DNA of 64,000 nucleotides from assembly GCA_033763455.1 (NCBI GenBank), contig JANRKO010000073.1:32001-96000 (forward strand). The letters run 5' to 3'. The notes under the pieces are model-generated. The model had not been told where the DNA came from. It ran no database searches and worked only from the letters and a program-made list of their open reading frames with translations. Shown one piece after another: positions 1-64,000 of this stretch. The stretch's first letter is position 1. Each line of letters begins with the position of its first letter. Origin of the DNA: Polyangiaceae bacterium. GTDB taxonomy: Bacteria; Myxococcota_A; Polyangia; Polyangiales; Polyangiaceae. The position numbers were made by a program, and so were the translations under genes.

Positions 1-1257
1 GCGCGGTTTTGAGTAACCGTTCATGAAGAAGTAGTCGGAGCCCGAGCTATCCACGTCGTACTCCCAGTTGTATTTCGTTGTGCGAATACCACCCCAGCGG
101 TTGATGGTTACGCCCGTCCGTTTGATCGTCTCGGGTTCGGCCCAGTTGGTTCCAAAGATGTAAGGGGACACCTGATGCCGAGCCTGGGCATCCACCGTAA
201 CCACGGCCGCTTTCTCGGGCGGGGCCTTCAAATCCAATTCGAGATTGACGGGGTTGGACGTTTCATCCTCACCCACTGCTTCAATGCTGATGATCTGAGT
301 TTTACCCGGAGGCAAGAGCTTCTTCGAAACGATAACGCTTCGCTCGCTGCCCTTCACGGAGACTATTTCTTTATCGCCCACTTTAATAGAAAAACGCTTG
401 GGCCTCTCGATCGGGGCTTTTTCCCAAACCACCAACACGCCATCGCCACGCGTCAAGTAACCAACGTTCTCGACGGGTGTTATCTTGACGTCGTCAGTGA
501 AGTATACGTTATCCACCAACAGAGACTCGTCTTTATTCTCAGGGGGTGTCCCACCAAGCCTCAAGACCACGCTCTGTGATTCTGTAATATCTACCTTCTG
601 GATGTCCGGAAAGGCAGTGATCGGAATCGTGACCTTCGTCCAATTGGTTCCGATTCGCTTGCCTACGGCATACTCTGATGCATCAACGTAATCAGTGGTT
701 TTTAAACCCTTTTTGTCGGTGGTGGACTGGATAGCAACCTTCGGTGAAATGCCCGCGTTCGGGTCGCTCGATTTTAGCCACATGATCAAGTAGCGAGCCT
801 GAGAGATATCTGTCTTCGGCCAATTGACGCCAAAAGCAATGGATGCCGTTGCCCACAACTTATCCGTGTTTTTCTCTTCACCGCTCGTTGCGTAGTGGTA
901 CTTGAGCGCGAGGCTTTTGCCCTTGGTGACGCGGCTGTGAAAAATCATCCAGTTTTTGTGGTGGGAAGTGCGCCTGTCCCCGAAATTCGTAATTTCGATG
1001 GCGTCATCTGAGAGCAGAGCCAGATGCCTTTCGGGCTCCGCTGCCACAAACAAGCCCGGCTCGCCCTTCTTCTTCGCTCCAGATTCGATCTGTGAGCCTT
1101 CATAGAAATTCTTGGCTGCAGAGCCTTTGTTCGCAACTCCCTTGGGATCGCGATAGCCGATGGTAAGCTTTCCGCAGCCGCTGCCCGCGAGCGTGAAACC
1201 TGCAAGCAACACGGCGGTGAAACCACGAAACTTCGTCAATCTTGAATGGCTACTCAT
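1..1257 (-). CDS. GH44 glycoside hydrolase lipoprotein with CBM-like and FN3-like modules (partial, runs off window start)
   Basis: Not in the ORF track; translated by hand from ATG 1257 with no stop to position 1. Lipobox LAGSGC, CBM-like segment (WTKVTIPITAF...LVDNVYF), FN3-like segment, then GH44 N-terminal motifs VSPYIFGTN...NRWGGIRTTKYNWE...SGSDYFFMN. Confidence 0.8.
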   Translation of the reverse strand, partial: MSSHSRLTKFRGFTAVLLAGFTLAGSGCGKLTIGYRDPKGVANKGSAAKNFYEGSQIESGAKKKGEPGLFVAAEPERHLALLSDDAIEITNFGDRRTSHHKNWMIFHSRVTKGKSLALKYHYATSGEEKNTDKLWATASIAFGVNWPKTDISQARYLIMWLKSSDPNAGISPKVAIQSTTDKKGLKTTDYVDASEYAVGKRIGTNWTKVTIPITAFPDIQKVDITESQSVVLRLGGTPPENKDESLLVDNVYFTDDVKITPVENVGYLTRGDGVLVVWEKAPIERPKRFSIKVGDKEIVSVKGSERSVIVSKKLLPPGKTQIISIEAVGEDETSNPVNLELDLKAPPEKAAVVTVDAQARHQVSPYIFGTNWAEPETIKRTGVTINRWGGIRTTKYNWEYDVDSSGSDYFFMNGYSKPR

Positions 1258-1504
1258 TGGTTCATATCCTGAAGATGGCTCTGCGCGCTCTCGAACGATT
1301 CGGAGGGTTAGCGGCTCCGGGCGCGGACTTTGGCACAGCTACGGCGTCTCGGGCAGCCCCCGCGAACAGAGGGCAGTTTAGATGCAAAAAGGCGATCCTC
1401 AAGCCAACTCAGAAGCACGTTGAAGATGGCCCCCTCCCTACCAAACCCTCACCGGAGCGTCGTTTTATTGGCCCAGAGCATGGACTTCTCTAAGTTCTGG
1501 GGAT

Positions 1505-2377
1505 ATGGCCCCCCAAATTCTCGGCTGGCGCAGTCTTGGCGTAGTCGGGGCGTGCTCCATGCTGCTCGCAGCGGGATGCGACCAAAGACTCCCCTCCCTC
1601 TCGCTCAACGGGGCAAGAACTGAGATCGAGCCGAAGCCAACGGTTCACAGTGCCCGCGAGGGATCACCCGCGGATGCGTCCGATGCGGAGCAAGCAAGGG
1701 TCGCACTCTCAGCACAGTTCGGTTACGAACTTGCGCGGCTGCGCCGACGTCTAGAGCAACGCTTTGACAAGCCCGACACGCTCGTTGAGAAGCCGTGTCC
1801 AGATCCGAAGCTGAAGCCGGAGAACACGGGTGATCTCCCGCTAGCGCTGGAAGCTAGGGATAGTCGAACTGAACCCACCGCGCTGGTGCCCTTTAAGATC
1901 CTGGAATCGCTCCGTGATGACGCGCTGCACCGCATTGAAACAGTGTCACTTGAAGCCACTCCAAGGGGCGACGGGCTGCGCCTGGTGCGGAGCCTAAAGA
2001 GTGGTTATGACGGTTTACAGCTGCTGCGTTCCCTTTCGGCGCAGCGCTATCTCGGAGTCTTTCACGTGCTGCACTACAAGCCGCCCGAGCTCGCATACAA
2101 CGCCCGTAAGAATCGGCGCGAATGGACCGTGGGTAACATCGTTGCTTGGCTTGTGATTCACGATTTGAACACGGGTGATGCACTGTGCCAAACGGGTTTG
2201 AGAGCCCAAACTAGCCTCGAAACAGGCAAGTACTCGGCTCAACGCCGGGAGCAGATGCGTCGGGGCTTCGAACGTGACTTGGTGAACATGCTTCGCAAGG
2301 GATCCGTTCTAGCGCTGCCGCGTATCACTCACCGCTTCTCACTGCCCAAGAGCTTCCTCGCCAATCAAGACGGCTAG
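1505..2377 (+). CDS. Hypothetical lipoprotein
   Basis: 290 aa ORF with hydrophobic N-terminus and lipobox LLAAGC; no recognised domain. Confidence 0.7.
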   Translation: MAPQILGWRSLGVVGACSMLLAAGCDQRLPSLSLNGARTEIEPKPTVHSAREGSPADASDAEQARVALSAQFGYELARLRRRLEQRFDKPDTLVEKPCPDPKLKPENTGDLPLALEARDSRTEPTALVPFKILESLRDDALHRIETVSLEATPRGDGLRLVRSLKSGYDGLQLLRSLSAQRYLGVFHVLHYKPPELAYNARKNRREWTVGNIVAWLVIHDLNTGDALCQTGLRAQTSLETGKYSAQRREQMRRGFERDLVNMLRKGSVLALPRITHRFSLPKSFLANQDG

Positions 2378-2501
2378 GCACCATCTTCCCCCACACTCGC
2401 GCACCTCTCATCAAGCCAGCGAGTGGCGCGCATCCAAGCAGCGGACCATATTCTAGAGTCCGGAGCGTACGTTTGTGTCGATACCACCCCTGGTGTTTTG
2501 C

Positions 2502-4178
2502 ATGACTCGATCCAACGATCGCCACGCCCGCCCATTTGGGTTTGCCCCGTTTCTCGCCATCGCCCTCATCCTGCTCGGGCCTGGTTGCAGCACCACACCG
2601 CCTACCAAAGCAAAGCCGGTTGTGGCTGCAGCTGAGCCCCCTCCGAAAAAGCCACCCCCCGCGGCCGACGCCAACCGCGACTGTGCGCGACTGCGTGAGT
2701 TGGTGAGTGCAGAACCGATTTTGCCGGGAACGCCGAAGCTGGATCAAGCGCGCATCAGGATCTTAGCTCGTGCCAAAGCAGAGCCGGTGATTTTCGTTCG
2801 CCCGCCTCTTGCCGATCCTGAAGCGCCACAAACAGCGCGCCGTCTGCGAGCAAGCCTCGCCCGTGCCCCTTACCCCGGTGAAGTGCTGAAGCTCCTACTC
2901 AATTCATTTCGCCTGCGTCCTGATCTCGGCCGCGACGTTATCCTCCGTGAAGGCTACCTGTACGCGGAAGCTCCAGAGTACGCCTTCGCGCTGGTGGACC
3001 AACTGCAGCTTAGCCACCTCTTTGACGCGAAAACAATCTGGATACAGCGCGGAGATCGCACCTACCACGCAGAACGCCTCGCTAATGGCAACTACAGGTA
3101 TCTAGACGGACCAGAAAAAGACAAGGCCGCGCGCCTCTTCCTTTTTGATCGCGTGGGCAGTGAGGCCCCAACCCCTGCCATTCACATCGACCTGCGTTCA
3201 CTGCGCAATGAGTTACATTTCGATAGCGTCAAGATCGAACGCGCGACCCCGAACCATTTGCTCGCCACCTTTCAGTATGGGCCGCTCAGAATCCCGAGTG
3301 TGGTGCGCTACCGCAACGGTCGGGCCCAGTTGGAGTGCGAAATCGTCGACGAACCGGCCATCCACGACTTGGCGCTTCTGCGCGATGTCGCCGAACGGCG
3401 CCTGAAGGTTGCAAGCGCCCTTCGTCGGGAAATGCAGAACGAAATCGAGGAAGCGCTTCCATTCGATGAGCCGCACCGCGAATGGGGACAGCAGGACGGC
3501 ATGCTGCGTCAGAAGTGGGTAAGCGCCTACCGCATGGGTGAAACCAGCTTCACCATGAATGGCGACGAATACCCCGTATTCGATGCCAAGGGCCGCCCTG
3601 TAGTCCCGCAGGTTTGCGTGGATTTTCTAACGGACACCTTGGAGCGCGCCAGTGGCAAGTGGTGGCAGCCCCAAGGCCAGCCCGCTGGCACCACACCAGG
3701 CCTTATCGACTTTACCCGTGGTCACGAGGGCACCCTGCGTCAGGTACCTGCGTTTGTGGAGCTCGCCAAGCGCAATCCGGAGTGGTTCGATGTCTACGAA
3801 ACGCCCGAGCGCGAACGCATCAAGTTCCGGCGCAAGGATGAATTCTACGGTTACCTCGCCGCGCACCCCGAACGCTTCCAAGCTGGAGATATCGTGGTCA
3901 TTCGCGGCTACACTCCCTTCGAACGTTCCTGGGAACCCAAAGTAATGCACTACCACTCGTTCTTCATTTACGAAAACGATCCGGTAACGGGGTTTCCAAT
4001 GGCGCTCGTTGGCAACCCCGGGCACCCCACTATTCGAGTGTGGGAAACCGAGGCGCGCCGCACCCCCAAGCGCTCCATTTGGTACCGGCTACGCCCCCGC
4101 TTCCATTGGCTTGAAACGCATCTCAAGCTCGACCCAATCCCTTCGGAGCCTGCACCGCTCTCGGTCGGGCCACTCTAA
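2502..4178 (+). CDS. Lipoprotein with putative C-terminal Cys-His (papain/NlpC-P60/CHAP-like) domain
   Basis: Signal peptide ending LGPGC, Pro-rich linker, C-terminal QVCVDF...GDIVV...HYHSFF...GN pattern. Start moved to ATG 2502. Confidence 0.6.
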   Translation: MTRSNDRHARPFGFAPFLAIALILLGPGCSTTPPTKAKPVVAAAEPPPKKPPPAADANRDCARLRELVSAEPILPGTPKLDQARIRILARAKAEPVIFVRPPLADPEAPQTARRLRASLARAPYPGEVLKLLLNSFRLRPDLGRDVILREGYLYAEAPEYAFALVDQLQLSHLFDAKTIWIQRGDRTYHAERLANGNYRYLDGPEKDKAARLFLFDRVGSEAPTPAIHIDLRSLRNELHFDSVKIERATPNHLLATFQYGPLRIPSVVRYRNGRAQLECEIVDEPAIHDLALLRDVAERRLKVASALRREMQNEIEEALPFDEPHREWGQQDGMLRQKWVSAYRMGETSFTMNGDEYPVFDAKGRPVVPQVCVDFLTDTLERASGKWWQPQGQPAGTTPGLIDFTRGHEGTLRQVPAFVELAKRNPEWFDVYETPERERIKFRRKDEFYGYLAAHPERFQAGDIVVIRGYTPFERSWEPKVMHYHSFFIYENDPVTGFPMALVGNPGHPTIRVWETEARRTPKRSIWYRLRPRFHWLETHLKLDPIPSEPAPLSVGPL

Positions 4179-4277
4179 ACTCCGTTGACAAGCGCGCGGC
4201 CCTCGCCATGATTGGGCGCATCACCCAAGCGCACCCTGCGCACCCCGGTATCACCGCGTTTCGAAGAGGGATCCATT

Positions 4278-5519
4278 ATGAGCGTTCAAGCCTTTCAGCC
4301 CCAATTCATGAAACTTGGCGTTCTCACCGCCGCTCTTCAGGAGCTCACCCCACGGGAGGTACGCGATAAAGATCCCGATCGTGCAGTGGAGGAGTGGCTG
4401 AGCTTCGCGCGGGAAATCAACGCCGACTACATTCAGCTCTCGGCCGCATTGCATCCATCCGAGAGCGACGTGCCTGCCGAAGCGTTGTTAGATCCAGTTG
4501 CGAACACCCTGGATCTGCGGGCGCCGTTCGACCAAGCCCGGGCGGCTCGCGTCACGAGCGCGATGCGTGAGTGCCGAGTGGGTCTGTCCGACCTTGCCTA
4601 TTTCGACAACATGCTCCACGAGGACGCCGCTATCCGGGAGAAGAAGTACGATTTTATGCGTCGTGTGTTTGACGCGGCGGCGCTGCTTGGTGTCGATGCG
4701 GTGTGCGGTTTCGTTGGGCGCAACCAGAAGCTCAGCATGGATCAAAACCTCATCATGTTTGAAGAAGTGTTCGTGCCACTCCTGAAGGAAGCCAAAGCGC
4801 GCGGGCTTTCGTACCGCGTGGAGCAATGCCCCATGCCGGGTTGGACCACGGGAGATAACTTCCATAATAACATCGCGTACGCGCCCGGCCCGTGGATTGC
4901 ACTGCACCGGATCTGCGAGAAACATGGCGTTGGCGATCAATTTCGCATCCACTACGATCCCTCCCACGCCATCTTGATGGGTCAAGATACGCGCTCGATC
5001 TTTCAGTACCTAAAGGACACTGGTTACAATTTTTTGATCGCCGGGTTCCACGTCAAAGGCCAGGTGATCGATGCCAAAGGTGTGTCGGCGTGGGGCTATG
5101 GCGGGCAAACACTTGAACGGGGCGATTGGGTGAACGGGAAGCCCTCTCCGCGCCCCGCTGATCAAGGCAATGCGTGGCTCAAGCAAACAGTGTTGTGCGA
5201 GCATGAGCTTCCCGGCACTGCCCGGCATGATCCCCTCGCATACCTCCAGAATCGCAGTGTGGATTGGCTGGATCATCAGTTGGCTGCGCGTGAATTGCTC
5301 ACGCTCGACATCGCCAACACGCACCTCGTCGTAGAGCACGAATACCCACGCGCCCGTATCCAGGATAAAGCCAAGCTCAGGCCCATTCTGGAAGGCTCTC
5401 TCGCCTTCACCCGAAAGATCGACGAAGCCGCCGCCTGCATGTATGCACTACAGCACGACGTAATGGCCGCCCAGAACATCCCAGTACAAGGTACCGGCCG
5501 CCAAGCGTACAGAAGCTAA
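4278..5519 (+). CDS. Sugar phosphate isomerase/epimerase family (xylose isomerase-like TIM barrel)
   Basis: Metal-ligand motifs EQCPM, YDPSH, FHVK, VEHE; ATG 4278 follows GAGGG. Confidence 0.8.
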
Positions 5520-5567
5520 TCGAACCTCGTGCCTTAGCTAGTCGAATTAGCTAATCGGAGCTAATCG
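5514..5567. repeat. Four copies of AGCTA(A/G)TCG
   Basis: Copies at 5514, 5536, 5549 and 5559; the first contains the stop codon of the epimerase gene. Confidence 0.7.
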
Positions 5568-5571
5568 ATGC

Positions 5572-5608
5572 CTCCACAAGCGTCGAGGTGAAGCCAGCGC
5601 TTGTGGAG
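5572..5608. terminator. Inverted repeat between convergent genes (possible bidirectional terminator)
   Basis: CTCCACAAGCG / CGCTTGTGGAG perfect 11-bp stem, 15-nt loop; no clear U-tract. Confidence 0.5.
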
Positions 5609-5641
5609 TCTCGATGGGGACCGCGGAGTGGGCGGGGTGGG

Positions 5642-6580
5642 CTATTCTGCTGGGCCTGGTGCGGGCACGTTATGGACTACGTCCACCAATTCTAGGCTGG
5701 AAGAACTCGTGTTTCCGAAGCCAAGCTTGGCGTCAGCGTAAACCTTCGCGGGGGGCTCTCGGAGGTCCCAAACTAACCCCAGCCAACTCATCATGGTGAG
5801 CATGTAATAGGTGACGTCTACTTCCCACCAGAAAAACCCCTGACGGGTGGAGGTCATGTAGTAGTGGTGGTTGTTGTGCCAACCCTCGCCCATCGTAACG
5901 AGTGCTAGCCAGAAGTTGTTGCGGCTGGCGTCTTTGGCATCGAAGCGCTGGGAGCCGAACATGTGGCTCAAGGAGTTGATGGTGAAGGTGCCGTGCCAGA
6001 GAAGCACAGTGCTCAAACCGAACGCGATAAAGAGACCACTTGCACCCATGGTGAGGTAGATAACAACTCCGAGCACGGTGGGCGGCACGTACCAAAGCTT
6101 GTTGAGGAGAATAAGCTCGGGATATTTTGCAAGATCCCGTACTTTTCGGTAGTCCGTCTCGCCGTTGTAGTCAAAGATCCAACCCATGTGCGAATACCAA
6201 AACCCGCGACGGCTATCGTGGGGGTCGCCATCTAGATCAGAAAACTTGTGGTGAGTGCGGTGCTCAGCCGCCCACCATACGGCGCCACGCTGAGAGCTCG
6301 TCTGGGCCCAAAATGCCATCAGGAACTGCATCACACGGCTCGTCTTGAACGTACGGTGCGAGAAGTACCGATGGTAAAACCCTGTAACGCCAAACATCCG
6401 CAACCAATAAAGCGCGACGCAAACGGCCCAATCTTGCCATTTGGTTCCTGTGAAGAATGCGCCGAATGGGAGAATGTGAACGAGAATGAAGGGGATGGCT
6501 CCCGCCCATTCGTAGTCGGTCAACTTCGTCGCCGCTTTGCGCGGCTTCGGGGCTTCGAAGGAAACAGAGAAAAGACTCAT
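5642..6580 (-). CDS. Delta-9-type acyl-CoA/acyl-lipid fatty acid desaturase
   Basis: His boxes HRYFSH, HRTHH and GEGWHNNHH; hydrophobic segments. Confidence 0.93.
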   Translation of the reverse strand: MSLFSVSFEAPKPRKAATKLTDYEWAGAIPFILVHILPFGAFFTGTKWQDWAVCVALYWLRMFGVTGFYHRYFSHRTFKTSRVMQFLMAFWAQTSSQRGAVWWAAEHRTHHKFSDLDGDPHDSRRGFWYSHMGWIFDYNGETDYRKVRDLAKYPELILLNKLWYVPPTVLGVVIYLTMGASGLFIAFGLSTVLLWHGTFTINSLSHMFGSQRFDAKDASRNNFWLALVTMGEGWHNNHHYYMTSTRQGFFWWEVDVTYYMLTMMSWLGLVWDLREPPAKVYADAKLGFGNTSSSSLELVDVVHNVPAPGPAE

Positions 6581-6868
6581 GGTGCCGATCTTGACCCAAG
6601 AAACCGCGGCAATAACGTCATTATTCTGTCATGAGTGGAGCCGCATCTTTCGCGCGGTTCGCCGCTCACTGCGCATCGCGTCACGCTGCTGACCGCTCCC
6701 GGCTTTCCCCCGCTGCATGCGGGCGGGGCAGAGCGCCAAGTAACCGACTGGTGCGCTCGCCCTGAGCGCCAATGCCGTGACACCGGACCAAGTAGAGGGG
6801 GCTTCAGCCTTCCCCGATCCCCCTGAAATTCCGCTGCTGCAGGCGTGCTCGGGAAATGAGACAGGCTT

Positions 6869-6883
6869 CGGCCCGAACTTTGC
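6869..6883 (+). promoter_or_regulatory. Possible sigma54 promoter for the GH73 gene
   Basis: CGGCCC-N5-TTGC (GG-N10-GC), 15 nt before GTG 6898; imperfect -24 box. Confidence 0.4.
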
Positions 6884-6897
6884 GAAGGGGAGCTGTC

Positions 6898-7719
6898 GTG
6901 ATCTCCAATGTTAGCCCCTCTGTGCCTGGTTCCAGCACTAGCCAGGCGGCTGAACGCCCGGAGGCACGAGATACGGAACGCTTTTCCGCTGAGCTCGTGG
7001 CCCGCGCTGCCCCGCAAACTGTGCGCGCCGTGCGCACCCCGCTGAGTGGCGAACAGGCTGCACAGGCCCTGGATCGAGCCTGGCAGCAGGTGATGGGAGA
7101 AAAGCCAAGCGAAGAGACGAAAGCCATTCTCACCGCGCAGTGGGCACACGAAACTGGTCGCGGCAGCGCAATGATGAACTTCAATTTTGGTGGACTAAAA
7201 GGCAGCTCGCCAACGGGCTTCGGTACCACCTACACAACGCACGAGGGCTGGGGAAAGTCGGAAGTGAAGATCGTGGATCGCTTTCGCGCCTACCAAACAG
7301 CTGACGAAGGTGCGGCGGACTACGTTGCCTTGCTAAACCGCCGTTACCCTGGAGCTATAGAGGCGGCGAAGTCTGGAGATCCGGCGAAATTCGTGCGTGA
7401 GCTGAAACAGGCGCGTTACTTCACCGGCAATGAAGGCGCCTACGTAAAGTCAGTCTCAAGCTTGGCACAAGCGGCCCTCGCGAGTGGCTTTACCTCGCTC
7501 GGTGGAACCAACGCCGAAACCTCTAGCTTTCCCACGTTCCTGGCGCAGTCCCCGTTGAACGGCGGGGTCGCCTACGCCGATGCCTTCAACGGAACTCTAC
7601 CCGGAGGCCCGCTCGATACACTTTCGTTCACAGGCGTCGAAGCCATCGCGGATGAAGTCGGAAGGGCCGCACTTCGCGATGCAACCGAGCGCAAGGCTGA
7701 CGAAAACCGTCGGGGATAG
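6898..7719 (+). CDS. GH73 glucosaminidase/muramidase (stand-alone FlgJ-type catalytic domain)
   Basis: AQWAHETG, NFGGLKG, T.HEG, FRAY...DY..LL..RY and YFT motifs typical of GH73; at the flagellar cluster border. Start 6898 (GTG) or 6856. Confidence 0.8.
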   Translation: MISNVSPSVPGSSTSQAAERPEARDTERFSAELVARAAPQTVRAVRTPLSGEQAAQALDRAWQQVMGEKPSEETKAILTAQWAHETGRGSAMMNFNFGGLKGSSPTGFGTTYTTHEGWGKSEVKIVDRFRAYQTADEGAADYVALLNRRYPGAIEAAKSGDPAKFVRELKQARYFTGNEGAYVKSVSSLAQAALASGFTSLGGTNAETSSFPTFLAQSPLNGGVAYADAFNGTLPGGPLDTLSFTGVEAIADEVGRAALRDATERKADENRRG

Positions 7720-7745
7720 CTGCCCCCGAGCCCTTGTGCCTACGC

Positions 7746-8891
7746 CTACGACTGAGGCCGCGCATATTGCCCAACCCGGGCTAGGATCTCGCTCGCCTGC
7801 TCGCGCTCGCCGGCCTCTGTAAGGTGGCGAGCAAGAGCTGCACCTACGGCTTGGTTGTCCGGGGCAAGAGCGTGTGCCATGCGCCACGCGCTCACCGTAT
7901 CTCGATGCTCCAGCGCTTCGGCAACGGTCGCGAGGCAAGTAACCGCTACCCTGCTCGCAGGATCCAGTTCCACCGCCGAACGCGCGAGCTCGAGCGCTTC
8001 ATATCCGCGGCCAAGCCGGGCCTGAAGCCTCGCCAGAAGCGCCATAGCGCGAGGATCTTCCGGGGCTTTGCCCTTGAGTTCGAAGTAACAGGCAGAAGCT
8101 TCTGCAAACATCCCAAGCTCTTCAAAAAGTGTCCCCAGGCGGAGCTCCGCCTCGCATGCAAGGGCTGCATCACCCGAGCGCCGAGCTTGCTCGAAATGGC
8201 CCTCGGCCACCTCGTGCAGCCCACGCTGACAAGCCCTATCCCCTGCTTCAACAACCTCATACGCGTTGCCTTCGCGACAACCTGCCACGCATGCAACAAA
8301 GCCCGAACCTTCGCCGAACCATCGTTTTGCCACTAACCCCGAAATGCTGAGCAACTGCTGAAGCTCTCCACGGCTGAACGCTCGCCGCGCTGGCGCCGAT
8401 AGTTGTTGCGTTGGGTGTGCCAGCGGCTCCGCGATCCACACGAACGAAGAGGCACGAAGTTGCCGGCGCACGTTGCGCATGACCGCTACTGGATCGACGA
8501 CGTGCCCCAGCACATCCACCAAAACTGCAACATCTGCATCCGGCAACACCGAGCCTAAGGCTGCATCCCCCCGAACGAACGACGCCCGAGGTGCCCATTC
8601 CCGCGCAAAGGCTAACGCCGCCCCATCAATATCCACCCCCACCACGCGTTCGCTCCGGGAAGCCAACACCAGAGCGCCAACTCCGGCCCCCGTCCCCACG
8701 TCGAGCACACGTGCCGTCGGCGGCAATGACTGGCCAATAGTGCTGTAGATTGCACTCGTATCCGGTGCGTGTGAACGCACGCCTGGGTAACGCCGCGTAC
8801 GGCTGGCATGAAGCTGCACCGCAGCACCCGAGGCGAAGTGTGCCCAGTATTCCCCCGGCCGTTCGCCTCGAACCAGCGTTGGCTGCTTCAA
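7746..8891 (-). CDS. Class I SAM-dependent methyltransferase with C-terminal TPR repeats
   Basis: VLDVGTGAG motif I, GVDID motif, then TPR-like helices. TTG start 1 nt after the fliS stop. Confidence 0.75.
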   Translation of the reverse strand: MKQPTLVRGERPGEYWAHFASGAAVQLHASRTRRYPGVRSHAPDTSAIYSTIGQSLPPTARVLDVGTGAGVGALVLASRSERVVGVDIDGAALAFAREWAPRASFVRGDAALGSVLPDADVAVLVDVLGHVVDPVAVMRNVRRQLRASSFVWIAEPLAHPTQQLSAPARRAFSRGELQQLLSISGLVAKRWFGEGSGFVACVAGCREGNAYEVVEAGDRACQRGLHEVAEGHFEQARRSGDAALACEAELRLGTLFEELGMFAEASACYFELKGKAPEDPRAMALLARLQARLGRGYEALELARSAVELDPASRVAVTCLATVAEALEHRDTVSAWRMAHALAPDNQAVGAALARHLTEAGEREQASEILARVGQYARPQS

Positions 8892-8892
8892 G

Positions 8893-9315
8893 CTACCTAC
8901 CCGAGGCAGCCTTTTCGGCCTGTGCCTTTTCGGCCTGTGCCATCGGCACTGCTTTAATCCAAGCTTCACGCAGGGGTGTCAACACACGGATAACGTCTTC
9001 CACAGCTTTACGATCACTACGAATACTGGCTTGCATCAGGCGATCGAGGCAATAATTGTAGACGCTGCCGAGGTTCGCGCAAAGCTCCGGCGCCTTCGAC
9101 TCATCAAGCGCGACGTAGAGTTCTGAGATGATCGCATGCGCCTTCCTAAGCTGCTGGCTTGCGAGGCCCTTCTTCTGCTCATCGATACAACGCAGGGCGG
9201 TGTTCAAGAAGCGAAAGAGCCCTTCATAGAGGGCCAATAGCAACTCTCCTGGTGATGCCGTCTGGGTTTGAACTTCGTGGTATCTTTGAACTGGGCTGCG
9301 ATACGCTTGGTGCAT
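8893..9315 (-). CDS. fliS: Flagellin chaperone FliS
   Basis: Y..VQ..TASP..LLL.LY, ELC.NL...Y.Y and L..LREAW motifs; downstream of fliD. Confidence 0.95.
   Translation of the reverse strand: MHQAYRSPVQRYHEVQTQTASPGELLLALYEGLFRFLNTALRCIDEQKKGLASQQLRKAHAIISELYVALDESKAPELCANLGSVYNYCLDRLMQASIRSDRKAVEDVIRVLTPLREAWIKAVPMAQAEKAQAEKAASGR
8911..8940. repeat. Perfect 15-bp tandem duplication in fliS 3' end (AQAEK x2)
   Basis: CTTTTCGGCCTGTGC twice. Confidence 0.85.
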
Positions 9316-9334
9316 TGGTGCATCCTTTCACCAA
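9315..9334 (-). promoter_or_regulatory. Putative CsrA-binding hairpin over the fliS ribosome-binding site
   Basis: mRNA UUGGUG-AAAGGAUG-CACCAA(UG): 6-bp stem with AGGAUG in the loop. Confidence 0.55.
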
Positions 9335-9364
9335 CTAGGACCTATTTACTCTACGTGGAAATAC

Positions 9365-10678
9365 TTAGGCGATCTGTTTGAGCAACGCTTGGTTCTTGGC
9401 AACAGCACTGTCCATTTCGGTAAACTGCTTACGGAGCGTTTCTGTGTATCTCGCTATTCTGGCGCTTTCGCGAGAGATGTGCTCTTCCAGCGCCTTTGCG
9501 CGTGTCTCAAGCCCTGTCCTACGGACGCTTAGTAAGCCTGTCTTCGGATTGGTGAGATCGTCAATCGCGCTTCTGAAGCGATCCATCATGCCGGTGGTGC
9601 CGGGACCACCCGCGAATAGCTTTACGAATTCCGCAGGACGGCTGCTGAGCGCGCTGTCAAACTTCGAATCACTCAACGTGAGCTTGCCAGTGCGATCGAT
9701 CGATACGCCAACATCGGCCAACCGATCCAGGGTACCGCCGAGGCCGGCTGCTCCGGTGGCCAGTGAGGAAAGCTTCGATAATGTACCCCGCAAGCCGGAA
9801 TCTCCTGCGAGTGCTGCGTTTTGCGCCTTGGTGGTGCCAAACCCTGCCAGATTGTGGACCTTATCCACCACCGCATTGTAGGCGCTCACGAACGCACTCA
9901 CTTTGGCCTTTGTCGCTGCTGGATCGGCATCAATGCGCAAGGTGATGGGAGCTGTGGTTTTCGCCGTGAGCGCAAGGCTCACACCCGGAATAGCACCATC
10001 GATCTTGTTGGTCGCACTGCTCACAGGAATGTTATCGATCTTAACGATGGCATTCTGTGCGGCTTGGGCCGGCACTACCCCCTGAAGACCGAGCGCTGTG
10101 CCACTTTCGCTGAATGTAATATTGTTGGCAGCTCCGCTATCGAGACCTCGAATCAGCAACGAATAGTTCGTACCGTCATTGAAAATCGAAGCTGAAACCC
10201 GTAAACCCGAGCTATTGATCTTGTTGGTGATGCTCTCCAACGAATCAGCCGTATCAATGTTGATGGTCGCGGCAGGGCCAGTGCCCACCTGAATATTGAA
10301 CGAACCGGTTTGGTTGAGGCCAACCACCTTGGAAGAGTAGGCAGTTGAGTAGCTGCGCTGCTCTGAGGCAAGCTGCGTAACTTCGAGATTGTACGTCGAA
10401 GCCTGGGCCACACCCGTCGTCGTTGCGACAACTTGCGCGCCGGAAGACGTCGCCGTGAAGCTGCTCACCGAACGTTCATCATAGAGTGCGCCTGCAGCCG
10501 TTTTTAGCTTTGAAAGCAGCCCGGATATGTCCCCCACCGAAGATATCGCCGCGCGAGTGTCAGCGACTTTCTGCTGCGTAGGCTGAAGGCTCGCTTTCTC
10601 GACATTCACCAGGCCACTGATGATGCCCTCAACGTCCATCCCGGAGCCAATTCCTCCAAATGTAATAGCAGCGGGCAT
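9365..10678 (-). CDS. fliD: Flagellar filament cap protein FliD
   Basis: GIGSGMD N-terminus, V.QLA, LAGDS, C-terminal LRKQFTEMD. Confidence 0.96.
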   Translation of the reverse strand: MPAAITFGGIGSGMDVEGIISGLVNVEKASLQPTQQKVADTRAAISSVGDISGLLSKLKTAAGALYDERSVSSFTATSSGAQVVATTTGVAQASTYNLEVTQLASEQRSYSTAYSSKVVGLNQTGSFNIQVGTGPAATINIDTADSLESITNKINSSGLRVSASIFNDGTNYSLLIRGLDSGAANNITFSESGTALGLQGVVPAQAAQNAIVKIDNIPVSSATNKIDGAIPGVSLALTAKTTAPITLRIDADPAATKAKVSAFVSAYNAVVDKVHNLAGFGTTKAQNAALAGDSGLRGTLSKLSSLATGAAGLGGTLDRLADVGVSIDRTGKLTLSDSKFDSALSSRPAEFVKLFAGGPGTTGMMDRFRSAIDDLTNPKTGLLSVRRTGLETRAKALEEHISRESARIARYTETLRKQFTEMDSAVAKNQALLKQIA

Positions 10679-10702
10679 TCGTTCAATACTCCTTGGGGTT
10701 GT

Positions 10703-10739
10703 AAAAGAAAGCCCGACCGCAGATCCTACGGCCGGGCTT
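10703..10739 (-). terminator. Rho-independent terminator between fliC and fliD
   Basis: Minus strand AAGCCCGGCCGTAG-GAT-CTGCGGTCGGGCTT followed by TCTTTT. A second hairpin (GAGTGGT...ACCACTC) lies at 10760-10786. Confidence 0.75.
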
Positions 10740-10794
10740 AATGCACTTGCACTGAACTAGAGTGGTCACGAGGAGCATCACCACTCAGCTTTCA

Positions 10795-11628
10795 TTAACC
10801 TCGGAGGAGGCCGAAAGCCATCTGGGGCAACTGGTTGGCTTGCGACAACACAGAAACACCAGCTTGCGTGAGAACTTGATTGCGGCTCATGGTCGCAGTT
10901 TCCGTGGCGACATCTACGTCGCGGATACGGGAGTTAGCAGCCGAGAGGTTCAAGCTCATGGTTTGGACGGTTGCGGATGAAACGTCCAAGCGGTTCATCG
11001 CGGCACCGAAGCGTGCGCGAGCCGTGGAGACTGTGTCGATCGCCGTGTTGAGCGCGGTGATGGACGCGTAGGCGTTGGTTTCGTCTGCGCCCGTGAGGCT
11101 GATGCCCGCCGTAACGCCCGACAAATCCACGTTGTCGAAGTTCACGGTCACAGAATCGCTGGCGGCTGTGCCGATGCCGACCTGGAACTTCGTGGCGGCG
11201 GCTGCACCGGCACCAATGAGCGATTTGTTGTTAAAAGTAGCTGCGCCCTGGATGCGGGTAATTTCACCCTGAAGCTCCGTGAATTCCGTTTGGAGGTAAG
11301 CACGGTCTGCAGTTGCCAGCGAACCGTTCGAAGCTTGGACGGCCAGCTCCTTCATGCGGCTCATTACGCCGTGAATTTCGCCGAGCGCGCCTTCAGCCGT
11401 TTGCGCCATCGAAACGCCATCCAGAGCGTTGCGCTGGGCCACTGCATAAGAACGAATGTCGCTCTTCATGTGTTCGCTGATCGCTAACCCTGCGGCGTCG
11501 TCAGCTGCGGTATTGACTCGAAAACCGCTGGAAAGCTTCTGGAAGCTCGAATTCAGCTGGGCTTGGTTAGTGGAGAGGTTCTTCTGAGCCGAGAGGGCAG
11601 AGAAGTTGGTCTGAATATACATTGCCAT
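10795..11628 (-). CDS. fliC: Flagellin (short, 277 aa)
   Basis: LSSGFRVNTAADDAAGLAIS, RMKELAVQ, FQVG, SRIRDVDVA...QVLTQAG...QANQLPQ. Confidence 0.98.
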   Translation of the reverse strand: MAMYIQTNFSALSAQKNLSTNQAQLNSSFQKLSSGFRVNTAADDAAGLAISEHMKSDIRSYAVAQRNALDGVSMAQTAEGALGEIHGVMSRMKELAVQASNGSLATADRAYLQTEFTELQGEITRIQGAATFNNKSLIGAGAAAATKFQVGIGTAASDSVTVNFDNVDLSGVTAGISLTGADETNAYASITALNTAIDTVSTARARFGAAMNRLDVSSATVQTMSLNLSAANSRIRDVDVATETATMSRNQVLTQAGVSVLSQANQLPQMAFGLLRG

Positions 11629-11706
11629 GGGGAAAGCTCCTTCTTGGAGGGTGGGATTGTTCTACGTGAACAAGGTTTGCGGAGGCTTTTGACCTCACAA
11701 GAAGAC

Positions 11707-11733
11707 TGAGCGGCTGGGCAGTTCAATACTTGA
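11707..11733 (-). promoter_or_regulatory. sigma28 (FliA) promoter of fliC
   Basis: TCAAG-N14-GCCGCTCA; the same architecture recurs before flgM. Confidence 0.75.
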
Positions 11734-11741
11734 ATCAAATC

Positions 11742-12098
11742 TCAGGATGTTAGGGCTAAAGCGCGCTCTTGCAGACGCTCGGAGACAGCTGCCACCGTGT
11801 CGTGCTCGCTACTCGCGCGCTCCGCGATAACCTTGGCGATATACTCGGCCGCTTCCCGATTCGGGATGGGTTTTTCCAGCACGGCGCGACGCGCTTGGCT
11901 CATGGCCTCGGCCAGCTTGGTGATCTGGGTGAAAGCCGTCTCCATCGCGGGAGTTTGGGGTGCTCCCTCGGTATGCGCAGAGACGCCCATCGCGGACAAA
12001 GCCTCGGCGGCTTGGTGGAAGAACTGAACTGCCTCGTGGACCTTTGCCTCAGAATGCAACGTAGTCTGAAGCGGCGTGGATGTATGTCGGACGTTCAC
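11742..12098 (-). CDS. Hypothetical helical protein with weak resemblance to flagellin C-terminus
   Basis: 118 aa ORF filling the csrA-fliC gap on the operon strand; AAGGA upstream of GTG. Confidence 0.6.
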   Translation of the reverse strand: MNVRHTSTPLQTTLHSEAKVHEAVQFFHQAAEALSAMGVSAHTEGAPQTPAMETAFTQITKLAEAMSQARRAVLEKPIPNREAAEYIAKVIAERASSEHDTVAAVSERLQERALALTS

Positions 12099-12212
12099 GT
12101 CGTCCTTGACCTCGGTCTTCGCCGATGGCCGTCACCGGCGCGAGCTTTGCCAATCGGCTCACTCCCGCAGTACCCATGGACACTGGTGCGGGTTGATGAA
12201 CGTTGACGGGTT

Positions 12213-12581
12213 TTATGTGAGTGGGCATATTTCCTCCTCTTTTACTCCTACCCGAATCGAGGGTGCTGGCACCCGCTGGGCTTCACGCGGCTCGTTTGAC
12301 ACAAGCCCAATTTTCTCGTTCGCCGCCCCGGTCGTTTTCGCACTGGAACCGACAAAGGCAGCCAAATTTTCGGTGGCCACCGCTCCCTCCTGCGAAGCCG
12401 TTTCCGTAGCCGCGCGATTTGCCAAAAGGATCGCTTCCCGAATCTCCCCACGCAACACACGCGTGCCTCTAGGAGCTGAGATCGCCACCTTCACTACACT
12501 GCGTGAAAGCTCAGAGATGACGATCTCGACGTCGTCTCCGATGAAGATGCTTTCATTCTTTTTGCGCGCGATGATTAGCAT
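12213..12581 (-). CDS. csrA: Carbon storage regulator CsrA with C-terminal extension (FliW-type)
   Basis: MLIIARKKNESIFIGDDVEI...AP....VLRGEI...ANRAA; start corrected to ATG 12581. Confidence 0.93.
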   Translation of the reverse strand: MLIIARKKNESIFIGDDVEIVISELSRSVVKVAISAPRGTRVLRGEIREAILLANRAATETASQEGAVATENLAAFVGSSAKTTGAANEKIGLVSNEPREAQRVPAPSIRVGVKEEEICPLT

Positions 12582-12588
12582 GGAGGCC

Positions 12589-13464
12589 TCAAGGTTCGAA
12601 GCGCCGAAGTGATAGGTTTCGCTTAGCCACGGCCAGCGATTGCTCAATGGCATTTTGGACGCTCACAAGCTCTGACATAGCTTCAGAGGCATCGGCTTCG
12701 CCGAGCACAGCCTTTCGCGTTTTGAGCGCCACATCCCCCTGGTCGAGCGCGGATTCGCTGATGCTGAGCCGATCGAGTAACAGACCCGCATCGGCTCGAG
12801 AGCGAACGATCTGGGAATGGGCGTTTCTGATGTTGTCGAGCGTTGCAATAACCGCCGCTTGATCGTTAGTCGAAAGTGCAGTGGCTAGGGCATCCAAGAC
12901 ATCGAATGGATTGACGCCTCCTGCCGCGGTGAAGGCTTTGGCACCGTCAATGGCCACGTTGACCACGTGGTTGGTTCCGAGCTCCACGTTGTGCGGGTCA
13001 GAATTTCCAGCAAAAGCACCGGTATTCGCAAAGGGCACCGTATCGGTGGCACTTCCAGAGAACAAGAACCCGTTCGGACCGCGTGTGTTGGCCATGCTCA
13101 CGAGCTGGTCGCGGAGGCCAGAAATTTCAATTGCCATGGAGGCACGTTCGCTGGCACTCAACGTACCATTGGCGCCCTGCACGGCTAACTCTTGTGCGCG
13201 TTCAAAAAGTGCAGAGGCTTCGCTCAATACCCCTTCTGCGAGCTCTGCGTCGCCACGCGCAGCTCCAATATTAGAACGAAACCCTTCAGCCCGGCTGACC
13301 GCGTGACGGAGCTTCGCGATCTCTGCCGCCGCACGGGGATCTGTACTTGGGCTGGTGACCCGATATCCAGAGCTCACTTCGGCCGCAGCTTTGGCATGCC
13401 GAGCCGTGAGGCTCGCCAAGTTGGCGGAAATCGCTGAATAATTCGCACTATCAGGAACTCTCAT
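12589..13464 (-). CDS. flgL: Hook-associated protein 3 FlgL
   Basis: SSGYRV..PS.DP, ELAVQGANGT, ANT....FLFSG; follows flgK. Confidence 0.93.
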   Translation of the reverse strand: MRVPDSANYSAISANLASLTARHAKAAAEVSSGYRVTSPSTDPRAAAEIAKLRHAVSRAEGFRSNIGAARGDAELAEGVLSEASALFERAQELAVQGANGTLSASERASMAIEISGLRDQLVSMANTRGPNGFLFSGSATDTVPFANTGAFAGNSDPHNVELGTNHVVNVAIDGAKAFTAAGGVNPFDVLDALATALSTNDQAAVIATLDNIRNAHSQIVRSRADAGLLLDRLSISESALDQGDVALKTRKAVLGEADASEAMSELVSVQNAIEQSLAVAKRNLSLRRFEP

Positions 13465-14852
13465 CGGCCTAACCTCTGTATCAACTCATCGAGCAATTGA
13501 TCGACGGTCTGTAGGACCTTGGTGGAGGCCTCGTACGCACGTTGGTACTGCGTGAGCGAAATCATCTCTTCATCCAAGGAGACCCCGCTCACCGTTTCCC
13601 GTAGGTCTTTCGCTTGCGCTTTTAGGGCCTCTTGTGTCGCCGCCGTGCTCGCTGCTCCCGCCTTGAGCTGGCCAACTTGACCGAGCAGCGCGGCAAAATC
13701 CTCGGCTGGCGTACGTGTGCCGCCTCCGGACACGGCTTGCGCGGAAATTTTCGATATCGAAAGCGCGTTATCAGCTCCTCCGGGAAGCGCAGCCGCCGAA
13801 CTCGAAGCAGCCAATCGCTCGGGATGCCCCACGAGCTGGGCATCAATAGACAAGCTGCGCGCGGCTCCCGCAACCGTGGGCGACACGCTGAACAGATTGC
13901 GGCCGTTGATCCCATCGAGCCCAAAACCCGCTGCGTGCTGGGTGTTCACGGCGGTGGCGATGTCGTACGCGAAATTATCAAGCCGGGTCGCAATGGTAGT
14001 GAGGTCGCTGTCGCGCACTTGAAAAATGCCGTCGAGCGTGCCGCCTGAAAGCCCTGAGGTAGCGTCCATTGCTGGCCCGCCGGAACGCTGCGCCATGAGC
14101 TTGAGCGCGCCATTGCTGTCGACATCAATGCCGAGCGCGCGAGCAACATCCCCATCGATCAGCGTGGCGCCTGCGGCTTGGACGGTGATGCGTCCGGATT
14201 CGGCCGTAATCACGTTGATATTGACCTTCTCGCTCAGCTGCTGGAGCAAGGTATTGCGCTGATCTTTTAAATCAACAGCGTCTGAACCCGCATTCTCAGC
14301 CGCCTCTATCTGCTGATTAATCTTGGCAATGTTGGTAGCAAGATCGTTAACTACCTTTACAACGCTGCTAGCTTGGGTCGCGAGATCCGTCCGGAGCGTA
14401 GCCACGGTGTTCGCTGTATCCCGCACTTGGGCCGCGAACACATCCGCAGACGCTAACGCTTGCGCTCGTGTCGTAGGATCGTTGGGTCGAGCCGCAAGGG
14501 TCGAAAACGAGGTAAAAAACTGATCCATGGCGCCACCCATGCGCGCCCCAAGGGTCTCATCGAAAAGGCCATCGATCTGCGCCAGCTGCTGATCGCGTTC
14601 ATTCGCGGAGGAAGAGAGCCCTGATTTGTCAAAGTACCGCTGTTCAAGGAAACGGTCTGTGATACGGCGCACTTCAACCGCGTCGACACCGCCATAAGCT
14701 CCCGGCCCATAGGGACGAGGCTCTAGGATTACGGCACGACGCGCGTAACCGGGCGTATTGACGTTGGCAATGTTTTGCCCGGTCGTCTGAAGGCCACGCG
14801 AGTGTGCCTGCAAAGCATCGCGCGACGTGTAGAGGATTGAAAACAGACCCAT
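13461..14852 (-). CDS. flgK: Hook-associated protein 1 FlgK
   Basis: GQNIANVNTPGYARR, L.DQR, SGVSLDEEM..L..YQRAY.A. Confidence 0.96.
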   Translation of the reverse strand: MGLFSILYTSRDALQAHSRGLQTTGQNIANVNTPGYARRAVILEPRPYGPGAYGGVDAVEVRRITDRFLEQRYFDKSGLSSSANERDQQLAQIDGLFDETLGARMGGAMDQFFTSFSTLAARPNDPTTRAQALASADVFAAQVRDTANTVATLRTDLATQASSVVKVVNDLATNIAKINQQIEAAENAGSDAVDLKDQRNTLLQQLSEKVNINVITAESGRITVQAAGATLIDGDVARALGIDVDSNGALKLMAQRSGGPAMDATSGLSGGTLDGIFQVRDSDLTTIATRLDNFAYDIATAVNTQHAAGFGLDGINGRNLFSVSPTVAGAARSLSIDAQLVGHPERLAASSSAAALPGGADNALSISKISAQAVSGGGTRTPAEDFAALLGQVGQLKAGAASTAATQEALKAQAKDLRETVSGVSLDEEMISLTQYQRAYEASTKVLQTVDQLLDELIQRLGR

Positions 14853-14854
14853 GG

Positions 14855-15220
14855 CTACCCTCTTAGGTTGAGCCTCACGGGTGCTGCGGAGGGGCGATGG
14901 GCATCAAAATACCCAACACTCTCCTGAGGTTGAAACAGCGACACGATCCCGCTCAGGCATGAGCGGGCGTGCGAAAGAAGCAAATGATTGCGCCGAATCT
15001 TGCCGTCTAGCGCAGACAAAAGGAGCATATCTCCGCGGGTTGCAGCCCTCTTCTGCGCCACGAGCTCTTCGCTCAATTGAACTTTGCGCACCAGAGCCGC
15101 CTCAATTGCGGGGCGATCCAGCCGATGCAGTGCAAGACGTTCCTCTTCCAGGACCCTTTCAAAGGCCTGAATCGTCTGCTGCATTTTGGATTGCTCTGCC
15201 GCTTGGCTCGTATGCTTCAT
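14855..15220 (-). CDS. flgN: FlgN-family export chaperone
   Basis: L.EER.AL...K and N..LL helical pattern; position between flgM and flgK. Confidence 0.7.
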   Translation of the reverse strand: MKHTSQAAEQSKMQQTIQAFERVLEEERLALHRLDRPAIEAALVRKVQLSEELVAQKRAATRGDMLLLSALDGKIRRNHLLLSHARSCLSGIVSLFQPQESVGYFDAHRPSAAPVRLNLRG

Positions 15221-15263
15221 GCTGCTTACCCAAAGGCTTCCCTGCCCCTGGGGGAACCCGCTA

Positions 15264-15551
15264 CTAGCCGAGATCGTCGACTAGGCGCTGTGCCACCAGG
15301 TGCTGATTAACTTCGAACTGTCCTGCTCTTACCGAGTTCCGGAGTTCTTGGACTTTTTCTGGCCGTACTTGGCTAGCGCTGGCCGCAAGCTCCCGCGCTT
15401 CGTGTGAAATCTGAACATGTGCCGCCTCAGGCTGCGTCGACTTGGCGCTGCTCGCTCCTTCCGGTGCCTTGACATCACCGGCTCGGGCAACACGAGTTGC
15501 TGCAACGCGATTGTAGGCATCCAGGGCGGGATTTGAATTAATAGGCTTCAT
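15264..15551 (-). CDS. flgM: Anti-sigma28 factor FlgM
   Basis: VQIS.EA, RPEKVQELR..V..G.F.V....VA..L C-terminal motif. Confidence 0.9.
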   Translation of the reverse strand: MKPINSNPALDAYNRVAATRVARAGDVKAPEGASSAKSTQPEAAHVQISHEARELAASASQVRPEKVQELRNSVRAGQFEVNQHLVAQRLVDDLG

Positions 15552-15642
15552 TCACAGGTCTCCGCGACTAAGCGTGTCGCACCCTGGGACACCGGCCGGC
15601 GGGATGACTTCCGTCGACAAATGCACTTCGGGCTCGATGCTG

Positions 15643-15669
15643 TGAACGGCCAACTCCGTGACGGCTTGA
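15643..15669 (-). promoter_or_regulatory. sigma28 promoter of flgM-flgN-flgK-flgL-csrA
   Basis: TCAAG-N14-GCCGTTCA in the flgJ-flgM gap. Confidence 0.75.
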
Positions 15670-15717
15670 GCCAAAATCTTGACGCTCCCCTGGGGGGCGG
15701 GACGAGCGACGGTTTAC

Positions 15718-16053
15718 TCATTTCGGCCTCGCATGGGTGCCGGATAAGGCCTCCTCGATCATATGCACGAGGCCGACGCCTCCCGACTGCGAAATGGCGT
15801 CTGAAAGGGCGTCCACGACCATGGACCCATAGGCCCCGCCCGCCGACGCCCCGGGGGCTGATTTCTTGGATTCCGCAGTCTTTTGAAGGGGTTCGAGCAT
15901 CATGCGCACGAACACGGACTCAAACTGCCGCGCTGCCCGAACGACCTCAGGGTTAGGCTTTTTGGCAGGCGCCCCAGCGGAAGGCGCCTCACCAACACTC
16001 GCATTCGCTTGAAGTGCTGACATACGTGCGGCGCTCGGGACCATTGGGCTCAT
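15718..16053 (-). CDS. flgJ: Single-domain FlgJ (rod-binding/cap, no muramidase)
   Basis: AARQFESVFVRMML...Y..M...L...IS..GGVGL; follows flgI. Confidence 0.85.
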   Translation of the reverse strand: MSPMVPSAARMSALQANASVGEAPSAGAPAKKPNPEVVRAARQFESVFVRMMLEPLQKTAESKKSAPGASAGGAYGSMVVDALSDAISQSGGVGLVHMIEEALSGTHARPK

Positions 16054-17186
16054 TGCACAACTACCTCTGCACGAAGTGCGCCAGCAGCACGAAGAGCTTG
16101 CAAGATACTCGCGAGTTCTCGGGGGCTAACGCCGAATGTAGACAAAGCGGCGGCCACGTCCGCCAAGGTAGCAGCCCCCTTGAGATAGTTCAGAGCGGGC
16201 GCTTCCTCTCTAACTTTCACATCGGATTCTGGCACAACCACAGTTTCACCCTTACCCAACGGATTCGGCTGGCTCACGGTACTGTGCTGCTTCACGGAGA
16301 TGGTAATCCCGCCCTGAGCGATGGCAACGGCAGACAAGCGCACGTCTCCGCCAGCTACAATCGTGCCCGTCCGCTCGTTGATCACGATACGTGCAGGCTG
16401 TGCGGGCTCCACATCTACCGTCCCGAGCTTGGCCAGTGCCGCCACTGGCGTTTTGCTAAATTCTTTGGGGAGGGTCACCTCAACGGCCCCACCATCTAGC
16501 GCTTTGGCACTCCCCTTCCCGAGCGATTCATTCACCGCATCCACAATACGCTGGACCGTCATGAAGTTGGGACTTCGTAGGGCGAGCGTAAGCTTGCCTT
16601 TGGTGGAGAACACGCTCTTGATTTCTTGCTCTACAATCGCACCCGTCGGAATACGCGCCACCGTCTCCACCCCTTTGGAAACGGAGCTACCCGATCCGCC
16701 TGAGGCAGAAATGCCGCCCACGATGAGCGACCCCTGGGCCACGGCATACACACGACGATCCGCCCCACGCATCGGAGTTTGAACGAGCACGCCGCCGCGC
16801 AAACTCTTGGCGTTGCCGATGGACGACACTGTAACATCAAGCTTAGAGCCAGGCCGCTCGAAGGCAGGGATATTCACGGTTACCACCACCGCGGCGACGT
16901 TCTTCAGCCGCACTTGGCGCGCTTCGACTTGAACTCCTAGGCGCCGCAGCAACGAGCGCATCGATTGGGCTGCAAACGGTGCAGAAGCATCGTCCCCGGT
17001 TCCCTGCAAGCCCACCACCACCCCATAGCCGATCAACTGATTGTCCCGGGCCCCCACCACCTCACACAAATCCAGGAGCCCATCCGCCTTAGCGCGTGGG
17101 GCAACAAGCACCAACAGCCAAAGAAATAGGAAGCTCACGGTTCGAGAACCGAACGCTAACTTCTGGGTTCTTAGATGTGGCTTCAT
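16050..17186 (-). CDS. flgI: Flagellar P-ring protein FlgI
   Basis: RDNQLIGYGVVVGL.GTGD, KNVAAV, INERTGTIV, L..AGAL. Confidence 0.97.
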   Translation of the reverse strand: MKPHLRTQKLAFGSRTVSFLFLWLLVLVAPRAKADGLLDLCEVVGARDNQLIGYGVVVGLQGTGDDASAPFAAQSMRSLLRRLGVQVEARQVRLKNVAAVVVTVNIPAFERPGSKLDVTVSSIGNAKSLRGGVLVQTPMRGADRRVYAVAQGSLIVGGISASGGSGSSVSKGVETVARIPTGAIVEQEIKSVFSTKGKLTLALRSPNFMTVQRIVDAVNESLGKGSAKALDGGAVEVTLPKEFSKTPVAALAKLGTVDVEPAQPARIVINERTGTIVAGGDVRLSAVAIAQGGITISVKQHSTVSQPNPLGKGETVVVPESDVKVREEAPALNYLKGAATLADVAAALSTFGVSPRELASILQALRAAGALRAEVVVQ

Positions 17187-17190
17187 ACGT

Positions 17191-17880
17191 TCAAAATGGG
17201 CTAATGTAGCTGAGCGCCTGTGAAAGCCAGCCTTGTTCTAACGTGTCGGCAACATCGCCGCGCCCGGAGTACTCGACCTGAGCATCGGCCATGCGAGATG
17301 ATTCAACCGAGTTGTCGTCCTTGATATCTTCAGGGCGAATGACGCCCGACACATATAGGTGGATCTCCTCATCGTTAATCATGACCACTTTGGTACCTTC
17401 GATCAGGAGGTCCCCGTTTGGCAGGGTCTGCCGTACGCGCACACCGATCTTGCCAGTGAGCTGCCCCGCACGGGAGGTCTTCCCGTCACCGTTAAATTGC
17501 GACTTGCTCGCCAGCGCCAGAAGCTTCGCTGGGTCAAGATCTGGGTAAGCGCTCTTCAGTGCCGGCAAGAGCCCGTAAAGCGCGTCAATGCCCGATTCAC
17601 TCGACGAGCTCTTATCCAACTTGGTCGTTGCATTTCCCACGGCGTCGGCGTGTTCATCGATTTGGACAATAACGATATCGCCGGAACGATGGGCTCTCGT
17701 GTCTTCCAAATAGCTTGGAACGGCCTCACTATAGAGCGACCCTTGTGTCGGCTTGGAAGAAGCTTGATCTACAGCGTACTTGCCGACCTTGTATTCGCGC
17801 TCTTTGGGCGTAAAGGTTTCAATGTGTTTGGGGCCGCAGCCGAGGCTGGCCAAGAGAGCTAGCAGCAATAGGCGTTTCAC
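17191..17880 (-). CDS. flgH: Flagellar L-ring lipoprotein FlgH
   Basis: Lipobox SLGC, D.RA...GD, LPNGDL.IEG.K, GVIRPEDI, GWL...L....PF. Confidence 0.96.
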   Translation of the reverse strand: MKRLLLLALLASLGCGPKHIETFTPKEREYKVGKYAVDQASSKPTQGSLYSEAVPSYLEDTRAHRSGDIVIVQIDEHADAVGNATTKLDKSSSSESGIDALYGLLPALKSAYPDLDPAKLLALASKSQFNGDGKTSRAGQLTGKIGVRVRQTLPNGDLLIEGTKVVMINDEEIHLYVSGVIRPEDIKDDNSVESSRMADAQVEYSGRGDVADTLEQGWLSQALSYISPF

Positions 17881-18611
17881 TGAGACACCACACTGGCAGT
17901 TGTGGGCGAGTCAATCCGACCGCGGAGCGTCTTTTTGGTGCGCTCCACTCGGAATGAAATTACCTCACCAACGCCTCCATCCTGGAGCGCTACGGCTTCC
18001 GTACTAACCGTTGCGTTGGCTTTAGTGATGATCAAACCAACCCTGCCACCCCGGCGCAGTGTGGGTTCAGCACCCTCTGGCATGATGAGAAGCTCCAATG
18101 TTACGGGCGTGCGTTGTTCCACTTTCCCGTTGCGTACAATATCAACCATCGCGGTTGTCCGATGGGGCCCCACACGGCGCGGCAGAGGCGGGATTACAAC
18201 TGAATCCAAGCTAGCGCTCGGGGACATTTTCACGGGGGACCGCACCTCTAGGTGGCGCAGGCGCACGCCCGGCTTGAGATTCTTCTCCACCAACCCTCGC
18301 ACACGCTCAGCGAACTCCATCGGCATCAAAAGAACCCGAGCACTTTTGACCCGAACCTGTGGCGGCACGCTCACCGTGCTCACGTCCACTCCATTTTCGC
18401 GCAAACGGCGCCAAATGTCCTCACGAATGAACGTACGAGTTCCTCCTGGAGGCGGTGCCTCGCCCAGATCGATCGTAGCGGCACGTGCAGGCGCATCGGG
18501 CAAAACATCACCAACAAGAACGCGCTCCGCATCCACGGTAATGGGCTCCGCTGCTAACGCAGAGTGCGATACAGAGAGCACGCCCAAAAGAAAAAATGTA
18601 CGTCGCCGCAT
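17877..18611 (-). CDS. flgA: P-ring formation chaperone FlgA
   Basis: Signal peptide; C-terminal ALQDG.VGE.I motif; between flgG and flgH. Confidence 0.85.
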   Translation of the reverse strand: MRRRTFFLLGVLSVSHSALAAEPITVDAERVLVGDVLPDAPARAATIDLGEAPPPGGTRTFIREDIWRRLRENGVDVSTVSVPPQVRVKSARVLLMPMEFAERVRGLVEKNLKPGVRLRHLEVRSPVKMSPSASLDSVVIPPLPRRVGPHRTTAMVDIVRNGKVEQRTPVTLELLIMPEGAEPTLRRGGRVGLIITKANATVSTEAVALQDGGVGEVISFRVERTKKTLRGRIDSPTTASVVSQ

Positions 18612-18613
18612 GA

Positions 18614-19399
18614 CTACTTCAGCTGGGTAGCGGCTCGAAGCATCTCGTCCGCCGCAGTGATAACCTTAGAGTTGATTTCGTAAGACCTCTGGGATGTGAT
18701 AAGGCCGATCATTTCTTCGACCACGTTCACGTTCGCCCCCTCGATCGCTCCTTGCATCAAGGTTCCCCGACCATCGGAGCCCGGAGCTCCCACTTGCGCC
18801 TCCCCGCTTGCAGCCGTTGCTGTGAAGAGATTGTGGCCAAGAGCCTGCAGCCCGCTTGGATTCACAAAAGTTGCCAGCGTGATTTGACCAATCTCGACTG
18901 GCGCTTGTTCTCCAGGGATCGAAGCCATCACCTTGCCGTCCGATGAAATGGAAATACCCGTCGCATCGGGAGGGATCGTCAAAGCGGGGTCAAGCGGCGC
19001 TCCCTCCGGCGTCACGATGCGCCCTTCCCCGTCCGTTTGCAGATTGCCGGAGCGGGTGTAAGCCAACGTGCCGTCGGGCTGCTGAACAGCTAGAAACCCT
19101 CGCCCTTCGATCGCAACATCCAGCTGATTTCCAGTGGTTTGGAGCGTTCCCTGCTCGAACATGCGCGTTGAGCCGACGATGCGTACGCCGCTGCCCACCT
19201 GCAATCCTCCGGGCGACTGCGTGCTGGCACTTGTCGCTGTCCCAGGTGTCCGCACCTGTTGGTACAGAAGATCCTGGAACTCCATGCGTTGCCGCTTGTA
19301 CCCGACGGTATTGGCGTTCGCGATGTTGTTGGAGACCGCTTCCAGGTTGGTTTCCTGGGCGGCCATGCCGCTTGCGGCGATGTTGAGTGTGCGTAGCAT
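18614..19399 (-). CDS. flgG: Distal rod protein FlgG
   Basis: NNIANANT.GYK...FQDLLYQ, AYTRSG, NVNVVEEM...QRSYE.NSK; ATG 19399 after AGGAG. Confidence 0.97.
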   Translation of the reverse strand: MLRTLNIAASGMAAQETNLEAVSNNIANANTVGYKRQRMEFQDLLYQQVRTPGTATSASTQSPGGLQVGSGVRIVGSTRMFEQGTLQTTGNQLDVAIEGRGFLAVQQPDGTLAYTRSGNLQTDGEGRIVTPEGAPLDPALTIPPDATGISISSDGKVMASIPGEQAPVEIGQITLATFVNPSGLQALGHNLFTATAASGEAQVGAPGSDGRGTLMQGAIEGANVNVVEEMIGLITSQRSYEINSKVITAADEMLRAATQLK

Positions 19400-19425
19400 G
19401 GACTCTCCTGTCTCTCTGTTCGGTC

Positions 19426-19441
19426 TGCAATCTAGGTGCCA
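19426..19441 (-). promoter_or_regulatory. sigma54 promoter of the flgG operon
   Basis: TGGCAC-CTAGA-TTGCA, perfect -24/-12 consensus. Confidence 0.88.
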
Positions 19442-19499
19442 CTTGGTCTTTACCCACCCCCACGCACCTTCGATTACGCTCCACCGAACCCACAAACGC

Positions 19500-19525
19500 G
19501 AAACGGACCCATGTGGGCCCGTTTC
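19500..19525 (-). terminator. Hairpin after the sigma54 activator gene
   Basis: GAAACGGGCCC-ACAT-GGGTCCGTTTC on the minus strand, followed by a weak T-rich tail. Confidence 0.55.
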
Positions 19526-19546
19526 AACTTGAGACACGCTCTAGCT

Positions 19547-20626
19547 CTACGCCGCTCGAGTGGCGATGCGTTTGCGTTTGATCATCTCCACCAACGTGGT
19601 GCGATTGAGCCCAAGCAACTTGGCGGCCTGGTTTTTGTTCCAGCCAGTTCGGTCAAGGGCTTGTCGAATCAGGCCATTTTCAAAGTCTTCCACGGCGGTT
19701 CGCAGATCGAGCCCCGCATCAGGAAGTGCTGTACCCACGCGACTTTCGATCGTGGATCCCCGAACTCGAGGAGGGAGATCTTCGGGGCCGATCTTGTTGG
19801 TTCGGCACAGCAATACAGCGCGCTCAACGGTGTTTTCAAGCTCCCGCACGTTGCCAGGCCATTGCCAAGCAATCAGCAACTCCATGGCCTCGCGGGATAC
19901 TCCCATGATGTTCACACGACCGGTTTTCTCGCGAGCTTTGAACAAGAAATGCCGCACTAACAGAGAAATATCTTCGAGCCGTGCGCGAAGCGGCGGAACA
20001 TGCAATTGAATGACGTTCAGCCGGTAATAGAGATCTTCGCGAAAGCTGCCTTCGTGAACCGCTTGTTCAAGCTCCACGTTGGTAGCCGCGACGATGCGCA
20101 CGTTGGCCTTGTATACCTTCATATCTCCCACCGGCGAATACTCATGGGCCTGAAGCAAGCGGAGCAACTTCACCTGCAGCGCCAACGGCAATTCACCGAT
20201 TTCGTCGAGAAAAAGCGTCCCACCTTCGGCGGCAGCAACTCGGCCCGATTTGGCCGCATGGGCTCCAGTGAAAGCACCGCGGGAATGACCAAAGAGTTCG
20301 CTCTCCAACAGATTCTCAGGAATGGCGCCACAATTGACGGCGACAAACGGCTCTGCGGCTCGGCCGCTCCCCTGATGCAGCGCCCGGGCGACGAGCTCTT
20401 TGCCTGTGCCACTTTCACCCGTAACTAGTACGGTGCACGGCGTATCCGCCACTCGATCCACCATCGAGAACACTTCCATTAACCGGTCGGACGTTCCAAC
20501 AACGTCACGCATCGCCACGGGGCGCTGGCTGGCGCGCGGAAACGTGGAAACTCGGTGGAGCCCGCTGTCTCGATCTTCAAAGTCTTCAGGTGCCGGGACT
20601 CGAATGGAAAGGATCGGACTGTTCAT
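19547..20626 (-). CDS. sigma54-dependent transcriptional activator (FleQ/FlrA-like position) without receiver domain
   Basis: GESGTGKE, GAFTGA, LFLDEIG, WPGNVREL, C-terminal Fis HTH; ATG 20626 after GGAGG leaves only about 40 N-terminal residues. Confidence 0.9.
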   Translation of the reverse strand: MNSPILSIRVPAPEDFEDRDSGLHRVSTFPRASQRPVAMRDVVGTSDRLMEVFSMVDRVADTPCTVLVTGESGTGKELVARALHQGSGRAAEPFVAVNCGAIPENLLESELFGHSRGAFTGAHAAKSGRVAAAEGGTLFLDEIGELPLALQVKLLRLLQAHEYSPVGDMKVYKANVRIVAATNVELEQAVHEGSFREDLYYRLNVIQLHVPPLRARLEDISLLVRHFLFKAREKTGRVNIMGVSREAMELLIAWQWPGNVRELENTVERAVLLCRTNKIGPEDLPPRVRGSTIESRVGTALPDAGLDLRTAVEDFENGLIRQALDRTGWNKNQAAKLLGLNRTTLVEMIKRKRIATRAA

Positions 20627-20670
20627 TGGTTTGTGTACCTCCCAGGTTGGCGTGTCATGCCGAACCCAAG

Positions 20671-20687
20671 AGCAAGACGCGGGCCAA
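20671..20687 (-). promoter_or_regulatory. sigma54 promoter of the activator gene
   Basis: TTGGCCC-GCGTC-TTGCT (GG-N10-GC). Confidence 0.7.
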
Positions 20688-20973
20688 AGCGTCGAAACCC
20701 TGACATTGCAGCGGTTGCACGTTGACGCCTCTGCTGACGCGAACGTCCGGCGCCCTTGGAGCGGGTCCAGAGCGACCCGGAACACGACGCTTTTCCTCAC
20801 CCCCTTACGTAAACGCAGCACCAACCTGCGAAAACACCGCGAAAGTCCTGCATCGTGCTGCCTGAGTCCGAAAAGACCTAGGGCCAGGTCGGATCAGACT
20901 TCTTAGGGCCTTCTGGGTCAACCTGGGTGAGCGGCTCGGACCCGGAATGCCTTGAATTGTTTTTTCAGCCCGT

Positions 20974-20988
20974 TGGCACACCGCGTGC
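20974..20988 (+). promoter_or_regulatory. sigma54 promoter of the flgB operon
   Basis: TGGCAC-ACCGC-GTGC, ending 16 nt before the flgB ATG. Confidence 0.75.
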
Positions 20989-21003
20989 TCTTCGCAGTAC
21001 GCG

Positions 21004-21396
21004 ATGTCGAACCTATTCAGCGCGATAAGCCCTCTCCACAGTGCGCTCGACTACCACTTGGAGCGCAGCAGTGTGCTTGCCTCCAACGTCGCACATGTCG
21101 ACACTCCAGGGTTCAAGCCGAAAGACCTTGAACGGGTCTCATTTGATGAGTCCTTCAATACCGCACTCCGCGTCACGCATGAGCGGCACATGGGGGGAGC
21201 CCCGGCATCTTTCGAAAATGGTCGAGTCTTTACTGACCTCTCCGCGGGCGGCGGCAAAGACGGCAACTTTGTCTCGCTCGACCGTGAAGCCGCAAAGGTA
21301 GCCGCCAATCAGATGCGCTACGACGTTGTCTCAGCCGTCGCGTCGTCTGAGCTTCGAGCACTCACATTCGCAGCTAGCGATGCAAGAGGAGGATAA
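21004..21396 (+). CDS. flgB: Rod protein FlgB
   Basis: LASNVAHVDTPGFKPKD, DGN.V.LDRE...N..RY. Confidence 0.93.
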   Translation: MSNLFSAISPLHSALDYHLERSSVLASNVAHVDTPGFKPKDLERVSFDESFNTALRVTHERHMGGAPASFENGRVFTDLSAGGGKDGNFVSLDREAAKVAANQMRYDVVSAVASSELRALTFAASDARGG

Positions 21397-21399
21397 TCC

Positions 21400-21831
21400 A
21401 TGTTGGGAACCTTTAGCGCCCTAGAAGTTTCTGCGTCCGGCCTCGCCGCCGAGCGCATTCGTATGAACACTATCGCCTCCAATCTGGCGAACGCACGCAC
21501 CACCAAGACCGAAGCTGGCGGCCCCTACAAGCGCATCGACCCACTCTTTGAATCGAAGTTGCTGGATTCCCAGGGCATTGAGTCCCAAGCCGGGCGCGCC
21601 GTTTCTTCGGTACATGTGGCTCGTATCGTAACCGACGAGCGCCCCGGGCAAATGGTTTACGACCCGGGCCATCCTGACGCGAACGCTCAGGGTTACGTCG
21701 AATATCCGAACGTGAACGTGGTCGAAGAGATGGTGAACATGATCTCTGCGTCCCGTGCCTACGAAGCCGGCGTGAGTGCCATCGATTCGATCAAACAAAT
21801 GGCAACTTCCGCCCTGCGGATTGGACGTTAA
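21400..21831 (+). CDS. flgC: Rod protein FlgC
   Basis: ASNLANA.TT, YDPGHPDA...GYV.YPNVN, ASRAYEA. Confidence 0.97.
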   Translation: MLGTFSALEVSASGLAAERIRMNTIASNLANARTTKTEAGGPYKRIDPLFESKLLDSQGIESQAGRAVSSVHVARIVTDERPGQMVYDPGHPDANAQGYVEYPNVNVVEEMVNMISASRAYEAGVSAIDSIKQMATSALRIGR

Positions 21832-21836
21832 TCACT

Positions 21837-22169
21837 ATGGCGATTGGACCCATTGAGGGCAACCTGCCGTTGATGCAGCCGAAAGGCACAACGGACGCTG
21901 ATTTCGTCGCGCGCCTGAAGGAAACCCAAACGCCGGGGCAAACCCAGGGCGTTTCGTTTGAAGATGTCATCGGGCAAGCGATTTTAAACACCAATCAGCG
22001 CATTCACGCGGCAACAGAGGCTGGGCAAGCATTTGCCGCAGGCAAGACGGACGACATTCATGGAACGATGCTGGCGATGAGCGAAGCTGACATCAGCCTC
22101 CGTTTCGTCGGCAACGTAAAGAACAAGGTAGTCGATGCGTTTTACGAACTTTGGCGCATGAGCATTTGA
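21837..22169 (+). CDS. fliE: Hook-basal body protein FliE
   Basis: DIH..M.A...A.ISL.....VKNKVVDAF.EL.RM.I. Confidence 0.93.
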   Translation: MAIGPIEGNLPLMQPKGTTDADFVARLKETQTPGQTQGVSFEDVIGQAILNTNQRIHAATEAGQAFAAGKTDDIHGTMLAMSEADISLRFVGNVKNKVVDAFYELWRMSI

Positions 22170-22179
22170 GGAGATTTGG

Positions 22180-23817
22180 GTGGATAAAATTCCGATCCTT
22201 GGCCAACTGTTAACCTTCTGGAGGGGGCTTTCGCTCGGGCGGCAACTCGCCTTGGCCATCTTCACGTTTGGCGCGCTCGGAGCCGCGCTCTACATTTCCT
22301 TCATCGGCTCGCATGAGAATTTCGGCGTTCTCTATGCAGATCTCAGCACCGAGGACGCCGCCGCCATTTCCCAGAAGCTCAAGGAGCGGAAAATCGAGCA
22401 CCACGTACTAGGCTCGGGGAACGCCATTGAAGTGCCCGAATCACAGGTTCCTTCGCTGCGCCTGGAGTTGGCGTCGGACGGTTTGCCGCGGGGCGGCGGA
22501 GCAGGCTTTGAGCTCTTCGACAAGCCGCGTATTGGGGCTACCGAGTTTGAGCAACAGATCAATCTGAAGCGTGCCCTCGAAGGCGAGCTAGCACGCTCTA
22601 TCAATACCATCGACGGTGTCAAGGCGGCACGCGTACACCTCGTGTTGCCCGAACGTCGCTTGTTCTTGGCGTCGGAGCAGCAGGCGTCCGCCTCCGTCGT
22701 GCTTAAGCTGAGCAACCCTTCTGCGTTCTCAAAGCAGGAAGTCGCGGCCACCGTACATCTCGTCGCTACGGCGGTTCCTGGGCTCAGCCGAGACCGAGTG
22801 TCGGTGGTCAGCACAGACGGCGTAACACTGCACCGCCCAACGTCCGGTACCGGAGACGAGGGCGGAGGCGGCGACGACCAGCGCCAGGAAAAAGAGCAAG
22901 AGGCAGCCACTCGGCTCGAAGACCATGTGCGCAGCCTGCTTGAAAGAGTCGTGGGCGTTGGCAACGCGGAGGTACGGATGTCAGTAGCGCTCGATCCGTC
23001 GGTCACCGAGCGCACCCTCGAACGCTATGAACCCGCCAAAACAGCCCTCCGCAGCGAGTATCTGACCGAAGAACGCACGGGCGGCGATGCCGCGAGCGTG
23101 GCAGGCGTGCCGGGCGCCCAGAGCAACTTGGGAGACAAAGGGGGCGAGGTCACCACTACCACCGTTGATAAGAGCGGCAACGTGCTCAGAACGAGCCACC
23201 AGCGCAATTGGGAGATCGATCGCGTTCTTGAGAAAACAAAGATCCCATCTGGGCAGATCCAGCGTGTAAGCATGGCAGTTCTCGTCAACAAAAAGGCCAA
23301 CCAGAACATCAACAAAGACATGCTCGCGTCTTTGGGGCAGATGGCCAAGCAATCCATCGGCTTCAGCGAGCAACGCGGTGACGCCTTCAGCATCGACTCG
23401 ATCGACTTTGCCAAGGTTGATATTGCCGACGTGGCAGAGGAGCCAGTCCCTGTTTGGAAGAAGGCCATCAACTATGTGCCGATGGCGCTCGGAGCCCTCG
23501 TAGCGCTGGTGCTTCTGATCGTGATTCTAAAGAGTCAGAAGAGCCGGCAAACTGACGAACAGACCTACGCTCGATTAAACGCGGCCAAACAGGTAGCCAC
23601 CCAAGAGCTTCAAGGCACACGCGAACAAATCCTGAACCTACCTTCAGCCTCCAACGCAAACAACCCTGCCCAGCTCGGTGATGGTGCGCCGAGGAAGGAG
23701 GAGGTGCGCTCACGAGCATTGGAGCTGGCCTCTCAAGATCCTGCGACTGCGGCCGTTATTCTCCGTTCATGGCTGAACTCTGGCGCGTCGCCCGAACCCA
23801 TCACTGGAGAATCTTAA
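22180..23817 (+). CDS. fliF: MS-ring protein FliF
   Basis: GFELFD, RALEGELARSI, ARVHLV.P, ASASV, GVPGA.SN; two TM segments. Confidence 0.96.
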   Translation: MDKIPILGQLLTFWRGLSLGRQLALAIFTFGALGAALYISFIGSHENFGVLYADLSTEDAAAISQKLKERKIEHHVLGSGNAIEVPESQVPSLRLELASDGLPRGGGAGFELFDKPRIGATEFEQQINLKRALEGELARSINTIDGVKAARVHLVLPERRLFLASEQQASASVVLKLSNPSAFSKQEVAATVHLVATAVPGLSRDRVSVVSTDGVTLHRPTSGTGDEGGGGDDQRQEKEQEAATRLEDHVRSLLERVVGVGNAEVRMSVALDPSVTERTLERYEPAKTALRSEYLTEERTGGDAASVAGVPGAQSNLGDKGGEVTTTTVDKSGNVLRTSHQRNWEIDRVLEKTKIPSGQIQRVSMAVLVNKKANQNINKDMLASLGQMAKQSIGFSEQRGDAFSIDSIDFAKVDIADVAEEPVPVWKKAINYVPMALGALVALVLLIVILKSQKSRQTDEQTYARLNAAKQVATQELQGTREQILNLPSASNANNPAQLGDGAPRKEEVRSRALELASQDPATAAVILRSWLNSGASPEPITGES

Positions 23818-23832
23818 CTGGCAACTCGTGCC

Positions 23833-24816
23833 ATGGCTGAACTCACCGGCCCCGAAAAGGCAGTATTGATGCTGCTCTCGATGGACGAAAGCACTGCCGT
23901 GCCAGTCGTGGCCGAGCTCGACGCAACCGACATCAAGAAGCTGCGCGATGTGGCGCTCTTGATGCGGGAAGTCCCGGCAAGTTCGCTGGATCGGGTGTAC
24001 CAAGAGTTCATCGCACGCACGCAACAAGCCGTGGCGGTACCGAAGGGTGGCGAGCGCTACCTGCGAAAGATCACTACTCGGGCACTCGGCGAAGCCAAGA
24101 CCAACGAACTCTTTCACGAAGGCGCCACCTCTGCCATGGAGCGTCTTTCAAGCGCGGATCCCACCCAGCTTGGATCGATCCTCGAACGTGAACACCCTCA
24201 ATTGGTAGCGGCTCTAATGTCGCAAATGAGTACCGACCGAGCTGCCCTGCTCCTTCAGGCGCTGCCCGAAGAACAGCGTTCCGTCGTACTCGAACGGTTA
24301 AGCACCATGACGGAAATCCCCGCCGGGCTCTTGGAAGAGGTCGCCGCAGCGCTCAGCACGGAGCTGCCCACCGGTGGCACCGAAGCCGCCATCTCGGTAG
24401 ATGGTATCAGCCGCTCAGCCGCTTTGGTGCGCAAGCTCGGACGCGAATTAGGCGAAGCACTGCTTGAAAACATGGACCAAGGGAACTCTGCCTTAGCTGC
24501 CGAAATTCGCCGCTCCATGTACTCGTTCGAGGACTTGAAGGTTATCGACAAGAAGGCAATGCGCGATCTCCTGAAGGAAATCGCCACCGATAGGCTCGCT
24601 CTCGCCCTCAAGACAGCCAGCGAAGAGCTGAAGATTCATTTCCTCTCTGCCATGTCAAAGCGTGCCGCAGAAATGATGCGTGAAGACATGGAGCTATTGG
24701 GGGGAGTGCGCTTGAGCGACGTTGAAGCCGCCCAACGCGAAATCGTCGAAACAGCGCTGCGCCTGGAATCCGAAGGCGTCTTGTCGCTGGATACGGGCGG
24801 TGAGCAGATTGTCTGA
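23833..24816 (+). CDS. fliG: Motor switch protein FliG
   Basis: KA...L, EHPQ, M.SFEDL, LALK, MSKRAA...ED...VR..DVE.AQ. Confidence 0.96.
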   Translation: MAELTGPEKAVLMLLSMDESTAVPVVAELDATDIKKLRDVALLMREVPASSLDRVYQEFIARTQQAVAVPKGGERYLRKITTRALGEAKTNELFHEGATSAMERLSSADPTQLGSILEREHPQLVAALMSQMSTDRAALLLQALPEEQRSVVLERLSTMTEIPAGLLEEVAAALSTELPTGGTEAAISVDGISRSAALVRKLGRELGEALLENMDQGNSALAAEIRRSMYSFEDLKVIDKKAMRDLLKEIATDRLALALKTASEELKIHFLSAMSKRAAEMMREDMELLGGVRLSDVEAAQREIVETALRLESEGVLSLDTGGEQIV

Positions 24817-25648
24817 TAGGGACTCCAACGCGCGCTTTCTGGTGAAGGGCAAAGGCCCCGGCAAGATGCCATCTTGGATTGCTAAAGGCGCGACCCAAGG
24901 CGACATGGCAGCGCCCGACGTTTCAACGCTGCGTCCGCCACGCCTTCCCACCGATCTTACCGGAGTGACCCTGCAAGCCCAGGAGCAAATGCCCAAGAGG
25001 TCTCGGGATCAACGGCCACGCTCTCGGCCTCCGCGGGGACCGGCAGGGCACGCCTCTCCCCCTCGGAGAGGCGCAGCGGATTTTGATCTAACCGGCGCGG
25101 CAGCTTCGGCGGCAATGCGCGGGGGGATCCCTGCGCGCGCGCACCTGGACTCCGTTCCACCTCCGCCCGAATCACGCCGCTCTCATAGCGTGTTTCCAGA
25201 GGTTGGCTTCGTTGTCGACGAAACGGCGCGCGCCCAACTCGAAGCGAACCTCGTCAATCTTGCGAACCTCCGCAAACAACTCACGCGCCAGATGCAGGGG
25301 CAGCTAGTGGATCTTGCCGTGCTCATTGCTGAACGCGTTATCGCCAAAGAATTGGAGACGCCTGGGCCCACGCTAAGGGCGCTAGTTGCTGAGGGTTTGG
25401 AAGCATTGACGCACCAAGATCAGCTGCTTATCCGCCTGGGGCAAGCCTTTGAGCCGCATCTTGAGAGCCTAAAATCTGCCCTTAGCGTCCAGGCACCGCA
25501 CGCCGAGGTGGTGATGGATGGTAACTTGGATCCGTATGCTTGCATTTTGCACAGCGAGCTTGGGCGGGTGGATGAATCCATCGACCAACGTTTGAAAACG
25601 ATCCTCGGTCTTGCCCAAGAAACTCTAGCCGAGGCCGACGATGAGTGA
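24809..25648 (+). CDS. fliH: FliH (export ATPase regulator) with long Pro/Arg-rich N-terminus
   Basis: LV.LA..IAE.VI..E, C-terminal C.L.S..G.VD.SI..RL; between fliG and fliI. Start uncertain. Confidence 0.8.
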   Translation: MSDRDSNARFLVKGKGPGKMPSWIAKGATQGDMAAPDVSTLRPPRLPTDLTGVTLQAQEQMPKRSRDQRPRSRPPRGPAGHASPPRRGAADFDLTGAAASAAMRGGIPARAHLDSVPPPPESRRSHSVFPEVGFVVDETARAQLEANLVNLANLRKQLTRQMQGQLVDLAVLIAERVIAKELETPGPTLRALVAEGLEALTHQDQLLIRLGQAFEPHLESLKSALSVQAPHAEVVMDGNLDPYACILHSELGRVDESIDQRLKTILGLAQETLAEADDE

Positions 25649-26966
25649 CGCCTTCGCCCGGGTTTTTGAAGCACTCAAACACGCGCCCGCGCACACTCCT
25701 GTAGGCACCGTCATCGACGTGGTGGGAATGGTGCTTGAGATCGGTGGCGTGCGGGCGGCCGTCGGTGATTGCCTGGAGATCACCTCCACATCTGGGCTCT
25801 TGCCGGTGGAGGTAGTTGGGTTTCGACAAGGCAAGCTTTTAGCTACACCGCTAGGTTCCACCAGCGGGATCCGACCCGGTGCACGTGTGGTGCATACGCA
25901 CCGAGGCGCGACTGTTCCTGCAGGCGAGGCGCTGCTCGGCAGAGTGATCGACTCCTTTGGTTCTCCGCTCGATGGCCTCCCCAAGCCTCCCAAGCTTCGG
26001 CGCTGCCCTGTTCACGCCGCCCCCCCTTCCCCGTTCTTGCGTCGCCCCATTGCCCAGCCTTTCGAGACGGGCGTTCGAGTGATCGACGGTTTTTTGAGTC
26101 TCGGGCTTGGGCAGCGTGTGGGCATCTTCGCCGGTGCCGGCGTAGGCAAAAGCACCCTCCTTGGCATGATTTGCCGTTCTTCCGAAGCGGATGTGAACGT
26201 CGTAGCGCTGGTCGGTGAGCGTGGACGTGAGCTCAATGATTTCGTAAGAAATGCACTGGGTGAAGCAGGGCTCGCGCGGAGCGTAGTGGTGGCCGCTACG
26301 AGCGATCAACCTCCGCTGGTTCGAGCACGTGGAGCAGAATCTGCGACTGCGATCGCTGAGCACTTTCGCGACCAGGGGAAAAGCGTGCTACTAATCATGG
26401 ATTCGGTGACGCGCTATGCGATGGCGCTGCGCGAAACCGCGTTAGCCGCGGGCGAGCCGCCGGCGACTAAGGGGTACACGCCTTCCGTGTTCGCAGCGTT
26501 GCCTCGTCTCCTAGAGCGTGCGGGGACAAGTGCTGGCCCGGGAGTCATTACGGCGCTTTACACCGTGTTAGTTGAAGGGGACGACCTTTCAGATCCGATT
26601 GCAGACGCCGTGCGCGGCATCTTGGATGGCCACATCGTTTTGTCGCGCAATCTGGCGGAGAGAGGCCATTTTCCGGCGGTGGATGTGCTCGGGAGCATTT
26701 CGCGCGTTGCCCCTGACGTCGCGGAAAAGAGCCTACTTCAAGACGCTTCCGCGCTGCGCGGCATGTTGGGTGCGTACCGTGACGTTGCGGACTTGATCCA
26801 GGTGGGTGCGTACCAAGACGGGAGCGATCCGAGGGCGGACGCCGCTCGAAAACTGATGCCGCAAATCGATCAATTTTGTCGCCAAGATGTTCATGAACGG
26901 GGCACCACCTTGGGTGAAACCAAAGCGCGGCTCCGAGTGTTGGCCACGCAAGGTAGCAAACGCTGA
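25641..26966 (+). CDS. fliI: Flagellar export ATPase FliI
   Basis: AGAGVGKS, GERGRE, MDSVTR, GEPP.TKGY, LDGHIVLSR. Confidence 0.96.
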   Translation: MSDAFARVFEALKHAPAHTPVGTVIDVVGMVLEIGGVRAAVGDCLEITSTSGLLPVEVVGFRQGKLLATPLGSTSGIRPGARVVHTHRGATVPAGEALLGRVIDSFGSPLDGLPKPPKLRRCPVHAAPPSPFLRRPIAQPFETGVRVIDGFLSLGLGQRVGIFAGAGVGKSTLLGMICRSSEADVNVVALVGERGRELNDFVRNALGEAGLARSVVVAATSDQPPLVRARGAESATAIAEHFRDQGKSVLLIMDSVTRYAMALRETALAAGEPPATKGYTPSVFAALPRLLERAGTSAGPGVITALYTVLVEGDDLSDPIADAVRGILDGHIVLSRNLAERGHFPAVDVLGSISRVAPDVAEKSLLQDASALRGMLGAYRDVADLIQVGAYQDGSDPRADAARKLMPQIDQFCRQDVHERGTTLGETKARLRVLATQGSKR

Positions 26967-27412
26967 TGGATCGCCGCCGTATTCAGAAGTTGCTCGAACT
27001 TCGGCAGAAGGCACTCGATACCAAAGTCTCCGAGCTCGGAGCAGCACGCCAGGCCGTTGAAACAGCGATCGCGGCTGTGACCCGGGCGGCAAGCGCACTC
27101 GAACGTGCCGCCGACGAACGCAAACAAATGAATCGTGCGGGCGCCGACTGGCAAACCTGGGTCACTACTCAGGATTGGATGAGCCTCAAGGCGCGCGAGT
27201 TTTCAGCCGCGCAGCAGCAAAAGTCCCACTGTGAGCGCCTCGCAGAGCGCGCGCTCGCCGCCGTCCATAAAGCGCGCTCAGAAGCCCTCCGTATCGAAGC
27301 GCTGCTGGCCCGCGTAGACAGTGAAGCACGGCAGAAAGAGCTCAGGAAAGAACGACGCGCCGAAGACGAATTTCAAGCCAATCAATCAGCACGGGAGGAA
27401 ATCTCGCGATGA
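26966..27412 (+). CDS. fliJ: FliJ-like export chaperone
   Basis: Coiled-coil, L..LR N-terminus, E....DE C-terminus; coupled to fliI. Confidence 0.75.
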   Translation: MDRRRIQKLLELRQKALDTKVSELGAARQAVETAIAAVTRAASALERAADERKQMNRAGADWQTWVTTQDWMSLKAREFSAAQQQKSHCERLAERALAAVHKARSEALRIEALLARVDSEARQKELRKERRAEDEFQANQSAREEISR

Positions 27413-27999
27413 CGCCCACGCTCGGGAACTTCTCGACTCGCATCGAGCTCGCCCTCACGGACACGAGTCAGGGTGCCCCATCGGACGACGATGCCACCTG
27501 GGCAAGAGTTGCCGCAGCCTTTGCCCACAGCGCACCACCTCCGATGCCCGTATCCGTAAATGGCACGGCAGCGTCAGCCGCCTGGCGCCCAAACGACGTC
27601 CCCGTGACGGCCACCGCAGACTCTCCCCAAGGCGCAGCCGCTAGCAGTCAGCTCGGTAGCACCGCCAGTGCAGGGGCCGAACCTGGGAGCCTCTCATTGA
27701 AGTTTTCAACCCCGGAATTCGGAGAAATGTCGCTAAAGGTTGAGCGCAGCCTCACCGGCACTCGAGTTGAGCTGAGTGTTGAGCAACTCAATGCCTTTCA
27801 GAGGCTGCAGGGAGAACTGCAGAACCTCGGCAATGTCTTGCGCGCCGCCGGGCTGAACATCGCCTCGCTACAGGTAGTCCAGAAGGCTGGCACTGCCCTT
27901 GCACAGCAAGCGAATGGTCGTCGCAATATCGCCTTGGTGGGTCAACCCCAGGCCCACTCCAGCAACCCAGAACGGCGACGAGTGAAAGTAATAGGATAA
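27409..27999 (+). CDS. fliK: Short hook-length control protein FliK
   Basis: Disordered Pro/Ala N-half plus L....PEFGEM.L.V...L..L...L...GL....L.V domain; upstream of flgD. Confidence 0.65.
   Translation: MTPTLGNFSTRIELALTDTSQGAPSDDDATWARVAAAFAHSAPPPMPVSVNGTAASAAWRPNDVPVTATADSPQGAAASSQLGSTASAGAEPGSLSLKFSTPEFGEMSLKVERSLTGTRVELSVEQLNAFQRLQGELQNLGNVLRAAGLNIASLQVVQKAGTALAQQANGRRNIALVGQPQAHSSNPERRRVKVIG
27888..27903 (+). promoter_or_regulatory. Internal sigma54 promoter for flgD-flgE
   Basis: TGGCAC-TGCCC-TTGCA, perfect consensus, inside the fliK-like ORF. Confidence 0.75.
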
Positions 28000-28002
28000 A
28001 TC

Positions 28003-28671
28003 GTGGTAAGCCCCGTAAGCAATCAACCCCCCCTATTAGGAGTCAATGCCTCGAAGGAATCGGGCATGGGGAAAGATGATTTTCTGAAGCTTTTGGTCGC
28101 TCAATTGAAGCACCAAGACCCATTGAAGCCCGTAGAAAATACGGAGTTTGTAAGCCAGCTCGCGCAGTTTTCCTCGCTCGAACAAACCATGGGCATCAAT
28201 AGCCGCTTGGACCTTCTGGCGATGCAGAGCAAAGGCCAATCCAATACCGATGCGGTCGGCTTCATCGGTAAACACGTGAGTGTTGCTGGCAACGCTATCA
28301 CCCTAGATTCCAGTGGTACGGGGGCATCTGTGGGGTTTGAGCTCGCGGGGGACGCCGAGAAGACCAGCGTTGTTATCCACGACCAAAACGGGAAAACGGT
28401 GCGCACGTTGGACGTCGGGAAACATGCCGCCGGTGCCGTGAAGGTGCAGTGGGATGGCAAGAATTCCGATGGCATCACGCAACCGCCAGGCACCTATTCG
28501 GTTACCATAGAGGCGCAGAGTGCCGATGATTCTGCCGTATATGCCATTCAAAAGACACAAGGCACCGTGACTGGTGTCTCGTTCGATCGCGGCTACGCCG
28601 TGCTCACTCTCGACAACGGTGTGACAGCACCAGTCTCGGATCTCCTCGAGGTCCAGGCAACAGCCAAGTAG
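28003..28671 (+). CDS. flgD: Hook capping protein FlgD
   Basis: FLKLLVAQL..QDPL.P, QLAQFS.LEQ, WDGK...G..Y. Confidence 0.96.
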   Translation: MVSPVSNQPPLLGVNASKESGMGKDDFLKLLVAQLKHQDPLKPVENTEFVSQLAQFSSLEQTMGINSRLDLLAMQSKGQSNTDAVGFIGKHVSVAGNAITLDSSGTGASVGFELAGDAEKTSVVIHDQNGKTVRTLDVGKHAAGAVKVQWDGKNSDGITQPPGTYSVTIEAQSADDSAVYAIQKTQGTVTGVSFDRGYAVLTLDNGVTAPVSDLLEVQATAK

Positions 28672-28689
28672 TCCTAAGGAGTCAAACAC

Positions 28690-29985
28690 ATGCTCAAAGC
28701 TTTGAACACAGGCGTTTCTGGGATGCGGGCCGAAGGCGAAGCCATCAGTGTGGTCGGCGATAACATAGCGAACGTGAACACCGTTGGCTTTAAGCGGCAA
28801 CGCTCCATTTTCGAAGACATGCTTGGCCGTTCGGTCATCCAAGGAACCAGTGCAAAGCTTCCGGGGTCGGGAGTAACGCTCTCCAAAGTTCAGAACATGT
28901 TCCACCAGGGAACGCTTTCTAGTACGGGCGTTTCGACGGATTTGGCACTCAACGGTGAAGGCTTTTTTGTTGTGAACGGCACCGTGGGTGGCGTAACTGG
29001 CGACTTCTATTCGCGCGCCGGGCAATTCACCGTCGACAACGGTGGCTTGCTGGTAAATCCCTCTGGAATGAGGGTTCAAGGCTTCAAGGCAAATCCTGAT
29101 GGCACATTTGCCTCTGGCCTTTCAGACGTCCAAATTCCTCTCAACGCGATTCCTCCAAAGATAACCGCTAATGCCAAGGTAGTGGCCAACCTCGATTCCT
29201 CTTCGACGCCCCCTACCCTCGCGTGGGATCCGCTGGATCCTACCGCAACCTCCAATGGCTCAACCTCGATGACGGTTTACGATTCGCTTGGAAACGGGCA
29301 CAGCATGGACATCTACTTCCGCAACAACGGCGCGGGCACGTGGGAATACCACGTGATTGCTTCGGGCGATGAGGTCAACCCGGCTCAGCCCGGCAGGAAC
29401 GTCGAGATCGGCTCGGGCACAATGTCTTTCAACACCTCCGGAGCGCTCGATACAATGACCCCCGGCGTCCCAGTCACCGTGGACTTCACCAACGCCGCCC
29501 CCGGTCAGGTCATCAACCTGGATTTCGGTTCCCAGGTATCTGTTCCCCCCGGCACGGGCCTGGATGGCCTCACCCAGTTTGCTTCCAAAACAAGTGTCGA
29601 CCAGCAATCCCAAGACGGCTACGCCGCCGGTGAGTTCAGCGGCGTCAGCGTAACCAGCCAAGGCGTCGTGGAAGGCCTGTACACCAACGGCCAGAAGATC
29701 CCCATTTCTCAGTTGGGCGTGGCTAAGTTCACCTCCAATGACGGTCTGAGCCGCGCAAGCAATGGTCTTTGGATGCAAACTCGTGAAAGCGGCGAGCCAG
29801 CAATTGGGACCGCCACCGCAGGGGGCCGCGGGGCCATCTCGGGCGGAGCGCTCGAATCATCCAACGTAGATCTCGCCGAAGAGTTCGTGGATCTCATCAC
29901 ACATCAGCGCGCTTTTGCGGCCAACTCTCGCACCATCACCACCGCAGATGAGATGCTCCAAGAAACCCTCCAGCTCAAGCGCTAA
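28690..29985 (+). CDS. flgE: Hook protein FlgE
   Basis: NIANVNTVGFK, DLALNGEGFF, VYDSLG, QDGY..G, LE.SNVDLA.EF. Confidence 0.97.
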   Translation: MLKALNTGVSGMRAEGEAISVVGDNIANVNTVGFKRQRSIFEDMLGRSVIQGTSAKLPGSGVTLSKVQNMFHQGTLSSTGVSTDLALNGEGFFVVNGTVGGVTGDFYSRAGQFTVDNGGLLVNPSGMRVQGFKANPDGTFASGLSDVQIPLNAIPPKITANAKVVANLDSSSTPPTLAWDPLDPTATSNGSTSMTVYDSLGNGHSMDIYFRNNGAGTWEYHVIASGDEVNPAQPGRNVEIGSGTMSFNTSGALDTMTPGVPVTVDFTNAAPGQVINLDFGSQVSVPPGTGLDGLTQFASKTSVDQQSQDGYAAGEFSGVSVTSQGVVEGLYTNGQKIPISQLGVAKFTSNDGLSRASNGLWMQTRESGEPAIGTATAGGRGAISGGALESSNVDLAEEFVDLITHQRAFAANSRTITTADEMLQETLQLKR

Positions 29986-30024
29986 TCGGGCTCGTGAACT
30001 GACTAAAACTTAGCGAGGTCTCAC

Positions 30025-30609
30025 GTGTCAGACGACGAAGAGAACAAAGACGAGAAGGCCGCTCCCAAGAAGAAACCCGTAGTTCTCTTTGCCATTATTG
30101 GCGTGGTTCTACTCGGCGGAGTCGGGGCAGCGGTCGTGTTCGCTGGGCCCGCACTCGGGATCGGAGGGGACGAGAGCGCAGCGGAGGCAAAAGCCACCAA
30201 GAAGAAGAAGAAACCCAAGAAGGGTGAGGCAAAAGCCGCGGACGGCGAAAGTGCGGACGGCGAAGCTGATCTCCCCGAAGAAGATCCGGCAACAGCCGGC
30301 ATCAAAAGCAAGATATCACGCCTGAATTCACTGGTTGTGGACGTCCAAGATACAGACGGTTCACGCCACCACGTGAAGATCAACATTGCCGTCGAGCATC
30401 CCGAAGGCAAAGAGGAAGAGTTCGTGACCCTAGAGCCCCGCGCCCGAGAGTCGCTCATTCTGTACCTTCGCACGCTCAACTTCGCGCAAGCCACTGATCC
30501 AAACGGCTTCGGTAAGATTCGGGATGAAGTCATCCAGAGGATGCGCAAGGCCTTTGGCGAGGAGTTTCCCGCACGCAGGATCCTCATCACCGATTTTGTT
30601 GCCCAATGA
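30025..30609 (+). CDS. fliL: FliL basal-body-associated protein
   Basis: Single N-terminal TM, charged linker, C-terminal ...ITDFVAQ; precedes fliM. Confidence 0.85.
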   Translation: MSDDEENKDEKAAPKKKPVVLFAIIGVVLLGGVGAAVVFAGPALGIGGDESAAEAKATKKKKKPKKGEAKAADGESADGEADLPEEDPATAGIKSKISRLNSLVVDVQDTDGSRHHVKINIAVEHPEGKEEEFVTLEPRARESLILYLRTLNFAQATDPNGFGKIRDEVIQRMRKAFGEEFPARRILITDFVAQ

Positions 30610-31481
30610 GCCTCGACCCAGACTCGGTTCAGCCTCTCGATCTCACCGGAAGAGATCGCCAAGTGCGGTCAGCAATGGGCATAATGTCGCACATTGCCGC
30701 CAATTTTTCCCGCGCAGCCCGCCGCACCCTACCTTTTTTGGTTAAGCAGAAGGGTCGCCTCGTGCCGGGTGCGGTGGCATTTACCTCTCCGTCTGACGAC
30801 GAACCAGCGGATGGACCACGCTTCGTAGTGTCGTTGGAGGCTGACGAAGGAAACGGCTGGGCGGATCTCACGCTGGATGCGGCCGCGATTTCGGTAATGC
30901 TCGATGGTGCCCTTGGGGCGGCGGGCGGCACTGAATCTGCCGTCCTGACGCAGGAATTGACGCTCGCTCAGCGAGCGCTCATTACGCGAGTCGCCCGTTC
31001 GTTAGCAGGCGACTTCGCGCAAGCGTGTCGTGAGGAATCGGGAGTCCCCGTCAAGGTTGTGTCGGCACGCGCAGTTGCCCCCGGGGAAAATGGGAACAAG
31101 CCGAGTACCCAAGGCATGTATGTGCGTTGTGATTTTGACGGGATGCCCGTCAAAGCGTCGATCACTCTGGGCGTTAGCTCTACCGGTTTGGAAGAGGCTG
31201 CGCGCGAAGTAGCCGAAGGTCAAACTGGCCACTTTGAGGGGGATCCACGGGTTGCTGACGCTATCCGCGACGTCTCTTTGACGCTCATCGCGGAACTCGG
31301 GAACGTGAAACTCAATCTACGCGAGGTTCTACGACTCCAGGCGGGCGACGTTCTGCGCTTGAATACCGCCATCGATGATCCAATCACCATCCGTGTTGGT
31401 CAATTAGTGAAGCTTAGAGGGTCTCCTGTCATCTCGCGCGGTCAGCTGGCCATCGAGATCCGAGGTCGGCACGGGTTGTGA
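30606..31481 (+). CDS. fliM: Motor switch protein FliM (lacks N-terminal CheY-binding peptide)
   Basis: V..LDL...DR start, D..LG motif, C-terminal SpoA domain (L.L..GDVL.L); between fliL and fliN. Confidence 0.8.
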   Translation: MSLDPDSVQPLDLTGRDRQVRSAMGIMSHIAANFSRAARRTLPFLVKQKGRLVPGAVAFTSPSDDEPADGPRFVVSLEADEGNGWADLTLDAAAISVMLDGALGAAGGTESAVLTQELTLAQRALITRVARSLAGDFAQACREESGVPVKVVSARAVAPGENGNKPSTQGMYVRCDFDGMPVKASITLGVSSTGLEEAAREVAEGQTGHFEGDPRVADAIRDVSLTLIAELGNVKLNLREVLRLQAGDVLRLNTAIDDPITIRVGQLVKLRGSPVISRGQLAIEIRGRHGL

Positions 31482-31498
31482 ATAGGAAGGCGTTGGAC

Positions 31499-31942
31499 AT
31501 GACCGACGCCTTCGACGAAAAGAACCCTGGACGCCCTCGACCCCACAGCAACCCCCCCGACGACATGGTCTCCATGGGGTCGCTGGACGAGGAGCTGGAC
31601 GCTGACGAGCGGCGCGGGCATCCAGGCGTCGCGCCGATGCCTGCAGCGAAGGCTTCGGCATCGCACGGACCTGGTGCTCGTGGCCTGGATAGCCTGGCGT
31701 TCGTGATGGATGTTCCGGTCGAGGTCACCGTCGAAATCGGGCGTCGGACGATGAAGATTGCGGACGTTCTCCGTCTCGGCCCCGGGTCAGTTCTTGAGCT
31801 CGACAAGGCTAGCGGTGAGCCCCTCGATATACTGGTGAACAACCGTTTGGTCGCGCGCGGAGAGGCCGTAGTTGTCGGAGAACGCTACGGCATCCGCCTT
31901 ACCGAGGTTTTGGTCAACGAAGACACACGCGGAGGACAGTGA
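31499..31942 (+). CDS. fliN: Motor switch protein FliN
   Basis: DVPVEVTVEIG, LGPGSVLEL, GEP, ARGE.VVV...YGIR. Alternative GTG start at 31478. Confidence 0.95.
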   Translation: MTDAFDEKNPGRPRPHSNPPDDMVSMGSLDEELDADERRGHPGVAPMPAAKASASHGPGARGLDSLAFVMDVPVEVTVEIGRRTMKIADVLRLGPGSVLELDKASGEPLDILVNNRLVARGEAVVVGERYGIRLTEVLVNEDTRGGQ

Positions 31943-32727
31943 TGCGAAACTCAATCATCTTGGCAACTCTATTGACGCTTAGCTTTGGCGGAGCGGTAGA
32001 CGCCCGCGCGGAAAACACCCCCACCGTTGCACCTGCAACCGCCACCCAATCCGCTGTAGCCCCCAGTCCCGCGGTCGCTTCTTCGGACACGGAGTTGCAA
32101 GCCCTCAAGGCTAAGTGGGCTCACTCTGAGCCGGCGAAGGCTGAAACGAACTGGTTGCGGAAACAGAGTCCTGAGATCGCGCAAGCGGCAGACGCCAGCA
32201 GCTCCTGGCGCACGGTGCTCGCGCTCCTGGCACTTGCGGGATTGGTGACCTTCACATGGTTCGCCCGACAACGCAGCAAAACTGCTCGCCCGGCGCCTTC
32301 CCTCGGCAACATCAAAGTCCTAGGCTCCTCTCGAATTGGGCCAAAAGCCCAAATTGTCGTCGCCGAAATCGCGGGGCAAACGTTTCTTCTCGGCGTGACT
32401 GAACACCAGATCACCCGCCTCGCCGAAGTGAGTGAACCGGCAACAAAGAGTAGCCGCCCAAGCCGAGTACGGCCCCAAGAGCACGAGGAAGATCCCTTTG
32501 CACACGACCCCATCCCAGCGAACGGTGCTGGGCGCTTTGCTGAGATGCTGAAAACGACACTGAACTCATCCACACGCAGTGGCCGCCCTCAGGCCTCCGA
32601 TATTGCGACAGATGAAACGGATGACGTTGTCTCCAGCAGGAGCACACTTCGAAGCAGCCGACGCCCGCCGCGATGGAACCTCGATGAACAAGCGGCTGGC
32701 CTGTTTTCACAGCTGAATGGAAAGTAA
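31939..32727 (+). CDS. fliO: FliO with N-terminal signal-like extension
   Basis: TM followed by IKVL....IGPK..I.V.E....LLGVT...I..L. Confidence 0.85.
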   Translation: MMRNSIILATLLTLSFGGAVDARAENTPTVAPATATQSAVAPSPAVASSDTELQALKAKWAHSEPAKAETNWLRKQSPEIAQAADASSSWRTVLALLALAGLVTFTWFARQRSKTARPAPSLGNIKVLGSSRIGPKAQIVVAEIAGQTFLLGVTEHQITRLAEVSEPATKSSRPSRVRPQEHEEDPFAHDPIPANGAGRFAEMLKTTLNSSTRSGRPQASDIATDETDDVVSSRSTLRSSRRPPRWNLDEQAAGLFSQLNGK

Positions 32728-33389
32728 TGAACGAAGCCGCCGAACAGCTGCTTTCCAAGCAAGAGCTTGCGCCTTCGCTCAAGATCCTGCTCGTTCTCAC
32801 CTTGCTGGCGCTCTTGCCAGCAATCCTCATCAGCATGACTTCGTTCGTGCGCACGGTGGTGGTGCTTTCCTTCGTCCGCCAGGGCGTAGGAACACCACAA
32901 ACTCCACCGAGCCAGGTGATCATTGGACTCTCCCTCTTTCTCACGATGTTCACGATGGCGCCTGTCTTCAATGAGATGAAGGAGAAAGCCTTTGACCCCT
33001 ATATGCAGGGCCAAGTGAGCGACATCCAAGCGATTGAAACCGCGAGCTTTCCTCTCAAGCGGTTCATGTTGCGTCAAACACGAGAGACGGACCTGCTCCT
33101 ATTTTACGACGCCACAAAGACTGCCCTCCCGAAAAGTCCGGATGACGTACCCATCCGTATGGCTCTGCCAGCGTTCGTCATCTCCGAGCTCACCACAGCG
33201 TTCCACATGGGTGCACTCATCCTATTGCCATTTTTAGTGGTGGATCTTGCCGTGGCATCCCTCCTCATGAGCATGGGCATGATGATGGTGCCTCCGGCGA
33301 CCCTAAGCTTGCCGATTAAATTGATATTGTTTGTCTTGGTCGATGGCTGGCACTTGGTAGCAGGCGCGCTGATGAAGAGCTTTGTATGA
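32727..33389 (+). CDS. fliP: Export gate FliP
   Basis: MTSF.R, Q.PP.Q, PAF.ISEL..AF, MGMMMVPP, LFVLVDGW. Confidence 0.97.
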   Translation: MNEAAEQLLSKQELAPSLKILLVLTLLALLPAILISMTSFVRTVVVLSFVRQGVGTPQTPPSQVIIGLSLFLTMFTMAPVFNEMKEKAFDPYMQGQVSDIQAIETASFPLKRFMLRQTRETDLLLFYDATKTALPKSPDDVPIRMALPAFVISELTTAFHMGALILLPFLVVDLAVASLLMSMGMMMVPPATLSLPIKLILFVLVDGWHLVAGALMKSFV

Positions 33390-33655
33390 CAACTGACGCA
33401 GCTGTTGACCTCTTTCGCAACGCCATGCTGCTGGGCGCGAAGATTAGCGGGCCCCTTCTACTCGTGGCCCTCGTCGTAGGTCTGCTCATCGGCATTCTAC
33501 AGGCAGCGACGCAGGTGAACGAATCCAGCATTGCCTTCGTGGTTAAGCTCTTGGCCCTTGGGGTTGCGCTTGCCGTGCTTGGCTCCTGGATCGTCACAGA
33601 ACTTGTTAATTACACATCCCACAGCCTCCAATCCATTGCGACAGTGGTCCGGTGA
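33386..33655 (+). CDS. fliQ: Export gate FliQ
   Basis: GL.I...QA.TQVNE...F..K. Confidence 0.95.
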   Translation: MTTDAAVDLFRNAMLLGAKISGPLLLVALVVGLLIGILQAATQVNESSIAFVVKLLALGVALAVLGSWIVTELVNYTSHSLQSIATVVR

Positions 33656-34443
33656 ATGACGTCCAAAACATATTCTCAACGCTCGTCCAGGCGGAAATTC
33701 TCGCCTTTTCGTTTCAAACCGCGCGCATTTCGGGTGCTCTCATTACCGCCCCCTTGCCTTGGGCCCACGCCCCCGTTCGGTTCCGAGCCGCCCTCGCGAT
33801 CGCCCTCGGGCTTGTGGCTCATGGCGCAAGCCGCGCAGCACCGGAGGTTATCAACGGCGCCCCCTTGGCGCTGGCGCTCGCCGGGTTTTCGGAGTTAATG
33901 CTCGGAGCCGCAATCGGATTTGTAGTGCGGCTCACCGTGGCTGTAGCCGAGATTATGGCTAGCGCCATCTCTCCCAGTATCGGTCTTGGCGCTGCAGAAA
34001 TTTTTAGCCCGGGCTTTGGCAACGAGAACCTCCTAGGCCAATTCCTACGACTTTTCGCCATTTCAGGCGCTCTAATATTGGGCGTACATCGCCAGCTTCT
34101 GGGCTCTTTGCTTTCGAGCTTTCGAGTGATCCCGCCGGGCACCTTGCTGAACCCAGCACCACTTGGGCCTGTGCTTTTGGAGCTTACAAGCGGAGCCATT
34201 GAGACGGGAGTGCGTTTATCATTGCCGATCCTGGCGGTGCTGTTCGTTATCCAATTGGCACTCGCGTTCATTTCCCGCGCAGCACCCGCCATGCAAATTT
34301 TCTCGGTGGGGTTTGCGGTCACCATCATCTCGGGCATGGCGGTGATCGTCATTTTCCTGCCGGAGCTGAGCCAAGACCTCCTCGGCGATGCTTCCCACGT
34401 GCCAGATCGAATTGGGCAAATTTTAAGAGCCGTGGTGCGCTGA
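33652..34443 (+). CDS. fliR: Export gate FliR
   Basis: E...G...GF, SRAAP.M.IF.VGF; multiple TM segments. Confidence 0.93.
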   Translation: MNDVQNIFSTLVQAEILAFSFQTARISGALITAPLPWAHAPVRFRAALAIALGLVAHGASRAAPEVINGAPLALALAGFSELMLGAAIGFVVRLTVAVAEIMASAISPSIGLGAAEIFSPGFGNENLLGQFLRLFAISGALILGVHRQLLGSLLSSFRVIPPGTLLNPAPLGPVLLELTSGAIETGVRLSLPILAVLFVIQLALAFISRAAPAMQIFSVGFAVTIISGMAVIVIFLPELSQDLLGDASHVPDRIGQILRAVVR

Positions 34444-34444
34444 C

Positions 34445-35509
34445 GTGGCCGAGTCAGATACCGAAAAAACACTCGAACCAACTCCAGAACGAGTACAAAA
34501 AGCCCGTGAAGAGGGCCAATTCGCGCGTAGCCGTGACGGCGGAGCTACAGCGGCATCTGTGGCTGTGTTGGGATGTTTGATCGCCCTTGGCACGAACCTG
34601 AGCGAGATCTTGCGCGAGTTTTCGCTCATCTGCTTTACAAGCCCGGCACACGTTTTCGATGCGTCATTCTCAGCCATCGCTTCACAGATGCTGTTGGCGC
34701 TCGTGAAGCTCATTCTGCCAATTGCTGTGGCAGGAGCCCTGGCGGGGACGGCCGTTGGCTTTCTGGAAGCTGGCTTTCACCCTTCGTTCGAACTGGTCGC
34801 ACCCAAGTGGGAGCGCCTCGATCCGATCAGCAAGCTGAAGAACATGTTCTCCTTCAAGGAAGCCGCCACGGGTACACTGCTCAGCTTGTTCCGAGTGGGC
34901 GCCGTGGGAATGGTGGCTTACTGGGTAATTCGCGCCGATTTGCCCACCCTCATCAAACTGAGTCGCACCAGCCTAGGCGCCGGTGCGCACGGCGCCATCC
35001 AGGTTTCGATCCGCCTCGCGTTTTGGTCAAGCTTTGTGCTCGTGATCATGGCGGCAGCTGATTACGCGCAGTCTTGGTGGCGCCAACGCCAGGAACTTCT
35101 AATGTCGCGCGAAGAAATGCGCGAGGAAATGAAGCAGCAGGAAGGTAGCCCTGAAATCAAGGCCCGGCGCCGACAACTCGCTCGCGACCTTTTGAATCGT
35201 GGCCTCTCGCGCGGTGTGCGCGAAGCCGACGTTATCATTGTTAATCCGACTCACGTATCGGTGGCGCTTCGTTATCGTGCCGACAGGGGGGCCCCAATCG
35301 TGACGGCTAAAGGCTACGATGAAGTGGCTCTCCACATCCGACAACTCGCCAAACAGTACGAAGTTCCCCTTGTCGAGAACATACCTCTCGCGCGTGCACT
35401 CGCCGCCCAGGTAAAGGTGGGAAAGATGGTGCCGGTGGACCTGTACGGCGCCGTCGCCGAGGTCTTGGCCTTCGTATATCGTATGAAGAACCGGGGCTTG
35501 AAGGCGTAG
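34445..35509 (+). CDS. flhB: Export switch protein FlhB
   Basis: EKT..PT, EG.P.IK, intact NPTH autocleavage site, L..AVAEVL. Confidence 0.96.
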   Translation: MAESDTEKTLEPTPERVQKAREEGQFARSRDGGATAASVAVLGCLIALGTNLSEILREFSLICFTSPAHVFDASFSAIASQMLLALVKLILPIAVAGALAGTAVGFLEAGFHPSFELVAPKWERLDPISKLKNMFSFKEAATGTLLSLFRVGAVGMVAYWVIRADLPTLIKLSRTSLGAGAHGAIQVSIRLAFWSSFVLVIMAAADYAQSWWRQRQELLMSREEMREEMKQQEGSPEIKARRRQLARDLLNRGLSRGVREADVIIVNPTHVSVALRYRADRGAPIVTAKGYDEVALHIRQLAKQYEVPLVENIPLARALAAQVKVGKMVPVDLYGAVAEVLAFVYRMKNRGLKA

Positions 35510-35539
35510 GCAGGAGTCATACCTTTACCGCAAGTGAGT

Positions 35540-35554
35540 TGGCACAGCTCTCGC
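35540..35554 (+). promoter_or_regulatory. sigma54 promoter of flhA-flhF-fliA-flgF-fliW
   Basis: TGGCAC-AGCTC-TCGC, ending 14 nt before the flhA GTG. Confidence 0.75.
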
Positions 35555-35567
35555 TAAGCGGCTCCTC

Positions 35568-37655
35568 GTGGCAGCGAGCGACCCTTTAAGTAAGCCGTCC
35601 GGCTCAGACAATTTGGGTGAATTGGTCGTCCCGCTCGCGGTTGTCTGCATCGTCCTCATGATGGTGCTGCCTCTACCACCTTTCTTGGTGGATTTTCTGC
35701 TGGCAGTGAGCCTGGCGTCCGCTATCGGCGTATTCCTGATCGGGTTATTCATGGAAGAGCCGCTGCAATTCAGCGCTTTTCCTGCCGTAATTCTGATTTC
35801 CACGCTGCTTCGTCTGGCGCTCAACGTGGCCACCACGAGGCTCATCCTACTGCATGGCGCTGAAGGTGGCGGGGCGGCAGGCAAAGTGGTGGAGACATTT
35901 GGCCGCTTTGTCGTGGAGGGAAATGTAGTTGTTGGGCTCGTGGTGTTCTTCATCCTCGTTGTCATCAACTTCGTGGTGATCACCAAAGGTGCGGGCCGCG
36001 TAGCTGAAGTTGCAGCTCGTTTTGCTCTCGACGCCCTGCCTGGCAAGCAGATGGCTATCGATGCTGAGCTCAATAGCGGCACGATTGACGCCGCGACGGC
36101 TCGCAAGAGAAGGCAGGATTTGGGCCGAGAAATGGACTTTTTCGGCGCCATGGACGGCTCGAGCAAGTTTGTAAAAGGCGACGCGATTGCCGGCCTTCTC
36201 ATTACCGGCATCAACCTCATCGGTGGCCTCTTAATCGGTATTTCCTCGGGCATGGACGTGGGGAAAGCAGCAGAAACCTTCTCTGTTCTGTCTGTCGGTG
36301 ACGCGCTGGTTTCGCAGATGCCCGCGCTCATGATCTCCACCGCCTCGGGCGTCGTAGTGACCCGTTCGGCTACCGGCATGCAGCTCGGCACAGCCATGCG
36401 AAAGCAGGTCCTCGGAAGTCGCCGAGCCATTGGCGCCACCGCCGGTCTTTTGACGCTGATGGCACTGGTGCCAGGAATGCCAGCGATCCCCTTCCTCCTT
36501 CTCGCTTCGGTGCTCGGCTATGGCGCTTATACTGGCAAGTTCGAGATCAAAGAGGCTCCGCCGCCACCCGTCGCCACCACCACCGACACGCCCCCGAGTC
36601 CGCAAGACGAGCTGGAAGCCGCGCTTGCCCTAGAGGTCCTCACCCTCGAGGTTGGGTACGAGCTTGTCCAAGCTGTGGACCCCTCCATGGGAGGTACAGT
36701 GGTGGACCGCATCAGCGCACTCAGAAAGCAATCCGCAGCCGAGCTAGGCATTGTGGTGCCTCCCGTCCACATCAAGGACAATCTTCAGCTGCCTCCAGGC
36801 GATTACCGCATCTTGCTCTTGGGCACTGAGATCGCCAGGGGCTCGACACGCGCCGGCAGACTGTTGGCGCTGGATTCGTCTGGGGAGATGCCAGATGTGC
36901 CCGGTGAGGTCACCAAGGAGCCGGCTTTTGGCACGCCCGCCAAGTGGATAGCCCGTGGTGATAAAGAGTTTGCCGAAGCGCTCGGCTACATTGTCGTGGA
37001 TCACGCCACGGTCATTGCCACTCATTTGGCCGAAATTGTGCGCCGTCATGCTCACCAGGTGCTCGGCCGTGCAGGGCTCACCCACCTGTTGGAGGTATTT
37101 AGCAAAACCACTCCGAAGCTCGTCGATGAGTTGGTCCCGAATTTGCTCTCCTTCGCTGAAGTGACGACCGTAATGCGAAATTTGCTCAAGGAGGGTGTTT
37201 CAATTCGAGACTTGCGCACCATCCTCGAGACGCTCGTCGAGCTGTCCCCTTCAACCCGCGACACCGAACAGCTCACCGAGGCGACCCGCCAACGCCTTTC
37301 CCGACAGATTACGGCAGCATATGCCGACGGCGAGGGCACGCTCTCACCCCTGGTGCTCGACACCGCCATCGAGGACATGTTCCGCCGTTCGCTGCGCGAA
37401 ATTGCGGCTGGGACTGGCGGCGCACTCGACCCGGCGGTCACCCGCGATCTCGGCAATGCGCTAGAGCTCGCCGTCAAGAACATGGAACGCGCCGGGCGTC
37501 GAGCCTGCCTCGTCACCAGCCCCGACCTCCGCCGCTATGTGCGCGCGTTTGCAGAGCGGCGGTGCCCCACTCTTGCTGTGCTTTCCTTCCGAGAGATTGA
37601 AGCCAGCTCCAACATCATTCCCTTTGAAGTCGTATCGGCCGCTCCGCGCGCCTAG
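35568..37655 (+). CDS. flhA: Export gate FlhA
   Basis: RLALNVATTR, RVAEVAARF.LDA.PGKQMAIDA, FFGAMDG.SKFVKGDAIAG. Confidence 0.98.
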   Translation: MAASDPLSKPSGSDNLGELVVPLAVVCIVLMMVLPLPPFLVDFLLAVSLASAIGVFLIGLFMEEPLQFSAFPAVILISTLLRLALNVATTRLILLHGAEGGGAAGKVVETFGRFVVEGNVVVGLVVFFILVVINFVVITKGAGRVAEVAARFALDALPGKQMAIDAELNSGTIDAATARKRRQDLGREMDFFGAMDGSSKFVKGDAIAGLLITGINLIGGLLIGISSGMDVGKAAETFSVLSVGDALVSQMPALMISTASGVVVTRSATGMQLGTAMRKQVLGSRRAIGATAGLLTLMALVPGMPAIPFLLLASVLGYGAYTGKFEIKEAPPPPVATTTDTPPSPQDELEAALALEVLTLEVGYELVQAVDPSMGGTVVDRISALRKQSAAELGIVVPPVHIKDNLQLPPGDYRILLLGTEIARGSTRAGRLLALDSSGEMPDVPGEVTKEPAFGTPAKWIARGDKEFAEALGYIVVDHATVIATHLAEIVRRHAHQVLGRAGLTHLLEVFSKTTPKLVDELVPNLLSFAEVTTVMRNLLKEGVSIRDLRTILETLVELSPSTRDTEQLTEATRQRLSRQITAAYADGEGTLSPLVLDTAIEDMFRRSLREIAAGTGGALDPAVTRDLGNALELAVKNMERAGRRACLVTSPDLRRYVRAFAERRCPTLAVLSFREIEASSNIIPFEVVSAAPRA

Positions 37656-37685
37656 TGGATTTGAAGCAACCTGGAGGCCCCAATC

Positions 37686-38771
37686 GTGCAGTATCAAACG
37701 TTTCGAGGAAGCGATCTAAAAGAAGCCATCTCTCTGGTTCGTGCGGCGTTCGGCAGCGACGCCGTCATCGGAGCGACCCGTTCGGTACGTCGGAACAAGG
37801 GTCCTCTTTCCAAGCCCTATGTGGAGGTTGCAGCCGCTCCAGCTCCGGACGAACCGCGGCGAGAAGCAGCGTCGCCGCGTCCCGTACGTGCGCGCAAAAA
37901 CGGACAGTCTTTCCGCCCGGCAGCACCCAGCCAACAACAGGGCCTCCTGGAGCGAGAACTTCGAGTTCTCCGTTCTATGGTGGATGAGCTCAGCGCCGAA
38001 CGTGCGCCGCACCAACGCGCGGAGGCTTTGCTCCACAACGCCGGAATTGAGGGCTCACTCGCAAAGCTATTGGCGAATGGTGCAGAAGCTAACGCTCGCG
38101 GCGGCAGCCCCGCCCTTATTCGCTTTCTGCGACAACGTCTCTCGGGAGCGCTCGGGTTTGCGGCGGATCCGCTAGAACAAGCCGGGCCGCGGCTTATCAC
38201 CTGCATTGGCCCTAGCGGTGCCGGCAAAACCACCACGTTGGCCAAGTTGGCGGCTCGAGCGCGGCTAGAGAAGAAGCGCAGCGTGAGTGTCATAACGCTG
38301 GATACGTTCCGTGTGGGAGCCGTGGCGCAATGGCAACGCTACGCGCAGCTTCTTGGCATTCCCGTGGGTGTTGCGCACGATGTTGCTAGCTTTCGTCGAC
38401 TGCTCAATGACCGCGGTGACGATCTTGTGCTCGTCGACACGGCCGGCCGAAGCGCGGATAACGCGTCGCAAGACGCGAGAGTCAGCGAATGTCTGGCTCA
38501 AGCTGCCATCCCTGTGGATGTGCTCTTGGTGGTGCCTGCGTGGCTCAGGGCACGTGACGTAGAACGTGTCACAGAGGTGTACGCGACCCCACCCGCCACC
38601 GGAATTGTAATTTCCAAGCTCGACGAAACTGATTGCATCGGGGGCAGCCTACATGCAGCCCTCGGGAAGAACTTGCCCCTCACGTACTTATGTGATGGGC
38701 CGCGTGTGCCGGAGGACATTCAAGCCGCCTCTCTCAATCGAATTCTGGACGCCCTTCTTCCGAGCATCTGA
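37686..38771 (+). CDS. flhF: SRP-family GTPase FlhF
   Basis: GPSGAGKTTT, DTFR.GA, DTAG, SKLDE, G..VPED. Confidence 0.93.
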   Translation: MQYQTFRGSDLKEAISLVRAAFGSDAVIGATRSVRRNKGPLSKPYVEVAAAPAPDEPRREAASPRPVRARKNGQSFRPAAPSQQQGLLERELRVLRSMVDELSAERAPHQRAEALLHNAGIEGSLAKLLANGAEANARGGSPALIRFLRQRLSGALGFAADPLEQAGPRLITCIGPSGAGKTTTLAKLAARARLEKKRSVSVITLDTFRVGAVAQWQRYAQLLGIPVGVAHDVASFRRLLNDRGDDLVLVDTAGRSADNASQDARVSECLAQAAIPVDVLLVVPAWLRARDVERVTEVYATPPATGIVISKLDETDCIGGSLHAALGKNLPLTYLCDGPRVPEDIQAASLNRILDALLPSI

Positions 38772-39529
38772 TGCGTCAACCGACCACATCCATTGAGCTT
38801 CTTCCCGTAAGGGGCAGCGCCGAAGCTCACGCCGACTTGGTCGATCGGTACATGCCGCTCGTGCGGCGTATTTCCATGCGTGCGGTGCGAAAACTGCCTC
38901 CGTCTATCACCGTGGATGATCTGGTCAGCGCCGGCTGGGTAGGCTTGCTAGAAGCGTTCGACCGGCGCACCCCAGAGATGAACGAAGAGCAGTTTGAGGC
39001 GTATGCCTCACATCGCGTGCGCGGTGCGATATTGGATTACCTGCGCTCCCTCGATCCAATGGGGCGCAAAATGCGATCGGCATCGCGACGCATTGTCCAG
39101 ACCATGAGCGAGCTCACGGCGAGCCTGGGCCGTGCACCTGAAACCGAAGAGGTCGCTCGCGCACTCGGACTTACTCTGGATGATTACCACTCGCTTCTCA
39201 CGGACATTTCCGAGGCGGGCTCCGCCAGGTTGGAGCTCTCAGAGGTCGCTGAGCCAGCTTCACCCGACGCTTCCCCGGAAGCTCAAGCTGGGCGGCGTGC
39301 CGAAGTTGGTTCTGTCGCCGAAGCCGTTGAGCAACTGCCCGAGCGCCTTCAGCTAATTCTCGGGCTCTACTACCAGGAAGACTGCTCTTTCCGCGAAATC
39401 GGAGAAGTTTTGGATATTTCAGAATCCCGCGCTTGCCAGCTTCACATTGAAGCCATTCACCGTATTCGAGCCACCCTTCACGGCCGCGCCTATCGGCGAG
39501 GCTCATTGGGTAAGAGTGTGTACGTATGA
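38771..39529 (+). CDS. fliA: RNA polymerase sigma28 FliA
   Basis: DL.S.G..GL, RVRGAILD.LR..D, LYY.E....EIG.VL..SESR..QLH. Confidence 0.93.
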   Translation: MRQPTTSIELLPVRGSAEAHADLVDRYMPLVRRISMRAVRKLPPSITVDDLVSAGWVGLLEAFDRRTPEMNEEQFEAYASHRVRGAILDYLRSLDPMGRKMRSASRRIVQTMSELTASLGRAPETEEVARALGLTLDDYHSLLTDISEAGSARLELSEVAEPASPDASPEAQAGRRAEVGSVAEAVEQLPERLQLILGLYYQEDCSFREIGEVLDISESRACQLHIEAIHRIRATLHGRAYRRGSLGKSVYV

Positions 39530-40254
39530 GTAGCGGGATCTGGTCAGCCGCTTCAGGCGCTATTGGGCACCTCGCTTCGTTAGACGTTACCGCCAACAAT
39601 TTGGCTAATGCGTCAACCGCCGGGTTCCAGGGAGACCGCGCGGTGTTTCAACAAGTGCTCGCTCAGAAGCAGCTAGCAGGCGCCGCCTCCGAATACCGAC
39701 AGTACTCGCTGGTCAGCAGCAGGTCCCCAGATCATACGGCGGGCTCTATCACCAGCACAGGCAAAAGCCTCGACGTCGCCATCAATGGGGATGGGTATTT
39801 CGTGGTAAAAACGCCACAGGGCGAACGTTACACGCGTAACGGTGGCTTTTTGGTCATCGGTGGCCAACTGAGCCTTGCGGGGGGACAACGCGTTCTGGAC
39901 GAGGGGCGGAGTCCGATTGAAATCCCCGACAATGAAGCAGATCTCCGGATCGGGGATGACGGCACTGTTTATGCAGGGGCAGAAGCTGTGGGCCAACTAG
40001 CAGTCGTTCGCTTTGCTAACCCTGACGTCATGCAACGTGAGGGAGAGTCACTTTTTCGTGCTCCGAACGGTACGGCTGAAGCCACGGTACCCTCCTTGGT
40101 TACCGAATCGCTGGAAAGCTCCAATGTCTCCGTTGTCAAAAGCATGACGGAGCTCGTGACAGCAACGCGCAGCTTCGACGCAATGCAGCGCATGATCGAC
40201 ACATTCAGTGAAATTGAACGCAAAGCCGCCATGGGCATCATGGGTAACCGTTAA
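39526..40254 (+). CDS. flgF: Proximal rod protein FlgF
   Basis: ANNLANAST.GF, DVAI.GDGYF.V.T..G.RYTRNG, LE.SNV; lacks FlgG FQDLLYQ segment. Confidence 0.88.
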   Translation: MSSGIWSAASGAIGHLASLDVTANNLANASTAGFQGDRAVFQQVLAQKQLAGAASEYRQYSLVSSRSPDHTAGSITSTGKSLDVAINGDGYFVVKTPQGERYTRNGGFLVIGGQLSLAGGQRVLDEGRSPIEIPDNEADLRIGDDGTVYAGAEAVGQLAVVRFANPDVMQREGESLFRAPNGTAEATVPSLVTESLESSNVSVVKSMTELVTATRSFDAMQRMIDTFSEIERKAAMGIMGNR

Positions 40255-40293
40255 TCCGGATTCCAAATCAAGCCAAACTGGAGAGATGATAAC

Positions 40294-40788
40294 ATGAACA
40301 TTATTAGCAAAAGATTCGGGAAGGTCTCGTTTGAAGAGGATGCCGTCATCAACTTCCCCCACGGCATTATCGGCTTCCCCGAAGCCAAGAAATATATCCT
40401 GCTTGGCCAGGGCGAAAGTGGTGTCGTCGGTTGGCTTCAGTCCGTGGATGCCCCAGAAATTGCGCTCCCAGTGGCATCGGCACATGCCTTCCCCGCCCCT
40501 TACCCGGACGTTCCACTCACTGACGCAATGCTGGCCGCAGGCATGGAAGCGCCCGGCGAGAACGTGGCCGTTCTTGCGGTAATCATCGCCACACCCGCTC
40601 AAGAGCCGACCGTAAACCTGCTGGCGCCTATCGTCATTGATGCCGACACGCGTCAAGGCGCTCAGGTTATTCTCCAAGGGTCACGCTTCTCGACTCGGGA
40701 ACTTCTGGTCTTCCGAGCAGAGCTTAAGCCAGCAGCTCCCGTCAGCCACGATTCTGCGCCGCGCCTGCGCTCAGCCGCCGACGCCTGA
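40294..40788 (+). CDS. fliW: Flagellar assembly factor FliW
   Basis: RFG, I.FP.GI.GF, WLQS, TVNLLAPIVI, G.QVIL. Confidence 0.93.
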   Translation: MNIISKRFGKVSFEEDAVINFPHGIIGFPEAKKYILLGQGESGVVGWLQSVDAPEIALPVASAHAFPAPYPDVPLTDAMLAAGMEAPGENVAVLAVIIATPAQEPTVNLLAPIVIDADTRQGAQVILQGSRFSTRELLVFRAELKPAAPVSHDSAPRLRSAADA

Positions 40789-40865
40789 AAGATCAACCCT
40801 AGCCGCTAGCGAAGAGCGCTTCGCGGCTCATACTACGTGTAGGGCGTTTCGCTGCTCGGCCGACC

Positions 40866-42332
40866 ATGACTTCCCTACCCCCTCCCGGCAATCGTTCTCG
40901 TCACAACCTGATAGTGCTTTCGGACGTGCACCTCGGAAGCGATTTGGTGCAGCACTCCCGCCCAGACGCGCCATTGCGCGGGAAAAATAGCCTCCTCCGC
41001 GATCGTGATTTTGTACGCCTCCTCAAGTGGTATCGCCGCAACCGGCGCAGCAGCTTGCCGTGGCGTTTGATCATCGCGGGTGATTTCGTCGACTTTATCG
41101 GAATGAGTGTGCCAGCGGCGCGGCGGCGTCGGCTCCGCACCAAGCTCACGACCGAAGAATTTGAACATGGCCTCGGCAACGCCGAAGATCACGCCCGCGC
41201 AAAGCTTAAGCTTGTTGCCGAACACCATCGTGGAGTCTTCCGCGCCTTGGCGAAGTTTGTTTCAGACGGCAACAGCCTCGTCGTCCTTCGAGGCAACCAC
41301 GACGTGGATTTGCATTGGGACGCAGTGCAGCGAGATTTCTTAGCGCACCTTCAGAAGTTCGCACGCATCAGCCGTGATCAGGTCGAGTTTGCTCCCTGGT
41401 TCTACTATGAGCGAGATGTTGTGTATGTGGAGCACGGGCACCAGTACGACCATTTTTGCTCGCAAGAGCACCTACTTTTCCCCGTAAATCCCCGCGATAG
41501 ACGGCGCCTTTCCCAATCCGTTACGGACGTACTGCTCCGCTACATCGTGCGCCCCACCCAGGGCATGACAGAGGCAGGCCACGACAGAGCTACCTTCGCA
41601 GACTACCTGCGATTCGCCGCACGGCTTGGAGTCATCGGGGGAGCGCGCCTTGCTCGACGTTTCGCAAGCGCTGTGTTTGAAATGATGCGCATCTACAAAG
41701 ACCAATTCACCGACGCCTTCGCTTGGGTGAAGCGCGAACACGAACGCAAGCTTCGGCTCTTATCAGAAGCCAAAAGCATCAGCCTTGCGCGCTTGCGCGC
41801 CCTAGGAAAGCTACAAAAGCCCCCCGTAACTCGCAGCCTTTTGGCGCTCTTGGCCAGTGTCATGCTCGATCGTGTGGCCGTGGGGGCCGCTAGTCTGCTG
41901 TCTGTCCTCTTTGTCTCCGCCTACACAGATTCCTGGCAAATGGCTGCAACTCTTTCGGGCGTCATCTTGGCGTGCATGCTGGTGGCCGGCGCCGCGTGGC
42001 ACAAGGTGCGAGGGCCACTCGATGCCAGCGCGGATCTTAGAAGCCGTGCCCCACTCGTGCTTCAGCTCTTTCCAGCTGCCTTTGTGGTCATGGGGCATAC
42101 TCACGTCCCCGAAGTTTCGCGGGCTGCGCCCAACCAAACCTACATAAACCTGGGCGCCTGGGCCGAAGAAGATGCCGCGCCTGGCGCCCCAAGCGCCTTG
42201 CCCGCCACCCGAACGCACCTGGTCCTTGAGTTCCAGGGGGAACACCCCGTGGGGGAGCTCCTTCGCTGGCAGGGTCACCGCCCCGAGGCGTTCGCGTCAG
42301 AGGCTCCCAAGCCTGGTACCGTTTCGACGTGA
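40866..42332 (+). CDS. Calcineurin-like metallophosphoesterase with internal TM hairpin
   Basis: SDVHLG, GDFVD, GNHD, EHGH, MGHTH; two hydrophobic segments before the last motif. Confidence 0.85.
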   Translation: MTSLPPPGNRSRHNLIVLSDVHLGSDLVQHSRPDAPLRGKNSLLRDRDFVRLLKWYRRNRRSSLPWRLIIAGDFVDFIGMSVPAARRRRLRTKLTTEEFEHGLGNAEDHARAKLKLVAEHHRGVFRALAKFVSDGNSLVVLRGNHDVDLHWDAVQRDFLAHLQKFARISRDQVEFAPWFYYERDVVYVEHGHQYDHFCSQEHLLFPVNPRDRRRLSQSVTDVLLRYIVRPTQGMTEAGHDRATFADYLRFAARLGVIGGARLARRFASAVFEMMRIYKDQFTDAFAWVKREHERKLRLLSEAKSISLARLRALGKLQKPPVTRSLLALLASVMLDRVAVGAASLLSVLFVSAYTDSWQMAATLSGVILACMLVAGAAWHKVRGPLDASADLRSRAPLVLQLFPAAFVVMGHTHVPEVSRAAPNQTYINLGAWAEEDAAPGAPSALPATRTHLVLEFQGEHPVGELLRWQGHRPEAFASEAPKPGTVST

Positions 42333-42358
42333 GGGAGAGCCTGTTCAAACAAGCGCAA

Positions 42359-42580
42359 CTAGAACAAGCGCGACAGCAACCGCAGCCCGATGAGCAGCAC
42401 CATGGGCGAGAAATCAAGCCCGCCGCCGCTCGGTAGCACCTTCCGAATGGGTGCAAGAACCGGCTCCGTCAGCTTGTGGAGCAGCTGCACCGCAGGGTTC
42501 GCGGGCGAGACCCGAATCCAGCTGACGACGACGGCCGCAAATACGACCGCAGAGTACAAATCGATCAAGGTTCGGATCAT
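42359..42580 (-). CDS. yggT: YggT family membrane protein
   Basis: SWI....NP....L..LTEP.L.PIR..LP..GGLDFSP. Confidence 0.92.
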   Translation of the reverse strand: MIRTLIDLYSAVVFAAVVVSWIRVSPANPAVQLLHKLTEPVLAPIRKVLPSGGGLDFSPMVLLIGLRLLSRLF

Positions 42581-42670
42581 GCTCGTTGCCTTCTAACTTG
42601 CGACCCCAAGCCGCCTACGTCAAGGCAAACACTCGAGCGAGCTGCGGACGCACCGCTGCGTAACTTCAGC

Positions 42671-43744
42671 CTAGTGAGAAACGACGTAAAAGAAGTCACG
42701 ATCAGATGGCAGGCGCACGTAAGTGGATTTTCCGTGCACCATTTCCTCCCGCAGAGCGGACCCGATTGCCAACACACCGGCTTCTTTGTCACGAAAAAAT
42801 AGCCACTTCGTCCATGCCCAGTTGATGTCGAGCTCGGCCGCACTGAAAGCTCCCACCGCCTTTAGCGCCCGGGCCAAATGCAAAGGGTCGGCTTCGACGC
42901 CCACCGCGTAAAACAGCACATTGTTGGAAGCATCCAGACCAACGGCCGATCGCCTGCGCGTCACTATCTCTGGGTTATGGCCAGCCCACGGTTTGAATTT
43001 TCCCTTGAGCAGCAACGGGTGAAGCTCTCCAGCTTCCACCAAACAGGGAGGCGTTTGACGAAAGTAGCGGACGCTTTCTGGCGTCACCGAAAGGCGCGAC
43101 CACGTGCCTAAACGAAAGCTCCCCGGGCTATCAGACACCAGCGTACACGCGTCCTCCCGTGGCTTGCCAACGATGCCCCCGGCCACTCCCATCGCAAAAT
43201 GCCCGTGCTGTTCTTGAAAGCCACCGTTGAAGACCGCCAGCAAGCTCGCTTGGTCGGCGCTCGGCACGAGCCCTACGGGCACTTCTGGCCCGACCTTTTT
43301 CCCCTCTACGTCTTTGGTGCCAAGTACAAACCGAATATCGGTCGCATTCAAGTTCACGGCGACAATGTCCACGGAAACGAAATCGGCCGCAGGATGCGGA
43401 TGTAGCACCGTGCGCATCAACACCCCGCTTGCAAAGGCCCTATCCCCAGCTTGACCGGCATTCACCCATTGACCATCGCCAGGCTTGGCCGTGGCAGCAA
43501 AGGGTGGCTCCACCGGTGCGGGCGGAAAGGGTGGAGCCGAGGCGACCGTGGGCACGCTGGAGGGCTCTACTGCTCGTGATGCTCCCAGGCCGGGATCAGT
43601 CTGAGCTTTCACGACGGGTACCTGAACCACAGGTTTCGGAGTTGAAGCCGGGGCACTGGTTTGGCTCACCACCCGTGGCGGCTGAGTGGGAGCTGGGGCG
43701 CAGCCCATTGCCCCGCAAACAAAGGCCAACCAAGCCCTCATCAC
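42671..43744 (-). CDS. Phosphodiester glycosidase (NAGPA-like) family lipoprotein
   Basis: Lipobox AMGC, Pro-rich linker, FNGGF, RSAVG, A.ELDIN motifs. Confidence 0.7.
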   Translation of the reverse strand: MMRAWLAFVCGAMGCAPAPTQPPRVVSQTSAPASTPKPVVQVPVVKAQTDPGLGASRAVEPSSVPTVASAPPFPPAPVEPPFAATAKPGDGQWVNAGQAGDRAFASGVLMRTVLHPHPAADFVSVDIVAVNLNATDIRFVLGTKDVEGKKVGPEVPVGLVPSADQASLLAVFNGGFQEQHGHFAMGVAGGIVGKPREDACTLVSDSPGSFRLGTWSRLSVTPESVRYFRQTPPCLVEAGELHPLLLKGKFKPWAGHNPEIVTRRRSAVGLDASNNVLFYAVGVEADPLHLARALKAVGAFSAAELDINWAWTKWLFFRDKEAGVLAIGSALREEMVHGKSTYVRLPSDRDFFYVVSH

Positions 43745-44343
43745 TCGCGCACCAGTTCGTTCACCACCTGCTCGAGTTCCGTCAGGCCGTGCACGATCTT
43801 CTTAATGAACGAGGAATTGTGCCCAACGCGGGTGAAGCGGGGATGCCGGGACCACAGCTTCTGCAACTTGCCGTCGAGCTCCACCGCGGCCTTCGCGTCC
43901 TCGATACGCACGGGGTTACCACCCTCAATTGAAATCCCACCCACTGCGGCACTCTCGAAGAATATAACGGCATCGTAGCGAGAGAGCTCACTCTCCAGCG
44001 ATGTCCCAGCCTGCTCAAAGAACTCCTCAGGGGGTCCCGGCCAATACGCAGCGCCATCGATAGTCCCACGGTCGCAAAGCAGGATCCGGTTCGGGTAGCG
44101 AGCAAACTGTACCTCTTCGAGGTTCCGCTGCACATGGTAGATCGCAAGTTGCGCGGCCCGTCGAGCAGGCTCTTCAGCGCCGCGCGGAAAGCCCCCAGAA
44201 AACAGCATGGTGGCCGCCTCAGGCACAATCACCACGCGCTCCCCAAGTTCTCGGCGGAAAAGATCGGCAGCAGTCGTTTTTCCCCCACCGGGGCCGCCAC
44301 TTAACACAACGCGGCAGCGCGATTTGATCAGATCAGGGACCAC
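43741..44343 (-). CDS. AAA/NadR-like P-loop ATPase
   Basis: GGPGGGKTT, VPEAA, CDRG..D..AY, RYD.V. Confidence 0.8.
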   Translation of the reverse strand: MVPDLIKSRCRVVLSGGPGGGKTTAADLFRRELGERVVIVPEAATMLFSGGFPRGAEEPARRAAQLAIYHVQRNLEEVQFARYPNRILLCDRGTIDGAAYWPGPPEEFFEQAGTSLESELSRYDAVIFFESAAVGGISIEGGNPVRIEDAKAAVELDGKLQKLWSRHPRFTRVGHNSSFIKKIVHGLTELEQVVNELVRE

Positions 44344-44511
44344 AGGCCGGGCTCCTATATCCTAGAACCGCGCCGAGCGGCACCCCCGCCTGACTGTAAG
44401 TTTGCAGCACGAGAAACTCGCGGTCGTTTTCCCGGAACAGGTTCGAGAACGGGCCGATCGCGGCCGATATTTGGGAAAAATTCCTAACCAAGTGTGCTAC
44501 GTTCCCGCCCC

Positions 44512-45879
44512 ATGTCTGAAAGTGCGCGTCCACTGCGAGTGGCGATTGTGGGTTCGGGGCCGGCCGGTTTCTATGCGGCTGAGGCCCTCTTGAAGAACAG
44601 ATCCGTACCCGTGGAGGTGGATATGTTCGAACTGCTGATCGCGCCATTCGGCCTCGTGCGTTCCGGCGTGGCGCCAGATCATCAGAAGATCAAACGTGCC
44701 GTCAAAGCCTTCGAGCGCACGGCTCAAGATCCACTTTTTCGATTCCTTGGCAACGTGCACGTAGGCGTGGACATCTCGGTAGGAGAGCTCTTGGAACATT
44801 ATGATCAGGTGCTTCTCTCGCAGGGAAGCTCCAGCGATAGAAAGCTCGGCGTCCCCGGTGAAGCCCTCAGCGGTAGCCACGCGGCCACATCGTTCGTCGG
44901 GTGGTACAACGGGCACCCGAGCTTCGTGAACGAGCAGTTTGACCTCAGTTGCAAGCGTGCCGTGGTTGTCGGCATGGGCAACGTCGCGATGGATGTTGCA
45001 CGCCTTTTGGTGCGAAAAAGCTCAGAGCTCGCGGAAACGGACATCGCTCAGCACGCGCAAGCAGCGTTAGCTGCTAGTTCTATCCAGGAGGTCGTCTTGT
45101 TAGGGCGCCGAGGCCCGACAGAGGCAGCTTTTGATCTAGGGGAATTGCAAGACATGGCCGCGCTAGACGGTGTGGATGTGCGCATCAATCCGGAACAGCT
45201 AGAGCCTGCCCTCGCTCAAGTTGCGCAGCTTTCAGCCACCGATCGCCGCAAGCTCGAGTTCATGGCTGAGCTCGCCGAGCGCGCCCCCAAGCCGGGGAAA
45301 ACGGTGCGCTTGGAGTTCTTAGCTTCGCCCCTTGAGTTCCTTGGCACCTCGAGGGTGGAACGGGTCAAGGTTGAGCGAAACCGCCTGGTGGAAAAGGATG
45401 GTCAACAGAGCGCTCAAGGCACGGGGTTATACTTCGAGTTTGAAGCGGGCTTGGTCTTTCGGTCGATCGGTTATGCGGGCGTGCCACTGCCCGGCGTACC
45501 GTTCGATGAAAAACGAGGAACCATTCCTAATCGCGAAGGTCGAGTGGTTTCTTCTACGGGAGAGTTGGTTGATTCCTTGTACGTAGCCGGGTGGATCAAG
45601 CGCGGCCCGAGCGGAGTTATCGGCACCAACAAGCCGGACTCCGCTCAAACAGCGAGCCACATGTTAGATGACGCAGCGGGGAATACGGAAAGGCGTAGCT
45701 CGACGCGAGCAGCCGTTGATGCCTTGCTCCGTCAACGAGGCCTCACCGTCACCAGCTACGCTGATTGGGAAAAAATCGACCGCCTAGAGCAAGAACGCGG
45801 GCAAAAAGTGGGCAAGATCCGCGAGAAGTTTCTCAGTAATGCAGAGATGTTGGCGGCTCTTGCACAGAGCGAAAGCTGA
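44512..45879 (+). CDS. Ferredoxin-NADP+ reductase (adrenodoxin reductase/FprA-like)
   Basis: GSGPAGFY, GLVR.GVAPDH, FVGWYNGHP, G.GNVA.DVAR, GWIKRGP.GVIG.N. Confidence 0.92.
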   Translation: MSESARPLRVAIVGSGPAGFYAAEALLKNRSVPVEVDMFELLIAPFGLVRSGVAPDHQKIKRAVKAFERTAQDPLFRFLGNVHVGVDISVGELLEHYDQVLLSQGSSSDRKLGVPGEALSGSHAATSFVGWYNGHPSFVNEQFDLSCKRAVVVGMGNVAMDVARLLVRKSSELAETDIAQHAQAALAASSIQEVVLLGRRGPTEAAFDLGELQDMAALDGVDVRINPEQLEPALAQVAQLSATDRRKLEFMAELAERAPKPGKTVRLEFLASPLEFLGTSRVERVKVERNRLVEKDGQQSAQGTGLYFEFEAGLVFRSIGYAGVPLPGVPFDEKRGTIPNREGRVVSSTGELVDSLYVAGWIKRGPSGVIGTNKPDSAQTASHMLDDAAGNTERRSSTRAAVDALLRQRGLTVTSYADWEKIDRLEQERGQKVGKIREKFLSNAEMLAALAQSES

Positions 45880-45929
45880 CCGTCGCCCATCGGCAGAGAG
45901 CGCATGCGTGCGGGAGTGTACGCTCGGCA

Positions 45930-47189
45930 CTAAGCGAAAAGCCTTAATCCTGGGGTTGGGCTGAAGTTCGGGTTGGGAAACACTGCCGCTAAGCTCGGGG
46001 CCTTGAGGTGTCGGTTGAGGACCTGGCCGAGGACGTCGCGGAAGTCGGTCGTCACCGCAAGGTCACGCCCCTCATGGAGGTCGGCTTCGTTGAGGCCTGG
46101 CCATTTGCCGTGAACGCGCCCACCGCGCACGCCCCCGCCCATCAGCAACATGACGCCGCCATGGCCGTGATCCGTTCCGCCTGTGCCATTTTGCCGGACG
46201 GTGCGGCCAAACTCACTCATGGTGACCACTACTGTGTCCTTCATACGCGAACCCATGTCGCGGTGAAATGCGGCTAGAGAGTCCCCCAAGTCCTTCAAGC
46301 GATTCGCCAACTGACCTTCGCCTGCTCCTTGGTTTGCGTGCGTGTCCCAACCACCGACGTCGACCCAAGCAAACTCCACACCGAGATCGGCCTTTAGGAG
46401 GCGTGCCACACTCATAAGCGCTCGACCCGAGCGAGGGTACTCGGCACCGTTTTCTGGGACGTACCTTCCACTCGTTTTTTGCCGCACCAGTTCAACGGTG
46501 TCGAGGGCTGAAAGGCCCGCCATGCCCGGCTCATCTTTGCCAGATTCGTACATTTTTCGAAACCCGGACTGCAAGCGCTCACGAAATCTCTCTGGGGCGC
46601 GCAAGCCAAAGTGCTCAACACTGTCTATCGCGATTGCCGGGGCGCTTCCGTAGAGCGCCCGAGGCAACGTTTGCCCCAGACTTACCGCACGAAGCAAGCT
46701 CACCTCTCCCACGGAGGTTGCCTGCATGTAACGATTGAGCCAACCATCGCGAGTGCCGGAATCAAGTGGCGTGCCGCTTTCCATGTTATCTTGGGCTTCA
46801 AAATGGGAGCGCGTTAGGCTCGGAGAACCCGTGGCATGCACACAGGCTAACTGCCCGTTTTGATACAGCGAAAGAAGCCCAGAAAGGCCTGGGTTTAGCC
46901 CGAAGCGAGCATCCAGCCGTAAGGCGCTGCCCGTTCCTTTGCCCGGAGGCGGCACAGCGATCTCCTTGCGCACGGCGTAATATTCGTCGTCCGCATAGGG
47001 CACTACGACGTTCAAGCCGTCCACACCTCCGCGCATGAAGATGCAAACCAACCTCTTCTTGGGCCCGGCGCCGGCCCTGCCGGCACCCGCCGCGCTCATG
47101 GCACCCGCGGCACCCGCGGCACCCGGGTTTAAAGCGACCCCAACACCCGCCGCAATACTTTGAAGCAATAAGGTTCGTCTAGAAATCAC
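45930..47189 (-). CDS. DUF1501 domain protein (Tat-exported)
   Basis: SRR twin-arginine leader, RGG.DGL, RSHF.AQ, GGWDTH, SEFGRT..N...GTDHG. Confidence 0.9.
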   Translation of the reverse strand: MISRRTLLLQSIAAGVGVALNPGAAGAAGAMSAAGAGRAGAGPKKRLVCIFMRGGVDGLNVVVPYADDEYYAVRKEIAVPPPGKGTGSALRLDARFGLNPGLSGLLSLYQNGQLACVHATGSPSLTRSHFEAQDNMESGTPLDSGTRDGWLNRYMQATSVGEVSLLRAVSLGQTLPRALYGSAPAIAIDSVEHFGLRAPERFRERLQSGFRKMYESGKDEPGMAGLSALDTVELVRQKTSGRYVPENGAEYPRSGRALMSVARLLKADLGVEFAWVDVGGWDTHANQGAGEGQLANRLKDLGDSLAAFHRDMGSRMKDTVVVTMSEFGRTVRQNGTGGTDHGHGGVMLLMGGGVRGGRVHGKWPGLNEADLHEGRDLAVTTDFRDVLGQVLNRHLKAPSLAAVFPNPNFSPTPGLRLFA

Positions 47190-47203
47190 GAGGGGCTCCT
47201 CAT

Positions 47204-48859
47204 TTACTGCCGCTGAAAATCAGGGCTACCCAGAGCTAAGGCAACGGCCACTTGGCGTCGCTCGCGAGGGTTCTCGCTCTCTCTTGCTTTTTCCAAGATC
47301 GCCGAGAGCGTCTCCGGGCGACCGCTACCTGAAAGGACGACTCGATTCACATCCGCAACCAGCGCCTCGGGATCCACTCGCGGAAACAACCGTTCAAGAT
47401 CCACACTCACGCCAGCTATCGTGCCCGAAGCCAATTGAATCGCAAAATTCATACGCCCCAACGCACCCCCAGCACTCGCCCACTGTTTCGCGGCCTCGGG
47501 ATAACCTGTTGGCACCGCCTGCAGAAGCAGCGGCTCACCCAACTGCTCAAGCATCTTAGCCAACCTGCGTGCATCACCTTCTATCTTGCCGTCCAACACG
47601 CGAATCGCGCTAACCATGAATTCGAGCGGCGACTTCATCTTATTGAGCTGGAATGGTTCGGCGGAAAAATCACCCGATTGTACGATGGCGCCGAGCATGT
47701 GCCGGATATCCCCTTGGCTCTTTAGAAACGCATCTGCTCCGCTGTGAACGCAGCTATCTGGCGGGATATCCGCAACCAAACGCGCGCATAGCTTTTTTGC
47801 CAGATGCTTGCCCGTTCGCGGATCTGTTGCCAATCGCCTGAGGAGTAGCAACCCTTCGTCCAGGCCACCGCCCGCGGGATACACTTCACCGAGCACCAAC
47901 TTCTCTCCTCGATCGTGGGCGCGCTCCTTGAACTTGAAGATGGGGCCATCGGTGCCAGAGCGTTCGACGCTCCAGCCCGTTAGGATGCGAGCCACACCGA
48001 TAACATCCTCTTGGGTGTACCCGCCATCTACGCCGAGCGTATGGAGCTCCAAGAGCTCGCGGGCATAATTCTCTGTGATGCCACCGCGCTTCACCTTCTT
48101 GCCTACTTTCATCTTTCCCGGAGCAGTGCTTTCAGCGTTATCCAGGTACACCAACATTGCTGGATGTTGCGCCGTAGCGAGCAAGAGATCTTGAAATTTT
48201 CCCAAAGCATGCGGGCGAATCGCTCGCTCCACGTAGTCAGCTGCCAGAAGCTTTACCAACCCCTTTCTCGCATACACGTTGAAATGGTTGGACCAAAAAT
48301 CCACCATCACCTCGAACAACTGTCGGCGGCTTTCCGTTTGTCGGACGATGGCACTCATTTGTGCGAATGAAAGCAGCCGCCCAAAATCCATCATCTTGTT
48401 GAGGTTCTTTTCATTCCCGGGCTCACCGCCCGCCTCACCCATCATCGACGCTTTCGTAAACTTACCCAGCAACTCCCCGGGTGCTGCTAGTGCATCTTGA
48501 AAGGGCTCTAACGCGAGCTGACCACGCGTGTCGTCCATCTGCTCAGGGTATCGCTGTTCATCTAACCAGGCCGCGAGCCCCGAGTGTGCCAACGCCTCCG
48601 CCTCACCAGGCCGAGCCCCAAACGTCAGCCGATGGAGCACCTGGCGAGCTTCCGCCTCGGAAAGCTTCCGTGCCTTCGGTGTGGTGATGGAGGCCTTAGC
48701 CGCAGCAGGAACCGCTGCATGGCTGGGAGGCGCCTTCGCGCCTTCTTTGGAGATCAGAGCCGCGCGCGGCTCTTTCCCCACCGCCGGTGCACACCCGAAG
48801 CCAACAAGCGCAGCGCCGATAAGTACTGGCACCAGAACGTCCCGAATTGCTCCCATCAC
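47204..48859 (-). CDS. DUF1800 domain lipoprotein
   Basis: Lipobox GFGC, FW.NHF, ML.YLDN, ENYARELLELHTLG, SP.FQ..; paired with DUF1501. Confidence 0.9.
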   Translation of the reverse strand: MMGAIRDVLVPVLIGAALVGFGCAPAVGKEPRAALISKEGAKAPPSHAAVPAAAKASITTPKARKLSEAEARQVLHRLTFGARPGEAEALAHSGLAAWLDEQRYPEQMDDTRGQLALEPFQDALAAPGELLGKFTKASMMGEAGGEPGNEKNLNKMMDFGRLLSFAQMSAIVRQTESRRQLFEVMVDFWSNHFNVYARKGLVKLLAADYVERAIRPHALGKFQDLLLATAQHPAMLVYLDNAESTAPGKMKVGKKVKRGGITENYARELLELHTLGVDGGYTQEDVIGVARILTGWSVERSGTDGPIFKFKERAHDRGEKLVLGEVYPAGGGLDEGLLLLRRLATDPRTGKHLAKKLCARLVADIPPDSCVHSGADAFLKSQGDIRHMLGAIVQSGDFSAEPFQLNKMKSPLEFMVSAIRVLDGKIEGDARRLAKMLEQLGEPLLLQAVPTGYPEAAKQWASAGGALGRMNFAIQLASGTIAGVSVDLERLFPRVDPEALVADVNRVVLSGSGRPETLSAILEKARESENPRERRQVAVALALGSPDFQRQ

Positions 48860-48903
48860 GCCCCTTCATGCCACGCCCTTACGGAGCGTTAAAGGCCCGG
48901 CCC

Positions 48904-51066
48904 CTAGACCCGCGAAACTTCAACTACTCCCTGAACCCTAGAGAGTGCGCGCATAACGTTCTTCAACTGCGCCAAGTCCTGAACCTGGAAGGTAAACGTG
49001 TTCCGCGCTCGTCCTGCATCCTCTGAGCGACAATTCGCCTCGCTGATATTGATGCTCTGTGAGCTGAAAGTCTGGCTTACGGTGGCCAAAATTCCAGGCT
49101 TGTTGGTGGTGATAACTGTCAACTGCACCGGGTGGTTTACCTTGGCGCGAGTGTCCCACACAACCTCGATGCGACGAGTGGGATCAGTATCAAAAGCCTT
49201 AATGCACTCGCGGCGATGTACGGTTACTCCGCGCCCACGTGTGATGAACCCAACAATTGGATCGCCCGGTAGCGGCGTACAACACTTTCCGTAACGCACG
49301 AGCACATCGTCCAAGCCGGCTACGCGAATCGCACCCAGATCGCGCCCCGTGACTTTACGCACCAACTTCTCAAGCGACCCCTGCTTCAGATCCGCCGGAG
49401 GCTGAGATGCGCCCGTGCCTTGATCGTTGCGCAAGGTGGCGACCAGCACCTCGGCCCCCAAACGCCCGTGCCCTACCGCCAGCAGCAGCTCATCGAGCGA
49501 ACCGTAGTGGTGCTGCGACAACAGCCGAGCCACCTTGGATTCCGTCTTGGAGAGCTTTGCGAAGCTCATTCCAGCGGTACGCATTTCAGATTCCAACAAT
49601 TCGCGCCCGAGATTGATGGACTTTTTTCGATCATCCCCCCGCAGATAGGCTCTGATGCGGGCGCGGGCGCGGCTGGTTGCGCAGAAATCCAGCCAATCTT
49701 TGCTGGGATGTTGATTGGCCGAGGTCATCACCTCGATCACGTCCCCATTTTTCAAACTGTGGCGCAGCGGAACGATTTGGCCGTTGGCGCGCGCTCCCGA
49801 ACAATGGTGCCCCACTTCTGAATGGATGCCATAGGCGAAATCCAAAGGCGTTGCACCACGAGGAAACACCCGCACATCGCCTTTGGGCGTGAAGACGTAG
49901 ACCTCATCCGGAAACAGATCGATCTTAATCGTTTCCAAGAACTCCGCGGGATCTTTGAAGTTGTTCTGAAAATCAGCGAGCTCCCTCAGCCAGCTGAAGT
50001 GCTGCGCATCATCCGGGTGTACGCCTCCGGAGAGGCGCTCCTTGTATTGCCAGTGCGCCGCCACCCCGTGCTCGGCCACTCGATGCATTTCATGTGTGCG
50101 GATCTGAATTTCGAGCCGCTGCCCACCTGGCCCCACCACCGTTGTATGCAGCGATTGGTAGCGATTGGGCTTGGGGAGAGCGATGTAATCTTTGAACCGG
50201 CCGGGAATGGGCATCCACTTCGAATGCACGACGCCCAAAGTTGCGTAACAATCCGCGACGCTCTCCACGCAGATGCGAAAAGCAATCAAATCATAAATTT
50301 GCTCAAACTCACATTGATGCTGCCGCATTTTCCGATAAATGGAAAATAGGTGTTTGGCTCGCCCCGAAATCTCAGCGGCGAAGCCCTGCTCAGCCAGCCG
50401 CGAGAGCAGCGTCTTGCTGACGGTATCAATGTAGCGCGTTCGCTCTTTCTGCGTCTTACCCAGGCGCTTGGTAACGTCGCGGTATTCATCGGGATAGAGG
50501 TAGCGAAAGGAGAGATCTTCAAACTCACTCTTAATCCACTGTATGCCTAAGCGGTTAGCTAGAGGAGCATAGATATCGAGTGTCTCCCGAGCGATTCGCT
50601 CCTGCGCGTCTGGCTTCATGTGATCGAGCGTTCGCATGTTGTCCAAGCGGTCGCAAAGCTTGATCAGGAGCACGCGAATGTCGCGCGCCATGGCCAGCAC
50701 CATCTTTCGGAAGCTCTCCGCTTGGCGATCTTCACGGTTGCGAAAGTTGATACGCCCGAGCTTGGTGACGCCGTCTACAATCTCGGCGACCTCTTCGCCA
50801 AACTCCGCTTTTAGCTCTTCAGTGGTTGTTGCCGTGTCTTCGATGACGTCGTGCAGAAGCCCTGCACAGACGCTGGCCGCATCCAAACGCAAATCAGTAA
50901 TGATGGAGGCAACATGCACCGGGTGAATGAAGTACGGGTCCCCGCTTTTTCGCATCTGCGTGCGATGGGAACGCTCCGAGTAGTCGTAGGCCTTGCGGAT
51001 AAGGTCCATATCCGCTTGCGGATGGTATTTACCAACCTTTTGAACCAGCTCGTCGACGGTAAGCAA
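48904..51066 (-). CDS. relA: Bifunctional (p)ppGpp synthetase/hydrolase Rel
   Basis: Intact HD (LLHDVIED), RFKDY..PK.N.YQSLHT, EIQIRT, TGS (FTPKG), ACT. Confidence 0.96.
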   Translation of the reverse strand: MLTVDELVQKVGKYHPQADMDLIRKAYDYSERSHRTQMRKSGDPYFIHPVHVASIITDLRLDAASVCAGLLHDVIEDTATTTEELKAEFGEEVAEIVDGVTKLGRINFRNREDRQAESFRKMVLAMARDIRVLLIKLCDRLDNMRTLDHMKPDAQERIARETLDIYAPLANRLGIQWIKSEFEDLSFRYLYPDEYRDVTKRLGKTQKERTRYIDTVSKTLLSRLAEQGFAAEISGRAKHLFSIYRKMRQHQCEFEQIYDLIAFRICVESVADCYATLGVVHSKWMPIPGRFKDYIALPKPNRYQSLHTTVVGPGGQRLEIQIRTHEMHRVAEHGVAAHWQYKERLSGGVHPDDAQHFSWLRELADFQNNFKDPAEFLETIKIDLFPDEVYVFTPKGDVRVFPRGATPLDFAYGIHSEVGHHCSGARANGQIVPLRHSLKNGDVIEVMTSANQHPSKDWLDFCATSRARARIRAYLRGDDRKKSINLGRELLESEMRTAGMSFAKLSKTESKVARLLSQHHYGSLDELLLAVGHGRLGAEVLVATLRNDQGTGASQPPADLKQGSLEKLVRKVTGRDLGAIRVAGLDDVLVRYGKCCTPLPGDPIVGFITRGRGVTVHRRECIKAFDTDPTRRIEVVWDTRAKVNHPVQLTVITTNKPGILATVSQTFSSQSINISEANCRSEDAGRARNTFTFQVQDLAQLKNVMRALSRVQGVVEVSRV

Positions 51067-51156
51067 GAAAACTCCCGGTAGTGGGGCTACCAGCTAAGAA
51101 ACTAACACCGACCACCACGTTCGGCAAAGGGGTGAGAGCTCTGCTATAGGCAAACC

Positions 51157-52389
51157 GTGCGTGACAATACCGGCAAGAAGAGCGCTATCGGGGATACCGG
51201 TACGCCTGGCTTTGCTCCCAATTCTATAGGTGTCTACGTCCACTTTCCGTGGTGCCTGGCTAAATGCCCCTACTGCGACTTCCTGAGCGTGGTTGGGGAA
51301 CGCTCGACCATTCCGCACGCGGCCTACGCCGACGCTGTGATTGCCGAGCTTCGCTTCCGCAGCGCGGAGCTGGAACGGCGTGCCCCTCTCCATTCAGTTT
51401 TCTTCGGCGGTGGAACGCCTTCCCTCTGGGAACCCACCGAGCTCGGCCGCGTCCTTTCGACCATCCTGGAAGCCTTTCCCCACGAGCCTTCCACCCTGGA
51501 AGTCACGGCCGAGTGCAATCCTTCGAGCTTTGATCGAGACCGGGCGCGTCAGCTTCTGGACGTCGGAGTGAACCGCTTCAGCATTGGCATTCAAGGGCTT
51601 GACGCCAACCGCTTACGGTTTCTCGGCAGATTGCACGACCGCGATCAAGGCCTTGCGGCTTTGGAGGTGGCACTTGCTGCGGGGCCACGGAGCGTATCGG
51701 CCGATTTGATCTATGGAGTCGCAGGCGAAACGGCGCAAGAGGCCGTCGATGAAGCCCGAATCATCGCCGGGGTGGGCGTCCAACACCTGAGTGCCTACAC
51801 GCTCACAATCGAGGAAGGAACGCGGTTTGGGGCCCTGGCGCGTGCGGGACAGCTTCCAATTCTGCCCGAAGGCGAGGTTGCCGACAGCTTCTGTGGCGTT
51901 GACGAAGCGTTAGAGCAGTTGGGCCTGGGACACTACGAAATCAGTAACTTTGCCCGCCCCGGATACGAATCGATCCACAACCAGGGCTACTGGCTCGGGC
52001 GAGACTACCTGGGCCTAGGTTGCGGAGCCTGGGGAACTATCGACAACCGCGGGGTTCGCTCGCGTTACCGCAATTGCCAGAACCCGGAACGTTACCTGGG
52101 TTGGAGCACCGGAGATCAAGCCCAGGACGAAGCCTTGCGCGGCACTGTGGAGACCGTCGATGCGAGTACCGCGCTTGCTGAACGCATATTGCTAGGCCTG
52201 CGGCTACGGCGTGGTTTGCAGCTCGAAAAAGCTGCTGAAGAGCTTGGAACTGAGCCATACCCGCCTTCTCGCGCACGGGCGGTGAAGAAGCTCACTGCAC
52301 GCGGACAGCTGATTCAAGAAGACGGCTGGCTCAGGATCCCACCGTCTGCGTGGTTGTTTGCCGACGGTATTATTTCGGAACTCTTGTAG
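51157..52389 (+). CDS. hemW: Radical SAM heme chaperone HemW
   Basis: [31 protein letters not shown]...HN..YW. Confidence 0.9.
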
Positions 52390-53705
52390 CTACCGTTGCG
52401 CCAGCTTTCCAAATCTCCGAGGGCTCGCTCAGCAATTGCCTCGTAACGGGGCTTCTTCTTGAGGCGAGAGTCCGTCCACGGCGCGATGTGCGCAAAGGTG
52501 ATGTTAGAGGGCTGAAAATCTGGAGTTTTGCGGCGGAGGTGCGTCAGTAGGCCTCCGTGAGCGGTTGTATTCGGAGGCAACAAAGGTTCCCTGCCGTACC
52601 AACGTTCGGAGAGTGAGAATGCCGCCAACCAGCCGCCCGCGGCGCTTTCCACGTAGCCTTCCGTCCCTGTGATCTGGCCCGCAAAATACAAGCCGGGCTC
52701 CGAAGCGAGCTGGAGCGTTCCATCGAGCACGTTTGGCGCGTTGATGAAGGTATTGCGATGAATCGCTCCGAAGCGGTAAAATTCAGCATTTTCAAGCCCA
52801 GGCACTGTGCGGAACACTCGCGCCTGCTCGCCAAACGCCATCTTGGTTTGAAAGCCAACAAGGTTGAAAGCAGTGCCTGCCTCATCTTCTTTGCGCAACT
52901 GGATCACAGCATAGGGCCAGCGCCCGGTCTTCGGATCGGTAAGGCCTACCGGCTTCATGGGGCCAAATGCCAAGGTTTTTTGGCCCCGCGCCGCCATGAT
53001 CTCAATCGGCAAACAGCCTTCGAAGTAGCGCGTATCTTCAAAGCCCTGCGGCTCCACCTTTCGCGCTTGAAGCACGTTCTCAACGAAAGCGTCGTACTCC
53101 TCGCGCGTGAGCGGACAATTCACATACGCGGCCTGTTCTTCGGGTGTTTCCCCTTTGCCCCAGCGCGACGCGATGAACACTTTATCCCAGTTGATCGATT
53201 CCGCACTCACGATCGGCGAGATGGCGTCGTAATACGCCAGCGCCGTTTCCCCCACACGCGCCGCAATGCTCTTGGCAAGGCTCTCTCCCGTGAGGGGCCC
53301 GGTGGCGACAATGAGCGGCCGCTCCTCCGGCAGCTGCTCCACCACCGTTTCAATCACTTCGATCAGGGGATGCTCGCGCACCCAGCTCGACACCAACTGG
53401 CTGAATTTATCTCTATCCACCGCCAAAGCGCCGCCGGCGGGAACTCGAGTGGCGTCGGCCGCGCGAATGATGAAAGAGCCCAACCTGCGCATTTCTTCTT
53501 TCAGAAGACCGACAGCATTGGAGAGCGCTGCGCCCCGCAACGAATTCGAACACACGAGCTCGCAGAAGTAGTCGCTCACCTGAGCTGGCGTTCGTTCTTT
53601 GGGCTTCTGCTCAAAGAGGCGGACGGGAATACCACGCTCGGCTAGCTGCAAGGCTGCCTCACAGCCCGCGAGCCCCGCCCCAATGATGGTGACTCGCTCT
53701 GCCAT
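52314..53705 (-). CDS. trmFO: Folate-dependent tRNA m5U54 methyltransferase TrmFO
   Basis: [38 protein letters not shown]; start corrected to ATG 53705. Confidence 0.95.
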
Positions 53706-53710
53706 CCGGC

Positions 53711-56116
53711 TCACCCAGCCTGAGCCGAAGCGAGCTCGCCATCTTCCGCACCAGCACCACCACCTAGCAGTGCCTCTGCATCGTCGACATCGCGGGAGTA
53801 ACCGCACTCCTTGCCGCGCGGGCACATGAGCTTGGGGGTCTTCTTGCCGCCGCCGTACACGAGGAACGGGTGAGCGCAGAGGGGGCACGGCTCCAAAACG
53901 GGCTTCTGCCAGCTTCTGAAATCACACTTCGGATAGTTGGCGCAACCGTAGAACGAGCGAGCACCCTTCTTCTTCGAACGCACCTCTACGATGTCACCCG
54001 CGCACTTCGGGCAAGGCACACCCAGCGGAACAGGGCGCGTCGTCTTACACTCAGGGTAGCCGCTGCACGATAAGAACTGACCAAACCGCCCAGTCTTGAT
54101 GATCATGGGGCGCTGACACTCATCGCACTTGTAGTCGGTGAGCACGGGCTTAAGCGGAGTACCTTCGTCAGAGATATCCTGAGTCACCTTGCACTTCGGA
54201 TAGTTCTCGCAGCCCAGGAACCAACCGTTGCGGCTCCAGCGTTTCAGCATGATGCCGCCGCATTCCTCGCACTTGTGCTCGGTGGGTTGGGGCTCAGGGG
54301 CCCAGCGCTCACCTTTTTTCGCGATGTTCAGACGCTCCCGAAAACGTCCATAGAACTTGGTGAGCAGGTCCACGCGGTCTAACCGACCCGCCGCAACCTC
54401 ATCGAGCTCTTTCTCGAGATTGGCCGTAAAATCCGGGTCCATAAAGTCGAGCGTCGTGCCGATCAGGCCGTCGATCACGATCTTGCCTAGGTTAGTGGCC
54501 TTCATCTGGCCCCCCTCAAGGCGTTCCACGTAATCCCGAGCCTGCACCTTGGCGATGATGTCCGCATAGGTGCTGGGGCGCCCAATTCCACGGCGCTCAA
54601 GCTCGCGCACCAACGAACCTTCATTGAAGCGGGGCGGAGGTTGAGTGAACTTCTGATCGGCACTCACACCCGGTGGGTCCACCAGCGTGAGGACCTCACC
54701 TTCCTTAAGCTCAGGCAACAGGCCCTCGGTGTCTTCATCACCTCGCGCAGCCGCAACGCCGACCAAAGCCGGAGAGGCCCCGGCTTCTTCTTCGCCTTCG
54801 CCAGCATATTCCTTCTGTCCATCGCTCACGCGGTTGTACTGATCGAGCCAACCCGCAAACTTCAAAACCTTGCCACCCACACGCAAGCCATAGACGCGAT
54901 GGGGCGCCCGCGCAGTCGGTTCGGCCTCAATATCCACCCCGGTTTGATCATACAAAGCGTGGCTCATTTGGGAGGCCACAAACCTGTCCCAGATCAACTT
55001 GTAGAGTTTATATTGCTCCTCCGTGAGGTGCTTTTTCACCTTCTCAGGCGCGAGGAGCATCGAGGTGGGGCGGATAGCTTCATGGGCGTCTTGAGCGCCC
55101 TGCTTGAGCTTAAACACGTTGGGCTTTTCGGGCAGAAACTCCTTGCCGTGCTGCTCCAAAATATGAACGCGCGCTTCCTCCACCGCGTCGGCACCCACGC
55201 GTGTTGAATCAGTGCGCATGTAGGTGATGAGACCAACTTGGCCGCCGTCGTCCTTTAGATCCACACCCTCGTACAGCTTTTGGGCAATGTTCATCGTGCG
55301 CTTGGTGGTGAAGCGCAGGTAGCTTGTGGCGTCTTGCTGAAGCTTGCTAGTGGTGTAGGGAGCCGGCGCATTCCTCTTCTGCTGCCGCTTGGTAACCTTA
55401 ACCACCTTGTATTTGGCGTTCTTCAGGGCTGCCACAACCCCGGAGGATTGATCGGCATTTTTGACTTCCAGCTTTTCGCCATCGGCCTTGGTGAGGCGCG
55501 CGAAAATGGGCGTGGTGTCTTTGCCCTTCAGCGAAGCACCCAGGTTCCAGTACTCCTCCGGAACGAAATTCTCGATCTCGCGTTCGCGTTCCACAATCAG
55601 GCGCAGCGCCACCGATTGAACTCGGCCCGCGCTCAAACCGAACGCAAGCTTGCTCCATACCAGCGCTGACACATCGTACCCCACGATACGATCCAGGACC
55701 CGTCGGGCACGCTGCGCCCCATACAGGTGCTGATCGAGCTCTCGCGGATGCGCCAGGCCGGCCTCCACACCCTTCTTGGTGATTTCGTGAAATTCGACGC
55801 GTTTAATGGGCAGTTTTGGCCGTTTGAGCTCCTCGGCGATGTGCCAGGCAATTGCCTCGCCTTCGCGATCAGGGTCTGTTGCGAGCAGCAAGGCTTCGGA
55901 TTTTTTTGCCTCCGTTTTGAGCTCGGCCAAGACCTTGGATTTGGCTTCGATGATCTCGTAGGTCTCTTTGAAACCGTCCTCCACATCAATGCCCAGCTTC
56001 TTAGGCAGATCCTTAACGTGACCTTTGCTGGCCATCACTTCGTATCCCGCGCCGAGATATTTTTTGATGGTTTTGGCTTTGGCCGGAGATTCTACGACGA
56101 CGAGCGTCTTTGCCAT
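53711..56116 (-). CDS. topA: DNA topoisomerase I
   Basis: [38 protein letters not shown]-terminal C4 zinc ribbons. Confidence 0.97.
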
Positions 56117-56215
56117 GAAGTGGGGAGCCTCAACTACGAAAGGGGGGGTGAAGGGGCCTCAGGATGACCACCTCGGACGCCGGGTCAAGGCCTCCAGTCT
56201 CAAAACCCTTTAGTA

Positions 56216-57136
56216 TCAAGTACTTGGCAGGCAGAGTCCTCCCCGACCATCCCCAATCAGGGCCCCCCTCAACCTGAGCCTGAGCAAAATCTGTTGGATT
56301 TCGGCAACCCCAAGCCCGGTGGCCGAACACAGGTCATCGATGGCCGAGTGGCCACGAGCTACCTCCGCTAGAACTCGCGTGGAGTCGGAGAGCTCGGCGT
56401 CGCTACTCGGCGGCGAGCGCAGCGTGAGCGCCATCTCGTCACCGATCACTGCATGCCCGGGTGCCGTGAATGGCAATGGATGCAGCCTATCTGCTCGCAG
56501 CCCACGCAACACATCCCGAGCGTCCTTGATTGGCCTTCCCCCTTGTTTCAGCTCCTCGATGCATCCGAGCCCGCGGCTGTTCCAGGGCGCATGGGGCACC
56601 ACGAACAACGAGCGACCCAACTTGCGGGCCTGAGCCGCTGCGTTCCGAGCTCCGCTCCTGTACCCGGCCTCCACCACCACCAGGGCGTGCGCTAGCGCTA
56701 CCAACAGCGCGTTGCGTGGGAAGAACGAACCCCGATTGGCTGGAAACTCCCCCGGAACCAGCGATACGTAAGCGCCACCACCTACCAGCACCCGGCGAAA
56801 GAGGTCAGCATTCTTGGCTGGGAAAGGCCTCTCAAAGCCGCTTGGCGCCACAACTACGGTGGCCCCGCCCGCATCCAGTGCTCCCTCATGCGCCGCTGTG
56901 TCGATGCCCTCGGCGCCGCCAGAAAGCACCGTGATGCCCGCCTCCGTAAGATCTTTGGCTAGGTTGCGAGCAAACGCAAACGCTGCTGTCGAACATGAGC
57001 GCGTTCCAACCACGGCAACCGCAGGACCCCGCGGGAGCTCCCCGCGCACGAACAGTATGTCGGGGGGCTCGGGGAGAGCCAAAACGCGAACGGGACGAAG
57101 GCTGCCACTCAAGGTAACTTCTGGAAAATCGTGCAC
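56216..57136 (-). CDS. dprA: DNA processing protein DprA
   Basis: AVVGTR, SG.A.GID..AH, F..RN, VVEA..RSG, C-terminal winged helix; upstream of topA. Start uncertain. Confidence 0.92.
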   Translation of the reverse strand: MHDFPEVTLSGSLRPVRVLALPEPPDILFVRGELPRGPAVAVVGTRSCSTAAFAFARNLAKDLTEAGITVLSGGAEGIDTAAHEGALDAGGATVVVAPSGFERPFPAKNADLFRRVLVGGGAYVSLVPGEFPANRGSFFPRNALLVALAHALVVVEAGYRSGARNAAAQARKLGRSLFVVPHAPWNSRGLGCIEELKQGGRPIKDARDVLRGLRADRLHPLPFTAPGHAVIGDEMALTLRSPPSSDAELSDSTRVLAEVARGHSAIDDLCSATGLGVAEIQQILLRLRLRGALIGDGRGGLCLPST

Positions 57137-57161
57137 CGAGCCTGTTCGGCTGAGCACCGCG

Positions 57162-57827
57162 TCAGTTGTGTGCTTCGAACAAACCGACCAGCGCTTTTCC
57201 GCTGCCGCCGCTGCCCTCAAGCACTAAATAGACAGAAAACCCGCGCACATCCAAACTTCGCAGGCAGCCTCCAGTGCCCGCCACCGAACCCGCCCCGAGC
57301 AGCAGGCTACTCTGTGCAATGACGGTTGGTGGCCACGGTGGTCCTGCCAGCACATGGACGCGCAAGCCCTCAAGCCCTTCCTCCGCCGCCGCAATACCGT
57401 AGCAGCGGTCCATCTCCAAACGCACACTCGCAACCGCCAGCTCGGAGGGCCCGAGCGACGCCTCGAACAGGCGCAGAGCGGCCCCTTCAGGGCCAAACAC
57501 CGCCGCAAGTTTCAGCCCAAGCTCCGAGCTCAAATGCTTTGTGGGAATCTCCACCGCCGCCTTGGCCGAAAGCCCCCCGAGCGTGAGAGCTTCTAGCCGT
57601 TCCGGGCCGTCGATCAGCGGACCGATGGGCTCCACCGTGCTGCCAGGAATTCGAGAGGGGGGAGCCGTGGGTGGCTCGCTGGTGGGCACCGATCCCACAG
57701 GATATGCCCGGAGCCCGCGAGCACCCTCGGAAAAGGAACCCTGCGAAATCTGGGTTTTTCCGCTAGCCCCGCATCCCCCAAGCAAACATCCGCCCAGAAG
57801 GAGGGAAAACCGAAGAGGGTTCGACAT
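57162..57827 (-). CDS. Hypothetical lipoprotein
   Basis: Lipobox LLGGC, Pro-rich linker, beta-rich C-terminal domain with two Cys. Confidence 0.65.
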   Translation of the reverse strand: MSNPLRFSLLLGGCLLGGCGASGKTQISQGSFSEGARGLRAYPVGSVPTSEPPTAPPSRIPGSTVEPIGPLIDGPERLEALTLGGLSAKAAVEIPTKHLSSELGLKLAAVFGPEGAALRLFEASLGPSELAVASVRLEMDRCYGIAAAEEGLEGLRVHVLAGPPWPPTVIAQSSLLLGAGSVAGTGGCLRSLDVRGFSVYLVLEGSGGSGKALVGLFEAHN

Positions 57828-57869
57828 CGGGAACTTCTGTCAAATTACATCCCTGTGCTAACACAAGCT

Positions 57870-58829
57870 ATGCGATTCGTCGTCGCGACCCACGGCCACT
57901 GTTTCGACGGCCTGGCGAGCGCCACCCTCTTCACCCGACTCCTCCAGCAAACCCGCAAGGACAACCTGGATTTCGTGTACCGCGCGTGTGGCTACGGGCT
58001 TGAGCAAACCAGAGCCGACGAGGGCGTGCTCGATGGCGAAGAGAACGCCATCCTGGACTATCGGTACCACCCGAGTGCTCGACTGAATTGGTTTTTCGAC
58101 CACCACAGGACGTCTTTCCAAACCCCCGGGGCGCGCGAGCATTTCGACGCGCACAGAGCCGGAGGGCAATTCTTCTTCGATGCTGGGTATTCGTCTTGCA
58201 CTCGCTTGGTCTCGGACGTGGCGGCCAAGGAATTTGGCGTGACCGACGCGTCACTCAAAGAACTGGTGGATTGGGCAGACAAGATAGATGCCGCCCGCTT
58301 TTCCTCAGCTGCGGAAGCGATCAACCATGACCACGCAGTCATGCGCCTGGCAACAGTCGTGGAGCACCACGCCGACGACGCGTTCCTCGAGGCGACCATC
58401 CCAGAGCTTCTTGCGAAACCCCTTCTTGTGGTAGCGAACTCCACGCGCGTTCAAGAAGCCTACGCACCTTTGGGAAAAAAGCATTTGGAGTTCATCGAGC
58501 TCATGCGAAGCGCGAGTCGACTTTCGAATGGAGTGGTGCTCGCAGATCTTACGAGCGAGCTTTTGCCGAATCTCGGAAAGTTTGTAACTTACGCGCTCTA
58601 TCCGCAGTCTATTTATTCGGTAGTGGTGGGCATTACGGAGGCGGGTGCCAAGATCTCGGTTGGCTACAATCCTTGGTCCGGCTCGGCCCGAACTGCCGAT
58701 ATCAGCCAGATTTGTGCACGCTACGGCGGCGGCGGGCATCCTTTTGTCGGTGGAATGTCCTTCGCCACAAAAGACGTGGAAACGGCACGAGCCGTTGCAA
58801 AAGAAGTGGCGCGCGAACTAGAAAGTTAA
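57870..58829 (+). CDS. DHH/DHHA1 family phosphoesterase
   Basis: H..CFDG, FDHH, D.ID, GGGGH..VGG. Confidence 0.85.
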   Translation: MRFVVATHGHCFDGLASATLFTRLLQQTRKDNLDFVYRACGYGLEQTRADEGVLDGEENAILDYRYHPSARLNWFFDHHRTSFQTPGAREHFDAHRAGGQFFFDAGYSSCTRLVSDVAAKEFGVTDASLKELVDWADKIDAARFSSAAEAINHDHAVMRLATVVEHHADDAFLEATIPELLAKPLLVVANSTRVQEAYAPLGKKHLEFIELMRSASRLSNGVVLADLTSELLPNLGKFVTYALYPQSIYSVVVGITEAGAKISVGYNPWSGSARTADISQICARYGGGGHPFVGGMSFATKDVETARAVAKEVARELES

Positions 58830-58841
58830 GCTGAGGCGCCC

Positions 58842-59585
58842 ATGACACGCAAACGTCCCCTCATCTTGGCGCACCGTGGCGCACGGCAGGAGGCACCCGA
58901 GAATACCATCGCAGCCTTCCAACGCGGGCTCGAGCTCGGTGCGGACGGCTTCGAGCTCGACGTGCGTTTGAGCCAAGATCTTGAAGTCATCGTGTTGCAC
59001 GATCCGAGCACGCGACGAGTGGCCAAAGGCGCGCGTGCCCTTCGTGCTGAGAATCACGCCTATGCAGAACTCCGGCGGCTTGACCTTGGAGGGGGCGCTT
59101 ACATCCCCACGTTGCGCGAAGCCGTGGAGTTAGCCCGTGAACGCAGCGCCCTCGTGAATATAGAGCTCAAACACAATCTCAAGCGCAAGCGTCACCTCAT
59201 CGCCAAAGTTGTGGCCCTGTTGAATGAGATCCCGAACGCCCCGGAGTTTGTATTTCTATCAAGTTTTGACCCTCGCATTGTGTTTTCGCTGGCGCGCGCC
59301 TTGCCGAACCTGGAAGTCGGGTGGTTGGTTCATAAGAAGCAATTGTGGCTTCGCCGTGCACCGGGGTGGCCATGGGTAGGCGCTCGCGCCCTGCACCCCG
59401 AGCACAGCATGGTAACGCCCGCCCTCATTCAACGTGTCAAAGAACGCGGCGGGAAGGTGAACACCTGGACGGTGAACGAAGTGCACGAGGCGGAGCGACT
59501 CGCGGCTCTCGGCGTGGACTGCATTATTACGGATGTGCCAGGCGATATTGTGCACGGGCTTGGGGCGAGCATTCGAGCGGGCTAG
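58842..59585 (+). CDS. Glycerophosphodiester phosphodiesterase
   Basis: AHRG, PENT, ELDV, HD, NIELK, SSF, WTVN, IITD.P. Confidence 0.93.
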   Translation: MTRKRPLILAHRGARQEAPENTIAAFQRGLELGADGFELDVRLSQDLEVIVLHDPSTRRVAKGARALRAENHAYAELRRLDLGGGAYIPTLREAVELARERSALVNIELKHNLKRKRHLIAKVVALLNEIPNAPEFVFLSSFDPRIVFSLARALPNLEVGWLVHKKQLWLRRAPGWPWVGARALHPEHSMVTPALIQRVKERGGKVNTWTVNEVHEAERLAALGVDCIITDVPGDIVHGLGASIRAG

Positions 59586-59591
59586 GCATCC

Positions 59592-60500
59592 TTACTCACA
59601 TTCAGACCGACTCACCCGCACACCTGCCGGCACATTCTGCCGAAATCCGCCCGCTACCAGCGGCGGATTTTGGACCACATCTTTCACTTTGATCACAATA
59701 TCTCGCCCCAGGTACGGCACCTCCAGGCGAATGCGACCGGGCACTTCGGCGCTACACATGGGTCCAGATGGCGGAATATCCGGGGAAAAACCATCCGGAT
59801 CTTTCCAAGGCTCCGCCAAATTGCGCGCGCGGTGGCCTTCTAGCTCAGCTGTGTAAAGGGGCACACCAGCCTGCTCTACCCGCACCTGCAAGACACGCAG
59901 GCGTTGTTCGCGCCAGGGTTTGTCGTAGTCGCTCGCATACGGCTCAAGCACTATTACCTGCTCGGCTTGGTGCTTGCTGCGAACTTTGATTTCGTAGTTA
60001 CCATTCCAGCTTATCGACGCCTGCTCTGGCTCATGCACCAACACCGGTGCCTCGCCGCGCAGAAGCTGCACCAAGACAAACGGCGGCACTGGCACCTGAG
60101 TTAGCCGAGCTACGTTGCACTCTGTGGCTTTACCCCTAAGAAAGCTGCGCGCGCGGAGATCGTACAGTGAAAACTCCTGGCCATCTGCCGTGAGGGTGGA
60201 AAGCACCACACCGAAATTGCTGACGACATCAAGCCGCAGTTGCTCGGGAAGCACCGCGGCATACAGCAAGCTGATGCCACGAAACCGGCCTTCGTCGCCA
60301 AAATAGTCAATTTCGGCCTCGCCGCTCACCCCGCGGCTGCACGCATAGGTATCCGTAAGGCGATCGAGTGCGGCCTGTGCGTTTGGGAACTGCGAAGGCG
60401 GCGCTTGCCTACAGCCCGTTGCGGCAACAAACGACAGAGCCAGTGCTGCCATATGGCAGACACTGGCCGACCGCGTGTGCTGCGCCCCCTTAGTTACCAC
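59592..60500 (-). CDS. Hypothetical lipoprotein (LolA/LolB-like beta-rich fold possible)
   Basis: Lipobox ATGC, LR.D....FG..L..L..DG..F..YD pattern. Start 60500 (GTG) or 60452. Confidence 0.6.
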   Translation of the reverse strand: MVTKGAQHTRSASVCHMAALALSFVAATGCRQAPPSQFPNAQAALDRLTDTYACSRGVSGEAEIDYFGDEGRFRGISLLYAAVLPEQLRLDVVSNFGVVLSTLTADGQEFSLYDLRARSFLRGKATECNVARLTQVPVPPFVLVQLLRGEAPVLVHEPEQASISWNGNYEIKVRSKHQAEQVIVLEPYASDYDKPWREQRLRVLQVRVEQAGVPLYTAELEGHRARNLAEPWKDPDGFSPDIPPSGPMCSAEVPGRIRLEVPYLGRDIVIKVKDVVQNPPLVAGGFRQNVPAGVRVSRSECE

Positions 60501-62112
60501 GCAGCGATTCAAAGAGATCGTAATCAGGTGAAGCGAGCTCCACCTTGATCCGTTGCACGCCAATATCCGCCTGCTCCAGCAAACGCGCCAAGCCCATGCC
60601 ATCCATCAAGTGGACGGCGGCGGCGCCCGGAGCGGACGCTTCTTCACGCGCGCCACTCAAGATTTGCCCAAGCGTTACGATCATGCCCACCTGGGCGGAG
60701 CCATAGTGGTGAAGTGTGCCGCGCAATTCGGAAACGCGCTCACGACCAACCTCACGGCCATCACGTCGAATGACGAGCGCGACACTCACCTCGCCTGTTT
60801 CACTGTGCAGGCGACCGGCGAAATGCAGCTCGCTAGGCGGCGCGCCTGGCCTCCGCACGGGGCGCAGGCTGCGTACTTGCGCTTGCTCCAACGCAACTTG
60901 CACGAGCTCTCCGAGCGCGCGCGGTGGCATGGCCGTCAGCTGACGTAAAAGGACCCGGCGAGCCAACTCACGGTAGCGAGTTGTAAGCGCGAATATGTCG
61001 CGTTCCAGGCGACCGAGCTCCCCATCTTGCGACTCCACGAGGCCCACACGCCCGGAATTGATCCGGAAGCGAGGACGCTGGCCGTCGCGCTGACGACGCG
61101 TGTTGTCGGCACGCAGGCACGCATGCACGACGCCTTCAGCGCTCTGAGCATCGACCACACGCCCTTTGCGCATGGCCGCGTCAGCAAGTGCTCGTAAGGG
61201 CGCCATCCCACGCCCGCGCGATTGCAAAAGCTGTTCGAGAACATCGGCCAGCTCCGCCCCAACGAGCTCGTCACCGGCGGGGATCGCTTCATCCCTGCGT
61301 GAATCATCTCGACGTCCTTCTTCGCGACGCGACTCGTCTCGCCTTCCATCATCGCGGCCACGGCGGCCTTCATCTCGATCACGGCGGCCTTCGTCGGGGG
61401 GACGGCGGGACTCCAGACCTCTTTCGCGCTGCTGCCGCGGGCCGTCTGCGAAGTCGGGGCGTAACGTCCCTTCCTCTGTTGCGCTGAGTGCGGAGCTTTC
61501 GCCCAATGCAGCGACAACCGCCTCGATGGGTGCATCGGAAACGGTGTAGGACGGCAAGCCTGAACGATCTTCGTCCCCCCTTCGACGCCGACGGTTGCGG
61601 CGAGGACGCCGGCCGTCTTCATCTCCGCCGTCGGCCGGAGCCGCAACGGGATCTGGCCCACCGAGGATCGGCTCCTCGTCGTCATCTTCGGTCGAGAACA
61701 GTTGTTGCCCGCCAGCTGCAAACTGCGCTCGCTTGACCTCTTCCTCATCCGGACCCGGCAAATCATCGGGTGGGGCCCCGGAAGCGTGGCCGTTGTGGTC
61801 CCCCACGCCGTTACCAGCTTCGAGGCCATCATGGATCATGTTGATGGCAGGCGTGCGGTCAGCCAGGCCCTTATCGATCGTGGATTGATCCCAGTCACGA
61901 AGTGCGAACACGCCGGGTTTGATGCGGATGAGCGGGTTATCTTTTTCCCCTTTTTTCACGAGCGCCGCGAGGCGAGCTCCCATCGTAACCTCGGGGCTCT
62001 TGCCCACGTGACTTAGGAAGTTCTTCTCAATCGCAACGTCTGTAATTTCCTTATAGTGCAGGGGTTTTCCGACGAGGCGCAGTACTTTCGCCGCAGCTTC
62101 GGTAAAAGTCAT
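60490..62112 (-). CDS. HARE-HTH protein with charged disordered linker and degenerate Mrr-like C-terminal domain
   Basis: MTF.EAA..VL...GKPLHYKEI...P..TM...L; D/E/R-rich middle; V..LRG, G..VT.G, A..EA, L.DG..L..L....IGV. Confidence 0.75.
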   Translation of the reverse strand: MTFTEAAAKVLRLVGKPLHYKEITDVAIEKNFLSHVGKSPEVTMGARLAALVKKGEKDNPLIRIKPGVFALRDWDQSTIDKGLADRTPAINMIHDGLEAGNGVGDHNGHASGAPPDDLPGPDEEEVKRAQFAAGGQQLFSTEDDDEEPILGGPDPVAAPADGGDEDGRRPRRNRRRRRGDEDRSGLPSYTVSDAPIEAVVAALGESSALSATEEGTLRPDFADGPRQQRERGLESRRPPDEGRRDRDEGRRGRDDGRRDESRREEGRRDDSRRDEAIPAGDELVGAELADVLEQLLQSRGRGMAPLRALADAAMRKGRVVDAQSAEGVVHACLRADNTRRQRDGQRPRFRINSGRVGLVESQDGELGRLERDIFALTTRYRELARRVLLRQLTAMPPRALGELVQVALEQAQVRSLRPVRRPGAPPSELHFAGRLHSETGEVSVALVIRRDGREVGRERVSELRGTLHHYGSAQVGMIVTLGQILSGAREEASAPGAAAVHLMDGMGLARLLEQADIGVQRIKVELASPDYDLFESLRGN

Positions 62113-62412
62113 TGGTAGTTTTTCTCTCTAGAATGAACGTGCCACACGGGCAACGCAGGGTTTCGCTTATGGCTCAAGGGGTGGCCCCGCCCGGTCAATG
62201 ATTGCCGATCCCAAAGCCTGAACAGTTGAACAACGCTTGCCGCGTATCATGCCCAAAACCCCGCACGCAAACTACCCCAGCCTCGCGGGACCAACTTTCG
62301 CCGGGTGGGCGGGTTCCCCGCGAGGCCCAGACGAGGGCAATTTCCCCCAAAAACACGGTCTCACCCGAAACTTCGAGACCACCCCAGCAACCTGTTAGAG
62401 AAGTGGGTTCCC

Positions 62413-63483
62413 GTGCAACTCCAACTCGACGTACCCCTGGCACCGCTCACTACCCTGAAGCTCGGCGGCACTGCCAGCCACTTCGTCCATGCATCCGAGC
62501 CCCAAGAACTTTCAGAGGCCATTCGCTTCGCCAAAGAAGAAGGGCTGCCGCTCTACGTACTTGGCGGAGGCAGCAATCTAGTGGTGGCTGATAGCGGCGT
62601 GCGAGGCCTCGTGGTGCAGCCCGCGCTTTCGGGACTCACGTTTGAGCCAGAGGGCGACCACGTGGTGGCGACTGTCGGTGCTGGGGTTCTGTGGGACACC
62701 TTCGTGGCAAACTCAGTGGAGCGGCAGCTCCAGGGCCTGGAGTGCTTGAGCGGGATCCCAGGGTTCGTGGGAGCCACGCCGATCCAAAATGTCGGAGCCT
62801 ATGGGCAGGAGGTGGGAGAGGTGGTGGTAAGCGTATCTGCACTCGATCGCCAGACGGGTGCCTCCGTGGAGTTCAGCAATGAGGAGTGCCGCTTCAGCTA
62901 TCGCGACTCATTCTTCAAGAGTGCAGCGGCGGAGCGGTTTCTCGTGACCGAAGTAAAGTTTAGATTAACACCTAACGGCTCGCCTGCCGTTCGCTACGCA
63001 GAGCTCGCACGTTATTTCGCGAGTGAAGGGATCTCCAAGCCCACCCTAGCCGCCACACGTCGCGCCATCCTGCACCTCCGGCGCCAGAAATCGATGCTCC
63101 TCGACGAAAGCGACCCCAACGGGCGTAGCTGCGGCTCGTTTTTCGTGAACCCCATCGTGAGCCAAGCCAAGCTCGACCTCATCCAAAAAGGCTCAGCGGA
63201 TAAGGTTCCGAGTTTTCCGCAACCGAACGGCGACCAAAAGCTCGCCGCAGGTTGGCTCATAGAACACGCGGGCCTCAGCCGAGGCTTTTCCCAGGGGCCG
63301 GTGGGGCTCTCAACGAAACATTGCCTCGCACTGGTTGCTCATCAGGGGGCCACCACGCGGGACCTCATCGCTCTCGCGAGGACGGTGCGTGAGCGCGTCC
63401 ATGCAAAGTTCGGGGTGGATCTTGTCCCAGAACCGAACTTCTGGGGGTTTCACGAGTTCGCAGCTGGCCTTCCCAAAAGCTAG
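62413..63483 (+). CDS. murB: UDP-N-acetylenolpyruvoylglucosamine reductase
   Basis: LGGGSNL, GLE.L.GIPG..G..PIQN.GAYG, F.YRDS.FK, GSFF.NP, H.L, L..EP. Confidence 0.96.
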   Translation: MQLQLDVPLAPLTTLKLGGTASHFVHASEPQELSEAIRFAKEEGLPLYVLGGGSNLVVADSGVRGLVVQPALSGLTFEPEGDHVVATVGAGVLWDTFVANSVERQLQGLECLSGIPGFVGATPIQNVGAYGQEVGEVVVSVSALDRQTGASVEFSNEECRFSYRDSFFKSAAAERFLVTEVKFRLTPNGSPAVRYAELARYFASEGISKPTLAATRRAILHLRRQKSMLLDESDPNGRSCGSFFVNPIVSQAKLDLIQKGSADKVPSFPQPNGDQKLAAGWLIEHAGLSRGFSQGPVGLSTKHCLALVAHQGATTRDLIALARTVRERVHAKFGVDLVPEPNFWGFHEFAAGLPKS

Positions 63484-63665
63484 ACGCCCCGTACAAGCCG
63501 TCCCCCTCCGGTGGCCCTCCACCCCACCGCGATCTTTTTCCGCAGCAAGTGCCCCATAGTCAGATTGACGGGGCACCTCACGCGATGCACCCTTCTTGGG
63601 CCCCCATACGGGAACGGCCGCGCAGGTGCGCCGAGCCGCTACCATCGAAACACTCAAGGGACCTA

Positions 63666-64000
63666 ATGGTAAAACCAGACGCCCGACCAAGGCACAAGCT
63701 GTTGCAGTTTCCGCTCGGAGCTGGCGTGGCAATGTTGTTGCTGACAGGCTGCGGGGCCACAAGCAGCGACGGCGCAAAGAGCGGCAACCCCAAGGGGCCG
63801 AGCACCGCGGCAACCACTACATCCACGGTTCCCCCTGCGATGGTGTTTCCGCCCCCGGTAATCCCCGAATGTGGCACCCCCATCACCCCAGGGCCCGGGC
63901 TACTCCGCCGCCTCACGAATGAAGAGTACATCCGCTCGGTGAGGGACATTTTCTACTTAACGCCGGATGAGGTCTCACAGCTTCAACCTCTCCTGCAAAA
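63666..64000 (+). CDS. DUF1587/DUF1592-family lipoprotein (partial, runs off window end)
   Basis: Hand translation: MVKPDARPRHK...LLLTGC lipobox, then LRRLTNEEYIRSVRDIF; not in ORF track. Confidence 0.8.
   Translation, partial: MVKPDARPRHKLLQFPLGAGVAMLLLTGCGATSSDGAKSGNPKGPSTAATTTSTVPPAMVFPPPVIPECGTPITPGPGLLRRLTNEEYIRSVRDIFYLTPDEVSQLQPLLQ

Follow-up and report, generated by a model that had tools for sequence, protein, structure and literature searches.

A chromosomal flagellar gene cluster in an uncultured Polyangiaceae-labelled myxobacterium

The 64-kb stretch of DNA analysed here (hereafter, the window) carries a flagellar gene cluster at positions 6856-40788, which comprises 41 open reading frames (ORFs) on two divergent strands. 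ORFs were assigned with Pfam and NCBIfam, in scans that covered 50, 25 and 36 ORFs. Of the 41 cluster ORFs, 34 match a flagellar family with a score over the curated cut-off or, in the case of FliM, by fold, with CsrA, FlgM and FliA counted in. Four more have weak or indirect assignments: a glucosaminidase equivalent to the C-terminal half of FlgJ, a rod-binding N-terminal piece of FlgJ, an FlgN-like protein and FliJ. One ORF encodes a sigma-54 activator, and two, a methyltransferase-TPR protein and orf118, have no flagellar family. By family assignment, the products would form an export gate (FlhA, FlhB, FliO, FliP, FliQ, FliR) with its ATPase complex (FliH, FliI, FliJ), the MS ring (FliF), the C ring (FliG, FliM, FliN), the P ring (FlgI) and the L ring (FlgH), with FlgA, and a rod (FlgB, FlgC, FlgF, FlgG, FliE). 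They would further supply a hook (FlgE, FlgD and a short FliK), the hook-filament junction (FlgK, FlgL), the flagellin FliC, the cap FliD and the chaperone FliS.

The first gene of the cluster (6856-7719, plus strand) encodes a glucosaminidase-domain protein (Pfam Glucosaminidase, 48.1 bits; NCBIfam FlgJ weak, E 4.7e-6, below cut-off). It is likely a separate peptidoglycan hydrolase that would serve rod passage. The genes that follow, up to position 20626, are on the minus strand. The methyltransferase-TPR protein (7746-8969; Methyltransf_11/25 and TPR) lies downstream of fliS (8893-9315; FliS, 105 bits), which is followed by fliD (9365-10678; FliD_C and FliD_N). The flagellin FliC is short, with 277 amino acids (10795-11628; Flagellin_N and Flagellin_C). 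Its gene closes with a strong intrinsic terminator-like hairpin (10709-10739, minus strand), which has a 14-bp stem then a T run and lies 56 nt past the stop codon. Orf118 (11742-12098) had no family match with an E-value limit of 0.01, nor with one of 5. CsrA (12213-12581; 60 bits over residues 25-75 of the long ORF) has a long C-terminal tail, and its start was refined to the Met where the CsrA domain begins. FlgK (13461-14852) matches FlgK_D1 with 184 bits, while FlgL (12589-13464; Flagellin_N) was named from its position after FlgK. The FlgN-like chaperone (14855-15220; FlgN, E 0.0056, below cut-off) is a weak assignment, and it is adjacent to FlgM, the anti-sigma-28 factor (15264-15551; 39.9 bits). 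The rod-binding protein (15718-16053) corresponds to the N-terminal half of FlgJ only (NCBIfam FlgJ, E 4.5e-8, model positions 17-91; Pfam Rod-binding, E 0.0014). This half of the cluster also includes FlgI (16050-17186; 423 bits), FlgH (17191-17880; 168 bits), the P-ring chaperone FlgA (17877-18611; ChapFlgA) and the distal rod protein FlgG (18614-19399), the start of which was refined to Met47 of a long ORF whose rod domains begin at residue 51. The sigma-54 enhancer-binding protein (19547-20626; Sigma54_activat, 238 bits, and HTH_8) probably starts at Met67 of its long ORF. No receiver domain was detected in it, nor any N-terminal domain at E up to 5.

The second half of the cluster is read from the plus strand. 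It starts with the proximal rod genes flgB (21004-21396; NCBIfam FlgB, 66.9 bits, above cut-off, and Pfam rod domains), flgC (21400-21831; rod domains) and fliE (21837-22169; FliE), followed by fliF (22180-23817; YscJ_FliF and its C-terminal domain) and the rotor gene fliG (23833-24816; FliG_N, FliG_M and FliG_C). The ATPase complex is represented by FliH (24722-25648; FliH), FliI (25641-26966; ATP-synt_ab and T3SS_ATPase_C) and FliJ (26966-27412; FliJ, weak). An FliK-like hook-length protein of only 196 amino acids (27409-27999; Flg_hook, 31.3 bits) precedes the hook cap FlgD (28003-28671; FlgD and FlgD_ig), the hook protein FlgE (28690-29985; FlgE_D2 and rod domains) and FliL (30025-30609; 49 bits). 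FliM (30606-31481) is a divergent, clade-specific form in which Pfam finds only FliMN_C; by fold, the AF2 model of the protein (pLDDT 76) resembles FliM of Salmonella (E 2.4e-14), and its aligned N-terminus has no recognisable CheY-docking sequence. After FliN (31478-31942; FliMN_C, 92.7 bits) comes the export gate, which consists of FliO (31939-32727; FliO), FliP (32727-33389; FliP), FliQ (33386-33655; Bac_export_3), FliR (33652-34443; Bac_export_1), FlhB (34445-35509; Bac_export_2) and FlhA (35568-37655; FHIPEP, 814 bits). The last segment is composed of FlhF, an SRP-type GTPase for flagellar placement (37686-38771; NCBIfam, 177.3 bits, above cut-off), the sigma factor FliA (sigma-28; 38771-39529; NCBIfam, 206.4 bits, above cut-off), the proximal rod protein FlgF (39526-40254; rod domains, named from size and position) and FliW, the CsrA antagonist and flagellin partner (40294-40788; 91.6 bits).

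These ORFs appear intact. Neither a frameshift nor a broken ORF is visible among the 41, and HMM matches cover the large proteins nearly in full (FlhA 1-655 of 657, FlgI 4-343 of 343, FlhB 2-335 of 335). Stop and start codons overlap by 1-8 nt at 14 junctions. No integrase or transposase domain was found among the scanned ORFs, and none flanks the cluster. On these points the description of the locus given in the original prediction stands. No tRNA gene was found, flanking or otherwise. Functional motifs are present, by the definitions that we take to apply: NPTH for autocleavage at residue 267 of FlhB, EHPQ at residue 120 of FliG together with its charged C-terminal helix, the P-loop AGAGVGKS of FliI and the P-loop of FlhF. 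The same prediction spoke of a near-complete structural set. This holds from export gate to cap; however, the Pfam and NCBIfam scans found no motA/motB, flhG, rpoN or che genes in the whole 64 kb.

Two promoter types stand out in the window, sigma-54 and sigma-28, both identified as consensus matches only. Six sigma-54 matches with at most one mismatch were observed against 2.78 expected, and 4 of 100 shuffles also gave as many as six. Five of the six are inside the cluster, and four face flagellar operons. On the minus strand, the perfect -24/-12 match TGGCACCTAGATTGCA is upstream of flgG (19426-19441), and a match with one mismatch (20671-20686) lies 45 nt upstream of the refined start of the activator, a placement that hangs on that inferred start. 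On the plus strand, matches precede flgB (20974-20989, one mismatch) and flgD (TGGCACTGCCCTTGCA, 27888-27903, no mismatch), and another falls in the flhB-flhA spacer (35540-35555, one mismatch). Sigma-28-like promoters are found on the minus strand upstream of fliC (TCAAG-N14-GCCGCTCA, 11707-11733) and flgM (TCAAG-N14-GCCGTTCA, 15643-15669), the refined pattern having been derived from the same two sites that it then finds. Promoters had been described as readable, which is borne out for these two types but not for sigma-70-type matches, which are at or below chance expectation (4 against 5.4 expected; 3 against 3.9). From these parts and motifs, the receiver-less activator would switch on early and middle operons through the -24/-12-type sites before flgB, flgG, flgD and flhA; FliA and FlgM would control late-gene release through the sites before flgM and fliC; FliW and CsrA may adjust how much flagellin is translated. 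The presence of FlhF points to a polar position.

The window comes from an uncultured lineage of the Myxococcota, Polyangiaceae or Polyangiales by database label. All 11 relatives of its Rel protein are MAGs, of which 10 are named within the Myxococcota or the delta-proteobacteria and the eleventh is labelled only 'proteobacterium'. The TopA matches that carry organism names (16 of 16, 68-73% identity) are Polyangiaceae, Sorangiineae, Myxococcales or Myxococcota. The commonest label among these relatives is 'Polyangiaceae', as the flanking genes had been predicted to suggest; these labels are the submitters' MAG names and not a genome-wide classification. Two independent MAGs (L001 and L002) share the junction between Rel and the flagellar genes with the window, in the order Rel ... 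metallophosphatase-FliW-FlgF-FliA, which in L002 runs on into FlhF and FlhA. With Rel and TopA about 90% identical to theirs, the window represents a separate genome or species. Cluster and flanks have a common composition: GC3 is 0.636 and 0.657, respectively, the RSCU correlation is 0.97, and the tetranucleotide correlation is 0.969, compared with 0.970 for a flank-versus-flank control. The cluster is chromosomal and syntenic in two MAGs.

Selection on the flagellar genes was compared with that on the flanks. The dN ranges from 0.05 to 0.18 in flagellar genes and from 0.06 to 0.32 in flanking genes. The dN/dS is 0.03-0.10 for flagellar genes (5 of 9 comparisons with computable dS) and 0.027-0.156 for the flanks (16 of 21), ratios that are rough because dS is saturated (at least 1.4, with no value obtainable for 9 of the 30 comparisons). 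With flagellar dN as low as housekeeping dN, the decay that the original prediction had asked about is not seen.

The cluster is not the rarity it was taken for. The best 120 FlhA clusters listed are all at least 67% identical to FlhA of the window, and the organism-named ones (12 of 12) are 'Polyangiaceae bacterium'. The divergent FliM has 136 relatives, and all seven with organism names are Polyangiaceae or Myxococcales. MAGs labelled Polyangiaceae are 67-93% identical in FlhA and 40-79% in FliM, with both genes apparently on the same contig in four cases, to judge from contigs of equal length. When FlhA is clustered at 50%, the whole clade collapses into one representative at 69% identity, and the next families, with labelled members from Nitrospira, Nitrospinota and Parvibaculum, are at 50% or less. 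As FlhA and FliM occur in many such MAGs, flagellar genes are ordinary equipment of the uncultured lineage to which the host belongs. This counts in part against the original prediction, which had named an ordinarily flagellated host lineage as grounds for rejecting it, although the lineage is still labelled Polyangiales. Flagellar assembly genes had already been listed for other Myxococcota MAGs in a preprint.

The cluster is probably an ordinary, long-resident chromosomal regulon for a Gram-negative flagellum, inherited within this broad MAG group rather than recently imported. A recent genomic island, transferred from another phylum into one small genome group, seems very improbable. In L003-L011, the nine Rel relatives at the greater distance of 59-73% identity, the examined DNA near Rel has no flagellar genes and there is no synteny downstream of Rel, a comparison limited to the Rel neighbourhood. 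However, mobility genes, tRNA and a compositional break are all absent, and beyond the immediate group the nearest FlhA relatives among the matches listed are all Polyangiaceae-labelled at 67-72% identity, mirroring TopA; all other FlhA families stay at 50% or below and so reveal no recent donor. It is also quite unlikely that the contig comes from, or is chimeric with, an ordinarily flagellated non-myxobacterium, or that the Polyangiaceae labels are wrong. All relatives are submitter-named MAGs, two Rel relatives carry only 'proteobacterium' or 'delta proteobacterium' labels, and the G+C content of about 58-60% is under that of cultured Polyangiaceae. Against this, the flagellar genes share one 64-kb stretch of uniform composition with Rel, TopA, TrmFO, DprA and MurB, the junction is identical in two MAGs with differing record names, and the Rel, TopA and FlhA labels are concordant.

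A somewhat less improbable, still unlikely reading is that the apparatus is a relic or has been repurposed, so that it would serve in secretion, adhesion or sensing and not in swimming, in a cell that moves by gliding and pili, as cultured myxobacteria glide. The lack of stator and chemotaxis genes in the window, the FliM without its usual docking end and the very short FliK favour it. These features, with flhG and rpoN absent from the window and the weak FlgN, FliJ and FlgJ assignments, also count against a long-resident flagellar regulon. But the hook, junction, flagellin, cap and L and P rings are all intact, and a secretion-only device needs none of them; the charged FliG helix and EHPQ are present, flagellar dN is no higher than housekeeping dN, and stator genes are often apart from flagellar clusters in other bacteria. 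For a resident regulon, MotA/MotB, RpoN, FlhG and the chemotaxis genes would have to sit elsewhere in the genome. The organelle would be built and would rotate; with stator genes absent from the window, motility itself is a prediction.

Campylobacter and Helicobacter have polar flagellar regulons under sigma-54, FlhF, FliA/FlgM and FliW/CsrA. The window has the same regulator set, with sites of the sigma-54 type ahead of genes for rod and hook and one of the sigma-28 type ahead of flagellin. It differs in its host, which is myxobacterial, and in the grouping of almost all genes within a single 34-kb cluster. Further differences are an activator devoid of a receiver domain, the absence of FlhG next to FlhF and an FliM without the CheY-docking end. 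FliW, CsrA and the flagellin gene, with AAGGAG in the flagellin ribosome-binding region, recall the FliW-CsrA-flagellin partner switch of Bacillus subtilis; however, CsrA has about 45 extra C-terminal residues past the Pfam domain, and only one GGA motif, a putative CsrA target, is evident in the flagellin leader. Two further points of comparison are the AglRQS gliding motor of Myxococcus xanthus, from the same phylum, and type III secretion systems of the non-flagellar kind. The latter share homologous export-gate families (FliP/Q/R, FlhA/B, FliO) with the window, whereas the window adds the rod, hook, L and P rings, junction, flagellin and cap, which define a flagellum and are missing from non-flagellar systems. 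Type III secretion is also mentioned in one paper (PMC12248157).

The cluster, which is not new to databases, contradicts the textbook picture of myxobacteria as gliders without flagella, a picture drawn from cultured members.

The flagellar cluster occupies positions 6856-40788, where the ORF listing and the family scans gave 41 ORFs, within a window of uniform G+C content (0.56-0.63). The cluster is laid out as two divergent blocks. The minus-strand block, which spans 20626 down to 7746, begins with a sigma-54 activator that is followed by FlgG, FlgA, FlgH, FlgI and the rod-binding N-terminal piece of FlgJ. It continues with FlgM, an FlgN-like protein, FlgK, FlgL, CsrA and orf118, and it ends with FliC, FliD, FliS and a methyltransferase-TPR protein. 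The plus-strand block, which spans 21004-40788, starts with FlgB, FlgC, FliE, FliF, FliG, FliH, FliI and FliJ. A short FliK, FlgD, FlgE, FliL, FliM and FliN make its middle part, and FliO, FliP, FliQ, FliR, FlhB, FlhA, FlhF, FliA, FlgF and FliW its last part. For 34 of the 41 ORFs, there is either a flagellar family match that passes the curated cut-off or support from the fold, which bears out the original prediction of a flagellar gene cluster. The other seven consist of four weak or indirect cases, the sigma-54 activator and two ORFs without an assignment. No ORF in the cluster is interrupted, as had been predicted from the lack of visible frameshifts, and the large proteins are covered by HMMs nearly end to end. 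The overlapping stop/start junctions that had also been described number 14, as counted from the ORF coordinates.

Apart from the stator, the structural parts of the organelle are represented. The six export gate proteins FlhA, FlhB, FliP, FliQ, FliR and FliO scored above the Pfam cut-off with near full-length coverage. In the MS and C rings, FliF, FliG and FliN were identified by Pfam, and FliM by its C-terminal Pfam domain together with a fold match. All of the axial parts (FlgB, FlgC, FlgF, FlgG, FliE, FlgE, FlgD, FlgK, FlgL, FliC and FliD) were identified, as were the P ring protein FlgI (423 bits) and the L ring protein FlgH (168 bits), both by Pfam; FlgA is also there. FlhB has an NPTH motif, FliG has EHPQ along with a charged C-terminal helix, and FliI and FlhF each have a P-loop, all of which we take to be functional motifs. 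FlgJ is found in two parts. The rod-binding piece (15718-16053, minus strand) lies inside the flgI operon, and the other part, a glucosaminidase gene (6856-7719, plus strand), is the leftmost gene of the cluster and is on the opposite strand. The FliK-like hook-length protein (27409-27999, plus strand) has just 196 amino acids; since its ORF is packed tightly between fliJ and flgD, it is not truncated. The SAM-methyltransferase-TPR fusion (7746-8969, minus strand) adjoins fliS and has no flagellar assignment. Between csrA and fliC, orf118 (11742-12098, minus strand) has no family match at E up to 5.

The set had been described as near-complete. This holds for the structural parts, but the window is without MotA/MotB, FlhG and chemotaxis genes. 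No MotA_ExbB, MotB or OmpA domain was found in any scanned ORF of the 64-kb window, and family scans of the window found no FlhG, RpoN or chemotaxis genes. The MinD-like gene flhG is usually located between flhF and fliA. Here, fliA directly follows flhF with a 1-nt overlap (37686-39529, plus strand), and flhG does not lie between them. Genes for the stator, RpoN and chemotaxis presumably lie elsewhere in the genome, outside the window, and we infer swimming, like the assembly and rotation of the organelle, from the genes only.

The switch protein FliM has diverged. The only Pfam match of its ORF (30606-31481, plus strand) is the FliM/FliN C-terminal domain, and at the sequence level it matches residues 34-288 of Salmonella FliM weakly (E 0.021). 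A homologue search with this protein gave 136 relatives. Among the 120 that were listed, all 120 carry the C-terminal Pfam domain alone, and the organism-named ones are Polyangiaceae or Myxococcales MAGs (7/7). In an alignment of the window protein with 33 of the listed relatives, the conserved region opens with an invariant LDLTGRER, which corresponds to the start of the middle domain. The leader that precedes this motif has 0-50 residues in the relatives, is variable in length and is not conserved. No sequence similar to the CheY-docking peptide in its generally known form was found in this alignment. An AlphaFold model built from the same alignment (pLDDT 76, pTM 0.66) matched Salmonella FliM with an E of 2.4e-14, and it matched the middle domains of the Thermotoga, Helicobacter and Vibrio FliM proteins with a target TM of approximately 0.7 (about 0.72). 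Thus, the C ring is complete, with a switch protein that is a clade-specific variant.

The regulatory signals were scanned in the same DNA. The sigma-54 consensus TGGCAC-N5-TTGCW, with at most one mismatch, gave six matches against 2.78 expected, a number reached in 4 of 100 shuffles. Five of the six are inside the cluster, and four of them face flagellar operons at sensible distances, upstream of flgG (19426-19441), flgB (20974-20989), flgD (27888-27903) and flhA (35540-35555). With up to two mismatches, the scan was uninformative (44 matches against 38.5 expected), and the one-mismatch set was used. The sigma-54 activator, encoded by a long ORF (19547-20824, minus strand), combines AAA+ and HTH_8 domains, and neither a receiver nor any other sensory domain was found at its N-terminus at E up to 5. 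The ORF probably starts at its Met67. The fifth sigma-54 match in the cluster lies 45 nt ahead of this probable start, which hints that the activator may be autoregulated. The enterobacterial sigma-28 consensus, with three mismatches allowed, gave 41 sites against 27 expected. Two of these sites, located upstream of fliC and of flgM, share TCAAG-N14-GCCGnTCA; the recovery of both with the refined pattern is circular, since the pattern was built from them. Matches to sigma-70-type promoters were not above chance. A terminator with a 14-bp stem lies 3' of fliC, and the ribosome-binding site in the fliC leader contains AAGGAG. FliW and CsrA, a well-known partner pair, are both encoded in the cluster, and the fliC leader holds one GGA, within the Shine-Dalgarno region. 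In the CsrA ORF (12213-12653, minus strand), the CsrA domain corresponds to residues 25-75 and is followed by about 45-70 residues of low complexity at the C-terminus, a tail much longer than is usual for CsrA proteins.

The host had been described as Polyangiaceae-like, and the labels of the relatives of two housekeeping proteins encoded in the flanks, Rel and TopA, agree with this. A Rel search of species-representative genomes gave 11 loci, all from MAGs, which are labelled Polyangiaceae (3), Polyangiales (3), Myxococcota (1), Myxococcaceae (1) and Myxococcales (1), with two others labelled 'delta proteobacterium' and 'proteobacterium'. Thus, 9 of 11 are named within Myxococcota. In the Rel tree, the window groups with the two closest loci, L001 and L002, with 100% SH-aLRT support, beside six other such MAGs. 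For TopA, all 16 organism-named matches, at 68-73% identity, are in Myxococcota; 13 are labelled Polyangiaceae and the others Myxococcota, Sorangiineae or Myxococcales. Both placements rest on the depositors' own labels. An Rfam scan of the 64-kb window gave no matches, and thus no rRNA gene.

A chimeric assembly, a recent import and a decaying remnant were the alternatives considered. The conserved gene order speaks against a chimera at the right border, as the order that starts at Rel, passes a metallophosphatase and reaches FliW, FlgF and FliA is shared by L001, L002 and the window. L002 goes on with FlhF and then FlhA, which is 93.5% identical to that of the window. In composition, the cluster resembles its flanks. 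The G+C content by codon position is 0.650/0.476/0.636 in the cluster and 0.653/0.462/0.657 in the flanks, the RSCU correlation between them is 0.97, and their tetranucleotide correlation (0.969) equals that of the flank-versus-flank control (0.970). Family scans of the window ORFs detected neither integrase nor transposase domains, in agreement with the original prediction, and a tRNA scan found no tRNA genes in the window. Decay was assessed against L001 and L002 in 30 comparisons, 9 flagellar and 21 flank. Synonymous sites are saturated, with dS of at least 1.4 or not computable in 9 of the 30, so that dN/dS was dropped as an absolute measure and dN was compared with that of the flanks in its place. 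Flagellar dN (0.05-0.18) is inside the flank range (0.06-0.32). With saturated dS, dN/dS is 0.03-0.10 for the flagellar genes (computable in 5 of 9 comparisons) and 0.027-0.156 for the flanks (16 of 21), and the cluster does not look decayed.

The relatives of FlhA speak for long residence. Each of the best 120 FlhA clusters at 90% identity is at least 67% identical to the window protein, and all 12 that are organism-named are 'Polyangiaceae bacterium'. In a library clustered at 50% identity, the entire group is merged into a single representative (69%). The next FlhA families have at most 50% identity; the organism names among them are Nitrospira, Nitrospinota and Parvibaculum, and the closest outside families (49-50%) bear no organism label. 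Identity within the group is alike for FlhA (67-72%) and TopA (68-73%), although the contigs of the FlhA matches and those of the TopA matches have no length in common by which the two proteins could be linked. Because the FlhA relatives are Polyangiaceae-labelled, the other families are at 50% or below and the spread of FlhA parallels that of TopA, we read the cluster as a probable long-term resident of a broad Polyangiaceae-labelled group, and we see no recent donor. In the nine more distant Rel relatives (Rel 59-73% identical), no flagellar genes were found within the DNA examined around Rel. An empty-site comparison downstream of Rel in these nine loci gave no synteny and no flagellar matches, and gain and loss were not readable from it. 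An ESM Atlas search with FliF returned generic FliF clusters only, with 'Pseudomonadota' or 'Thermodesulfobacteriota' as the commonest taxa, and was uninformative on the origin of the cluster.

Small differences in gene content can be noticed in the flanks, because two features are unmatched in the closest loci. The AAA_28 gene (43741-44343, minus strand) has no counterpart in L001 or L002 over at least half its length, and the DUF1501/DUF1800 pair (45930-48859, minus strand) has no match in L002 3787-4280, the stretch between Rel and a pyridine-nucleotide oxidoreductase gene. Like this pair, a PSD3 (DUF1587) domain (63549-63998, plus strand) sits among housekeeping flank genes; we take the DUF1501, DUF1800 and PSD3 families to be associated with Planctomycetes-type genomes. 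A 540-amino-acid protein (60490-62112, minus strand) has a HARE-HTH domain joined to an Mrr-type restriction endonuclease domain, and a copy in L004, one of the more distant loci, is 52-56% identical.

Previously, flagellar genes in this phylum have been touched on in several sources. Passages of a FliO preprint (PMC12248157) describe Myxococcota genomes with FliO variants that carry LysM or AMIN domains, and FliO in Myxococcota non-flagellar systems. A preprint from 2026, which deals with flagella and type VI secretion, counts Myxococcota among 'motile phyla'. A seamount study (PMC11937823) mentions highly expressed flagellum and pilus genes for Myxococcota and Bdellovibrionota MAGs pooled; two of its supplement files have no occurrence of 'flagellin' or 'flagellar'. 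In contrast, a passage of a blue hole study (PMC12953829) gives its Myxococcales MAGs as being without flagellar assembly genes. Murphy et al. is a further source in print with a part that bears on the subject. Among open-access papers and preprints, we found none that has the flagella of Polyangiales or Polyangiaceae as its main subject. Flagellar clusters in uncultured Myxococcota have been noted in passing and, since many public MAGs of the group carry it, the cluster is not a singular find.

Myxobacteria are textbook gliders, and the myxobacterial gliding motor employs homologues of flagellar stator proteins. Judged by its sequence, the cluster is a well-kept flagellar regulon whose architecture and regulation are ordinary, and it contradicts this picture, which was drawn from the cultured species. 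A tentative reading, to which we give less than even weight, is that the Polyangiales include a large uncultured section of true swimmers. The flagellum would then go back to the ancestor of the order, perhaps of the phylum, and the cultured lineages, which glide and fruit, would have lost it. Control of the motor would also differ, because FliM across the clade lacks a CheY-docking peptide and has in its place a conserved LDLTGRER, the start of the middle domain, behind a variable leader. The value of the finding is tempered by the many public MAGs with such clusters and by an organelle known here through its genes. The two most interesting points are what a FliM without the CheY-docking end means for motor control, and the possible ancestry of the flagellum in the order. 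A well-kept regulon in a Polyangiales-labelled lineage means that the phylum, as known from its cultured species, is seen with a bias, and the cluster provides material to ask if the ancestor of the myxobacteria was a swimmer and in what way swimming gave way to gliding.
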